Shown piece by piece: positions 1 to 44,277 of a stretch of 44,277 nt of DNA. The notes beneath the pieces were generated by a model that was not told the origin of the DNA, ran no database searches, and saw only the letters and a list, made by a program, of their open reading frames with translations. This DNA comes from a virus. Taxonomy: Duplodnaviria > Caudoviricetes. The DNA is taken from the IMG/VR virus record IMGVR_UViG_3300043344_000001, positions 1 to 44,277 of that record. The stretch is one strand, 5' to 3'. Both the position numbers and the translations under genes were made by a program. How positions within the stretch are numbered: position 1 is the stretch's first letter; each line of letters opens with the position of its first letter.

Positions 1-5
1 ATGCA

Positions 6-35
6 GGAGGGGGGTCATTTTCGCGAGACCCCTCC
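6..35. repeat. GC-rich inverted repeat at the left end, probable genome-terminus (cos-proximal) structure
   Basis: ggaggggggtc ... gacccctcc imperfect hairpin in non-coding DNA at the window edge, beyond the last gene. Confidence 0.45.
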
Positions 36-65
36 CCCCTACCTTCAAATCCCCTCACACTCTGA

Positions 66-314
66 CTAAGAAGACTCGGAACCTACTTCAACCTTTCGGT
101 AGATGCCGAGAACATTCTCAGTTACAATCTCATCAATCGCATCTTCAATCGCAAGACTCTGATCGGCTTCAGACAATTCATCTGAAGTCTTGACGATCCT
201 TGCCAGGAAGCTAGGTGTGTTGTAACCAGCAGCCCTATCAAACTGATACCACTCATCAAACTGAGTGAAAGGATTGAATGGGTTGTCCACTGTTGTTAGC
301 ATGTGTTCTGCCAT
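66..314 (-). CDS. Conserved acidic hypothetical protein (82 aa), directly downstream of the RNA polymerase-like gene
   Basis: ORF with SD GGAGGA immediately after the stop of 324..2993; MLTTVDNPFNPFTQFDEW N-terminus recalled from related actinophages. Confidence 0.8.
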   Translation of the reverse strand: MAEHMLTTVDNPFNPFTQFDEWYQFDRAAGYNTPSFLARIVKTSDELSEADQSLAIEDAIDEIVTENVLGIYRKVEVGSESS

Positions 315-323
315 GTGTCCTCC

Positions 324-2993
324 TTACTCAGCAAGGCTGGTCTTAAGAGTGGTCAGTGATACACCAAGAGCCTCAGCTACCTCAGCCTGGGTGTAGCCTG
401 AGTTAATCATGGCTGCTGCTCTTTGTTTCTTAGCAGTAGTCATGGTTAAGTGAACTTTTGGTGTTGCAAGCTGCTTGACTACGTCAAGATCTGAGTTGTT
501 CAGAATCTGACTTAGTTTGTTACTACTGATTGCACCTGCCTGGATGGCTGCCCACTCGGCACTTGTAATCTCTATGCGTTGTTTAGAGGCACCGGTTCTG
601 ATGCGGGCCTCGGTCAGTGCTAATCCTTTGATCTTCTTGAGTTCAGAAGCTTCCATTTCAGGGTTAGCTTGCCGCTTTTGGGAGACTATGGCGTTTGCTA
701 GGAGCTGGGCGTTTCTTTCTAGGGGTGCGTTTCTAAGGGCGAGGTTCAACTTGGCGTTGAGGGAGGCCACTTCATTTGAGTAGGCGGTCTTTGCAGAAGG
801 TGACCAGGCAGCATCCTTTGTGTTGACCTGTGCTTTCCTTGCTTCATTGGCCAGACTCTTCAGCTTGTTAGAGTGATCTGCATACACCTTCTCAATAGGG
901 GTACCTGAAGAGAGGGTGCTTGCGTCATTGGTCTCTGCTAGCTTAGTAGATCTGACTGTCTTGAACACAGTCCTACCTTTAGCATCAACAAAGTTTTCAC
1001 CTGTGTTGACAAAGACTTTCTTTCCTGTAGTGGGGTCAATCGCTCCACCTTCTCGAGCAGATCGGACCTTCCTATCAAGGACGTCTTGTCTAGAGGTGGC
1101 CTTTGAGATCAGGGTCGAAGCGCCGCCTTGCTTTCTACCCTGATACTTCTGCATCAACTGAGAGATGCCGTTATCAATGGCCGACTGTTTGTAGTTCAGG
1201 TTGTGCTTCTCTGCATCGATGACAACCATGGAGTGCCGAACTGCTCGAGCAAGCTCGGCTGAGTTAGCTCCTTGAATTGTCATGTCTGTAATCAGATTCG
1301 AAACCAACCCCATTTGAGTACCCTTAGTTCGAGCACTCATCTTAGGCATACCCTCATAGCCAGGATAGGAGGCCTTAGGATCGAACCCTTTCAGACCAGC
1401 CAAAGCAGGTGTTGTCTTGACATGACCCTTGTCGTTGGGGATAACAAGAACTGTGTCGCCGTCGAAGTCTGCTCCGGACAGACGTTCAGCTACCTTACTG
1501 TGAATACCTACTGCGTCCTTGGCATTGCCCAGGATCTTGCGCGCCTCAGGATGCCGGTTGTTTACCGTGAGTTCCGGGATCTCAAAGATGCCACCATGAG
1601 GATAGCGAACCAGCGCAACTCGTTCGCCATTCTTGTAATTAGGCGCATAGATCTCAGTGTCCTTCATGGTGTTGATCGGAAGGATGACATGAGACATCTG
1701 TCGAGGAAGTGCAGCTGCCTTCAAGTGCACAGCTGAGGAGTCAGCACTATCTGCAAATCCCTCAAGCAACTTCTTCTTGACCGTGGGGTTGGTCAAGGCC
1801 ATGATCTCGTCGAGCTCTGCCCGCTTACGTTCGAATGTCATGTTCAGCTGAGTCTTAGCTAGAGAAGGACTCTGCTTAGACAACATCTGAGAAGATAGAT
1901 TGCGAGACCAGGTGTCCCAGTTACCTTCCTCATTGACAACGTTCATCACTGAAGTCAGTTTAGTGAGGTTACCCTTTGCGTCCCGTTCACCCAACTGACG
2001 AACGACAGCACCGAATGGGCTATCAGGATCATCAGTCATCTTCTTCATGGCGTCGAGCTTGTTGCCTGTATTGCTCTTGTTCGTGTTAAACATGAGATCC
2101 ACCCCTGCAGGCAGATCATCCTTGTACATCGCCATGCCCTTGAGGTAGTGCGTACCATCAACAGCGATTCGCACCTGTGCATAGCGTCCGCCACCCAGAG
2201 AAAGATCTGCTTTTCCTGGTCGCACGTAGATGACGCCATCAGCATCTGCGCCACCTTGCTCAGCATACCGAACAGCGACACGCTTGGAGGCGATAGACAA
2301 AGGAGGCAGAATCCCGGACCACGAACGACCGCCATCGTCGGAGTAACCAGAGATCTGATGAATCTTATCTTTGTTGGAAGCGATGTCTCGGTACGTAGTT
2401 CCAGGAGGAGCTAGAACTTTGACCAACGTTTTGTTGTTGGTGCCCAGCTGATCTACCTGAATCGTGTGGACTTCGTACCCTTGTTCACGGAGAAGCGCGA
2501 CGGCCACAGCGAGCTTCGTACTGCTGATACCGATGTGGTGTTCCACACCAGTACCGATGTCAATGAAACCCTTTTTTGCCACCTGATCCTTGAGCATCGC
2601 CGACGTAGTTGCGAGAACGTCAGCTTTGTCTTTCTGACCCGGAGCAAGCAAAGCTCGAACCGAAGACTCGTTGATGCCCATGCGTTGACCAATGGCAAGG
2701 TTTGAATAGCCCTTGTCCTTGAGACGCTGAGCCATCGCAATGTCAGCCTGCTTCTGCTCAGTCTTAGCAATCGACTTAGCAGCCCGAAGCATCGTGGTTG
2801 TGAACGGATGTTCTGGAGTGCTGAAACCTTTGCAGATCTCGGCTTCACTCATTCCCTGCTTTCGAAGATTCTCGATAGTGTCAAGGAATGTGCGATTACG
2901 CTCGCTCTGAGTCTCACCTGAACCCCATGGGTAACGCCCAGACTTCCGGAGAATCCCATAGTGAGCAAGATACGCGGACTCATCAATGATCAC
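324..2993 (-). CDS. Putative single-subunit two-barrel RNA polymerase (QDE-1/RDR/YonO-like) with N- and C-terminal HTH domains
   Basis: Motifs in order: ADGVIYV, YAQVRI..YLKGMA, RYPH (1596-1607), LSGADFDGD (DFDGD at 1455-1469), MGLVSNLITD, HSMVVIDAEKH; HTH-like segments KGYSNLAIGQRMGINESSVRALL and SGYTQAEVAEALGVSLTTL. Confidence 0.75.
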   Translation of the reverse strand: MIIDESAYLAHYGILRKSGRYPWGSGETQSERNRTFLDTIENLRKQGMSEAEICKGFSTPEHPFTTTMLRAAKSIAKTEQKQADIAMAQRLKDKGYSNLAIGQRMGINESSVRALLAPGQKDKADVLATTSAMLKDQVAKKGFIDIGTGVEHHIGISSTKLAVAVALLREQGYEVHTIQVDQLGTNNKTLVKVLAPPGTTYRDIASNKDKIHQISGYSDDGGRSWSGILPPLSIASKRVAVRYAEQGGADADGVIYVRPGKADLSLGGGRYAQVRIAVDGTHYLKGMAMYKDDLPAGVDLMFNTNKSNTGNKLDAMKKMTDDPDSPFGAVVRQLGERDAKGNLTKLTSVMNVVNEEGNWDTWSRNLSSQMLSKQSPSLAKTQLNMTFERKRAELDEIMALTNPTVKKKLLEGFADSADSSAVHLKAAALPRQMSHVILPINTMKDTEIYAPNYKNGERVALVRYPHGGIFEIPELTVNNRHPEARKILGNAKDAVGIHSKVAERLSGADFDGDTVLVIPNDKGHVKTTPALAGLKGFDPKASYPGYEGMPKMSARTKGTQMGLVSNLITDMTIQGANSAELARAVRHSMVVIDAEKHNLNYKQSAIDNGISQLMQKYQGRKQGGASTLISKATSRQDVLDRKVRSAREGGAIDPTTGKKVFVNTGENFVDAKGRTVFKTVRSTKLAETNDASTLSSGTPIEKVYADHSNKLKSLANEARKAQVNTKDAAWSPSAKTAYSNEVASLNAKLNLALRNAPLERNAQLLANAIVSQKRQANPEMEASELKKIKGLALTEARIRTGASKQRIEITSAEWAAIQAGAISSNKLSQILNNSDLDVVKQLATPKVHLTMTTAKKQRAAAMINSGYTQAEVAEALGVSLTTLKTSLAE

Positions 2994-3553
2994 AGGGCCT
3001 CCATCCTTAGTGCGTTGATCCGCTTGTCGAGGGTGATGATCTTGTCCATGACGTGAAAGATCTCGTCCACCTCAGGGACAAGAACCTGAACCTTATCGCC
3101 TTGATAGATTCGAAGCTCCATCTCGATGTCCATGGGACGGAACCGATACTCGAGACAGAAGATCGCAGCATAGATCTTGAGCTGCTCCATCGAAGGCCGG
3201 CTGGTTCCAGTTTTGAGATCGTGGATCCTCAGCTTGTTTCGCTTGAACCCGCACGTGTCCGCGGTGCCGAAACAATTGTCCGAGTAGTACAAGATTTGTT
3301 CGGACGTCATGCGGTAGCCAATGGCGTCGTTGACGTAGAGATTGAGAGTCTTCTCAGCCTCAGGCAGCTTGACGCCGAGACGAATCAGCTGATGCGCCAG
3401 AGCATGGAGCTCAGTACCACGCTGCGCTGCGACACTAGCGAAGAAGACACGCTGCATCTTTTCTTCGTCGTAGTTCACCCAATGGTAGTTACTTGGGCTG
3501 AGCAGGGCGTGCTTGTTCGCTATCTGCTGAGGCGAATATTTGGTGAAGTCCAC
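2990..3553 (-). CDS. Cas4-like / PD-(D/E)XK exonuclease
   Basis: HALLSPS, RGTELH, E..L..S..FGTAD..IHDLKTG..QLKIYA motifs; GTG start at 3553 preferred, ORF open to 3571. Confidence 0.8.
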   Translation of the reverse strand: MDFTKYSPQQIANKHALLSPSNYHWVNYDEEKMQRVFFASVAAQRGTELHALAHQLIRLGVKLPEAEKTLNLYVNDAIGYRMTSEQILYYSDNCFGTADTCGFKRNKLRIHDLKTGTSRPSMEQLKIYAAIFCLEYRFRPMDIEMELRIYQGDKVQVLVPEVDEIFHVMDKIITLDKRINALRMEAL

Positions 3554-3815
3554 GAAAAACTTCTTCCTCATTTGAAGGGTAGATGAAGACCGCGAAAGAC
3601 ATCACATTGAGCAAGTTGACGTAGTACCGTTGGTTCGGCTGCTCTGATGCGTTTTTCGAGTTCTTCACTTCAAGCATTGCCCACTTGTCTCTGAGAAAGA
3701 TCGATAGATCCGGAACTCCCGGCATGTATCCCGAGTCGTTCTTCAAAATGAAGCAACCAGGGAACTCATGGCGAAGTCTCACGATCAAATGAGACTGATA
3801 AACGCTTTCTCTCAT
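3489..3815 (-). CDS. VRR-Nuc domain nuclease
   Basis: MRES.YQ, GVPDL, LEVK, QPNQ motifs of the VRR-Nuc PD-(D/E)XK family; SD GGAGGA. Confidence 0.85.
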   Translation of the reverse strand: MRESVYQSHLIVRLRHEFPGCFILKNDSGYMPGVPDLSIFLRDKWAMLEVKNSKNASEQPNQRYYVNLLNVMSFAVFIYPSNEEEVFRGLHQIFASADSEQARPAQPK

Positions 3816-3848
3816 CGATCCTCCTTCCTAAATTGAGAGGCGTATTCT

Positions 3849-3882
3849 ACTCCTTCTATTATAAGCTGCGATTATTGTACTA
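3849..3882 (-). promoter_or_regulatory. Probable promoter for the VRR-Nuc / Cas4-like / RNA polymerase operon
   Basis: Minus strand reads TAGTACAATAATCGCAGCT-TATAAT-AGAAGGAG: perfect -10 hexamer, divergent relative of the cassette promoter. Confidence 0.55.
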
Positions 3883-3889
3883 GATAATA

Positions 3890-4399
3890 TTACTTTTCAC
3901 GTAAGAACCTAAATGACCATCCTGTGGGTAGTGTGTACACATTTCGATTAAGAGCAGACAATACTATCTGAGTGTAAAGCAGCCCATACTTAACCGAAGG
4001 AATTCGAAGATGATCAAATGCCTCCTTAGTTTGAATGACTTCCAAAGGATCGTTGGCTAGACGAAAATTCAAGAAATCGAATTGCTGATGGTATTTGATA
4101 GCGAACCATCTGGGACGCCACATCAGATTCTCTGCGTGACAATTTGTTCGATTCCCATCAAGATGAATCGGTGTATTGAACACCTCAGCGTCGTACTGGT
4201 TCAGCACATGAGCTCTTGCTACCAGAAGCCCGACCGCTTTAGTATACCCACGACCGTTTCTAGAGATGGTCACCATAGAAACACCTTGTTGGTTCTGAGT
4301 TTGTTTTCTGAGGCAATCGGTTTTCAAGTTAACTACATCGCCATAGTTGCTAACCGCATAGTGAGGGAAATCTTCGATATTTTCCCAACGCTCTTGCAT
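3890..4399 (-). CDS. NUMOD4 / HNH homing-endonuclease-like protein
   Basis: ERWENIEDFPHYAVSNYGDV (NUMOD4) and HLDGNRTNCHAENLMW (HNH_3-like); ATG 4399 follows SD GAGGGG. Confidence 0.8.
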   Translation of the reverse strand: MQERWENIEDFPHYAVSNYGDVVNLKTDCLRKQTQNQQGVSMVTISRNGRGYTKAVGLLVARAHVLNQYDAEVFNTPIHLDGNRTNCHAENLMWRPRWFAIKYHQQFDFLNFRLANDPLEVIQTKEAFDHLRIPSVKYGLLYTQIVLSALNRNVYTLPTGWSFRFLREK

Positions 4400-4417
4400 T
4401 CGAACCCCTCGCCATGG

Positions 4418-4541
4418 ATCTGCCAAAAAGCCAAATCTGAAACGCAAAACTTTTTAAATCTCGATACTTAATATTAGGTACATAATATTAACTTTGATTA
4501 CTAGGGAAAGTTTTAGTCTAGGATTTGGCTTTTTGGCAGAT
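4418..4541. repeat. Nested inverted repeat around an AT-rich core; putative replication origin
   Basis: Perfect 20-bp IR atctgccaaaaagccaaatc (4418-4437) / gatttggctttttggcagat (4522-4541); inner aaaacttt/aaagtttt and ttaatatta/taatattaa arms. Confidence 0.7.
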
Positions 4542-4600
4542 TTAATGTCCGTTTTATCCTAGTTGATCCCAAACTATCCCACTTTGCCCCCGACTAGTAC

Positions 4601-5791
4601 CTATTTGCCCCGATTCGTCCTGAAATGGCCCTCGTTAAAGCTCCTTTTGTTCGCCAAGCATCTCGAGATGGCTTGATCGATCAACGAGTCCGATTTCAAA
4701 ACGTAGTAGTGAAGATCGGTGTACAACGTATTTAGCCGGTCGATTCGTCCGAAGGCTTGGTGCCAGTTCTTGTACGAATACGGCAAACTGTAGAACAAAG
4801 TGGTGTCAGTCTCGACACAGTTCCACCCTTCGGACCCAGCTTGATACTGCACAAGGTACAGCCACTTCTCACAAATTGGGATGGCCTGATGATAATGACC
4901 ATTCCATTCCGCAAGCGGGACAAGAGTCCCCAGGGATCGGAGCAATTCCAGCTCGTAGTCGAAGTTGTAGAAAACAATTATACGGTTGTGTTCCGCCATA
5001 AGAGTTTTCACAGCACGCAGCCTCGATGCATCCGAGTTCGCAACCTTCCGCATTACCGAGAACAATTCGGCCACATCTCGTAGTGGCCGGTCCTCGTACG
5101 GATTCCACCGGGTCTTCACCACCTTCTCGAAGAGTTCTTTGTCATAGTCCACCAACACGTCATGCACATGCCGCACCGTATGCGATTGGTAAGGCATCTC
5201 AACCAAGAGCTGGTTCCGCAGCCTTACAAGTCTTCCGACGTTGGTGTATCGGTCAACTTTGGGGAATTTGGAGTAGGTGTTGTAGACGACGTGCTCTCGC
5301 TTGAATTCTGTTCGGTTCTTGTAGAACCCATTCGCGACGAAGACTGGGATGTAGTCCAGCCAGGTGTCACCAGGGGTTGCACTGAGTAGTATCCATCGAT
5401 TACTCTGAGCAATCCGGATGAATACTGAACTCCACTCCCCGCTACCAACCAGCCGCTGCTCATCGAAGATGAAGAAGGCTCCTTTGACGTCTCGGTATCG
5501 TCCGATGTTGTTCCAGGAGTCGACGGTGAGAGCTCCGGCGAGGGTTGCGTTGAGATGTTTTCCGATTCCGAACTTGGCGAACTCTTTCTCCCAATCGAGA
5601 GAATCGCGTTTCTTAGCTGTTGTGATAACATAAACATCAGCGTCTGCTTCCTTCTTCATGTAGTACGCAGCTGCCGTAAGTGACTTACCTGTCCCCACAC
5701 CACCCCACAAGATCTTACCGTTGTCGAGATCTTCAACGGCTTGTTTCTGGTGGGGGTACAAATTGACTACCACGTTCCTCCTCTCAGGCAA
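4601..5791 (-). CDS. SF2 (SNF2/DEAD-like) DNA helicase
   Basis: LYPHQ Q-motif, GVGTGKS Walker [25 protein letters not shown]; true start may be a GTG slightly downstream. Confidence 0.9.
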
Positions 5792-5820
5792 AAACAGAAC
5801 GCCTTGTTAGAGCGTTCTGT
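5790..5820 (-). terminator. Intrinsic terminator closing the 5827..6069 cassette
   Basis: 9-bp stem ACAGAACGC/GCGTTCTGT followed by a T tract on the minus strand. Confidence 0.7.
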
Positions 5821-5826
5821 CTCTTG

Positions 5827-6069
5827 TTAGTCGATCCGGAAGAAAGTGGTCTTTCCACCCTGATACTTGGGATAGATGTCGTACACCATAGCGAGCTCCG
5901 CGTAGGTCATCACGAAGTTCACCTGCATGCGGTTCGTGTCGTGGACGAAGTAGTACAAGTCGTTTTCGTACGGCTTGAAATCTTCGACCTGGAATCGATC
6001 TGCATCACCAGGGTAGGCTTCTTGAATCTGCGGGAGGTTCTCCTTGGTGTACTCGATTGCTCGTACCAT
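5827..6069 (-). CDS. Hypothetical protein (80 aa), cassette gene, distant paralog of 7738..8082 and 9362..9631
   Basis: ATG 6069 follows the cassette promoter and SD GAAAGGA; VRAIEYTKENL resembles VDVIQITDANL and VEAIQLTPETV. Confidence 0.75.
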   Translation of the reverse strand: MVRAIEYTKENLPQIQEAYPGDADRFQVEDFKPYENDLYYFVHDTNRMQVNFVMTYAELAMVYDIYPKYQGGKTTFFRID

Positions 6070-6072
6070 TGT

Positions 6073-6118
6073 GGGTCCTTTCGTAGGGGTCTCATTATAG
6101 GGCATGTTTCTTATGCGA
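6073..6118 (-). promoter_or_regulatory. Cassette promoter plus RBS, copy 1
   Basis: TCGCA-TAAGAA-AC-ATGCCC-TATAAT-GAGACCCCTACGAAAGGACCC. Confidence 0.85.
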
Positions 6119-6162
6119 GCAAAAACATAGGCGAAGTGGGAGCCCCGAAGGACCCCCACTCA

Positions 6163-6645
6163 TCACCGTGCGACCGTGAAGTCTGTCAACGCTCGCCAGG
6201 CCCCGTCGATCAGCAAAGTCTTCCGATTGGCCGGCCCGTCCGAGATGTACAGGAAGCCCAGCCTGGACCCAGGCCTCGAGGGCTTCAGCTCGACATGTAG
6301 AGTCACGTGGTGGTCGGAGTCGTAGCCGATCACATACTGAACCTTCCTGCTAGCTGAGGGCTCGTTGTGTTCTCCGTACTCACCCGTCGTGTTATCTCGA
6401 GCAGACGTTAGGAGCTCGATCGGCTCGAATCCCTCCTCGACGCACCCGTAGATGGTGACGTAGCGCTTTCCCCCGAGATTCGGCTTGTCCGGAGGGACCT
6501 CGCTGGGGTCACACTCCAAGGGCTTTCCAGCTGTGGTTTTGGCGGGGGCAGGAAAGGGGTCTTCCTTCGTCGGTCCCTCCGGTTCGCAGGCCAGTCCGGT
6601 CAAGAGGGCGAACACAGCCAACGCGATGATGATCCAGTTACGCAT
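6163..6645 (-). CDS. Lipoprotein
   Basis: Signal peptide MRNWIIIALAVFALLTGLA-C with lipobox, then a Pro-rich linker. Confidence 0.75.
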   Translation of the reverse strand: MRNWIIIALAVFALLTGLACEPEGPTKEDPFPAPAKTTAGKPLECDPSEVPPDKPNLGGKRYVTIYGCVEEGFEPIELLTSARDNTTGEYGEHNEPSASRKVQYVIGYDSDHHVTLHVELKPSRPGSRLGFLYISDGPANRKTLLIDGAWRALTDFTVAR

Positions 6646-6656
6646 CTAGAATCTCT

Positions 6657-6743
6657 CTAGGGGGTTTGACCATTGTTCGCCCAAGACCAGGCGATGATGA
6701 AGACGACCGCGACGATCGCAAGGAACCAACTGAGACCTCGCAT
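6657..6743 (-). CDS. Small membrane peptide (28 aa, MRGLSWFLAIVAVVFIIAWSWANNGQTP)
   Basis: Translated by hand; ATG overlaps upstream TGA (TGATG coupling); one hydrophobic helix; fills the intergenic gap. Confidence 0.65.
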   Translation of the reverse strand: MRGLSWFLAIVAVVFIIAWSWANNGQTP

Positions 6744-7321
6744 CAGTCGCGCTCTTGCAGCTTGTTTCGAAGGTAGGGCTCTCCGGGCGCACAGTTTCGG
6801 TTCCGACACAAATTGCCGTCGGGGCAGTATTCATCGTGCTTCGCCTGGATGTTTTCCGGATACTTCGCGTCGTACTCCAGCGTCTCGACCGCGGTGGCGT
6901 TCGGAGGGAAGTATTCCCGCATATCGGCCGTTTCAGACGGATCGAACTCCGGAAGGATCGGAACCGTCTCGAATCCCAGACCCTGCTCCGCCGGCGGCAT
7001 GGTGTGCTTCTTGACGAACCAGGCCATGTATCGAGGGACGTCCATCTTCCGCTTGCTGCCGTCGTCGTAGATCGCGATGAACGAGACCGCGTTGGGGAGG
7101 ACCTGCAGCTCCGAGACGAATGACCACCGGTTGTACTTCAGCGCGCCGTTCATCGCTCGAGCGTTCAGTGGCTTCATCATGTCCTCGCGGAAGTCGGGGG
7201 CCTCGATCAAGACCTCCATGCCGTTCCGCAACTTGGTGCCGTCGAACAAGAGGTCCTCGTTTTCGGCGTCCATCACGTAGTACTTGTCGACGAACAAGGA
7301 ATCCCAGGGCTCTTCGGACAT
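6743..7321 (-). CDS. Hypothetical protein with a C-terminal His/Cys cluster
   Basis: ATG 7321 with SD GGGAG (ORF open to GTG 7357); H..YC....C...C near the C-terminus. Confidence 0.75.
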   Translation of the reverse strand: MSEEPWDSLFVDKYYVMDAENEDLLFDGTKLRNGMEVLIEAPDFREDMMKPLNARAMNGALKYNRWSFVSELQVLPNAVSFIAIYDDGSKRKMDVPRYMAWFVKKHTMPPAEQGLGFETVPILPEFDPSETADMREYFPPNATAVETLEYDAKYPENIQAKHDEYCPDGNLCRNRNCAPGEPYLRNKLQERD

Positions 7322-7354
7322 TTGTTTCTCCCTACTCGATTTTAAGAGGTCCGA

Positions 7355-7407
7355 CACCTCTAGGAAAGAGCCAGAACATGCCGCTCTGACCCAAACCTAC
7401 AAACGTC
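7355..7407 (-). terminator. Hairpin element with conserved flanks, copy A
   Basis: GACGTTTGTAGGTTT-hairpin-TTTCCTAGAGGTG; flanks identical to 7682-7733. Confidence 0.65.
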
Positions 7408-7648
7408 AGACGTCGACGACGGGTGCGAGTTCCGCGACAGCCTTGTTGGCCCACATGGCCGAGGTCTCGAGCTCGGTGCGAGCCACCGCTTTCGCCCGTC
7501 CGTTCGGGAGTGCTTCCTGCAGGAACAGGTCCATCTCGACGAAGCGAGCACGAACCTCCTGGTGCAGGGGCATCGTCACGTCGGTACCCTTGTGGAAACC
7601 GAAGCGCTGACGACTCTCTTCGCGGTCGGGCATTTCTCCAAGACCCAT
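7406..7648 (-). CDS. Acb2/Tad1-hairpin-like small protein (candidate nucleotide-signal sponge)
   Basis: RFGFH...LPNGRAKAVARTELETSAMWANKAVA pattern; ATG 7648 with SD AAGGAGG. Confidence 0.55.
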   Translation of the reverse strand: MGLGEMPDREESRQRFGFHKGTDVTMPLHQEVRARFVEMDLFLQEALPNGRAKAVARTELETSAMWANKAVAELAPVVDV

Positions 7649-7681
7649 TGGTCCTCCTTGATAGATCGACAGAGGCCTTAT

Positions 7682-7733
7682 CACCTCTAGGAAAAGACAG
7701 GTCCCCGTAACCCTGTCTAAACCTACAAACGTC
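7682..7733 (-). terminator. Hairpin element with conserved flanks, copy B
   Basis: GACGTTTGTAGGTTT-AGACAGG..CCTGTCT-TTTCCTAGAGGTG. Confidence 0.65.
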
Positions 7734-7737
7734 GGAA

Positions 7738-8082
7738 CTAGGCGAAGCGATCCGTGCCGGCCGGAACCAGGTTAGAATCGAAGATCGACGTGGGCTTTTC
7801 CACTGCTTCGAAGCTCTCGAGGAACGCTTTCTCCGTGTAGATCTTGTAGCTCGTACCGACCTGCAGGATCCGGTCGCCCACGAAGCCCTTGGTCTGACGG
7901 TCGTTCAGGGGCCGGAGAACCTCGACCCGGATGAACTTGACCGGCTTCTTTCCGGGAGTCGTGGGCTTAGTCTGCTGGACCTCGCCCCCGCACCACGCAG
8001 CCACCTCGACCAGGTTGGCGTCGGTGATCTGGATGACGTCCACCGGGAAGGACTTCCGGATGAACTTCTCGACCTTCAGCAT
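7738..8082 (-). CDS. Hypothetical protein, RKKPV..EA / GD(Y/W)I-type phage family
   Basis: KFIRKSFPVDVIQIT...VGDRILQ...KAFLESFE; paralogous to 9362..9631. Confidence 0.75.
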   Translation of the reverse strand: MLKVEKFIRKSFPVDVIQITDANLVEVAAWCGGEVQQTKPTTPGKKPVKFIRVEVLRPLNDRQTKGFVGDRILQVGTSYKIYTEKAFLESFEAVEKPTSIFDSNLVPAGTDRFA

Positions 8083-8451
8083 CTAATGCCTCTCTCGGAA
8101 CAGGATGCCCTTGTTCTGCATGTCGTTAATCGCGTTGAGCGCCTCGGTCTCGGTCATGCCGTACTGCATGAGGCTTTCCCGGACCTTGAGGAGGGTGTTC
8201 TCGTCCGAGAAGAATTGATCTGTGACGTCGTCCGGATGCTTCTTGCCGGTCAGGAAGTCTTCTCGGGTGTACCTCGAGACCTCTTCCCCGGCCTCCTCTT
8301 CGACCTCGGTCTTCTCGTAGTGGTTCACCGACAGAGAGAAGTCGAAGTTCAGCTGAGACAAGCCCTTCGCAAGCTGAGACAAGCTGTGATAGCCCGCCGC
8401 AGCTTCGATGTCGCTCCGGGGCATGACGGTCAACGAAAAGACCTTCTGCAT
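8083..8451 (-). CDS. Hypothetical protein (122 aa)
   Basis: ATG overlaps the SSB stop (TGATG); C-terminal AINDMQNKGILFRER. Confidence 0.75.
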   Translation of the reverse strand: MQKVFSLTVMPRSDIEAAAGYHSLSQLAKGLSQLNFDFSLSVNHYEKTEVEEEAGEEVSRYTREDFLTGKKHPDDVTDQFFSDENTLLKVRESLMQYGMTETEALNAINDMQNKGILFRERH

Positions 8452-8978
8452 CAGTGCCACTCTCCTTCGAGCACTCGTGGATCCTGTTCTGGTCCGGCTT
8501 CCAGTTCCAGCCGGCTGGGCGCTGCGCCGATCTCGGGCACGTCGGCGTACTTGAGATCGAGGTAGTCTTCCTCGACTGTGAGGAACATCGACTTCAGGTA
8601 GGCCTTGATGCCCGACTTCCCACCGACCGCCCACGTGTACGGGCGGATGATCAGGTCGACCTTCTTGATGTCGACGAAGTCGAAGAGCTCGAGCTCCTCC
8701 TCGGTCAGATCGGTACGACCCTTGGAAGTGACCATGACTAGCTTCGGGGGTCGGAACTTGAAGCCCACCGAGACCTGAACATAGGGTCTGTCGGGGTCAC
8801 CCTCCTCTCGAGACCGGAGGGCCTTGATGTTCCAGCCGTCGCGGAGCATGTCTTCGGCAGCGCCTTCGTCGAGAAGCACGCAGAAGTTTCGATCTCCCTC
8901 TGCGTTGTACTTCCCCTCCTTGCCGGCGAAGTTCCGGAAGACCAGCTGTGCATCTTCAATGATGAGCGAACCGCTCAT
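8451..8978 (-). CDS. Single-stranded DNA-binding protein
   Basis: IEDAQLVFRNFAG..GDRNFCV..IRPYTW..GIKAYLKSM OB-fold phage SSB pattern with acidic tail; lies in the replication block. Confidence 0.75.
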   Translation of the reverse strand: MSGSLIIEDAQLVFRNFAGKEGKYNAEGDRNFCVLLDEGAAEDMLRDGWNIKALRSREEGDPDRPYVQVSVGFKFRPPKLVMVTSKGRTDLTEEELELFDFVDIKKVDLIIRPYTWAVGGKSGIKAYLKSMFLTVEEDYLDLKYADVPEIGAAPSRLELEAGPEQDPRVLEGEWH

Positions 8979-9205
8979 TTCTTCTCCTCGATCACGCAAG
9001 CTTCGGTATGGGCCAGAGGCTCTCTGCTTCCGAGATCAATCGGTCCAAGAGACAGAGAGCCTTCAGCCTCCGAGAAGCCCAGTCGATCAGCCATTTCGTG
9101 ACTGGTGAAATGAGCTTCTACGGATCCGTTCGATTTTACGGTTGCGTTCCCGACAACGACACGTTCGCCGTCAATGTGCACAACCAGGGGTACGATCTTG
9201 CTCAT
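8975..9205 (-). CDS. Hypothetical protein (76 aa)
   Basis: ATG 9205 lies just after the upstream stop; stop overlaps the SSB start (ATGA). Confidence 0.65.
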   Translation of the reverse strand: MSKIVPLVVHIDGERVVVGNATVKSNGSVEAHFTSHEMADRLGFSEAEGSLSLGPIDLGSREPLAHTEACVIEEKK

Positions 9206-9206
9206 C

Positions 9207-9362
9207 TTAACCCTTCTTGGGTTTGATTCCCTTGGTGCAGGGCTGAATGAGGTTAGCCATGTGGTGACACTGGCATGCCCCACAAGTCCAACACCCCCAA
9301 GGAACATCTGAGAAACTTCGCATGCTGTGGCTCTCGTGAATCTGCGGATCCTTCTCAGTCAT
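9207..9362 (-). CDS. Small Cys/His-rich protein (51 aa, MTEKDPQIHESHSMRSFSDVPWGCWTCGACQCHHMANLIQPCTKGIKPKKG)
   Basis: Translated by hand; TGATG coupling to the upstream gene; exactly fills the gap; CxxCxxCxC cluster. Confidence 0.65.
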   Translation of the reverse strand: MTEKDPQIHESHSMRSFSDVPWGCWTCGACQCHHMANLIQPCTKGIKPKKG

Positions 9363-9631
9363 CAGATTCCCTCGTACCTGCGCCTGAATTCCCGCTCACG
9401 CATGACGTCGAACTCCCCACCCATGCTCTTGACCACGAAGTCGCCCTCGCTGGCGCGCTTCACCCCATCGAGGGTGGGGATGTTCAAGGCCACGAATCGT
9501 CTGAGTGAATTGACCGGGTCGATCTCCTCGACCACCCGGCCGCCAGTCCACGTTGCTGCCCGTTCTACCGTCTCAGGAGTCAGTTGAATGGCCTCGACTG
9601 AGACGGGGATCAGTCGATACCGACTCGGCAT
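9362..9631 (-). CDS. Hypothetical protein, RKKPV..EA / PTLEG / GD-type phage family
   Basis: RYRLIPVSVEAIQL...IPTLDG..ASEGDFVVK...GEF.....F...YE; TAATG coupling at 9631. Confidence 0.8.
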   Translation of the reverse strand: MPSRYRLIPVSVEAIQLTPETVERAATWTGGRVVEEIDPVNSLRRFVALNIPTLDGVKRASEGDFVVKSMGGEFDVMREREFRRRYEGI

Positions 9632-10035
9632 TACCGCGTCGGCCATTCGCCATCGGTAACACAGAGGTTGCCGACCTTCAGGTAGGCGTCGATGTACGCC
9701 TCCTTCTTGTCGCCGTTGTAGGTGACCTCGTAGTACATCTTGTCGGGAAGGGTGCTGCTGACCAGCGCCTTCCAGTTCTGCAGCGTCTTGGAGAACCAGA
9801 CGATGTACACGCTGAAGTCGGGCGTCGGGTCGGTCTTCTCGAGGTGCTCGAGAACGTACGCCTGAACCAGGTTACGAGCCCGATCCATGTACGACTCGAC
9901 CACGTCGGTTCCGTAGTTGTGATCCACGTCTTCTCCTTTGCAGATGCATTGACGGACGAGATATTCGCATGCGTTGCAGCGTCGATTCATGGCATCATCT
10001 CGGTGCGTCTTTGCTCCACATTTCTCACAACTCAT
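9631..10035 (-). CDS. DUF6275-like protein with an N-terminal zinc-finger-like extension
   Basis: VYIVWFSKTLQNWKALVSSTLPDKMYYEVTYNGDKKEAYIDAY; N-terminal CxxC..CxxC..CxC. Confidence 0.75.
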   Translation of the reverse strand: MSCEKCGAKTHRDDAMNRRCNACEYLVRQCICKGEDVDHNYGTDVVESYMDRARNLVQAYVLEHLEKTDPTPDFSVYIVWFSKTLQNWKALVSSTLPDKMYYEVTYNGDKKEAYIDAYLKVGNLCVTDGEWPTR

Positions 10036-10049
10036 ACGAATATCCCTCC

Positions 10050-13000
10050 TTAGTTGATGAACTCCTCGAAGTCCCCGAACTTCTCGATGGTCTTGATTGC
10101 GGTATCAACGAGGTCCTCGAAGTACCGCATGTCGATCGCTTCCTCGGATAGATCCTTAGCGATGTCCGCCTCAGCCCACAGATATCCCTTGGTGCCGGAC
10201 ACTGCGTAGGACTTCCCGTCCTTGACGCGCCAGAGTGTTCCCCCTCCGAAACCCTCTTTCACGGGGACAAACCGTCCGGTGCGGCCGACGAAGGTCATCG
10301 ACTCCCAATCATCCTTGTCCTTCGAGTGAATGAAGTCCAAATACATAGCCCCCTGAGTAACCTGCTTAGTCTCACACAAGTCATTGAACTCGATAGGAGC
10401 CTGACGATTGAGAAGCTTCTTGAACACGTACGGATGCTGGAATTGAGCTCCCACCGCAACCCAATGCGGGGTAAGGCAGTCCTCCTCTTTGGCGATGTAT
10501 ACCGCGTCGTTTACGAGGCAGAACTTGTCGTACGTAGCCTCGTGTTCGAATGTGTATCCGTACTTCTCACCGAACTGCTTGACTTCTTCGATGATCTCCG
10601 GTGTAGCACCAGGAATTTTCACCGAGTCAGTCTTGATGTGGGCGACCGTGAAGCCCCTCTCCTGCAGGAAATGCTTCAGATCGATCATGAACAAAGCGCC
10701 GCGCTTGGCAACGATGTTGTCCACGTTCCGGACATCCCTGAAGGCGTTATCGAACTTCGCCGAGGTCAGACCGTAAACGATGTTGATGACGATCTTGAGA
10801 GCATCCGAAAGGCCGCGAAGGTCACTCTCAGTACCGCCAAGATACTTAGTGAGCTTACCTCCAAGGAGATCTTTCGCCTCGTCGTAATGCTTGCCCTTAA
10901 TTGCCAGACGGGCAAGTACAAGTTCTTCGAAGGCTCGAGTGTACTTACCAAAGAGGTCGAGTTGGCGTATACTAGTCGGATGCATAGACGCCACGTCCAG
11001 AAGCGCCACATCTGAATAGATCCCAGGTTCAGCGTATACGTATCCGCCTTCACCGGTGACCTCGCCTCGATACGTACTGACACCACGCTCATATATGTAC
11101 CCCGGGAATTCTTTGCTGAGATCGGTATAAACGAAATCACTACGGGGGTTTCTGTCTTCGCCGAAGATGATCTTGGCAGTGTGCTTCTGGGTCGTGTCGT
11201 TGATCGACAGACCGCTGAGCTCTGCAAGGATCTGACGCGCCACGAAGTCTGCATGCCGAGCCTCGAAGGTTGCTTCGGTGGCTAGAACATCATTGACGCA
11301 GTACTCTTCGACCTTCTTCCAGAGCTTCTTGTCGACTGGAAGATCCCATGGCAAATCGAGTTCGACGTGGGGAATACCCAACTCGATCTGGAACTTCTTC
11401 AGCCCCTGCTTCTTCGAGCTGAAGTCGTAGATGTCTGCGTAAGAGAGGTTGTAGGCCTCCCCGAACAGAGCTCCCGACTTGTCGTCGATGATCTTCTTCG
11501 AGAGCTTGTAGAGCGACTCGTTATCATAACCGAGATACGCTGCGTACAAGATGTGGTTGTCGTACCGGCGGTTGTTGAAGCCGATCAGCTTGAGCTTGAA
11601 CAGGCCCTCGACGTCCTGCGCACTGGGGTTGATCATGCGCACGACAGTCGGACTACCTTGGTACTTCCAGCAGATGACAAAGAGATTTGGGTAAACCTCG
11701 ATGTCGAAGAAGACCAACGGATCGTCCTTGGGCGGAGGAGTCGTGTCGTTCGGATCCTTTTTGGCGTATGGGAAGGGCTCCATCCCAGCCATACAGATCT
11801 CGTCGTCCGATTTGAACCGCATCTTCTGAACGACCTTGAGGGCCATCAACGGCTGGTGAGAACTGTTGTTGGCAAACGCGATCGTCTTGTTCTTCAAGTC
11901 GGTCACGTCGTACTTCATCCCCGACAGATATGCATCCTCGAGGATCTTGTAGATGAAATCGATCGAAGGCTTGGTACCCGGATGGATTTCCTTTCGGAAG
12001 TTCCTAGCGATGAGTTCCCGGAGCCCCCTCTCGCTCTGGATCGTCGACGCTTCGAGCACCTTCTTCTCCTTGATCGGGAGTCCACTGTTGATTTCTGCTA
12101 TCGGTACGTTATTACATCTAGTAAGGCGACGGCGGAGCGAACTGGCACCTGTGAATACCTTGATCTCGATTCCGTCAGAGTAATCTGAACGAAGTTCGGA
12201 CGGTTCTCCACCGGTGTAATTGTAATGGAGATGGACTCCAGCGCCGCTTTTGCTAAGCTCGGCATAAGTGGCTGGCCACTCGCTAGCCGCACCCAGATTT
12301 CGTTCAAGAGATCTTCCACCGGCATCGTCCTTGAGATCGAAGTCGACTACGATGTGATTTTCGGGGACTCTTACGTAGTGAAGATCTGTGGATACGATCT
12401 CACCCAGAGTTGTTTTGACATCCGACCACCGCTTCTGCGGAGTGCCATCCTCTTTGGCCGGCTGAGCAGGTTGATTCGCATACTCCAGGTCGAAGATGGA
12501 CGTTGTTTCGTCCATAACCAAAGAGAACGCTGTCGCTGGCTCAGATATGGGTGCCTTAAACGGATGCGCAGTGAAACCGGAGTAGTAGCTTCGAGTGATG
12601 ACGCCGTCCACGGTAGTTCGGTCAGAAAACTCTTTGAAGTAATTCCGGAGTTCCTCACGAACCTTGTACTGAGGTAGAGGGCGCTCGATCCCTGTATCAC
12701 TGCAGAACTCCTTGTACAGTGCGTAGGCTTGCTTGAGGGTCGTTCCGTCCTGCTCCTTGAACACGTCGTAGTTAGCCTCGATGAAGTTGAAGAAGATGTC
12801 TGTCTGCAGCATCATCTCGAGGGGTCGATATGTGTTGTAGAAGTTCTTCCCCATTTTCCGATAGATCTCGAGGCAGTGGTAAGCGATTGCTCCCAACTCG
12901 AAATCTATTCTGGCCATCAACGCGTGGTAGTGATTTGGAGCTAATTTGACTCCGGTTGGGTGGACATCGATCAGACGTCTGATGATGCCCGACTTCGCAT

Positions 13001-13835
13001 CTGAGATCTTGACGGGCTGGTTTGTGCCCATCAACAAGAGAGCGTTTGCTTTGCCGGTATAACTGGCCTTGTACTTCTCGTTGAACGTCATCTCCTCGTG
13101 AGAAATGATTGAGTTCAACTTGGTGTTGTCGTCGATCTTCGACAAGTCTCCATCGTGTTGGATCGCAACAAGAGGGTTAGACTTGAAGACCTCGGTCGAG
13201 AAGGCGTTGCCGTTGGCGCCAAGAGCTTTTGCTTCGAAGGTGGTTGTATAACCGTCGAAGAGTTTCTGGATGATGTTCAGGACGGTGGACTTACCTGTTC
13301 CCGCCGGCCCGTACAACACCAAGAATTTCTGGATCTTCTTCGAGTCCCCCGAGATAACTGCGCCGATGGCCCATTCGATCTTCGCCCGTTCTTCTGGTGC
13401 GTAGAGGGTACCGACGAGTTCATCCCAAGCGCTGATATCTCCGGAGGATAGGTTATATGGAAGCCGCCGACTGACGTAGTCGTTCTTCTTGACTTCGGTG
13501 TTTGCGAATGTCAAGGTCTCGTCTAGCTGGTGACTGTTATCACTGATTTGACCAATGAACTTACGGAACTGATTCCAACCATTGGTGTTGAACGATCGCA
13601 TGTATTTCACGTTCGAGTCTAGGCCACTTTTTTGGGCGTACTCACGCAGTTCGTGGTCCACAAGACGCTGTACATCGTACTCGTCCCGAGACCACAAACC
13701 TTGTGTGTCATCCCAAATTGCGTAGAATGACCGACCTCGAACCATCAGATCCTTTGAGCGACCCACCACGAAATCTGGGTACACCTCAAAGGTTCCACCT
13801 TTGGCCTCTCGAGTGGAGACCTGGAAGAAATCCAT
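10050..13835 (-). CDS. SF3 helicase - primase (AEP/PrimPol-like) - family B DNA polymerase fusion
   Basis: GPAGTGKS Walker A and MGTN; VVDFDLK and SKSGAGVHLHY; exonuclease FFDIEVY, GFNNRRYD, YCVNDV; polymerase DVASMHP, KIVINIVYG, IKTDS. Confidence 0.9.
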   Translation of the reverse strand: MDFFQVSTREAKGGTFEVYPDFVVGRSKDLMVRGRSFYAIWDDTQGLWSRDEYDVQRLVDHELREYAQKSGLDSNVKYMRSFNTNGWNQFRKFIGQISDNSHQLDETLTFANTEVKKNDYVSRRLPYNLSSGDISAWDELVGTLYAPEERAKIEWAIGAVISGDSKKIQKFLVLYGPAGTGKSTVLNIIQKLFDGYTTTFEAKALGANGNAFSTEVFKSNPLVAIQHDGDLSKIDDNTKLNSIISHEEMTFNEKYKASYTGKANALLLMGTNQPVKISDAKSGIIRRLIDVHPTGVKLAPNHYHALMARIDFELGAIAYHCLEIYRKMGKNFYNTYRPLEMMLQTDIFFNFIEANYDVFKEQDGTTLKQAYALYKEFCSDTGIERPLPQYKVREELRNYFKEFSDRTTVDGVITRSYYSGFTAHPFKAPISEPATAFSLVMDETTSIFDLEYANQPAQPAKEDGTPQKRWSDVKTTLGEIVSTDLHYVRVPENHIVVDFDLKDDAGGRSLERNLGAASEWPATYAELSKSGAGVHLHYNYTGGEPSELRSDYSDGIEIKVFTGASSLRRRLTRCNNVPIAEINSGLPIKEKKVLEASTIQSERGLRELIARNFRKEIHPGTKPSIDFIYKILEDAYLSGMKYDVTDLKNKTIAFANNSSHQPLMALKVVQKMRFKSDDEICMAGMEPFPYAKKDPNDTTPPPKDDPLVFFDIEVYPNLFVICWKYQGSPTVVRMINPSAQDVEGLFKLKLIGFNNRRYDNHILYAAYLGYDNESLYKLSKKIIDDKSGALFGEAYNLSYADIYDFSSKKQGLKKFQIELGIPHVELDLPWDLPVDKKLWKKVEEYCVNDVLATEATFEARHADFVARQILAELSGLSINDTTQKHTAKIIFGEDRNPRSDFVYTDLSKEFPGYIYERGVSTYRGEVTGEGGYVYAEPGIYSDVALLDVASMHPTSIRQLDLFGKYTRAFEELVLARLAIKGKHYDEAKDLLGGKLTKYLGGTESDLRGLSDALKIVINIVYGLTSAKFDNAFRDVRNVDNIVAKRGALFMIDLKHFLQERGFTVAHIKTDSVKIPGATPEIIEEVKQFGEKYGYTFEHEATYDKFCLVNDAVYIAKEEDCLTPHWVAVGAQFQHPYVFKKLLNRQAPIEFNDLCETKQVTQGAMYLDFIHSKDKDDWESMTFVGRTGRFVPVKEGFGGGTLWRVKDGKSYAVSGTKGYLWAEADIAKDLSEEAIDMRYFEDLVDTAIKTIEKFGDFEEFIN

Positions 13836-13851
13836 CTACCCTCCTTTCCTG

Positions 13852-14382
13852 CTAGTAGTCGCGCTCCAGGAGGTATGCGCTCAACTGGTACCAGATCTCG
13901 ACTTGTCGTTGATCCTTTTGGGGATCCTTGAGTGGAAACAGACCGCCAGTGCCATCAGGAGAATATGTCCGCCAAATGACTTGGTCAAGACAGTCGTCGA
14001 TCCTCTTTCTCGGAAGGGTCTTGTTGTCCGTGCACCGATTCAAACCAAGATTCTTGACGAGATGCCAGAACCAAGTTTGCGGCCGACCTTCGGCTTCGAA
14101 TGCTAGACGCCGAGACACTCCGATGAGCATCTCGAGCATCGAGCATCCGAACATCGCCCAGTCTTCTCCAGCAACATGAAACCTCATGTCGTCGAAGAAT
14201 TCGATCCTTAGGTCTCGGCCATCCTCTGCTCGGTTGTCATCATTGGGAATGATCCAGACAAACTCTTTCTTGTAGAGCTGCCTCAACAATTCCCAGTAAG
14301 TTTTTGATGGATTTGTTTCTTCAACCGAACTGACCTGACCGCAGAGCCACGTGAAATAAGTCTCATCAAGTGGCTCGCCCAT
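13852..14382 (-). CDS. Conserved hypothetical protein
   Basis: DDNRAEDGRDLR, CSMLEML, GGLFP, VEIWYQ; coupled to the upstream gene. Confidence 0.8.
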   Translation of the reverse strand: MGEPLDETYFTWLCGQVSSVEETNPSKTYWELLRQLYKKEFVWIIPNDDNRAEDGRDLRIEFFDDMRFHVAGEDWAMFGCSMLEMLIGVSRRLAFEAEGRPQTWFWHLVKNLGLNRCTDNKTLPRKRIDDCLDQVIWRTYSPDGTGGLFPLKDPQKDQRQVEIWYQLSAYLLERDY

Positions 14383-15065
14383 TAGTCGCTCCGGAGCCCA
14401 GCGACTTCTTCTCCGTACTTACCTTCGCTGCGGAGGATCTCGAAGTCACGCTCGAGCGAGTCGTTCCGAACGTAGACGACGTTCTTATCCCCGGATCGGT
14501 ATCCGAATCGGAGACAGTCCAGGCCGACGGTCATGTTGACGTTCTCAACGACCTGGTCCTGCTGATCCGCGAGAACATCGTCGCCGGCGTAGAACGTCAG
14601 AGTGTCCTGGGTGTACTCCGGCTCGTTCTCGAGGAATTCTTCCTTGCTGACGATGTACGGAGCCTCTTCGGTGCGGTTCCGCTTCTCCTTCTCGAAGTCG
14701 ACCTCTTCCTCAGCGTCAATCTTCTGGAAGACGTTCGCGATGACTTCCTGCACCGAAGGCTTGGTCACCACGCCGGGGTGGTACTTGTTAACGCCCTGAT
14801 AATTGTGCAGAGCCTCGACCGCCTCGTCCATGAGAGGTGCCGGCGCCGTGACACCCAGCAACTTGTCGACAGCTGCCGCTGGCGTTGCGAAATCGCCCTT
14901 CTTGTGCAGGGCGCTGTAGAACTTCTTGGCCTCGGCGATCTCCCGCTTCACCAGCTCGTCGTACTGCTTCTCGAGCTTCTTCTTCGTCAAGAAGTAACCC
15001 GCTGCAGCACCAGCAGCCAGCGACAGAACGGAAGACACGCCGATGACCATGGTTTGCCGATTCAT
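14382..15065 (-). CDS. Membrane-anchored hypothetical protein
   Basis: N-terminal hydrophobic helix, coiled coil, acidic C-terminal PYIVS..F / VYVRN domain. Confidence 0.8.
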   Translation of the reverse strand: MNRQTMVIGVSSVLSLAAGAAAGYFLTKKKLEKQYDELVKREIAEAKKFYSALHKKGDFATPAAAVDKLLGVTAPAPLMDEAVEALHNYQGVNKYHPGVVTKPSVQEVIANVFQKIDAEEEVDFEKEKRNRTEEAPYIVSKEEFLENEPEYTQDTLTFYAGDDVLADQQDQVVENVNMTVGLDCLRFGYRSGDKNVVYVRNDSLERDFEILRSEGKYGEEVAGLRSD

Positions 15066-15961
15066 CAGTCTCCGATCTTGTCGTAGATGACGCCATCCAC
15101 GTTGAAGTCGAGACGGATGGCCTGCTCGCGGCCGTTGACGAAGGCCCGGGACCGCTCGCGGTTGGCGTTGAAGATCCCGAAGTCGACGAAGTTGTCTCCG
15201 TCCTTGCTGACGATCCAGCCCACGACCGCGCCGGCCTTGGTCCGCTCGATGCCCAGCTGGTCGTAGACCTCGTTCAGGAACAGGTGGCCCTTGGCGCGCA
15301 GCTTGTCGTTCGCGTAGTTCTGCTGCGCCCGGAGGAAGAGCATGTTGTACTCCGCCTCCCGCTGGAAGTCCGGGCAGAGCTCGTCGAAGAACTTCGAGTA
15401 GACCGAGAAGCCGTTCGGGTCCAGCTCCTTGATCGTCTTGGCGACCGGTCCCTCCTTCGTCTCCTCGATGATCTCGCGCTCGACAGTTCCGTATCGGAAC
15501 TCGCGGTCCTTGTCCTCACCGTACTCGCCGATGACCCGACGACGGTACTCGTTCCAGCCCTTGTCGAGGGCCGCGTAGGCCGCTGTGACGCCCGCCAGGC
15601 GACGATTGAGGACAACGTGGGATCCGGTGAGGGCCGCGATCGAAGCGACGCCCACGAGGACTGCAGGGCCGTACAAACGCGAGATGTTGATGACGGCCTT
15701 GGTGTAGATGAGGACCTTGTCCTTCCGGCGGTCCTCCTCGGTGTACTTGGCGAGCTGAGCCGACTCGATGGTCAGGACGTCCTTCTCGACGCCTTCGAGA
15801 ACCGCCTCGAGCTTCAGCGTCGCCTTGCTGGCCAGAACCACGGTCGTGACGATGCCGACCACGCCGGCGCCGAACAGCAGAACGGGCGAGTGCTTCTGAG
15901 CGGTGAGAATCTGTCGTCCCATCTTACTGGTGACGACATTTGCCAGTGCTTTGAAATTCAT
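15065..15961 (-). CDS. DUF6353-like protein, paralog 1
   Basis: KHSPVLL.GAG.VG; Y.PA; LFLNEVYDQLG..VVGW..LDFNVDG. Confidence 0.8.
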   Translation of the reverse strand: MNFKALANVVTSKMGRQILTAQKHSPVLLFGAGVVGIVTTVVLASKATLKLEAVLEGVEKDVLTIESAQLAKYTEEDRRKDKVLIYTKAVINISRLYGPAVLVGVASIAALTGSHVVLNRRLAGVTAAYAALDKGWNEYRRRVIGEYGEDKDREFRYGTVEREIIEETKEGPVAKTIKELDPNGFSVYSKFFDELCPDFQREAEYNMLFLRAQQNYANDKLRAKGHLFLNEVYDQLGIERTKAGAVVGWIVSKDGDNFVDFGIFNANRERSRAFVNGREQAIRLDFNVDGVIYDKIGD

Positions 15962-16098
15962 CAGAGTTTACCTTCCTCGCGAAACTTCAGGACGATGGCC
16001 AGGAGTTGTTTGGGTGGCATCTTGTCGACCTTCCGACGCCATGCCTTGGTTGGGAATATCGTCTTGACGAGTTCCCGCATTGAGTGTTCGTTGAGCAT
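15961..16098 (-). CDS. Small basic protein (45 aa, MLNEHSMRELVKTIFPTKAWRRKVDKMPPKQLLAIVLKFREEGKL)
   Basis: Translated by hand; starts 2 nt after the upstream stop; its TGA overlaps the next ATG. Confidence 0.75.
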   Translation of the reverse strand: MLNEHSMRELVKTIFPTKAWRRKVDKMPPKQLLAIVLKFREEGKL

Positions 16099-16099
16099 G

Positions 16100-16741
16100 T
16101 CAGTCGAGCTGTTCGGGCTTGGGGAGACTCAGCAGGTATCCGTCACGAACACGAACTGCCTCGGATCCACGCAGATCCGTCCAGCCGTATTTCTCGTCGG
16201 TGAAGTTTCCGGAAACTCCGACGAGTTCGTACAGATCTGAGACGGTTGCCTGCTCGTATCGGGCAATGATGTCGTAGAGACGATCGATGACCGTCACTGC
16301 TTCCACTCGAGTGGCGAGAATGATCTCGTCAAAGTCGTGCGAAGCCCTCGAGCGCCGGCTGATGTTCCGCGGTTCCTCTCGCTGACGCTGTTGGGGGTTA
16401 GGGGCGAAGCGGTTGTAGCTGACGTAGCCGCTGTGACCACCTGGACGAATGCCCGTCCTACGGCTGGTTGAGCGAGCCTCACCGAATATCATTCGTTCGA
16501 TGCCTTGGCTGACGGCGTCGGCGATCATGTCCTTTGCGGCCGGCAAAAGAACATCCACCAACACGTAGTTCATGACTCCGCGGGTGTCTCCACCGAAGAA
16601 CGTCTCGACGAACCGCTTACCCAAAGGCTTCTTTCGAGTAACCACCGTGCCTGTGGTGACCTGCTCGATTTTTTTCGCGGTTTCGGTGTTCTCCTCAGGA
16701 GCCGCTTTCGCCTTATGACTATTGGTTGGAAACTCTTCCAT
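16100..16741 (-). CDS. Conserved hypothetical protein
   Basis: FPTNSH N-terminus; C-terminal ATVSDLYELVG..DEKYGW module related to the DUF6353 C-terminal domain. Confidence 0.8.
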   Translation of the reverse strand: MEEFPTNSHKAKAAPEENTETAKKIEQVTTGTVVTRKKPLGKRFVETFFGGDTRGVMNYVLVDVLLPAAKDMIADAVSQGIERMIFGEARSTSRRTGIRPGGHSGYVSYNRFAPNPQQRQREEPRNISRRSRASHDFDEIILATRVEAVTVIDRLYDIIARYEQATVSDLYELVGVSGNFTDEKYGWTDLRGSEAVRVRDGYLLSLPKPEQLD

Positions 16742-16761
16742 TTTGCCTCGCGATCCAAGGA

Positions 16762-16800
16762 GAAAAACTAAGAGGCCGTGTTAGGGCTTCCTAGTTTTGA
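16762..16800 (-). terminator. Cassette terminator hairpin
   Basis: TCAAAACTAGGAAGCCC-TAACAC-GGCCTCTTAGTTTTT on the minus strand. Confidence 0.6.
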
Positions 16801-16804
16801 GTAG

Positions 16805-17053
16805 TTACTTCTGGAGCTTCTTCGTGACATTCTCTGTCCACCAGTTGGCGACAGCTTCGACCTTCGCGTCCGTGTACTTCTTCGATGCCTCAGCGACGAG
16901 GGCACCCATCACGTAGCCGCCCGCGGTCATCGACACGAGGTCGACGGTGTTGCGGGGAGTGGCGTTGTTCTGGATGACCTGGCTGACGATCTTGGAGGTA
17001 CCGGCGCAAACGACGAAACTGACAATGCCTTTGGCAACATCAAGTTTGTTCAT
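16805..17053 (-). CDS. Small hydrophobic cassette protein (82 aa)
   Basis: Lies between cassette promoter copy 2 and a terminator. Confidence 0.8.
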   Translation of the reverse strand: MNKLDVAKGIVSFVVCAGTSKIVSQVIQNNATPRNTVDLVSMTAGGYVMGALVAEASKKYTDAKVEAVANWWTENVTKKLQK

Positions 17054-17058
17054 GATTG

Positions 17059-17104
17059 GGGTCCTTTCGTAGGGGTCTCATTATGAGGCATGTTTTTTTC
17101 GCGA
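17059..17104 (-). promoter_or_regulatory. Cassette promoter plus RBS, copy 2
   Basis: TCGCG-AAAAAA-AC-ATGCCT-CATAAT-GAGACCCCTACGAAAGGACCC. Confidence 0.85.
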
Positions 17105-17224
17105 GAAATGGGCGCATGTTCGGGCATCGGCTGTCGTGAATAAGTCAGCATCCGGGAAAGAGCCTCGACCCCTCAGAAGGACTCTTGCTGACCCCCACAT
17201 CTCACTTTGTGCTGGTGTAAAGCT

Positions 17225-17368
17225 TTAGCGGTACGAGCGGTTGGAAGAGTTGTTGGCGGTGCGGATGACCACCCAGATCAGCCAGAGGCCGCCGGTGAGG
17301 ATGGTGAGGGTGAAGTCCAGCAGGAGACTGCCGAAACCGTACTGCTTCTGGCGACGTCGACGAGACAT
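17225..17368 (-). CDS. Small membrane protein (47 aa, MSRRRRQKQYGFGSLLLDFTLTILTGGLWLIWVVIRTANNSSNRSYR)
   Basis: Translated by hand; SD GAAAGGA; LTILTGGLWLIW hydrophobic motif. Confidence 0.8.
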   Translation of the reverse strand: MSRRRRQKQYGFGSLLLDFTLTILTGGLWLIWVVIRTANNSSNRSYR

Positions 17369-17408
17369 GACTGATCCTTTCGGTGATCTGGATATGGAAC
17401 GGGACTGT

Positions 17409-18017
17409 TTAGCCGTGGTTCTTGTAGCGGAGTTTCATGAACTGTTCGCTGGGCATCTCGAGGAGCTCGGCTCGGGTGTAGTCCTCGACGTACTTGACGG
17501 AGCTATCGTTGGGGTTCTTCATCGCCTCTTCGAAGATACTCGCCTTGATTCCCAGCGGGTCTTCCTCCATCAAGACCCTGCCGAGGGGTTTGAGATTGAA
17601 GGCCGGCGCGGCCTCCTTGGGCAGCTCGACGAAGCGCGTACTCTCCCTCTGGTTCTCGACCAGGGCCGCCGGAAGGATTCCCTTGACGAACTCCACCATC
17701 TTGTCGGCCTGGAAGAGCTCGAGGAACAGCTCGACGTAGGCCTCGGACTGGGCGAACGAATTGCGGATCTCGTCTGACTTGATGAACCGTCGGCCATCCT
17801 CGTGACGCTGACCCACCGCCAGCAAGAGGATGTCCTCGTAGGCCCTGAGGATCGCCGACCGATCGTCGGCCGAGATGATCGCCTTCAAGTAGTCCTCGAG
17901 GCCGGTCTTGTGCGTCAGCTCCATCCGGGCGAGTTCGGCCTTGTTGATGTTGAAGTAGAACGTCTCCGTGAGCTCGTTTCCGTCGAGGTCGTGGAAGGTG
18001 ATGTCCTTTTTGAGCAT
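17409..18017 (-). CDS. Conserved hypothetical protein
   Basis: MLKKDITFHDLDG..ETFYFN..KAEL; SD GAAAGG. Confidence 0.8.
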   Translation of the reverse strand: MLKKDITFHDLDGNELTETFYFNINKAELARMELTHKTGLEDYLKAIISADDRSAILRAYEDILLLAVGQRHEDGRRFIKSDEIRNSFAQSEAYVELFLELFQADKMVEFVKGILPAALVENQRESTRFVELPKEAAPAFNLKPLGRVLMEEDPLGIKASIFEEAMKNPNDSSVKYVEDYTRAELLEMPSEQFMKLRYKNHG

Positions 18018-18034
18018 TTTGTGCCTTTCGGGCT

Positions 18035-18069
18035 AAAAGGAGAAGCTCTGTGTGGTTAACAGAGCTTCT
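18035..18069 (-). terminator. Cassette terminator hairpin
   Basis: 10-bp stem AGAAGCTCTG/CAGAGCTTCT, loop TTAACCACA, then CCTTTT. Confidence 0.7.
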
Positions 18070-18104
18070 ACCTTAGAGGGTCTTTAGACGTTGGAACGAA
18101 TGGA

Positions 18105-18284
18105 TCAGACGGTCTCGGGGGTCGCCTCGACGGTCTCCTCGGAACGCGACTTCCGCCACTTGACCACGGCGAAGACGGCGCCCGCAGCGATGAGGCTGGC
18201 GGCGACGACGATCACAGCGGTCTTGGTGGTGGGGGCGTTCGAGGCGGCATCGGTGACGACGGTCTCGAGCTCGGGGGTTTCCAT
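18105..18284 (-). CDS. Small single-pass membrane protein (59 aa, METPELETVVTDAASNAPTTKTAVIVVAASLIAAGAVFAVVKWRKSRSEETVEATPETV)
   Basis: Translated by hand; SD GGAAGGA after promoter copy 3; strongly GC3-biased codons. Confidence 0.8.
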   Translation of the reverse strand: METPELETVVTDAASNAPTTKTAVIVVAASLIAAGAVFAVVKWRKSRSEETVEATPETV

Positions 18285-18289
18285 TTTGT

Positions 18290-18338
18290 GGTCCTTCCAT
18301 TTAAAGGGGTCTCATTATGAGGTGTGTAGATCTTGCGA
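18290..18338 (-). promoter_or_regulatory. Cassette promoter plus RBS, copy 3
   Basis: TCGCA-AGATCT-AC-ACACCT-CATAAT-GAGACCCCTTTAAATGGAAGGACC. Confidence 0.85.
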
Positions 18339-19097
18339 TCAGCTGAGTCGGTTGTAATCCCGAATTGGAGCGATCGCAAACGTGAGGGTCATGCAAGGCC
18401 GACCGTCTTCAGACATCGTCGCTGAGAACTTCAGGTCGAGTTGCTTGTCGACGTTCCAACCGACCTCGTCCGAGACGCCCGTCTTGGTGAGACCGATCAG
18501 GTAGTAGAAGTCGCTCAACGATGCGTACATGTCGTTGAGAACTGTGCCGTTGATGTCGTTCTGAGCCTTCCGCAACGTCTCCATGTCGCTGTGGAAATAT
18601 CGTCCGGAGTACATGTCATGACAGAGGACGTCTCCGCCCCCCATAATGACAACTTCGCGGGACGGGGGATTGTTCGTCACCCGGTCCTGAGCGATCTCGT
18701 CACGGACAGCTTGCTCCTTGCGTTCGCCGATCTTCTCGACGACTTTCGCCTTGTACTCATCGAAGGCCTTCTCGGATATGGCGACCATCGCAGCCATGGC
18801 GGCAGCTCGACGAGTACCAATTCGGTTGGCCATGATGATGCAGGCGATCGTCGTACATCCCATGGCGGCAGCCGGGACGTATAGCTTCCAGGTTGTTTGT
18901 ACGCGTTCCTTGGGTGTCAGCGAACGCTTCTTGATGTCCTGCTCCTCGTAGAAGATCTGGTACGAGGCTTGGAAAGAAGCCTTTCCGGTCAGATATGCCG
19001 TAGCTAACGTTCCGGTGACTCCGATGGCGGTCAGAATCGCAGGAGAGTTGTCTGCAGCGAACTTGGTAACTCTCGCAACTAGACCACTAAAATTCAT
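18339..19097 (-). CDS. DUF6353-like protein, paralog 2
   Basis: DNSPAILTAIGVTG; YVPAA; DMYSGRYF; ASLSDFYYLIGL..DEVGWN. Confidence 0.8.
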   Translation of the reverse strand: MNFSGLVARVTKFAADNSPAILTAIGVTGTLATAYLTGKASFQASYQIFYEEQDIKKRSLTPKERVQTTWKLYVPAAAMGCTTIACIIMANRIGTRRAAAMAAMVAISEKAFDEYKAKVVEKIGERKEQAVRDEIAQDRVTNNPPSREVVIMGGGDVLCHDMYSGRYFHSDMETLRKAQNDINGTVLNDMYASLSDFYYLIGLTKTGVSDEVGWNVDKQLDLKFSATMSEDGRPCMTLTFAIAPIRDYNRLS

Positions 19098-19359
19098 CGA
19101 TTGCCTTTCGAAGATCTTGGAGGAACTTCTCGTTCTTCGCGTCGCGAATGTTCCTCCGAGCTACCATTCGTGCGACAGGTATCCCTAAGGCTTCTCGACG
19201 CCTCACTTCTGCACGTGCTTTGCCGATCCGTCGTACGCGCCGCCAGTATCGGAATTCGATGATCACGATGTAGAGTCCGAACAGAAGTAGCGTCAAGAGC
19301 ATACAGACGCCGAGAGCGATCCCCACGGCCATCAGCGCGACAAAGGTGATCTCAGCCAT
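19087..19359 (-). CDS. Membrane protein
   Basis: Long N-terminal hydrophobic segment followed by a basic region; TGATG coupling. Confidence 0.7.
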   Translation of the reverse strand: MAEITFVALMAVGIALGVCMLLTLLLFGLYIVIIEFRYWRRVRRIGKARAEVRRREALGIPVARMVARRNIRDAKNEKFLQDLRKAIDEF

Positions 19360-19628
19360 CACATACTCCAAGTTGGTTTGGCGTATTCGAATGTGAGGGC
19401 CCGCGCCAAAGCCTTGTTCTCACGATATGACTGCACCAGCTTTTGCATGTAGTCACTCTTGTCGTTGCGCCGGCGGCGATGAGGGTGTTGCTTCTTGGGG
19501 TGCTTTTCCCTTTGCTCCTCGAGAACCTCCATGATGATCGCCGGCGCAACCCAGAAGAAGAACGCAACGATCAAGCAGAACACGATCACCTTGAAGAGCA
19601 GAACGAGGAAGTTCAGAAACTCAAGCAC
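19359..19628 (-). CDS. Membrane protein
   Basis: GTG with SD GAAAGG; hydrophobic N-terminus and basic C-terminal half. Confidence 0.7.
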   Translation of the reverse strand: MLEFLNFLVLLFKVIVFCLIVAFFFWVAPAIIMEVLEEQREKHPKKQHPHRRRRNDKSDYMQKLVQSYRENKALARALTFEYAKPTWSM

Positions 19629-19651
19629 GACGGGAACCTTTCGATCGAAGA

Positions 19652-19686
19652 CGAAAACCTAAAACCCTTGTGGGGTCTAGGTTTGA
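19652..19686 (-). terminator. Cassette terminator, near-identical to 19982-20017
   Basis: TCAAACCTAGACCC-CACAA-GGGTTTTAGGTTTTCG. Confidence 0.7.
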
Positions 19687-19700
19687 TGATCTTGTAGGGG

Positions 19701-19823
19701 TCAGGCTTCGATGGTGTCAACAATCTTCTTGGCGATCAGCTGCGTTGCGACCACAACCGCGATGTTGGCGGTGATGATGGCAGCGAGCTTGACGGCCGGC
19801 TTGTTGGCAAGGTTCTTCAGCAT
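19701..19823 (-). CDS. Small hydrophobic peptide (40 aa, MLKNLANKPAVKLAAIITANIAVVVATQLIAKKIVDTIEA)
   Basis: Translated by hand; SD AAGGAG after promoter copy 4; followed by a terminator. Confidence 0.8.
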   Translation of the reverse strand: MLKNLANKPAVKLAAIITANIAVVVATQLIAKKIVDTIEA

Positions 19824-19828
19824 GGCTT

Positions 19829-19871
19829 CTCCTTGGTAGGGGTCTCATTAAGAGCCATGTAAAACCTGCGA
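19829..19871 (-). promoter_or_regulatory. Cassette promoter plus RBS, copy 4
   Basis: TCGCA-GGTTTT-AC-ATGGCT-CTTAAT-GAGACCCCTACCAAGGAG. Confidence 0.8.
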
Positions 19872-19872
19872 C

Positions 19873-19931
19873 AAAAATAAGAGTCCTGGCACTTGTTGCT
19901 CAGCAGGATGTACGGCCTTCCGTTTCCTCTC
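19873..19931 (-). ncRNA. Putative ~55-nt structured small RNA
   Basis: Promoter copy 5 is followed by no ORF, but by hairpins ACGG/CCGT and TCCTG/CAGGA and a TTATTTTT tract. Confidence 0.5.
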
Positions 19932-19956
19932 ATTATAGGCCTTGTGTTTTCTGCGA
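19928..19956 (-). promoter_or_regulatory. Cassette promoter, copy 5 (no RBS block)
   Basis: TCGCA-GAAAAC-AC-AAGGCC-TATAAT-GAGA. Confidence 0.8.
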
Positions 19957-19981
19957 ATCTCCCCCGGGAATTTTTCCAAAT

Positions 19982-20017
19982 CGAAAACCTAAAACCCTTG
20001 TGGGGCCTAGGCTTTTG
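19982..20017 (-). terminator. Cassette terminator, near-identical to 19652-19686
   Basis: TCAAAAGCCTAGGCCC-CACAA-GGGTTTTAGGTTTTCG. Confidence 0.7.
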
Positions 20018-20020
20018 AGA

Positions 20021-20236
20021 TCAGCGAGCGATGGCCTTTGTTGCGATCTTCGCAACCTCAATTGCGCCTTTGGTTACCATCAACAGAAAGACCAATCTTG
20101 AAAGCTGTCCAGCAACATCGACGACGATCTCGGCATATGCCTGAGCGATATCGATATTGTTCTGAGCTTCTTCAGTGGTGGTTTCTGACGTGGCGTCCTT
20201 GACGAGCTTGACGTTGAACGAACGATTCTTGAACAT
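20021..20236 (-). CDS. Small cassette protein (71 aa) with a hydrophobic C-terminus
   Basis: Lies between promoter copy 6 and a terminator. Confidence 0.8.
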   Translation of the reverse strand: MFKNRSFNVKLVKDATSETTTEEAQNNIDIAQAYAEIVVDVAGQLSRLVFLLMVTKGAIEVAKIATKAIAR

Positions 20237-20240
20237 TATA

Positions 20241-20285
20241 GGTCCTTTCGTAGGGGTCTCATTATAAGCTGAGTAAACCCTGCGA
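20241..20285 (-). promoter_or_regulatory. Cassette promoter plus RBS, copy 6
   Basis: TCGCA-GGGTTT-AC-TCAGCT-TATAAT-GAGACCCCTACGAAAGGACC. Confidence 0.85.
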
Positions 20286-20289
20286 ACGC

Positions 20290-20323
20290 CAAAAAAGAGA
20301 AGGCGTGTATTTTCTACACGCCC
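20290..20323 (-). terminator. Cassette terminator hairpin
   Basis: GGCGTGTA-GAAAA-TACACGCC then TTCTCTTTTTT on the minus strand. Confidence 0.7.
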
Positions 20324-20355
20324 CCGCTTCCGATTTCCTGGATTAGATCAGTAAG

Positions 20356-20748
20356 TCACTTGGTCTTCAGAATGAAGCTCAGGGCTTTGGAGGTTACAAC
20401 GTTTGCACGTTCGTAGCCGATGATCAGCAGGATTCCGGCGATGTTCGCGGCAACGATCGCCAGCGTATCCGGGCTCACACGACGGGATTTCTCGAATTCC
20501 TTCGTCTTGAGGTCCATCTCGAGTTCGGCAAGCTTTACTTTGGAGTAGTTCTCCATTTCAGCGCTTTCCGCCTCGATCTTCTTCAAGAGGAAATTGTCTT
20601 CGGTCTCCTTCATCTTGTAGAGCTTGGCTAGCTGGTCGACCATTTTCTTGTACTCGTCGGAATCACTGTTTACACCGGCCATTTCGGAAAATACTCCGTT
20701 GATGGCCTCTTCGAGCCCTGTGAGTTCAGTAGGGACGTTAATGCGCAT
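20356..20748 (-). CDS. Coiled-coil protein with a C-terminal hydrophobic segment
   Basis: VSPDTLAIVAANIAGILLIIGYER..VVTSKAL; follows promoter copy 7. Confidence 0.8.
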   Translation of the reverse strand: MRINVPTELTGLEEAINGVFSEMAGVNSDSDEYKKMVDQLAKLYKMKETEDNFLLKKIEAESAEMENYSKVKLAELEMDLKTKEFEKSRRVSPDTLAIVAANIAGILLIIGYERANVVTSKALSFILKTK

Positions 20749-20754
20749 AATGAT

Positions 20755-20797
20755 TCCTTTCAGAGGGGTCTCATTATACGACGTGTTTCCTACGCGA
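20755..20797 (-). promoter_or_regulatory. Cassette promoter plus RBS, copy 7 (first promoter after the late genes)
   Basis: TCGCG-TAGGAA-AC-ACGTCG-TATAAT-GAGACCCCTCTGAAAGGAA. Confidence 0.85.
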
Positions 20798-20806
20798 CCC
20801 GATTAT

Positions 20807-21169
20807 TCAGGGAATTCGAGGGGTGATCTTGAAACTGGCTTCCTTCTTCTGGTCGAGCTCGTCGACGTCCGAGTTCAGGATCAGCGAGAACATCTTTTTC
20901 CCGCCTTCGCTGTCGACCTCGATGGTCCCGTCGTATTTGGCTTCGCTGTTCTCATACCACTTCGTGCTGATGCTCAGAATGACACCCAGAAATGCATCGA
21001 GAACAGCGATCGTTCCGACGATTTCGGTGGCATTCGGGAGGTGCCAGATCTGACTCAGCGAGAAGTATGCTGAAGCAACCGCCGGTAAGAAGATCTGGGC
21101 GATGAACTTCAGCAGGTTGTACGACCGATCGGTCAGGAACGGCAACTTCGGGGTCTCGGGGGCAGTCAT
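20807..21169 (-). CDS. Holin (Dp-1-like)
   Basis: YNLLKFIAQIFLPA..YF.LSQIW.LP...IVGTI..LDAFLG.IL.IS...Y pattern with two TM segments. Confidence 0.8.
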   Translation of the reverse strand: MTAPETPKLPFLTDRSYNLLKFIAQIFLPAVASAYFSLSQIWHLPNATEIVGTIAVLDAFLGVILSISTKWYENSEAKYDGTIEVDSEGGKKMFSLILNSDVDELDQKKEASFKITPRIP

Positions 21170-21522
21170 TACGCCACTCCTTGATTTCTCTGAATTGGGA
21201 CGATCTCAGCATATCTTCCGTGAGACCTCAGTGGGAGCTGAGACACGTCCGCCATGACACGTTCGGCCACCCCGTTACCACCGATCGCCTTGTACGGCTC
21301 GTAAAGGTACTTCCGGTAGTCTTCGTACTCGTCTTTTGAGATCCAGCCTCGCTCGATGTAACCCAGACCGAGACTCACGATCTTGTCGTATGCGAGACCC
21401 ATCAAGAGGGTAGAAGTAGCACCCTTCTGATTATCGCGCTTCTGGATATATGCCCAGAACCCAGAAGACGCGACAATCGAAGCTGCCGCTGTTAAGATTA
21501 ACGGCACCCATTGCTCCATCAA
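21169..21522 (-). CDS. Membrane protein, lysis-associated
   Basis: N-terminal TM (ASSGFW); YEPYKAIGGNG motif; adjacent to the holin. Confidence 0.7.
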   Translation of the reverse strand: MMEQWVPLILTAAASIVASSGFWAYIQKRDNQKGATSTLLMGLAYDKIVSLGLGYIERGWISKDEYEDYRKYLYEPYKAIGGNGVAERVMADVSQLPLRSHGRYAEIVPIQRNQGVA

Positions 21523-21540
21523 TTTCCTCCTTGAGGTCTG

Positions 21541-22518
21541 TTACGTTGTTTCTTTCCAAACACCTGCTACGCGACCCCAAGGACGAGCGACTTTCCAAAC
21601 GCCACCTACCCTAACATAAGGGATGGCTTCTTTCCACACTCCACTGACCTTGATTCGAGCACCGGCGATGGTTTTTGCTATCGTCGCGTCTGACCAAGGA
21701 CTGAAGCCTACGGCGTTTTGTACCCTACCGAAGAAGTAGTACACCTTACCTGGACTCAAGCCAGATATGACTTGAGAGAGGCTACCAGTATGAGTACTTG
21801 TTGGTGCAGTTGAGCTCAGGCCCCAACCCAACTGATACGCCGTGATTACTGTTCCACCGTCACCATTTACTGTGATCGTCGCAATCGCACTGACTTGGTC
21901 AATGTACGATATCACAGGCGATGACGGAGCGTCGGGGACTCTGAAGGTTGTTGCGGAGCTTCGAATACTCCAAGCGCCGAATCCTTGAGCGTTTTGACCT
22001 CGAGCCCAGAAATAGTACGTGGTTCCTGAGGTGAGGCCTGAAATATGCGTTGAGTACGTGTTGATGAACGAAGTGGGTCCGTTCGGATCCGTTCCATACC
22101 CTATCTGCCAGATGAATATACTAGAGCCGCCGTCTCCGTTTCCAGAGAAGACAGCATCCATTCCGGTAGAGGATATGTTGGACAGAACCACCGCGTTCGG
22201 AGCCGGCGGAGCAGTTGCTCTCTGGATGAACACCGTGTGAGACGATGGACCACCAAAGCCGCTAGTGCCCGTGTTTCCCAGGTTGAACGTGACGTTCTGG
22301 TTGTAGCCCACATACCATACGCCAAGTCGACGCCAACCTGCGCCGGCGGGGTAATTGTACGACCCGCCGACGCCGCTTCCATTTACTGTGCCGCTCCATG
22401 GAATATGATCACTCCATGTGCTGCCATTGTTCGAGTTGATCCAGAACTCGATGTTTCCACCGGCGTCCCGAATCATCATTGAACCGGAACTACCTGTACC
22501 CCAAACGTAGTCAGTCAC
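21541..22518 (-). CDS. Minor tail protein with two fibronectin type III domains
   Basis: Two Fn3 repeats (GDGG..I..YQ..ISGL..G..YYF..R.QNA.GF..WS); C-terminal V.GVWK repeats. Confidence 0.85.
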   Translation of the reverse strand: MTDYVWGTGSSGSMMIRDAGGNIEFWINSNNGSTWSDHIPWSGTVNGSGVGGSYNYPAGAGWRRLGVWYVGYNQNVTFNLGNTGTSGFGGPSSHTVFIQRATAPPAPNAVVLSNISSTGMDAVFSGNGDGGSSIFIWQIGYGTDPNGPTSFINTYSTHISGLTSGTTYYFWARGQNAQGFGAWSIRSSATTFRVPDAPSSPVISYIDQVSAIATITVNGDGGTVITAYQLGWGLSSTAPTSTHTGSLSQVISGLSPGKVYYFFGRVQNAVGFSPWSDATIAKTIAGARIKVSGVWKEAIPYVRVGGVWKVARPWGRVAGVWKETT

Positions 22519-22526
22519 AGAAGCTC

Positions 22527-22766
22527 CTACGGCAGGATCTTGAAGTAGATATCTCCGTCGTTACCGCCGGTGGGGTCTGCCGTTCCTGACGTGATTCCTG
22601 CTGCTGTCCGATATGCGGCTTTTCCGACAGGGATGAGGCCTTTGGTTTGAGCGACCTCATCTCGAGTACGGTTGATCTCTTGTGCACCCAAGCGAACGCG
22701 ACCTTGTGTTCCCGTGTCAGGAACTAGCGGGAAGCCCGCCGCAAGAGCATCGTCTCCGATGGCCAT
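22527..22766 (-). CDS. Small tail protein
   Basis: GAQEINRTRD and TSGTADPTGGNDGDIYFK motif typical of fibre/baseplate proteins. Confidence 0.75.
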   Translation of the reverse strand: MAIGDDALAAGFPLVPDTGTQGRVRLGAQEINRTRDEVAQTKGLIPVGKAAYRTAAGITSGTADPTGGNDGDIYFKILP

Positions 22767-22781
22767 GGTAGTCCTCCTTCG

Positions 22782-23969
22782 CTACGGTTGGTCCGCCCAG
22801 TGTTCGGTGTCAGGAACATCAGCCCATACCTGGTTGTAATCCCAGGCGATCCAGGATCCAGGCGTAATGAAGGTGTTCAAGGACAGCGTCGGATAGGACC
22901 GTTCGCCTTCGTTGTCGGAGACAAAGATCTGCTCCGTGACTTGCATGTTATCCGTGGTACCGGAATCGTTTCGCTTCTCGACAAGATCTCCGAGATTGTA
23001 ATCGACTCCGTACTTGTACGAGACGTTGTGGCTGATTTCACCGTCAAAGCCGGCCAACCGACGATTCTTTGACAGCTCTTCTTTTCCTCGTTGAGTCAGT
23101 TTTGCCAGAATCACAGGCGCAGAATCTGGCGGATCTTGGATTGCGATGTCGTCCGCTTTGACCAACAACACGCGACGCTCGAGACCATCAGCATCTGTCG
23201 GATCGATTCCGTCCGGATACACCACAGCAGTTCCTGCAGGGGAGAACACGTAAGCTACGTTCTTGTACATAGCGTTCGTGGCCAACTCTGTAGTGTTTTG
23301 CAGGTTGTCTAGAGTGGGGCTGAACACCACCGCGGGGAGAGTGGACTGAGCTGTTGTCCGATCGCTCCCCATGTAGAAATCGAAGTACAGCTGCGACGTA
23401 TCGAAGTTTCGAATGAAGCGGAAACCGATCTCGTACACGTCACAGATATTCTTGATGGCTTCGTACACCGTCATCACTTCGAGCTCGACAGTGATGCTAC
23501 CTGTTGGTTCACTAATCGTGTCTTCTGGGAATATGCTGTCTTCGACGACACCGGGGATGATGTCTCGTACACTCAGCTGCCCCAAGACACAAATATCGTG
23601 GAAAATCTTCCGAACGATCACTGTTGGCGTACCCGTGAGAAGCCACTTCGGTTCCGCCGTCAGATCTGCCAGAGTATCTTTCGCCACTCGCCTATCGAGA
23701 ATCTCCTCGAATGAGCGACCGGTTAGTGTGAGAAGCTTCCGGCCATCACTGTCCGTTTTGTCCTGAACCGTCTCGATTATCATCATTCTGTACGAGTTGT
23801 TCATCGCCAGAGTTGTTCCGACAGTGAGACGAGTTCGGTTGTCGTTGGTCGACAAGAGGACCATTTCAAAGTCACCAATGTCTTTGAATCGCTCGGTCCA
23901 GATGAACGATTCAAAGGTGTCAATGACTGCTACACGGCGACGAAGGTTGTCGAGAATATAAGCCTCCAC
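22782..23969 (-). CDS. Minor tail / baseplate hub protein (ReqiPepy6 gp37-like)
   Basis: IDTFESFIWTERF..GDFE; YKYGVDYNLGDLV; position after Dit. Confidence 0.8.
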   Translation of the reverse strand: MEAYILDNLRRRVAVIDTFESFIWTERFKDIGDFEMVLLSTNDNRTRLTVGTTLAMNNSYRMMIIETVQDKTDSDGRKLLTLTGRSFEEILDRRVAKDTLADLTAEPKWLLTGTPTVIVRKIFHDICVLGQLSVRDIIPGVVEDSIFPEDTISEPTGSITVELEVMTVYEAIKNICDVYEIGFRFIRNFDTSQLYFDFYMGSDRTTAQSTLPAVVFSPTLDNLQNTTELATNAMYKNVAYVFSPAGTAVVYPDGIDPTDADGLERRVLLVKADDIAIQDPPDSAPVILAKLTQRGKEELSKNRRLAGFDGEISHNVSYKYGVDYNLGDLVEKRNDSGTTDNMQVTEQIFVSDNEGERSYPTLSLNTFITPGSWIAWDYNQVWADVPDTEHWADQP

Positions 23970-24793
23970 TACAACCCTCCGTACTTATCCGTGTAGGTGA
24001 TGGTGTACGGGATCGCCGCTCCTGTCGCGTAGACGCGAATATAGTTGTTTCCCTGATCCAGCTGGAGCCAGTTCGACTGAGGTGAAATACCGTACAGAAT
24101 CGAGCTGATCGTTCCAAGTCGATTCAGACTTGCCCCCTTGTTACCAATGACAGTGCCGATGGTAAGCACATCGCCGTTAACAAGGGGAGCCGAAAAGTCC
24201 ATGATTCGGATTGTTCCGTCCGGAGCCCTGTGATAAATCGTGAATGCTGACAGAGTACGGTTGACGTTCAGGACGAACGTGATTCCCGTCTCGACAGATC
24301 CGATGTAATCGATCAAGGTTTCCGTGGTACTCGACGTCGAGTTTCCTGTTTTGACCTCAGGCACTCGGTTGTAGAAATCGGGGTTGGGGCAAATGATCGT
24401 GACATCTACCCCAGGTTCCTTGGTGAAGATCGAGGGCTCACAAGTCTTCACGACACCCTGAATATCCACCTCGAGACCGCCCGAGTCGTAGAAACGAAGT
24501 CCGATCCATCGCTTCGACATGAAGAACTTGTACGCCCTCTGCCGAAGATCGTGAACCGTATTCGTGACGTAGTCGGACTCGAACTCGAGTGTGATCGTGA
24601 TCTCTCGATCCTCGCGGCTGGCCGAGTGATACTGCGTCCCGTCCATCTGCGCAAAACTTGAGGTCACGATCGTTGCGTTGACCGGTCCGAGTCCGCCCAC
24701 ATCTTTCAGCACGAATCCATCAGACACGTCGTCCAATGGAAGCGACAGAAGGAGGCCCTGCGCCGTTCGAACTTCGACCATCGTGAGCGTCAC
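23969..24793 (-). CDS. Distal tail protein (Dit-like)
   Basis: Directly after the tape measure; GLGP, DG..Y...R..R.I, CPNPDFY, WLQL..G.N.I motifs. Confidence 0.8.
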   Translation of the reverse strand: MTLTMVEVRTAQGLLLSLPLDDVSDGFVLKDVGGLGPVNATIVTSSFAQMDGTQYHSASREDREITITLEFESDYVTNTVHDLRQRAYKFFMSKRWIGLRFYDSGGLEVDIQGVVKTCEPSIFTKEPGVDVTIICPNPDFYNRVPEVKTGNSTSSTTETLIDYIGSVETGITFVLNVNRTLSAFTIYHRAPDGTIRIMDFSAPLVNGDVLTIGTVIGNKGASLNRLGTISSILYGISPQSNWLQLDQGNNYIRVYATGAAIPYTITYTDKYGGL

Positions 24794-27700
24794 GGAGCCA
24801 CCGCCTTCTTCGCCTTAGAGAGCTGGTTGTTTGTGTTTCGGTAAATATCTGCCGAAGACAATGCCTTCGGTGAGTTGTTGTACTGGTTGAACGTGAAGCT
24901 CTCGCCGTGACCACCGGACGTCGGTTCCGCACCATCATTTGCATTGGCTTGGAACTGACCGGAGATGTTGTGTACCGTAGTGACGGTATCCTTGATCGAA
25001 AGCGGCTTCGCTCCGAGGATGGTTCCAATCTCTCCAGCATTCTTCTTGATGTCCGTCAGATCCAGTACCGGTCGGATAACGGGATCCAGATCGATGTCGT
25101 TGCTGACAAGACTCGCCATGTTCGAAAGCGAGTCTTTGAGCGTGGTCAGTGCCTGCTCACCAACGTCTTCAGTTGCTCGAGTGACGAGATGACTGAACTT
25201 GTTGATACCCAGAGCAAAGCCCTCGTCGGTACCCATGCCGATCTTCTCGAACTCCTTGGATGGGGAGTTGATCCCAAGGAAATCCTTAGCGGCGTCCAAA
25301 GCTCTCTTGGCCGCATCTCGAGCCGCGGCAGCGATCCTGCCTTGACCGGAGAATATACCTCGTACCATTCCTTCAACAATGGCGGAGGCCAAGTTCCAAC
25401 CCGCGTCGTTCATACGACCTGAATTGCTACGGATTGCATCGGCCATGCTGTTGATGAAGGATATGATCAAGTTTACTCCAGACTGTGTGATTCTGGGCAA
25501 ACCCTTCGAGATACCATCCAGATATGCAGCGATAATCTCAAGAGCAATGGTGACTACTCGAGAGATGTTGTTCTTGATGCCTGTCAGGAATCCGATGAGA
25601 ATCTTGTAACCGGCTTCCACCATTTTTGGCGTAGCGTCCGCCATCTTTGTGAGGAGCATGTCGAGAAGCTTGAGCATCGTCGCGATGACCTTGGGCGCGG
25701 TAATATCGATCGCGTTCATGATCGCCAAGATAACCGCAGTCATCGCAGCTGCCATGGCTGGTCCGGCCGTCGCAATGACACCTGCGAAGGCGACAATCCC
25801 GAGACCAAGTTGAGTCATGACCAACGGGATCAGACCTGCAAGAGCAGCAACCATACCCACCAAGGCAGCTGTGCCGGCTACTCCAGCGATACTCAGAGCC
25901 GTGAGAGCAGCTGAGAATGCCAGCAAACCTACACCTGCAGCCAACATTCCGATACCCAGAAGAGTCACGGCGATACCGAGACCAATCAAGGTGGGAACGA
26001 CTGGGGTAAGCACTAGGCCGGCCAGACCAAGGACCACGAAGACGCCGGCAAGCATCAGAAGACCCTTGCCTATCTCTTCCCAGGACATCTGACCGAACGT
26101 CAGTAGAACTGGTGCCAGGATCGCCAGCGATGCAGCGACAACCAACAGAGCCGCTGCGCCTGGGAGTGCTGCCTCCATAAGGATCATGGATGCGACAATC
26201 AGTGTCAAAGAGCCAGCAAGAAGTACCAAACTCTTAGCGATTTGCTCCCAACTCATGGACGCCATTTCCTTGAGTGCGTCTGCAATCATCCCGAGAGATG
26301 CTGCCACTACAAGGACTGCTGCCGCCGAGAGAAGCGACGACGGGGGGATGAGGATAAGAGCTGCACTGATTAGTACCAGTGCTCCCGCCATAGTGGTTAG
26401 ACCACGAGCGATCTCCATCCAACTCAGATCTGCCATGTCTGCCACAGCGTCACTGATCAACCCAAGAGCAAACGCAACGATTGCAACACCTGCTGCCGAG
26501 AGAGGCGCAGTAGGCGGAATCAGATTCAGAGCCGCACCGACCAAAGCCAATCCGCCGGCGAGTCCAGTAAGACCCCGAGCAATCTCTACCCACGAGAGCT
26601 CCGAGAAGTCCTTCACAGCACTTGCAAGGATCTTGATCCCCGCGGCCAGAAGAACAATGCCGAGACCAGACAACAAACCTGCTTTGTCTGCCGCAGCGAA
26701 CTTGGTGAACAGAGTGAGGCCGGCAAGAAGCACACCTACTCCAACCAAGCCCTTAGCCAGCTCTTCCCAACTGAGACCGGAAAGATCTGTCACAGAGCTC
26801 ACGAGCAATTTGATTGCGGCAGCGAGGACGATCATTCCCAGACCTGTGGAAATGAGGCCTGCGGGATTTGGCATGAACTTCGCGGTCAGAACAACCGCTG
26901 CCAGTAGAACCGAAACGCCGGTCAGACCCTTAGCGAGACCGTTCCAGTCAAGGTCTGCCAGCTTCTTGACAGCCGAAGCGAGAACATCAATCGCCACGGA
27001 CAACAGGATCAGACCTGCGCCCATCGCTAGAAGCTCAGCGATGTCACTGACACCCATGAACTTCTCAAATATGGCCATGGCCGTGAACAGCTGTGTGAAC
27101 ATGACCGTGATCGCTGTCAGAGCTCGAGTGAGCCCTTCCGAATCGATTTTGGACAGGGCCACCACAGATATAGCCAGAATGCCTACTGCCGCAGCAATCT
27201 CCAAGAGAGTAGCTGCTCGCAGAGTATTCTGCATTGCTTTGAGCGTGTCGTTCAGCTGATCGAATGATTCTGTGATGCTGTCGAAGAGACCGCCGGCGCC
27301 CAAACCACCCGAGAACTTGGAGATCATGTTTCGGATGGCAAGTAGAACCGCTGCGAATGCCGTGGCATTGATGCCCGCGAACAAAGCAGTGAAGTTCACT
27401 CCACCAAGAGAATCAGCAATCCATTTGCCAAGGTTGGCAAAGAAGTCCGACATCTTAGCTGCCATGGGTCCGAAATTATGCCACACGTCAGAGAGAATAT
27501 CTGGGATCTTACTCCAGGCACTAACCAGCGCTGAACCAAGACGACCCAACGGTTCGAACTTTGCTACTAGGCCCGTAACACCCTTTGCCGCGTCCGCACC
27601 GTTAAATTTGTCGAAGAGGGATCCAATGGCGGATGCGAACATCCGAATGATCTTGATTGGTACTTCGAGAATGTCGCCGATCTTCCCGAAGAACTTCTCG

Positions 27701-29208
27701 AGACCGTCGCCTTCCTTGATCGCCTTCCGCATGGCGACGAGAAAGTCTCCGATATTTGCTGTGATGTTGAGGAAGCTACTTCCGCCCTCAGATGCGACAC
27801 CAAAGAGGCGGAAGAGAAGACTCACGCCTTCCTTGAGGATGTCCCAGCCAATGCCCAGGACCGCAAAGACGCCGGCGAAGGTTCGCTTCAACTTGTCAGC
27901 GACGCCTGCGCTGAGAGTAAGACCCTTGACGAAGTCATGGATCGTGACTGTGAGATCGAACAGCTGCTTGCCCGTGGTTGCGGGGAACATCTCGCGGAAA
28001 GCATCTTTGATCGGCTTGATGACAGATATCAATGCCCGGAAGGCGAAGGATATCGTCTCGATCAGTACTGTTCGTCCGCCAAGTTCTTTCCAGTCAGCCA
28101 AGACTTTGTTACGAGTATCGGCGGAGGTAGATATGAACGTACCGAGAACGTTGTTGACACTGGTGAACAGATCTTTGGCTTCGTCGAAGTCGCCAAAGAT
28201 AAGCGCCCATGTTTCGGCCCAACCAGAACCTGCAGCCTCCTGCAGAGTATTGATGAGCTGAGACATGGTCTTGATCTTGGTAGCTGCGTCCTTGGCAGTT
28301 GCAGCCATCTGCAGAATGCCTTGGATCTGCTTGTCGTTGTAGCCCATGGTCTTGAGTTGGGCTGCATTCAGATCACCGGTGAACTTGCTGAGGGTCTCAG
28401 TCAGAATCTGACCAGTGAGCCAGCCATCCTGCAGGCTGAGTCGGAAGCTCCCAGCATCCTTGACCATCTTGTCAATGGCCACACCGTGGATCCGTGCGGT
28501 CTCCATGAGCGAGTCTTGGAAGACCTTACCACCCATGCCAGCGTTGACGACCGAGTTCCAGTCCTCGAGCGTGACCTTACCCGCAGATATAGCCTGCGAG
28601 AGCTGGTACATCGCCGTTGACGCCTGTTGTGCACTCGAGCCAGAAACAGCAGCGAGGTTTGCAATGCCCTTGATCGCTTGAGTTGCAACATCAAGCGTTA
28701 CGCCGGCCGCGGTGAACGTGCCGATGTTTTTAGCCATCTCCGAGAAGTTGAAGATGGTTTGGTCCGAGTATGTGTTCAGAACGCCAAGTGCAGTGGTGAC
28801 CTTGGCGAGACCTGCTTCACCGGTAAGACCTGTGTTCGCGAGAATCGTCTGAATGGAGTTCAGATTTGTTTCGTACTCAGCAAGACCACTCTTGACCGGA
28901 TCCACGGTCAAAGACTTGACCAACTGACCACCAGTGACAAGTGCCTGGTGTGCAATCGTAGTCAGTGCCGTGATGCCGATGATAGACATCGCTTTGAATT
29001 TATCAGCGATGCCCTGAACGCCGGACGCGAGGTGATCAAGCGAAACACTCTTGCTTGCTGCACCGAGATCGGTCAGGCCCTTTGTGGCTCCCGTAAGAGC
29101 AAGACCCTTGTTGAGGGCCTCAAGCGAACGAAGCGTTTGTTGGATGCCTGCTTCGAATGCTTTGTTGTCGAAAGTTAGCTTGACAACTTTGTCTTCGATA
29201 CTGCTCAT
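24790..29208 (-). CDS. Tape measure protein
   Basis: 1472 aa, Ala/Leu/Gly-rich helical repeats with periodic W; ATG 29208 overlaps the upstream TGA. Confidence 0.95.
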   Translation of the reverse strand: MSSIEDKVVKLTFDNKAFEAGIQQTLRSLEALNKGLALTGATKGLTDLGAASKSVSLDHLASGVQGIADKFKAMSIIGITALTTIAHQALVTGGQLVKSLTVDPVKSGLAEYETNLNSIQTILANTGLTGEAGLAKVTTALGVLNTYSDQTIFNFSEMAKNIGTFTAAGVTLDVATQAIKGIANLAAVSGSSAQQASTAMYQLSQAISAGKVTLEDWNSVVNAGMGGKVFQDSLMETARIHGVAIDKMVKDAGSFRLSLQDGWLTGQILTETLSKFTGDLNAAQLKTMGYNDKQIQGILQMAATAKDAATKIKTMSQLINTLQEAAGSGWAETWALIFGDFDEAKDLFTSVNNVLGTFISTSADTRNKVLADWKELGGRTVLIETISFAFRALISVIKPIKDAFREMFPATTGKQLFDLTVTIHDFVKGLTLSAGVADKLKRTFAGVFAVLGIGWDILKEGVSLLFRLFGVASEGGSSFLNITANIGDFLVAMRKAIKEGDGLEKFFGKIGDILEVPIKIIRMFASAIGSLFDKFNGADAAKGVTGLVAKFEPLGRLGSALVSAWSKIPDILSDVWHNFGPMAAKMSDFFANLGKWIADSLGGVNFTALFAGINATAFAAVLLAIRNMISKFSGGLGAGGLFDSITESFDQLNDTLKAMQNTLRAATLLEIAAAVGILAISVVALSKIDSEGLTRALTAITVMFTQLFTAMAIFEKFMGVSDIAELLAMGAGLILLSVAIDVLASAVKKLADLDWNGLAKGLTGVSVLLAAVVLTAKFMPNPAGLISTGLGMIVLAAAIKLLVSSVTDLSGLSWEELAKGLVGVGVLLAGLTLFTKFAAADKAGLLSGLGIVLLAAGIKILASAVKDFSELSWVEIARGLTGLAGGLALVGAALNLIPPTAPLSAAGVAIVAFALGLISDAVADMADLSWMEIARGLTTMAGALVLISAALILIPPSSLLSAAAVLVVAASLGMIADALKEMASMSWEQIAKSLVLLAGSLTLIVASMILMEAALPGAAALLVVAASLAILAPVLLTFGQMSWEEIGKGLLMLAGVFVVLGLAGLVLTPVVPTLIGLGIAVTLLGIGMLAAGVGLLAFSAALTALSIAGVAGTAALVGMVAALAGLIPLVMTQLGLGIVAFAGVIATAGPAMAAAMTAVILAIMNAIDITAPKVIATMLKLLDMLLTKMADATPKMVEAGYKILIGFLTGIKNNISRVVTIALEIIAAYLDGISKGLPRITQSGVNLIISFINSMADAIRSNSGRMNDAGWNLASAIVEGMVRGIFSGQGRIAAAARDAAKRALDAAKDFLGINSPSKEFEKIGMGTDEGFALGINKFSHLVTRATEDVGEQALTTLKDSLSNMASLVSNDIDLDPVIRPVLDLTDIKKNAGEIGTILGAKPLSIKDTVTTVHNISGQFQANANDGAEPTSGGHGESFTFNQYNNSPKALSSADIYRNTNNQLSKAKKAVAP

Positions 29209-29582
29209 GCGGAAGTCACCGCCTTCCATACCTGATTAGCGATCTCGTCAAACATAGGTCTGATCGCGGGGTTGATGAAGTCTCTGCCTTGCACGTAACC
29301 ACCGGTCCCAGTTCCGTAGCCAAACTGCAGCATAATGGCAACTGGGAAACCGTTCTCAACATCGGAGTTCGTCCAGGTAATGGAACACGAACCTCCTTTT
29401 TTCTCCACACTGAAAGCCCAGGATTCCGCGGCCCTACTAGAATCGATAGGCGTGGCGGAAGCCAAAGCAGCTACTCCTTGTGCTCCGTTTGCATTCAGGA
29501 TAGGCGCGATGTCGAAATGCGCCATCTTGTTCAAGAACGCTTCGGTTCTCTTGAAGGAGCCACTTACCGAGACGGAGATCAC
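29205..29582 (-). CDS. HK97 gp10-like tail completion / neck protein
   Basis: ATPIDS, LQFGYGT, GRDFINPAI; GTG start after SD GAAGGGG. Confidence 0.7.
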   Translation of the reverse strand: MISVSVSGSFKRTEAFLNKMAHFDIAPILNANGAQGVAALASATPIDSSRAAESWAFSVEKKGGSCSITWTNSDVENGFPVAIMLQFGYGTGTGGYVQGRDFINPAIRPMFDEIANQVWKAVTSA

Positions 29583-29592
29583 GTCGGCCCCT

Positions 29593-30678
29593 TCATAGCT
29601 TGATGATGTACCGCACGACGATGTAGGGTTGGAGGTTGTTGTGTGCTCCGCCGCCACCAGTACTTTGGTTTACCGCGGTGACGACAGAAGGCTGAGTGGC
29701 TCGGAATCCGTAGAAAGCTGGTGTGTTTCCAACCACATAAAGCACGCCGGAAGGACCATCAGTTAGTGCTCCATTACCAGCGAATTGATGCTGATGCCCA
29801 TCCTGAATATGCGTGTGTGAGGGCATCTCGGCTGTGGTGAGAAGATGTGTCTTTTCTCCGCCAGTCTTGCCCATCGCATTGAATTCAGTTTGTCCCGTAT
29901 CCAAACCTGTGGGGATTCGACCTTTTAGGTTTGGAACGTTGAAGGTAGTGGACCCGTCGCCTACCCCATACGTAGTTCCTAGGGCAGCAAACAGATTTGC
30001 ATTTGCCGTTCGACTGATGGCGCTGCCGTCACACAACTGCCAACCAGTAGGAACGCTGTTGGGGGCCCACATTTTGATCTCGCCAGTGATGCCCATAGTA
30101 ACTGGATCCGCTGGGTTTGCCAGGGACTGCCATGGCGTCCAGCCTTCTGGTGTGTGATAGGTTCGAGACCATACCTTCACCAAGACGCCGGCGCCACCTC
30201 CGGTAGACGTCAGTGTTTGATACACCCGGTTGATACCGTCGTGGTTAATGGTGACGATCGTACCGAATCCTGCGTTTACCGACCAGCCCGATCCGCTGTA
30301 AATCGACATGATCGATACGCCAGCTGGATATGAACCTGGACCTGCAGATTCCGCAGGAGGAGCGATTGTTTGGACTCTTTCACCGGGTTCAGCTTCTAGC
30401 GCGGTGACTCGAGCGAGGGACGACGCAAGACTTGCCGGCGTAACTGCTCGAGAATTATCCGTATGAGCTGCTGTTTCTGCTTCCGTGGCAAGCTCAGAAA
30501 CTCCTCGGACCGTATCAGTTGCGTCAGGAACGGCAACGAGAGCGTATCCGGCATCGATCGTATCTCCGCCATGAGTAGTAAGGATGAGGTGGCCGAGACC
30601 GTTGATTGCCCCACTTACTACTGAAGCGTCTTCGATCTCAATCATTCTCGGGGCTGTAAGCCCGGTAACGGTAGCCAC
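29593..30678 (-). CDS. Tail fibre protein with tail-collar domain
   Basis: GEIKMWA..VPTGWQLCDG..LFAALGTTYG.GDGSTTFNVPNL.GR; HNNLQPYIVV.YIIK; ATEAE..RAVTPASL fibre repeat. Confidence 0.85.
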   Translation of the reverse strand: MATVTGLTAPRMIEIEDASVVSGAINGLGHLILTTHGGDTIDAGYALVAVPDATDTVRGVSELATEAETAAHTDNSRAVTPASLASSLARVTALEAEPGERVQTIAPPAESAGPGSYPAGVSIMSIYSGSGWSVNAGFGTIVTINHDGINRVYQTLTSTGGGAGVLVKVWSRTYHTPEGWTPWQSLANPADPVTMGITGEIKMWAPNSVPTGWQLCDGSAISRTANANLFAALGTTYGVGDGSTTFNVPNLKGRIPTGLDTGQTEFNAMGKTGGEKTHLLTTAEMPSHTHIQDGHQHQFAGNGALTDGPSGVLYVVGNTPAFYGFRATQPSVVTAVNQSTGGGGAHNNLQPYIVVRYIIKL

Positions 30679-30690
30679 AAAGCCCCTTCC

Positions 30691-31410
30691 TTATAGCGAA
30701 CTGATGGTGTAGGAGTCAGCGTCGATGTAGACCGCAGACGGCCAACTGATTTGGAACGTTGTAGCGTCGAGCATCTGAATTGCGCTATCTGGCCCAATCG
30801 CAGTCCAACTACCATCACCGTGATCGATGATTCGAAGAATGGAATTGGCTTCGAAAACCTCGAAGAGCTCCTCAGGCGTTGGCAGGCGCGCACCTTCGGC
30901 CGGCGTTCCATACAGAATATCTTCGAGATCGGCTACGGTCGATGAATATGCATCTGTTGTATCAACAACTAAATGCGCACTCAGTTTTGCTTCCGGAATA
31001 ACAATCGGTTTGGTAGTAAAATCCCAAATGAAGGGGTCTGTCTCCGATTGCTTTCTGGAAATTTCCCCCCGGGGAAAATCGGCGTTATAAACCAGGTGAA
31101 TCTTGTAGCCTTCGTTGTACCTAACACGATAACTCAACCCGAAACCTTTTCGTCTGGTCTGGGTGAGAATATCGCTAAGAAGGCCTTCTGGATAGGTAAA
31201 CGCCTGGATTGACCCCGAGAAATCACTTACTCGACGACGAAGATGCGTTTTTACGCCGTCAATATATCTTGTTCGAGCTTCTTCGTTGGACGCATTCTCT
31301 TGTACAGAGATTAGACCATTCCAGGCTTCCCCGGGACCACTTTGCGGATAGAATACTCCGCGATCTAGTCCTATCTCATACGCTCGAGCATCCCAGGTCA
31401 GTCGAGTAAT
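30691..31410 (-). CDS. Tail-tube-like protein, paralog 3, with apparent ATT start
   Basis: Frame is open upstream of the listed TTG (31137) and reads ITRLTWDARAYEIGLDRGV..AWNGLISV..YIDG, aligning with the other two tube paralogs; SD AAGGAGGT precedes ATT 31410. Confidence 0.75.
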   Translation of the reverse strand: MTRLTWDARAYEIGLDRGVFYPQSGPGEAWNGLISVQENASNEEARTRYIDGVKTHLRRRVSDFSGSIQAFTYPEGLLSDILTQTRRKGFGLSYRVRYNEGYKIHLVYNADFPRGEISRKQSETDPFIWDFTTKPIVIPEAKLSAHLVVDTTDAYSSTVADLEDILYGTPAEGARLPTPEELFEVFEANSILRIIDHGDGSWTAIGPDSAIQMLDATTFQISWPSAVYIDADSYTISSL

Positions 31411-31421
31411 GACACACCTCC

Positions 31422-32060
31422 TTAACTCGAGAATATGCCGATCAATTCGTTTGGGGTCGGCAATCTGGCTGATGTACTCGCATTCCCGTAGATGATGTCC
31501 TCAACATCTGAGAGGGTATCAGCTTCAGTGTAGCGAGAATCAATGATCAGATGTGCGGTACGCTTGTAGCCCGTAATCGTGGGCGGCAAGGTAGTGATCG
31601 ACCAGCTGAAGGCCGCGGGATCCACTGATTCCGTGACCGTGTTGTGATTTCGTGCAGATGAGCCGGCCAGTGCGTTGTAGACCAGATGGATCTTGTATGC
31701 GTGATCAGAACCTTGAATGTCGTTACCGACCTTGGACCGGTATGACAACCCGAATGACTTCTTCGGTTGGTTCGTCACGAACAGACCATTCTGGATGGGT
31801 TTGACGCCTTCACAGACCCCGAACGCAGAAGGTCTGTTGAATGCGGCGATCGTTGCCTCGAATTCCTCTGCAGTTGAGAGGTTAAGGTACTTGATCCCGT
31901 CGATGTAGTACGGTTTCGGATCTCCGCCCGACGGAGACTCGGATACTGAGATTAATCCCGTCCAAGCAACGCCGGGATTGGTGTCTACGAATAGAACACC
32001 ACGATCGATGCCGGTTTCGTAGAAGCGTTCTCCAACAGCATCCCAAGAAAGTTTGGGCAC
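31422..32060 (-). CDS. Tail-tube-like protein, paralog 2
   Basis: LSWD..GERFYETGIDRGVL, FGLSYR, YKIHLVYNA, shared with the major tail protein. Confidence 0.85.
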   Translation of the reverse strand: MPKLSWDAVGERFYETGIDRGVLFVDTNPGVAWTGLISVSESPSGGDPKPYYIDGIKYLNLSTAEEFEATIAAFNRPSAFGVCEGVKPIQNGLFVTNQPKKSFGLSYRSKVGNDIQGSDHAYKIHLVYNALAGSSARNHNTVTESVDPAAFSWSITTLPPTITGYKRTAHLIIDSRYTEADTLSDVEDIIYGNASTSARLPTPNELIGIFSS

Positions 32061-32071
32061 TTATCCTCCTC

Positions 32072-32614
32072 TCAACCTCGAGTGCCGTACTGAGCCTTTC
32101 GCTGTGCATTTAGGTCTCGTTGCTGCTGAGCGATTTGTCCAGGGCTCAGTTTCTTCTGTGGAGCGTTCTTCTGATTGCAGACCTTGACCAGCGTCAGCAA
32201 TTTGTTCAGATGCCAATACTGGCACTCAAATGGGATACCCAATGAGATCATCCAGTAGTAGATCAGCTCCGCTGTGATGATCTCTCGGCTTCGTTTCGGC
32301 TTCTCCTTGTCATTGAACCAAGTCGCCGTCATCTTTGCGCCGATGTAGTTGTTGATCGTCTCGTAGTGCTTGGCCGTTAGGTTGTCGTAAAGTCCAGGAG
32401 GAACCTCCGAGGAAATTACCATGGCTTGGATATACCATAGTGTCTCCTCGGAGGTCTTTTCTCCGGAGCCAAGAAACGGTTTTTCGAATTCTGACTCCCA
32501 TTTTGACAGTGAAACTAGAGAATGCTCGAGAACCAGAGAGAATGACTCCTGAGTTACGAATTCACCCTTCAGTTCGTCAAAACCCTCTGCCAGAATCACA
32601 GGAAGGGTAAGCAT
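32072..32614 (-). CDS. Tail assembly chaperone
   Basis: Follows the major tail gene; [32 protein letters not shown]. Confidence 0.7.
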
Positions 32615-32632
32615 TCTCTAATCTCCTTGTCT

Positions 32633-33517
32633 TTACACGAAGGTGAACAGCCAGTCGTCGTCCGTGACGGCCGGGAACTTGTAGCCGGTAGCCGGGTGGG
32701 CCGTGACCACGGTGTTGCCGGTGATCGGGCCGTAGGCGCCGGCCGGAACGACCTCGCCGTTGACCTTGTAGACGACGCCGGTGGTGCCAGGGATGGTGAT
32801 GATGTCCGTGGTCGAGTTGTACGTCGGGACGCCCGGAGTGACCTGGGTGATGGTGCCGGCGAAGAGCGCGATCACGTCGGCCGGGAGGGGCAGAGACGGG
32901 TCGGTGCCGACCGTGCCATACAGAAGCTCCATCAGGACGTCCAGAGCGTCGGCGTCGACCTTGGTCGAGTCGATCGTCAGGATGGCCGTCGGCTTGTAGT
33001 CGACGGAAGCGATCGTTCCGACGTTGACCGGCGTGGTGGTGATCTCCCACGAGAACGTGATGGCCTCAGGCGAGTCGTTGACCGTCCCGTAGGCACGCTC
33101 CGATGGGGCCGCCTGGGCGCCGTAGACCAGGTGCAGCTTGAAGCCGAAGCTGGTGCCGTTGACGTCGTTGCCCATCAGGGTGCGGTAGCTCAGACCGAAC
33201 GCTTTGCGGCCCTGCTGACCGATCGTGATACCGACCTCGGGCGATGCGGTGCCGTCGTACTGGCCCCACTCCTCGGGGTACGTGAAGGCCTCGAGGGTGG
33301 CGCCGAAGTCCTCGGCGCTGACCAGGTTCAGGTACTTGATGTTGTCCGCGAACTGCGGGCTGGATTCCGCGCCCGACGGAGACTCGGTGACCGACACCAG
33401 ACCGTTCCAGGCCACGCCGTTGTCGTAGACGCCGTTGTTGTCGGGCATGTACAGAACGCCGTGGTCGATGCCGGTCTCGTAAACCCGTTCGCCGGTCTGA
33501 TCCCAAACCAGTTGCAT
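32633..33517 (-). CDS. Major tail (tube) protein with C-terminal Ig-like domain
   Basis: LVWDQTGER.YETG.DHGVLY, ADNIKYLNL, EAFTYP, FSWE; very high GC3 consistent with high expression. Confidence 0.9.
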   Translation of the reverse strand: MQLVWDQTGERVYETGIDHGVLYMPDNNGVYDNGVAWNGLVSVTESPSGAESSPQFADNIKYLNLVSAEDFGATLEAFTYPEEWGQYDGTASPEVGITIGQQGRKAFGLSYRTLMGNDVNGTSFGFKLHLVYGAQAAPSERAYGTVNDSPEAITFSWEITTTPVNVGTIASVDYKPTAILTIDSTKVDADALDVLMELLYGTVGTDPSLPLPADVIALFAGTITQVTPGVPTYNSTTDIITIPGTTGVVYKVNGEVVPAGAYGPITGNTVVTAHPATGYKFPAVTDDDWLFTFV

Positions 33518-33528
33518 GTGGTTGCCTT

Positions 33529-33834
33529 TCAGAAAAATAGTTCGAACACGTCGTGGTTGAGATTGTTCGCGGCGAAGTACCTGTTGTAGGTACACATCCG
33601 CAGAGCGGCGACTTTTTCCAGAACGTCGATGTCCGGATTCTGGCTAATCAAGGTCACCTGGTACCGCTGAGTGTAGCGGTACGGGTCATTGCCAGCGAAC
33701 TGAGTAATCGCGTTGTCTCGTCGGTAGACAATGCACGGATACTCCATCTGCACACTCGCCGGAGGTTGGAAATATACCTTGTCCGTACCCAAGGTAGCTT
33801 CAAGAAGTGTCTGTAGATCAAGCCGTGGGGCCAT
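33529..33834 (-). CDS. Tail terminator
   Basis: VYFQPP...YPCIVY motif; synteny. Confidence 0.75.
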   Translation of the reverse strand: MAPRLDLQTLLEATLGTDKVYFQPPASVQMEYPCIVYRRDNAITQFAGNDPYRYTQRYQVTLISQNPDIDVLEKVAALRMCTYNRYFAANNLNHDVFELFF

Positions 33835-34147
33835 TGTAGACACCTCCCAACCTCAAGAGCAGGCGGGGACTCAGTGAAGCGTCAACGTTCGACACCTTCC
33901 ACAAAGTCCCCGCCCACTTGACGTACCGAATGGCAAAGAAATGTTCGTTGGCGTATGCGTCCGCGACGATACTGATGGAACTGCTGACCGTGAGATCGTC
34001 ATTTACAAACTCTTGACTCTCACGAATCCCTCGACTATTTCGGACTACATCGCCGTAGTATGAACGTTCGACGATGGTGTCTTCCCATACTCCAGGTGAG
34101 ACTTCCACAGAAGCGCCGTAACCGACTACGTCATAGAACTTTGCCAT
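33818..34147 (-). CDS. Head-to-tail stopper
   Basis: PGVW..YYGDV, ISIVADAYA, W.G..WKV..V...PRL.L; position after the capsid gene. Confidence 0.7.
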   Translation of the reverse strand: MAKFYDVVGYGASVEVSPGVWEDTIVERSYYGDVVRNSRGIRESQEFVNDDLTVSSSISIVADAYANEHFFAIRYVKWAGTLWKVSNVDASLSPRLLLRLGGVYNGPTA

Positions 34148-34159
34148 GACGGGCGTTTG

Positions 34160-36145
34160 TTACGCAGCGTCCCGCGTGAAGGTCCACTGGTCTTCGGCGT
34201 TGGTGCTGAAGTAGTAGCCGGACGCCGGGACTGCGATGACCTTGATGCTGGCGCCGGCGGCGAGAGCCGTCTGCGCGCCCGCGGACAGCGTGGCGTTGGT
34301 GGTCTCGTTCTTGTAGACCACGCCGGTCTTGGTCGGGATGGTGACCACGCCAGTGGAGGCGACGAAGGTCGGAACCGTCGGGGCCACCAGGACGTCGGTG
34401 GAGGCGACCTTGCGGATGATGAGCGCCGATTTGATCTTGACCAGCGCACCGGAGAGCCGGGTCTCCATCAGGTACTTGTACTGGTTGTAGTCGATGTCGA
34501 AGTCGTCGAACGTGTTGATCTCGCCGCCGCGGTCCGCGCCGATGTTGTAGTCGTCCAGGTTGACGATGATGCCGACCAGGTCGTCTTCCTGCTCCATCGG
34601 CTCGACCGCCACGATGGCGGAGACCATCAGCGCGGAGGCCAGCTCCTGCACGGAGTTGTAGTACCGGCGCTGGTTGCCGTCCTTGCACAGCAGCATCTCG
34701 ACGATGACGGCTTCGGTGGTGTAGAACGTCGGCGTGCCGGTGCCTTTGTAGTACTTGCGGGCGCGCAGCAGGCCTTCGATGACCTCTTCGTAGGTCGAGC
34801 TCGCGTCGTCGATGTTGACCCGGACGGTGGTCGCGTAGAGCTCGTGCTCGTTGGCGATCGAGCGAATGCCGGCGCCGTCGACCGCGGCGGCGGGATCCCT
34901 GATCTTGTCCTCGTCGTCGACCGCACGACCGTCACCGATGAGGATCGCGCGCGCGATCTCCTCATCGAGCATCATGCGCATCTCCATCTTCATCCACGCC
35001 ACGACGTCGAAGTCGGTGATGTCGACGATGTCGTCCCGATCCAGCTTCTGCTTCTTGTAGACCGTGGTGGGGGTCGTGGTCCGCTTGGTGACGCCGAACC
35101 ACTCTTCCTTCTTGTACGAACCCTTGATGTAGCCCCTGGCGCGGGCCGCGTCCTGGGTCAGGTCGGCCACGATGGACTTGACGCGGGAGAACGGGCTGTG
35201 GCGGGTGCCGTTGAGCACGCCGGCGACCCACTCGGTCCGCCGCTTGTTGAACTCCGGGCGGTCCTGCAGGCTCTTCGCGTCCGGGAAGAGGACGTCGATG
35301 TCGGTGATGCCGTGCTTCACCGCGTAGGACTCGACCGCCGTGCGCAGAGTGTTGCCCGGCTTCTTCGCGTCGTCGAGGATCTCGGTCATGTCGGAATGCG
35401 AGAGGGTGTGCTTCTCCACCTTGGTATCGCCGCCCTGCTCGAAGACGTTGTGCTTCGTCGTCATGTCGCTTCCTTCCTGGTGGGCGAGCTCGCCCTCGTT
35501 GTCCTTGTCGTCGGTCTTCGAGCCGTCCGAATGAGCCGCCGGGTCGCCCTGAGAAGTCTCGAGGGCGACGCTGACCATGTAGTGCACGACACTCTTCTGC
35601 TCTTCGGTCAGAGTCTCGTAGACGTCCTTGAGGGTCTGCTCCGCGTGAGCAACGACCTCTTCGTCCGCCGTGATTTCGATCTCGAGGCCCGTGTGGATGA
35701 TGGCCTCGTCTTCGAGGGTCTCGATTTCACCATCGGCGTGCGCGACACGCACGTAATCGATGACGGCGCCGGGATTGGCTCCACGCAGAACCAGGCTGAC
35801 TTCACAGATCATTCCGTGAAGAACCTGCTTGGCGTTGGACACCAACTTCTCGACGATCTGGTTTGCGTAGATCGAGAGCTTGTTGATGTCCTTGTGCATC
35901 ACCAGAGCTTTGGTGTTTTGACCCTGAGGGGTCTCGTTGAAGAAGCCGTAGGCGTAGACGCCATCGGGACGAGCTTCGAGAACCGCGTGGCCGAGGACGT
36001 TGTCGGGGCTGTTGTGGCCATGCTGCCAAACGAGTGGAACCGTCACCTTGTCCATGTGCTTGAACGCTTCGGCTGTGATGGTCCTACCGTCGGAGCACTT
36101 GAGACCAGCCTTCGTGGCGTAACCGCTGAAATCAGCGCCATCCAT
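34160..36145 (-). CDS. Prohead protease - major capsid protein fusion with C-terminal Ig-like domain
   Basis: FSGYA, VPLVWQH.H, LSI, EVSLV..GANPGA (HK97-type protease); acidic linker; HK97-fold capsid region. Confidence 0.9.
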   Translation of the reverse strand: MDGADFSGYATKAGLKCSDGRTITAEAFKHMDKVTVPLVWQHGHNSPDNVLGHAVLEARPDGVYAYGFFNETPQGQNTKALVMHKDINKLSIYANQIVEKLVSNAKQVLHGMICEVSLVLRGANPGAVIDYVRVAHADGEIETLEDEAIIHTGLEIEITADEEVVAHAEQTLKDVYETLTEEQKSVVHYMVSVALETSQGDPAAHSDGSKTDDKDNEGELAHQEGSDMTTKHNVFEQGGDTKVEKHTLSHSDMTEILDDAKKPGNTLRTAVESYAVKHGITDIDVLFPDAKSLQDRPEFNKRRTEWVAGVLNGTRHSPFSRVKSIVADLTQDAARARGYIKGSYKKEEWFGVTKRTTTPTTVYKKQKLDRDDIVDITDFDVVAWMKMEMRMMLDEEIARAILIGDGRAVDDEDKIRDPAAAVDGAGIRSIANEHELYATTVRVNIDDASSTYEEVIEGLLRARKYYKGTGTPTFYTTEAVIVEMLLCKDGNQRRYYNSVQELASALMVSAIVAVEPMEQEDDLVGIIVNLDDYNIGADRGGEINTFDDFDIDYNQYKYLMETRLSGALVKIKSALIIRKVASTDVLVAPTVPTFVASTGVVTIPTKTGVVYKNETTNATLSAGAQTALAAGASIKVIAVPASGYYFSTNAEDQWTFTRDAA

Positions 36146-36162
36146 TTTGACTGTCTCCCTTC

Positions 36163-36798
36163 CTACTTTGGTTTGGATCCGGCCCCGACGGGGACGGCCT
36201 TTCGCACCGTTGTTGAGATTGTGTTCTGTTTGGCTATCTTGTCTCTCAACTCCCGAATCTTAGCTTCGACAGCTTTGATCTTGGTTTGAAGAGCAGCTAC
36301 CGATTCTTCTGGAGTGTCATTCTTGTGCTGTTCGTAGTAGTCGTGAGCCTTCTTGGCCTCATCAGCCTTGTCCTTTGGAGTCGGTGCTGGCGTTTTAGTG
36401 TCTGCCGGCTTAGATTCAGGACTAGGAGATTCAACACCACTACGAACTCGAGCTTGTTTGACCAACTCAGCAAGAATCTTTCGAAGTCCGTCGAGCTTAG
36501 ACTTCAAAACTTCTGTAGCGGCCTCAATCTCTTTTCTTCTCTGCTCAGCTGTCTTCTTTACAACAGGAACAGCCTTTTTAAGAACTGGCCCAGTCTTTTT
36601 GACTGGCTGAGTTGAGAAGTTGTTTGGCTTAGCCGGTTGGGCTGCTGGGGGAGGACCAACAGCACCGTCTCCGTCCATTCCTCGGCTTCGACCTTTGAGG
36701 TCTCTTGTTCGAAGATAGTAGGCGTGGGCGTCGGCAGCGTTGTATTCATGCCTAAGAATCAACCCCTGAATGAAAACCTCAGGGGACGGCATCTGCAC
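36163..36798 (-). CDS. Basic coiled-coil hypothetical protein (possible internal head protein)
   Basis: Between portal and capsid genes; two AH(A/D)YY motifs; Lys/Pro-rich. Confidence 0.7.
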   Translation of the reverse strand: MQMPSPEVFIQGLILRHEYNAADAHAYYLRTRDLKGRSRGMDGDGAVGPPPAAQPAKPNNFSTQPVKKTGPVLKKAVPVVKKTAEQRRKEIEAATEVLKSKLDGLRKILAELVKQARVRSGVESPSPESKPADTKTPAPTPKDKADEAKKAHDYYEQHKNDTPEESVAALQTKIKAVEAKIRELRDKIAKQNTISTTVRKAVPVGAGSKPK

Positions 36799-38101
36799 TC
36801 ACCTGAAACTCTTTCATCATGTCGTCCAGTTGCTGATTCAGAGAAGCGAAAGCTCCTTGAACGACAGGATCGGGACCGTCAGCTTGTTGCTGTGAATCCA
36901 CTTGAGGATCTGGTTGAGGATCTGGTTGAGGCATGTTACTGTTTCGAAGTTCATCAGCCTTTGGATCCTTCGAAGGCCTGATACCCATGAAACCGCGAAT
37001 CTCATTACCCGAAACAATTTCATTTCGGGTAAACTTATCCGCGATTTCGGCGATTTGCTCAACCGGAACAAACTTGAACGGATCCCGGAAGAACAGAATC
37101 GACTGCCCCTGAGTGCGAGCGGTCTTTGTCAAGAACGTCCGCTTCATGGCTTCAGTGATCGCCGCGAGAACCGGCTCGACCGTTCGGTTGTAGTAGTTCA
37201 GCATGGTCGCTTCGTTGGCGGTGCCGTTCATGACTTCCGCCGTGATACCAAGCTGACCATACAACATCTCAACCAGATACTCGACCTGCTTGAGGAGGTT
37301 GTTTTCAGCCGGCCGATTCAGCTGAGTGACCTTCTCAGTGCCATCAGTATAGGCAATGCCATACTGACTGCCCTTCAGCTGGAACTCGACATCTTTCCGC
37401 CGCTGTTCAGCCTGCTGTCTGCGAGCATCAGACTTCACCACGTATGGCAGCTGGATAATCAGATCCAGTTTTCCAGAACTAGACTGTTTATCGATGGCGT
37501 CCAACATGTTGAGTTTCGTGATGAGCCTTTGGAGGGTGCTGTTTGGTTCGTTCATCACGGCGAAGAGAGGATTCTCGACGATCGCAACGAACTTCTTCTC
37601 GAGTGTGACTTCTTCCCGTCGGCCGATTTGTTCGTTGTAAACGTCGACCCGAACATGCCGTGGGTACCACTGTACGACATGCCCGACTCGTAGAGTCCTG
37701 ATATCGAAGCCGCCGGAGGTTGCGGGATTGATCGTTGTATCCACAGGAACGATGGCGGCAACGCCTCGGTCGAAGAGTGTGAGCACAACATCTTGGCGGA
37801 ATGCACGAGCTGCCTGGTCGATGTTTGCTTCGACCGTCAAACATTCGTTCAAACCGCTAACGATGTCTTCGACGTACCGCTTATCGTCGTCCACTCGAGC
37901 ATGTCGAATATCTGCTGCTGCGATATCGATACTCATGCGCGCGTAGATCGAGGAGATGATCGATCGCTCGTTGGAAAGCACAAGCCTTACTCGATCAGGC
38001 CGAGTACCGTAGCTAGCCCCGATGTCTCGAGGATTCTGGCGGTTCTCCAAGTTCAAGAAGGCGTTCCACGCGTGCTTGATTCGACTGCCGAAAGTCGTCA
38101 A
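36779..38101 (-). CDS. Portal protein
   Basis: Follows TerL; HK97-like portal features, NEIRG.MG..P C-terminal motif, PQPD repeats. Confidence 0.9.
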   Translation of the reverse strand: MTTFGSRIKHAWNAFLNLENRQNPRDIGASYGTRPDRVRLVLSNERSIISSIYARMSIDIAAADIRHARVDDDKRYVEDIVSGLNECLTVEANIDQAARAFRQDVVLTLFDRGVAAIVPVDTTINPATSGGFDIRTLRVGHVVQWYPRHVRVDVYNEQIGRREEVTLEKKFVAIVENPLFAVMNEPNSTLQRLITKLNMLDAIDKQSSSGKLDLIIQLPYVVKSDARRQQAEQRRKDVEFQLKGSQYGIAYTDGTEKVTQLNRPAENNLLKQVEYLVEMLYGQLGITAEVMNGTANEATMLNYYNRTVEPVLAAITEAMKRTFLTKTARTQGQSILFFRDPFKFVPVEQIAEIADKFTRNEIVSGNEIRGFMGIRPSKDPKADELRNSNMPQPDPQPDPQVDSQQQADGPDPVVQGAFASLNQQLDDMMKEFQVSADAVP

Positions 38102-38126
38102 GAGTCACCTCCTTCCAATGAATATG

Positions 38127-39872
38127 TCATTCGAACGCCTCCTTGTGCAGCTTGTAAGCAACGAAGGCGTCCATCATGGCTGCCACGTTGTCGATCTTTT
38201 CGTCCTGGCGCTTCTTCAAGAGCTTTCTGTTACCATTTGTGTCTTCGAGCGTGATGGCGTTGCCCATGGCAAAAGACATGAGAGTCTGATCGAAGATGAG
38301 AAGACGCTGTTCACTGAGATGTTTGAGCTCACCCAGCGGAACCGACTCTGTTCTCGCTCCCTGAATTACTTTCTCAATCCCAAAAGGGCCGTTCTCCTGT
38401 TCCCAGCGAGTCACGAATTCTTTGGCATTGTAGGGGTCGAAGCCTAGAGAACGAACGTCGTACTTCTCCGATTCAATGAAGGCGTCCAAATCATCATAGA
38501 CTTCCATGATGTCGAGGATTGTTCCCTCGAGAACGTGAAGACTGCCTTCTTTGATGAACTCTTCGTACTTGTGTCGCATGGCGCCAGGAAGCTTCATCAA
38601 GGTGAGCGATGTGATGTAGCTTCTCGTCTTGATCCCGAACCCTCTTTTCAAAGGGAACAGGAAAGTGAACGCACAGAAGTCATCACCCTGAGAAAGGTCT
38701 GCGCCAAGGGCACAAGGCATCTCCCAGAAATTCCTACGACGATGAGGTAGGGTCTCTTCGTAGGTGAAGAAGTACGTATAGCCTTCCATCGGAATGCCAA
38801 ACCGTTTTGCTAGAATGTCATTCCTAGAGGCCGGCGCTTTCTCGGCACGTTCGACGTCAAGCTGGTATGTTTCGTACGTGACGGTCTTACCGATGTTCGG
38901 CTGCGCTTTAGGCCACATCGCAGGGTCGGCAACTTCATCCAACTCGTCCAGCTTGTAGTGCCAGATCGAAACATGGGGCGCAAGATACTCACCTCTTAGG
39001 ATGTCAGCGAGTTCCATTTTGATAGTATCGCCGGAACCGTTTCGAACTGTTCCTTCTGAGCTGACGGCGATGATCAGATAGTCTTCTAGTTTGGAAGCAC
39101 CCTGCTCGATTGCTCCGATGACATCTTCTCGAAGATCACCAGACAACCATTCGTCAACAGTGGCAACCTTGGTTCGAAGACCTTGAAGTTTTCCGATCGC
39201 CATTGGCCGAATCTCAAGCAGAGATCCAGTCAAGAAGTTCTCGATACCCTTCTTTGTTGCTGCTAGTTTGACTCGATTGGCTCTAGAACCAGTAGTGTTC
39301 TGGAGCGAACCATCCGTCAGGAACTTGAACAGAGGTCCTCGAGACCGGACAATGGATGTCCGAATCGGAGACATGACCTCTTCGGCTTGTTTCATTGTTG
39401 GCGCAGTCGTGATCTGGTGCGTTGTCGAAGTATCGACGTTCAAAAAGTAACTCTGAAGACATGATTCATACACCGACTTTGCTGCGCCTCGAGCAACGAT
39501 GAGGAATTGCTTTGTCGTTAAACGTTTCTTGATTGTCTTGGTTACGTAACGACCACCACGATTGTCTTCAGATGGCTCGTACACACTTCTTTGTACGAAG
39601 TAGTACCAAGCGAAGATCTGTTCTGCCCATAACTTGAATGTCGGGAGCAGATGAAGATCGCTACCATCAGTCAGAGTCAATTCGTTCTCACAATAGAGAA
39701 CGAAACCTTCAACTGCTTGATCGTCGTACCAGATGTTCGGATTAGCGATGAGCGCATCGATGCGATTCATCTCCATAGCGATTTCCCGGTTTACTGGGAT
39801 GTCACCACGAACTACTGCCGCACGAAACTGACCGTAGTAGACTGGAGTCGCTTTGTTCGATAGCGTCATCAC
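38127..39872 (-). CDS. Terminase large subunit
   Basis: VARGAAKS Walker A, TVDEW Walker B, GADLSQGDDF and KIDNVAAMMDA nuclease motifs. Confidence 0.95.
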   Translation of the reverse strand: MMTLSNKATPVYYGQFRAAVVRGDIPVNREIAMEMNRIDALIANPNIWYDDQAVEGFVLYCENELTLTDGSDLHLLPTFKLWAEQIFAWYYFVQRSVYEPSEDNRGGRYVTKTIKKRLTTKQFLIVARGAAKSVYESCLQSYFLNVDTSTTHQITTAPTMKQAEEVMSPIRTSIVRSRGPLFKFLTDGSLQNTTGSRANRVKLAATKKGIENFLTGSLLEIRPMAIGKLQGLRTKVATVDEWLSGDLREDVIGAIEQGASKLEDYLIIAVSSEGTVRNGSGDTIKMELADILRGEYLAPHVSIWHYKLDELDEVADPAMWPKAQPNIGKTVTYETYQLDVERAEKAPASRNDILAKRFGIPMEGYTYFFTYEETLPHRRRNFWEMPCALGADLSQGDDFCAFTFLFPLKRGFGIKTRSYITSLTLMKLPGAMRHKYEEFIKEGSLHVLEGTILDIMEVYDDLDAFIESEKYDVRSLGFDPYNAKEFVTRWEQENGPFGIEKVIQGARTESVPLGELKHLSEQRLLIFDQTLMSFAMGNAITLEDTNGNRKLLKKRQDEKIDNVAAMMDAFVAYKLHKEAFE

Positions 39873-39884
39873 TAACCCTCCCTT

Positions 39885-40238
39885 CTACTTTTTCCTTAGG
39901 CCGCCGATCATCATCTTTCCGGCCGGCGAATTTGCGAAAGCGACGGCCTGATTGACCGTACCGCCAAGGTTCAGAATGTCCTGTATGACTTTGAGCGCCT
40001 TCGTCGTTTTGGATGGATTCAGGCGCGTGAACTGCTGCTCCAAATTCATCCGTGTGATGAGGTCCTGCATCTCTTTGTTGCTTAGAGATTTAGTTCCTCC
40101 AGCTTTGACCTTCTTCTTGATCGAGGAAGCTCTCGCTGAATCATCGGACGCGGGGACCGAAGAGGAGCTCGATCGCCGAACACCCCACTTCATTCCTTTG
40201 ACGCCGAAATGAGCGAGAATGTCGTCGGCTGTTTTCAT
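39885..40238 (-). CDS. Basic protein with LAHFGVKGMKWGVRR N-terminal motif (DUF7211-like)
   Basis: Motif seen directly; LSNKEMQ..I.RMNLEQQF segment. Confidence 0.8.
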   Translation of the reverse strand: MKTADDILAHFGVKGMKWGVRRSSSSSVPASDDSARASSIKKKVKAGGTKSLSNKEMQDLITRMNLEQQFTRLNPSKTTKALKVIQDILNLGGTVNQAVAFANSPAGKMMIGGLRKK

Positions 40239-40251
40239 CTAGTCACCTCCT

Positions 40252-40992
40252 CTACTTCTTGACCCCACCGATGATGGAATATGCTGTTGCTGACTTCTTC
40301 AACCCACTGACAACGGCATAAAGACCAGACGTAGTCTTCTTCACTCCGCTGACAACAGGATATGGAACTGACGAAGGAGACGGGGGCTTCAACACACCCA
40401 AGAACATCTGGTAGTAATCGTTCCCGTTGCCAACCCAGCTAACCGTTCCCGTTGATCCTGCAGATAGGCCAGCTTTGTACCCGCTGGCAGAGACTGCATT
40501 CTGCTGAGGCTTCGTCCAACCTGATGGAACCGTCCACGAACGAGACACCGTTGCCCACGAAGAGACAAAGGATATACCCATACCGCCGTCTACCGCCGTA
40601 ACCGACGTGTTGATCGTTGTTCCGGCGTTGTTTGCAGTTCGAAGAATCGTACTACCACTCACCCATGGGCTTCCTGCTGTCGCACAACCACGAATGCCGA
40701 GCAATTGTGCGGCTCGATATGTAGTTCCGGTCCAGGTGAAGTTATACGAGCCTGTATCCACGCCAGTGAGGCGTTTCCAGAAGATCGTAAGACCGCCCTG
40801 AGTCGACGCGTTGGTTGTATCTACAGCAAGCTGTGTCCACGTTCCATCAGGAGGAGTGATCGCAGCTGTGGACTCTTTGTACACGGCTACCACAGCAATA
40901 TCGTTCGCCAAAGCTGGCCCAGCGACGGCAATCGACGCATTTGCGGCATTTCCAGGATTCACTGGGTTTGAATCTAGGAAAGTGACGGTCAT
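40252..40992 (-). CDS. Virion-associated beta-rich protein (minor tail / receptor-binding-like)
   Basis: Internal duplication with TPPDGTWTQ / TVPSGWTK; C-terminal VVSG.KK repeats. Confidence 0.65.
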
Positions 40993-41708
40993 GGCGTGTA
41001 CTCAACCCAGAGAGCGCCCTCGAGAGCGGTCAGTTCTGTGGGATCCGTCGGAAGAGCTGTGCCGGCGGTGACGATCACGACTCGAGCGGAGTTTGGTGTT
41101 CCCGCGGGACCCTGAGCACCAGTGGCACCGGTCGCTCCAGTTGCGCCGGTAGCACCAGTAGCACCTTGTGGGCCTGTATCTCCAGGATCTCCCTTAGGTC
41201 CCTGGGCTCCGGTAGCACCCGCAGCGCCAGCAGCACCAGTTGCGCCCGTAGCCCCCGTAGCACCAGCCGCTCCGGTGGCTCCGGCATCTCCTTGAGGACC
41301 CTGAATGCCTTGAGGACCATCTGCGCCCGTTTCCCCAGGTGCACCATCTTCACCTGCGGGTCCGGTATCGCCCGTGTCACCCTTAGGACCAGTAGCACCT
41401 GTTGCTCCCGTACTTCCTGCAGGACCTTGAGGTCCTGTTGCACCAGTAGCCCCGGTTGGACCAGGATCTCCTTGTGGGCCGGGAACGCCGTCGATAACTG
41501 CCTCTTCGATTGCGGCGTCGACGATCGCTTGGATGAAAGCTTCGTCAGCAGCAAGATATGACAGCGAAGTCCAGGCTTTTACCCCATCGCCAATCTTCAG
41601 TTTCCCCGTGTCGAGTTCAAAGCCTGGTTCTCCGGCAGCTAGGACGGGATTTCGACTTGTCCAGTTGGTTGCGGAGTCTCTACGAAGTTTGAACCTGAAA
41701 AACGACAT
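40989..41708 (-). CDS. Collagen-like fibre protein with hyaluronidase/Mtd-like N-terminal domain
   Basis: LRRD..W...[19 protein letters not shown]...W..L.Y followed by a long Gly-X-Y run. Confidence 0.85.
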
Positions 41709-41717
41709 CTACCCTCC

Positions 41718-42122
41718 TTATGCTGATCCACCGTCGAGGAATTCGTCATCTTCAGGGTCGTCGCCGGGCTCAGGATCCACCCAGTTGGTCGCCTCTTTAT
41801 AGACGTTGAGGCGCCATTCGAGTTCTTGCTTCTGTTTCTCGACGGCGGCGATCAGATATGACGTGCCAGGAGGGTCGAACAAGAGTCTCACACAGAGATA
41901 CATGTAAGTCTTGACCGAATTCAACCGAGGATCGGTACCAATGAAGGCGTCCCACGTGGCAGCGTCATCCTCGATTGCGAAACCCTGTTCTGGCCCAACA
42001 CCCAACTGATTGAGTGTCGAGAAGACACCGTTGATGTACAGCACGATGTCGGGGTCAAAGGCCTCATAATCCGCGCCGAGGCCGAGATTCTTCTTGGTAC
42101 TAGTGAGGATGCTGGTGCTCAC
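41718..42122 (-). CDS. Head-tail connector / adaptor
   Basis: SIL.STKK.LG...FD.DI..IN..F..L.QLGVGP..V+L.FDPP..ELEWRL; GTG 42122 after SD AAGGAGGT. Confidence 0.75.
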   Translation of the reverse strand: MSTSILTSTKKNLGLGADYEAFDPDIVLYINGVFSTLNQLGVGPEQGFAIEDDAATWDAFIGTDPRLNSVKTYMYLCVRLLFDPPGTSYLIAAVEKQKQELEWRLNVYKEATNWVDPEPGDDPEDDEFLDGGSA

Positions 42123-42145
42123 GTGAGACACCTCCTTTGGTTGGG

Positions 42146-42946
42146 TTAGAAGCGACCCTCGTTGAGCCGGCGCTGAAGAGCCTTGACGACCTCGGACTTC
42201 GGCGTGGAAATCCGTTCGTCCACGGGACTTCCGAGGTACCGCTGCAGGGCGCCGGCGGTCTTGTATCGCTTGCCGTCCTGTCGAATCCCGTCGCCGTCGA
42301 CGACGATCCTTGAGTCGACGGTCGCCTTGAGCCGGCGCTGGACAGCCTTGACTAGATCGCTCGGCTTGGAGATCACGCCATCTGGCTTGGTGCCCATGAC
42401 TTCCTGCCACCGGCGGATCGTCTTCGGACCGAGTTCACCGTCGACGACCAGCTGGCTTGGACCCGGCGAAGGCCTGGGTGGAGGAGCACCCAGTTCCATC
42501 AGGTGCCAGTTGGTGTTGGTGACCTCGTCGGCTTCTTGCGTGAAGTCCGTGTTGACGTGGGCGTGCTTCGAGTGATCGTTGCTGCCCGTGTATTCACGAG
42601 TGACATAGCCGTCACGCTTGTGCCAGATCCGCTTGTTGAAGATGATGTAGCGGACCCACCAGAGCTTGCCCTGTCGAGCGAGGGTGACCCAGTGCTGGAC
42701 CACCAACTCCATCGTGATACCGGTCGGATCCCGAAGGTCGGCGTCGAAATCGCGCGCGCGAACCTCATCCTTGGCGTCGCCATCCCGATACTCCGGCTTG
42801 CCGGTCTTGTCGGGGTTGTGGCTTGAAGCTCCGCCCTGGTGAGCGACATCTCCGATCGAACCATCGCTGGATTTGTCGCGACCTGGGAATCGGGCGTCGA
42901 GCTGGTCGCGACCTTCGTCGAGAGCCGGAACGACAACCCACGTCAT
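42146..42946 (-). CDS. Endolysin: M15-like Zn peptidase plus peptidoglycan-binding domain
   Basis: SSHNPD..ARDFD..HSKHAH zinc-ligand pattern; VDGELGPKT..WQ and ALQR.L PG-binding repeats. Confidence 0.75.
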   Translation of the reverse strand: MTWVVVPALDEGRDQLDARFPGRDKSSDGSIGDVAHQGGASSHNPDKTGKPEYRDGDAKDEVRARDFDADLRDPTGITMELVVQHWVTLARQGKLWWVRYIIFNKRIWHKRDGYVTREYTGSNDHSKHAHVNTDFTQEADEVTNTNWHLMELGAPPPRPSPGPSQLVVDGELGPKTIRRWQEVMGTKPDGVISKPSDLVKAVQRRLKATVDSRIVVDGDGIRQDGKRYKTAGALQRYLGSPVDERISTPKSEVVKALQRRLNEGRF

Positions 42947-43110
42947 CGCGGCTCTCCCTTGACGCGCCAGGCCTCATCGGCGTTGGGGTCGCTCCACGGA
43001 TCCGGGAGCTCCTTGCCGATGTGCTCCTCCGGGTTCTCGTCGAACGGGTGAGCGTCGGTTGCCTCGAACTCAGGCTCGAGGAACTCCGGCTCCTTGACTT
43101 CTTCGCTCAC
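42943..43110 (-). CDS. Small acidic protein (55 aa, MSEEVKEPEFLEPEFEATDAHPFDENPEEHIGKELPDPWSDPNADEAWRVKGEPR)
   Basis: Translated by hand; GTG with SD AAGGAG; TGA overlaps the endolysin ATG. Confidence 0.75.
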   Translation of the reverse strand: MSEEVKEPEFLEPEFEATDAHPFDENPEEHIGKELPDPWSDPNADEAWRVKGEPR

Positions 43111-43125
43111 TTGCTTCTCCTTCGT

Positions 43126-43542
43126 TTACCACAACTTTGTATCACCTGGTTTTCGATCGACGAGAGGCCGGGGAAGTAGTCTCTCGTCGCCATAGTGAAT
43201 GGCGTTGTGGGTTCTGTGGGCGACTGTGACCAGAAATTCTGAATCAAGAATACTGGGATCCCCGTCAACAATTTGATCACGAGTCACAGGATTCATGTGA
43301 TGGATATAGAGACCGCTGTGGATCTCAAAACCCGGCACACCCATGTCACAACCAAGGTCTCTGGCGATGACATGGTGGCGAAGGTTGCGCCATTCTCTCG
43401 ATGTGTAAAACATTTGGTTGATCCATCGATCGAATCCAAAGGTAGATTCGCCTACTCTACCTTTCAGTTCTAGGTACTTGTACCGATCCTCGTAGGTCTC
43501 GAGTCTTCGCAGATCTGAATAGGACCTAATCAAGGTAATCAT
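43126..43542 (-). CDS. HNH endonuclease (terminase-associated)
   Basis: FYTSREWRNLR..VIARD.GC..IHHMNP..THNAIH; adjacent to TerS; exact start uncertain. Confidence 0.85.
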   Translation of the reverse strand: MITLIRSYSDLRRLETYEDRYKYLELKGRVGESTFGFDRWINQMFYTSREWRNLRHHVIARDLGCDMGVPGFEIHSGLYIHHMNPVTRDQIVDGDPSILDSEFLVTVAHRTHNAIHYGDERLLPRPLVDRKPGDTKLW

Positions 43543-43870
43543 CGCCTCGATCAGCCGGCTTCTGACCCGCGTACAGACGCATAGCATCAAGCGCCTGAGT
43601 GTACAGCTCTTCGACCCTTTGTTGAGAAGCGATCTGTTCAGTCTTAGCTCTGGTCATCTCGTTCTCCAAAGCCAAACGCTCTTGTTCGAGAGTTTCTCGA
43701 GAAGAACCAAGTTTCAGATAGTGCGTGATGACCTGAGCAGAAGCCGTACCATTCGCAAGTTGTTGCTCGGCGAGATCTACGGCCAAAGAAACGAGTTGAC
43801 GCTCTCGAGCTTCAGGAGTCGTGGCGGGACGACGCTTCTTTGGATCCGGAGTCTCTTTTGCGGGCGCCAC
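43526..43870 (-). CDS. Probable terminase small subunit
   Basis: PATTPEARERQL..LA.DLAE.QL..GTAS.QVITHYLKLGS; position near the genome end next to HNH. Confidence 0.6.
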   Translation of the reverse strand: MAPAKETPDPKKRRPATTPEARERQLVSLAVDLAEQQLANGTASAQVITHYLKLGSSRETLEQERLALENEMTRAKTEQIASQQRVEELYTQALDAMRLYAGQKPADRGDDYLD

Positions 43871-43902
43871 AGGACCTCCTTTCGTTCGAGGTGGGTCAGA
43901 TC

Positions 43903-44196
43903 TTAGGGAGCGATGATGCCGGCGGTCCGCAGCTTGGCGAGGAGGGCGTTCAGGACCGTACGGGTCGCGGCGTGGTCGACTCGAAGGGCGTTGAACTCGG
44001 CTTCGGTCGGAGACTCGCCGCCGGTGATGGCTGCCTGGGTCAGAGCGGCGACGTCGGCCTGAGCCGCGGCCTGAAGAGCGGCGACGTTCGGCGTGTTGTC
44101 GGCGTTGTAGAGGTACAGCGGCTTCAGAGCGCCCACGTAGTTCGCAGGAGGCGTGACGAGCTGATACGCCTCGACATCCGGGCTAGTGTTGGACAT
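43903..44196 (-). CDS. Head fibre / decoration-like protein
   Basis: AAQADVAAL..PTEAEFNAL..LNALLAKLRTAGII motif; SD GAAGGAG; high GC3. Confidence 0.6.
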   Translation of the reverse strand: MSNTSPDVEAYQLVTPPANYVGALKPLYLYNADNTPNVAALQAAAQADVAALTQAAITGGESPTEAEFNALRVDHAATRTVLNALLAKLRTAGIIAP

Positions 44197-44277
44197 TGTT
44201 GGACTCCTTCTCGGTACTTCGAGGTGGGTTTAAACCAGAAAGTTTAAGGGAAAAATCCCTCCGGGGCTATTTTTAGG

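Follow-up and report, generated by a model that had tools for sequence, protein, structure and literature searches.

We regard the window, the whole 44,277-nucleotide stretch of DNA analysed here, as a probably near-complete genome, despite a CheckV completeness estimate of 74%, because the two termini of this linear virus record coincide, except for the end overhang, with those natural to cultured relatives. All recognised genes share one orientation and run from the head and tail genes through a central block of small genes to a primase-polymerase, a helicase, nucleases, the gene studied here, and one small gene. The gene studied here (324..2993, minus strand, GTG start) encodes a single-chain protein of 889 amino acids. 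It is preceded, in a conserved order, by exonuclease and endonuclease genes (2990..3815, minus) and followed by a conserved small gene identified by its profile match to phrog_4303 (66..314, minus). This placement after the helicase and nucleases, at the right end of the genome, is the one typical of the family to which the protein belongs. The nearest cultured matches are Streptomyces phages (64-66%), and it is from these relatives that we infer an actinophage. Elsewhere, the non-structural arm carries a gene with an Acb2/Tad1 hairpin domain (7406-7684, E 8e-13), which by its sequence likely encodes an anti-defence protein. Three ORFs within 30691-33595 match a single major tail protein family, phrog_2645, whose first part lies at 31422-32060 and second part at 30691-31137, with a gap between the two.

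The first-pass annotation read the protein as a single-subunit two-barrel RNA polymerase from a series of short motifs, all of which we find in the order proposed within the 889-residue ORF: ADGVIYV (residues 251-257), YAQVRI-x6-YLKGMA (271-288), RYPH (463-466), LSGADFDGD (505-513), MGLVSNLITD (561-570), and HSMVVIDAEKH (587-597). The two-barrel superfamily has eight invariant residues, namely four Asp, three basic residues, and one Pro (PMC2919709), and all eight are present as D252, R275, K285, R463, P465, D509, D511, and D513 when equivalence is assigned by motif order. In an alignment of 150 sequences that are 45-76% identical to the window protein, R275, K285, R463, P465, D509, D511, and D513 are conserved in every sequence, and D252 in 148, with Glu in the remaining two. 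The invariant set includes the three Asp of the DFDGD metal-binding loop (residues 509-513; 1455..1469, minus).

Residues 229-722 of a structure model of the polymerase (pLDDT 85.6) align to QDE-1, and residues 232-706 to gp62 of P74-26; a fold search against 48,161 solved chains returned QDE-1, ZmRDR2, and P74-26 gp62 as the top three. The model predicts a pair of double-psi β-barrels forming one active site, in a two-barrel catalytic core that spans residues 229-722 (828..2309, minus). Residue conservation and predicted fold together thus support the two-barrel polymerase reading. The predicted fold does not discriminate between a DNA and an RNA template, the two best matches being QDE-1 and RDR2. 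Ahead of the core lie an N-terminal tag (residues 9-25; 2919..2969, minus), which is related in sequence to the DUF7211 tag of head-module proteins and is likely flexible because the model has low confidence there, two tandem HTH modules seen by profile and model (residues about 42-117; 2643..2870, minus), and a predicted winged-helix module (residues 118-211; 2361..2642, minus). A further HTH, again seen by profile and model, closes the protein (residues 853-888; 330..437, minus). Domain profiles and the predicted model hence bear out the HTH segments at both ends. Their supposed resemblance to sigma region 4 may be no more than a generic HTH signal: the C-terminal helices pass the cut-off of Sigma70_r4_2 (26.5 against 25.7; E 5e-6), and HTH_23 scores higher on these same helices (E 4e-7).

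The protein is a member of the 1706 ORF75 family, with a full-length match to the phrog_4291 profile (E=0, 1363 bits, residues 4-888), 39% identity to orf75 of Lactococcus phage 1706, and 66% identity to RosaAsantewaa gp54. The family appears in 250 GenBank phage records, 249 of which cover at least 80% of the protein. Clustering at 90% identity leaves at least 8000 clusters, and bacterial genome assemblies contain the gene in 316 stretches; AUV56548 of FP_oengus is also a member. The GenBank records include Streptomyces phages of 42.7-43.6 kb, so the gene is not unusual for a 44-kb actinophage, as the first-pass annotation had supposed. PHROGs labels phrog_4291 'RNA-dependent RNA polymerase', RefSeq likewise uses RNA-dependent, and in actinophage clusters AM, AU, AW, BI, CC, DJ, and EL the label is 'HTH domain protein'. 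The phage 1706 protein has been presented as one of five YonO-like families (PMC2919709), and the accessible text of another account (10.1101/842583) reports the family as a possible RNA polymerase with an RdRP profile match, HTHs at both ends, and DxDGD. The family is therefore already described computationally, in print in 2010 and 2021, and the window protein is a further member; the PHROGs match with E=0, the wide spread, and the two papers indicate that the first reading rediscovered a described family. The literature searched, with most subscription papers outside its reach, held no bench study of the 1706 ORF75 family, and the accessible parts of the prior family accounts tie neither virion loading nor the element described below to it.

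The window holds seven copies of a rigid element, TCGC-N7-AC-N6-TATAAT-G, which read TCGC-N7-AC-N6-hexamer-GAGA and all lie on the coding strand, with none on the other; 200 shuffles gave a mean of 0.005 copies, for a pattern derived from these same sites. These promoter-like copies (all minus) are found at 20767..20797, the first after the holin gene, at 20255..20285, 19926..19956, 19841..19871 (with the hexamer CTTAAT, ahead of an unlisted 39-aa ORF), 18308..18338, and 17074..17104, and at 6088..6118, ahead of the helicase region. Six of the seven precede an ATG by 19-22 bases (7 in one case), most of them with a purine-rich stretch resembling a ribosome site before the ATG, and all face genes. 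A degenerate copy (3852..3882, minus) precedes the polymerase start by about 890 bp, at a position where relatives also have a copy, and a scan of the whole window found no full copy in the structural arm. At the right end, a hairpin (1..40, minus) has the upstream half of the motif (TCGC-N7-AC) in its loop and is directed over the genome end at the structural arm; a late promoter active only after end joining, a terminator, and a packaging site are possible roles for it.

Several further observations concern these regions. Among 52 rows examined (right ends of L007-L085), 30 hold TCGC[AG]-N6-AC in the loop of the end hairpin. In the central block, from 19823 downward and at 17054-17408, ORFs shorter than 60 aa, one of them directly behind a motif copy, escape ordinary gene calling. 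An inverted repeat of the AAAAAT-CCC-GG-GGG type at the left genome end (44250-44277) appears again at about 19955-19980 (minus), just upstream of one motif copy, and this recurrence near a motif copy is also seen in G001, G002, G008, and RosaAsantewaa.

We scanned 20 genomes with a matrix trained on 77 sites of the same set, in which hexamer positions 19-23 were left unscored, and obtained 128 coding-strand sites and no non-coding ones in 16 genomes, with C1, G2, C12, and T24 present in all 128. The matrix scan gave no sites in four Bacillota-host phages (Lactococcus, Faecalibacterium) of the 20 genomes, and a de novo search of these same four recovered the same geometry in 10-15 copies each, with the first box changed or lost in the Lactococcus phages and the hexamer CTTTAT in FP_oengus. 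The element thus retains its geometry in phages from two host phyla. A further 106 loci of at least 8 kb gave 168 coding versus 7 non-coding matches, and CGC is found in 123 of the 168 (1.6 expected) even though the first box was unscored.

A copy lies within 1.5 kb of the polymerase start in 60 of 98 loci. When loci were picked by the motif only and contigs of at least 40 kb were taken among the first 80 of 160 such loci (36 of 37 examined), the polymerase was encoded in 33 of the 36, and in 23 of the 24 that are at least 90% complete. Five bacterial genomes (24.2 Mb), chosen for holding the gene and with contigs matched by coordinates, gave 38 element matches, of which 35 lie at most 28 kb upstream of a prophage polymerase gene on the same strand and 3 lie elsewhere. 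The element is a lineage-private signal confined to phages with the polymerase gene, a result that does not in itself identify the reader protein. Co-occurrence does not prove recognition, because the lineage passes on the gene as well as the element, and another gene of the lineage could encode the reader; between the HTH helices and the element we found no clear covariation. Prophages of Lachnospiraceae-type genomes (L385, L387, L390, L391, L351, and L377) each carry the gene and 4-7 motif copies.

We hypothesize, with a probability of about 0.6, that the protein is a DNA-dependent polymerase which recognises the element without a sigma factor and whose templates are the non-structural arm and its own operon. 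Both its DNA dependence and the reading of promoters by its HTHs are what we infer, and a motif private to the lineage makes both more likely. The enzyme would carry out Mg-dependent RNA synthesis at DFDGD on a DNA template, and its own HTH and winged-helix modules would read TCGC-N7-AC-N6-TATAAT-G without a sigma factor. Transcripts starting from the element would cover the small genes of the central block, the genes for replication, and the polymerase's own operon. For the late arm, which contains no full copy, three routes are conceivable: transcription from the half site near the genome end once the genome has circularised, read-through, or the host polymerase.

The element might instead be an early or middle promoter that the host RNA polymerase uses, probably helped by a phage activator at the TCGC box (T4 MotA acts at about -30), and the phage polymerase a non-virion enzyme for the late arm, like YonO; we consider this, the main rival reading, rather unlikely. 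The hexamer bears on it in both directions: its commonest form at sites of actinobacterial type and at those of Lactococcus P078 is TATAAT, which fits a host sigma factor, whereas whole genomes are dominated by hexamers such as TTTTAT, CTTTAT, AGTAAT, TGTAAT, and TTAAAT. For host primary sigma factors, the A at -11 is the most important base. The corresponding position holds A in 99 of 128 sites from the 16 genomes, and in 43 of 124 sites from genome-derived loci, where the matrix included the hexamer and TTTTAT is commonest; of the 81 sites there that lack this A, 20 have some TANNNT nearby. Spacing fixed to the base and a geometry shared by phages of two host phyla also argue against a host reader, as do sigma70-type sites in window positions 15900-21200, which number 2 against 2.2 expected, neither of them in the motif register. 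On the other side, the Vardy motif was taken as a sigma70 -10 element (PMC9671010), and a late role for the phage polymerase would agree with the position of its gene, which closes the replication arm and, once the genome is circularised, lies directly ahead of the structural arm, and with YonO, which transcribes SPbeta late genes according to the accessible part of the published work.

A repeat between genes of cluster AU phages (Giantsbane), which may not be the same element, was read as a recombination boundary in the accessible text of 10.1101/2020.01.10.891226; as far as their accessible text goes, neither this source nor PMC9671010 links the motif to a polymerase. That proposal, together with the helicase and nucleases that neighbour the polymerase gene, would fit an active DNA-dependent polymerase that serves a purpose other than mRNA synthesis, for instance the priming of replication, the element then being an origin-type repeat or a boundary for recombination. 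Such a role is improbable, however, given that the phage encodes a separate primase-polymerase and that the copies face genes and stand before ATG codons at the short distances given above. It is more improbable still that the enzyme is an RNA-dependent RNA polymerase, as its database labels say. QDE-1 and RDR2 are its best folds and it has a weak Pfam RdRP match (PF05183, residues 500-597, E 0.03), but that match scores 13.5 bits, below the gathering score of 23.8, and the gene belongs to a dsDNA tailed phage and encodes four predicted DNA-binding modules. Moreover, YonO, which shares the motif set, strictly prefers DNA templates in the part of the literature accessible to us.

With a sigma-free phage polymerase reading the element, a few copies of the enzyme would be loaded into the head via the N-terminal tag and would start early transcription after injection, a step to which we give slightly better than even odds. 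The GenBank label of the 39%-identical homologue, 1706 orf75, is 'structural protein'. The polymerase tag, LxHYG...SGRYPWG, resembles the DUF7211 tag on terminase-adjacent proteins, and DUF7211-type tagged proteins are found in 15 of the 16 genomes scanned, with none in 1706. The window encodes one just before the terminase gene (39885..40238, minus), and its homologue in genome G026 (E 1e-10) carries a polymerase-type tag in place of the DUF7211 tag, so that the two tags look interchangeable. The protease-capsid fusion (34160-36145) contains nine loose hydrophobic-x-His matches resembling the start of the tag, six of them in the acidic capsid-protease linker between residues 134 and 248, and the repeats of this linker may be protease sites.

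A further hint of virion carriage comes from portal fusions. In three contigs from two sources, the catalytic core follows a portal or a long protein of head type and shows Lys-to-Arg drift and loss of terminal HTHs. In P0137 the portal is fused to the core, and P0149 and P0272 show the same fusion and share parts of the P0137 N-terminal region, each being a single contig; P0137 and P0149 lack the terminal HTHs and keep the catalytic motifs. To judge from these sequences, the fused core looks like a capture by another phage group. In the homologues P0136 and P0138, a 2H phosphoesterase-like domain at the N-terminus precedes the tag. On induction, temperate relatives have no virion to supply the enzyme and must produce it anew; virion carriage is therefore not the sole route, and a host-driven route exists.

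Our wider picture is tentative, and we rate it somewhat below even odds: a very large lineage with Actinomycetota and Bacillota hosts would have a self-contained transcription system, in which a 100-kDa two-barrel polymerase with four DNA-binding modules is loaded into the head by means of a short tag with a protease site, enters the cell along with the DNA, and reads a three-part promoter of a geometry kept across host phyla, its core having been captured and portal-fused by another phage group. The protein itself is catalogued already, and the interest lies in this testable model of promoter and loading. If true, early expression would be freed from host sigma factors, which would help to explain the host jumps of the lineage, and the system would reveal by what means a minimal relative of the cellular polymerases locates promoters, provide actinomycetes and gut Clostridia with an orthogonal expression tool, and correct the 'RNA-dependent' and 'HTH protein' labels. 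The family is very common, and it has cultured members whose hosts are easy to handle in the laboratory. With a candidate promoter and the catalytic residues in hand, promoter recognition by a sigma-free two-barrel enzyme is approachable with one purified protein.

Compared with the 1706 ORF75 family, with which it has in common the gene order and the HTHs at either end, the window protein shows no notable difference. QDE-1 of Neurospora and plant RDR2 are eukaryotic RNA-silencing enzymes, whereas the window protein falls below the Pfam RdRP cut-off. The crAss-like phi14:2 gp66 is, in the accessible accounts, also a single-chain two-barrel phage enzyme, which we take to be virion-carried and much larger than the window polymerase; it was absent among the best 50 matches listed in the fold search. 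YonO of Bacillus SPbeta is likewise a single chain of comparable length (839 aa), with the same order of short motifs. An hhalign comparison gave no significant match (probability 0.9%) with a single-sequence template, which is insensitive, and strict membership of the YonO family is unproven at the sequence level. YonO serves late genes, whereas the element described here marks the non-structural arm. In the accessible reports, the tested phage enzymes of the clade (YonO, and gp96 and gp64 of Thermus phage P23-45) extend RNA on DNA, and by analogy they may be taken as working precedents for the window polymerase. P23-45 has both a virion enzyme, gp96, and a non-virion one, gp64 (P74-26 gp62); gp96 is fused to the tape measure protein, whereas the 1706 ORF75 family instead has terminal HTHs and a short N-terminal tag.

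Follow-up and report, generated by a model that had tools for sequence, protein, structure and literature searches.

Genomic setting of the repeated element

The window, which is the whole 44,277-nucleotide stretch analysed here (IMG/VR record IMGVR_UViG_3300043344_000001), derives from a soil phage of the Streptomyces BI/Gordonia DJ/Lactococcus 1706/FP_oengus group. Its minus strand carries a predicted single-chain RNA polymerase (RNAP) gene with an 82-aa gene directly past it, a degenerate promoter-like site before the RNAP operon and a series of repeated intergenic elements (Table 1). The original prediction placed minus-strand copies of a 29-base motif, TCGCR-N6-AC-N6-YWTAATGAGA, at 6118, 17104, 18338, 19871, 19956, 20285 and 20797, and a pattern scan of the whole window returned these seven minus-strand positions as its only exact matches, with a mean of 0.00 in 100 shuffles of the window. 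Tolerating three mismatches added no further copies (chance mean 0.55, maximum 3). The hexamer within the motif is TATAAT in four copies, CATAAT in two and CTTAAT in one. Six copies continue, as had been claimed, with CCCCT..AAGGA and an ATG 23-29 nt past the hexamer, while copy 19956 has no SD and ATG within 70 nt downstream. The claim that all copies are intergenic holds when open reading frames begin at SD-supported starts. A mechanically called GTG open reading frame (5827-6159) overlaps copy 6118; the SD-supported start of that gene is at 6069, clear of the copy. Site 6 is the last one ahead of phrog_4079, DUF6353 and a primase-polymerase module.

Table 1. Features of the window with their coordinates and strand
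Feature	Coordinates	Strand	Remarks
Terminal GC-rich hairpin	1..39	-	holds a TCGCR-N6-AC half-site; faces genome end
82-aa gene (phrog_4303)	66..314	-	directly past RNAP gene; in 26/26 genomes examined
889-aa predicted single-chain two-barrel RNA polymerase (PHROG 4291)	324..2993	-	GADFDGD at 507-513
Eighth, degenerate site	3854..3882	-	upstream of VRR-nuclease/exonuclease/RNAP operon; orthologous site in relatives
Site 7	6090..6118	-	upstream of 80-aa ORF 5827-6069 and helicase
Site 6	17076..17104	-	upstream of ORF 16805-17053
Site 5	18310..18338	-	directly past stop of ORF 18339-19097; upstream of 59-aa ORF 18105-18284
Site 4	19843..19871	-	hexamer CTTAAT, without -11A; upstream of 40-aa ORF 19701-19823
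Putative non-coding RNA, ~60 nt	19872..19931	-	ends in U tract
Site 3	19928..19956	-	no SD/ATG after; would drive small non-coding RNA
Site 2	20257..20285	-	past intrinsic-terminator-like hairpin 20325-20299; upstream of 71-aa ORF 20021-20236
Site 1	20769..20797	-	directly past holin stop; upstream of 130-aa ORF 20356-20748
DUF7211 head-module protein	39885..40238	-	N-terminus LAHFG resembles RNAP N-terminus

The eighth site lies beyond the seven originally predicted and is not among the exact copies, its CGC and CA boxes having decayed with C13 and TATAAT-AGAA retained. The putative RNA behind site 3 folds no better than its shuffles (z -0.22), and Rfam gave no real match in the window, this RNA included.

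Distribution in phages and host chromosomes

The motif recurs in related phages, whose hosts are very different bacteria, with 317 sites in 28 genomes (7-27 per genome), and in the 20 of these checked for strand all sites of a genome lie on one strand. The fixed parts across the family are CGC (C2, G3 and C4 at 0.94-0.96), CA (C13 1.00, A14 0.97) and the closing AT-purine block (T25 0.98). The middle block originally given as AC is thus conserved, and is better described as (A)CA.

Of 80 loci picked by their RNAP rather than by the motif, 70 contain a site, and 144 of the 145 sites share the strand of the RNAP, a strict coding-strand orientation that argues against an operator or a recombination site for cassette exchange before exchangeable genes. 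Such a site would account for the position of the copies at the borders of a variable stretch of small genes and for the half-site at the genome end, and is nonetheless barely plausible given the lack of dyad symmetry, the fixed 23-29 nt to the ATG, the terminators upstream and the tRNA-like genes directly downstream.

The motif is confined to one phage clade and is at background in host chromosomes (125 genomes). In five clostridial genomes (26.1 Mb) all 30 matches cluster beside RNAP loci (control 0), and 120 genomes from the class of a Marmoricola record gave eight matches in seven genomes (control 2). A distant group retrieved by searching with the P078 protein comprised 20 loci, and the 11 of these scanned with one strict pattern yielded only a P078-type site and three unconvincing hits.

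Comparison with sigma-70 promoters

The prediction that no TTGACA stands at -35 was borne out, with none of the seven window sites passing a sigma-70 -35/-10 scan at 16-18 nt; among the 317 family sites a -35 match of 5/6 occurs in two and of 4/6 in 34. An extended -10 TG is present in 3/317 family sites and in 0/7 window sites. A near-invariant -11A is lacking: this column holds A in 62% of the 317 sites, with A in 0/14 sites of FP_oengus, 0/11 of G023 and 2/7 of RosaAsantewaa, and when this column was left unscored at the RNAP-chosen loci (145 sites) it held T in 83, A in 43, G in 17 and C in 2. The -7T is near-invariant (0.98), as expected of a sigma-70 promoter. Judged by its sequence the motif is not a sigma-70 promoter, having no -35, no TG and a variable -11A. 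A sigma-54-like -24/-12 reading was dropped, the box spacing differing from the consensus for that class.

The same element has been published before. The 50-bp motif of the Gordonia cluster DJ phage Vardy (PMC9671010) is the same element, with seven exact matches to the window pattern, and in the copies before genes 39, 40, 44, 52 and 55 the ATG falls on position 49 or 50 of the motif, in agreement with that paper. Both there and in Conley (43-bp motif; PMC10868162) the intergenic motif was read as a sigma-70 -10. These two papers treat one cluster and draw no link to a polymerase, Vardy gp89 being called 'hypothetical', and are silent on the family range, the variability of -11A and the operon site. 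A scheme in which host sigma-70 alone uses the copies as strong early promoters, and the upstream boxes make some unspecified contact, would fit this published reading, the TATAAT of 4/7 window sites and the promoter-gene-terminator cassettes, and is very improbable in view of the missing -35 and TG, the variable -11A and the background level of the motif in 125 host genomes.

T4 middle promoters combine a MotA box with TATAAT (MotA/AsiA), the upstream box replacing the -35 while the sigma-70 -10 is retained, whereas the family of the window motif is without it. An arrangement of this type, in which host sigma-70 holoenzyme reads the hexamer and a phage factor on the CGC and CA boxes stands in for the -35, is considered unlikely. 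Since -11A is present in 6/7 window sites and in every site of Poco6, Vardy, Circum, P078 and 1706, host sigma could use such sites; actinophages have TATAAT as their most frequent hexamer, the CGC box would, with a sigma-70-like start, lie near -30, and three core genes of no known function occur in 26/26 genomes. Candidates for the factor are the HTHs of the RNAP acting without catalysis, phrog_4079, DUF6353 and the 82-aa protein. Against it, -11A is missing in whole genomes (0/14, 0/11) where T4-type promoters retain the sigma-70 -10, a single activator would need to work with the RNAPs of two phyla, Pfam HTH matches were listed only for the RNAP among 58 ORFs scanned, phrog_4079 has no named look-alike, and the candidate factor genes lie downstream of the sites. 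No separate activator for a T4-type promoter was identified among the ORFs and core genes examined.

The predicted RNA polymerase

The 889-aa protein is predicted from its sequence and model to be a two-barrel RNA polymerase of the YonO-like/1706 family, whose members were predicted to be RNAPs in 2010 and 2021 (PMC2919709; bioRxiv 10.1101/842583). It has HTH modules at both ends and an N-terminal LAHYG, and D509, D511 and D513 of its GADFDGD (DxDGD) loop are invariant in 65 alignment rows. Foldseek searches with its model (pLDDT 80, pTM 0.64) gave QDE-1 (E 6e-10), Thermus phage gp64 RNAP (7.5e-9) and RDR2 as top matches, at a global TM of only about 0.3. A PDB sequence search with the RNAP found only HTH-like stretches, and the ESM Atlas held no model of the RNAP and no family name for phrog_4079.

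The expected co-occurrence of motif and RNAP gene was found in 42/47 motif contigs, the other five ending before the RNAP operon, so that a two-barrel RNAP with HTHs is present in every complete motif carrier. G016 was rejected as a carrier without RNAP, its contig stopping 1.5 kb past the helicase. All carriers belong to one clade and the co-occurrence is therefore confounded by kinship; seven other non-structural genes are likewise in 26/26 genomes, three of them of no known function (the 82-aa gene, DUF6353 and phrog_4079). The 82-aa product is a possible accessory factor. R113 of the second HTH is retained in 26/27 rows, the exception being P078 with 0/9 CGC boxes, yet phage 1706 retains R113 with CGC in only 1/12 sites, which leaves a single genome behind the HTH covariation. 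The RNAP is probably carried in the virion, as suggested by the likeness of its N-terminus to that of the head-module protein and by the 'structural protein' label that one record (EU081845) gives to its 1706 homologue orf75.

Indirect signs hint at a transcription start earlier than the 6-8 nt past the hexamer expected of a sigma-70 promoter. The tRNA-like genes (four ARAGORN calls) begin at motif position 28, and the closing helices of 50/69 small RNAs begin at motif position 27 or earlier. A stricter test was weak, giving covariation at p=0.01 at position 28 only (nine positions tried, uncorrected, 39 cassettes), and in a block permutation the maximum equalled the observed 11.

Related phage transcription systems

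Thermus phage P23-45, whose RNAP structures the 889-aa model matches, likewise has a conserved multi-copy motif before early genes that is assigned to single-chain two-barrel RNAPs, the virion enzyme gp96 and gp64 (PMC10770324). Its start sites and occupancy have been mapped, and its virion RNAP forms one polypeptide with the tape measure protein (PMC10770324), whereas the predicted window RNAP is encoded by a gene of its own and carries HTHs at either end. YonO of the Bacillus prophage SPbeta is, like the window RNAP, a single chain of about 100 kDa with DxDGD, and transcribes late genes from one start where the window has many sites before non-structural genes; its promoter sequence and factor needs are stated to be undetermined (PMC5467207). 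YonO, the relative that has been characterised, acts late (PMC5467207), which counts against an early reading.

In the literature searched, no DNA-dependent RNA synthesis assay of a 1706-family RNAP was found, nor any work linking motif and polymerase; Summer et al. 2011 (PMC3020559) and Garneau et al. 2008, which lay outside the search, may describe the motif. The promoters of T7-class phages are private and multi-copy with a purine run right after the TATA-like melting region, as in the window motif, and differ in that a Pol-A-fold enzyme reads a contiguous 23-bp site, against a two-barrel fold and three spaced boxes here.

A proposed model for early transcription

The seven repeats are likely to be cognate promoters of the phage's own predicted 889-aa RNAP, probably early ones, and not promoters of host sigma-70. 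The suggestion of a dedicated factor is supported as far as a non-host reader goes, given the clade restriction, the host background, the lack of -35 and TG, the variable -11A and the RNAP with HTHs in complete carriers. Of the two readers first proposed, the phage RNAP is preferred to host sigma with an activator, since the family as a whole does not keep the hexamer as a sigma-70 -10.

The HTH modules would contact the CGC and CA boxes, which are spaced by one helical turn; the AT-rich hexamer would serve as the melting region, and RNA would begin within the purine block that immediately follows. The enzyme, probably virion-borne, would fire the cassettes early, comprising small host-interaction genes and the small RNA and then the replication module. 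Transcription of the operon that encodes the polymerase itself would come from the weaker eighth site, which might also serve the structural genes across joined genome ends. Because this operon is thus preceded by a site of the same class, a seed would be needed, either virion enzyme or host leak. With the phage RNAP as reader, prophages would need another route at induction.

A more far-reaching version is offered tentatively, as something that may well not hold. Here promoter recognition would be self-sufficient, by a 100-kDa two-barrel RNAP with sigma-like HTHs in the chain that is packed into a siphovirus head by its N-terminal tag and injected, using a three-box promoter unchanged across two bacterial phyla with the start right after the hexamer, and an attenuated promoter variant for its own gene and for late genes across the joined ends.

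Significance

For YonO, the way in which a single-chain two-barrel RNAP locates its promoters is described as an open question (PMC5467207). The family studied here provides a sharply delimited candidate site, natural variants and phages that can be cultured on laboratory hosts (Streptomyces, Gordonia and Lactococcus). If true, the assignment to the phage RNAP would re-annotate a gene that usually goes under the name 'HTH DNA-binding protein' in about 250 phage records, correct the published sigma-70 reading and provide a candidate orthogonal polymerase-promoter pair for use in actinobacteria and clostridia. Were recognition also self-sufficient, a host-independent transcription programme may explain the phylum-crossing range of the lineage.

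Distribution of the motif in the window

The seven minus-strand copies of the 29-bp motif TCGCR-N6-AC-N6-YWTAATGAGA (positions 1-29, comprising a CGC box, a CA box, a hexamer and a purine block) were found where the original prediction had placed them, with 7 matches to the pattern against 0.00 by chance. Allowing up to three mismatches added no copies in the window, and the structural arm (21-44 kb) held neither exact nor near copies. The ribosome-binding site predicted after six copies was likewise present, with a Shine-Dalgarno sequence and ATG 23-29 nt past the hexamer in 6/7. Unlike the other six, site 3 has no such downstream elements and would give rise to a putative RNA of roughly 60 nt with a U tract at its end. 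Because most copies come after the stop codon of the preceding unit, or after a hairpin and T run, the motif region can be read as a series of promoter-gene-terminator cassettes.

At 44 kb, the window is a genome of siphovirus type whose genes all share a single coding strand. Approximately 115 non-coding bases preceding site 6 contain a possible stem and had no match in Rfam. At their left ends, relatives carry strings similar to the CCC(C/G)GGRGG element. At 22 of 33 distinct genome ends of relatives the TCGCR-to-AC spacing is 6. In the terminal hairpin of the window the AC also pairs within the stem, so that part of the resemblance to the promoter may be due to structure; the hairpin could be a terminase site, an RNAP docking site or a late site.

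Features of the window discussed in the text
Feature	Position	Strand	Basis or remark
Sites 1-7 (starts)	20797, 20285, 19956, 19871, 18338, 17104, 6118	-	pattern match
Eighth site, degenerate, upstream boxes decayed	3854-3882	-	profile scan
Leader hairpin and U tract, weak	3818-3857	-
RNAP, 889 aa	324-2993	-	PHROG 4291
82-aa neighbour of RNAP	66-314
Terminal GC hairpin	1-39	-	TCGCR in loop
Acb2/Tad1 hairpin-domain protein, likely anti-defence nucleotide sponge	7406-7684	-	Pfam PF24729, E 8e-13
Primase/helicase-polymerase fusion, 1261 aa	10050-13835	-	phrog_4210
DUF6353 paralogues, core genes in cassette region	15065-15961, 18339-19097	-
Core gene in cassette region	16100-16741	-	phrog_4079
Non-coding stretch before site 6	17105-17220	-
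Three ORFs matching the major tail protein family (320, 212, 148 aa)	30691-33595	-	phrog_2645
285-bp gap in this stretch	31138-31421
CCC(C/G)GGRGG element	near 44269 (left end), 31077 (between tail genes), 19970 (directly before site 3)	-

Range of the motif

The motif is already published under a different reading, the announcements of the Gordonia cluster DJ phages Vardy and Conley describing a motif of 50 or 43 bp, present five times, with a 'TATAAT -10 sigma-70' (PMC9671010, PMC10868162). The Vardy genome has 7 exact matches to the window pattern, with those before genes 39, 40, 44, 52 and 55 having an ATG at position 49 or 50, in agreement with the published description. The exact pattern matched 166 stretches in 7 of the 64 parts of the viral collection, giving an estimated total of about 1100. 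The co-occurrence with the RNAP gene called for by the original prediction was observed, with RNAP encoded in 42 of 47 motif contigs examined (from 50 chosen among 56 matched contigs of 40 kb or more); the remaining five, which contain genes of the clade's core set, stop short of the RNAP operon.

Profiles of 28 genomes (the window, seven named phages picked by RNAP and 20 viral records picked by motif) gave 317 sites, 7-27 per genome, confined to one strand in each of the 20 genomes for which strand was listed. In the Lactococcus phages the first box is altered but the rest (CA box, spacing, hexamer) is retained, CGC being present in 0/9 sites of P078 and 1/12 of 1706. A site was present in 70 of 80 bacterial-assembly loci picked by RNAP, with 144/145 sites on the RNAP strand, many being orthologous copies and so not independent. 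In relatives, motif copies appear to drive directly tRNA or odd tRNA-like genes (L168 14604, L171 22379, L289 755, L297 4117, L298 12645).

Comparison with sigma-70 promoters

The motif is not a sigma-70 promoter class. The conserved columns are CGC (0.94-0.96), C13 (1.00), A14 (0.97), T22 (0.90), A24 (0.93), T25 (0.98) and four purines. The base most needed by sigma-70 is -11A, and the equivalent column is A in 62% of sites (FP_oengus 0/14, G023 0/11); left unscored in a search yielding 145 sites, it was T in 83, A in 43, G in 17 and C in 2. The reported lack of a conserved TTGACA holds across the profiles, with a 5/6 match at -35 in just 2/317 sites and TG in 3/317. Against this, -11A is kept by 6/7 window sites and throughout several actinophages and both lactococcal phages. 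The motif is scarce in host chromosomes. Five clostridial genomes yielded 30 matches, every one clustered at coordinates beside RNAP loci (contig identity being taken from the coordinates), with 0 in the reversed control. A set of 120 genomes from the class of a Marmoricola record gave 8 matches in 7 genomes versus 2 in the control.

Possible transcription start

ARAGORN at lowered threshold made 16 calls at 689 sites, with tRNA-like 5' ends at position 28 in four and position 30 in three. Closing helices of 6 bp or more were found in 69 of 119 non-coding cassettes, 50 of them beginning at position 27 or earlier; 11 began from position 26, compared with 0.44 in shuffled sequences and, under block permutation, 5.1 (max 11). 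A stricter test taking 39 anchored cassettes out of 93 non-redundant detected covariation at one position, 28, and at no other (p 0.01, uncorrected for nine positions), since any purine can pair with U tracts. An RNA start inside the purine block is indirectly suggested.

The site before the RNAP operon

Ahead of the VRR-nuclease/exonuclease/RNAP operon, most of the genomes listed carry a variant site, which scores 12 bits or more in only 26 of 74 close relatives. C13, which was not used in finding them, is invariant in 50 distinct operon-site copies. In clostridial prophages the site reads TTTTAT and leads straight into a short hairpin with a U tract, a leader that is clear in these prophages (L329-L408) and weak in the window; by analogy, it is possibly attenuator-like. 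The eighth site is the last before the genome end and, with the ends joined, the structural genes, and in P078 the RNAP gene is directly preceded by a lysin gene; a late role for this site is therefore possible.

The putative RNA polymerase and its probable recognition of the motif

The 250 phage records with relatives of the RNAP include 95 from Arthrobacter, 55 from Gordonia, 54 from Streptomyces and 13 from Lactococcus; the best match, at 66%, is from Streptomyces phage RosaAsantewaa. The accessible text of Koert et al. (bioRxiv 10.1101/842583) defines the supercluster and describes the protein, which has HTHs at each terminus, as a putative YonO-like RNA polymerase, with no mention there of a promoter motif, and that of Ruprich-Robert and Thuriaux (PMC2919709) places the 1706 protein in YonO-like families. 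GADFDGD is invariant in 65 alignment rows. The predicted fold is of the two-barrel type, the RNAP model (pLDDT 80, pTM 0.64) matching QDE-1 (E 6e-10), RNAPs of the gp64 type from Thermus phage, and RDR2, with a global TM of only about 0.3.

Eight non-structural genes are present in 26/26 genomes (RNAP, the 82-aa neighbour, exonuclease, VRR nuclease, helicase, primase-polymerase, DUF6353 and phrog_4079), and none of them other than RNAP shows recognisable HTHs or a role in transcription. Within the second HTH of RNAP, R113 is retained in 26/27 rows; P078 lacks both R113 and the CGC box, and 1706 has R113 yet its first box is mostly CAC. No literature linking the motif to the RNAP was found, Summer 2011 and Garneau 2008 lying outside the coverage, and the accessible parts of PMC13313380, PMC5513430 and PMC13432834 added nothing on this link. 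In the accessible text of PMC10770324, distinct motifs are assigned to the virion and non-virion two-barrel RNAPs of P23-45, providing a precedent for a motif-RNAP pair; by contrast YonO, the SPbeta enzyme, is described in that of PMC5467207 as a late enzyme with its promoter undetermined.

The N-terminal LAHYG of the RNAP resembles the head-module DUF7211 protein of the window, a loose form being present in 92/95 RNAPs. In 1706 the homologue bears the label 'structural protein', presumably from mass spectrometry, and its neighbours bear 'unknown'. The motif sites would function as promoters, probably recognised by the phage RNAP, with delivery of this RNAP in the virion less secure and close to evenly balanced.
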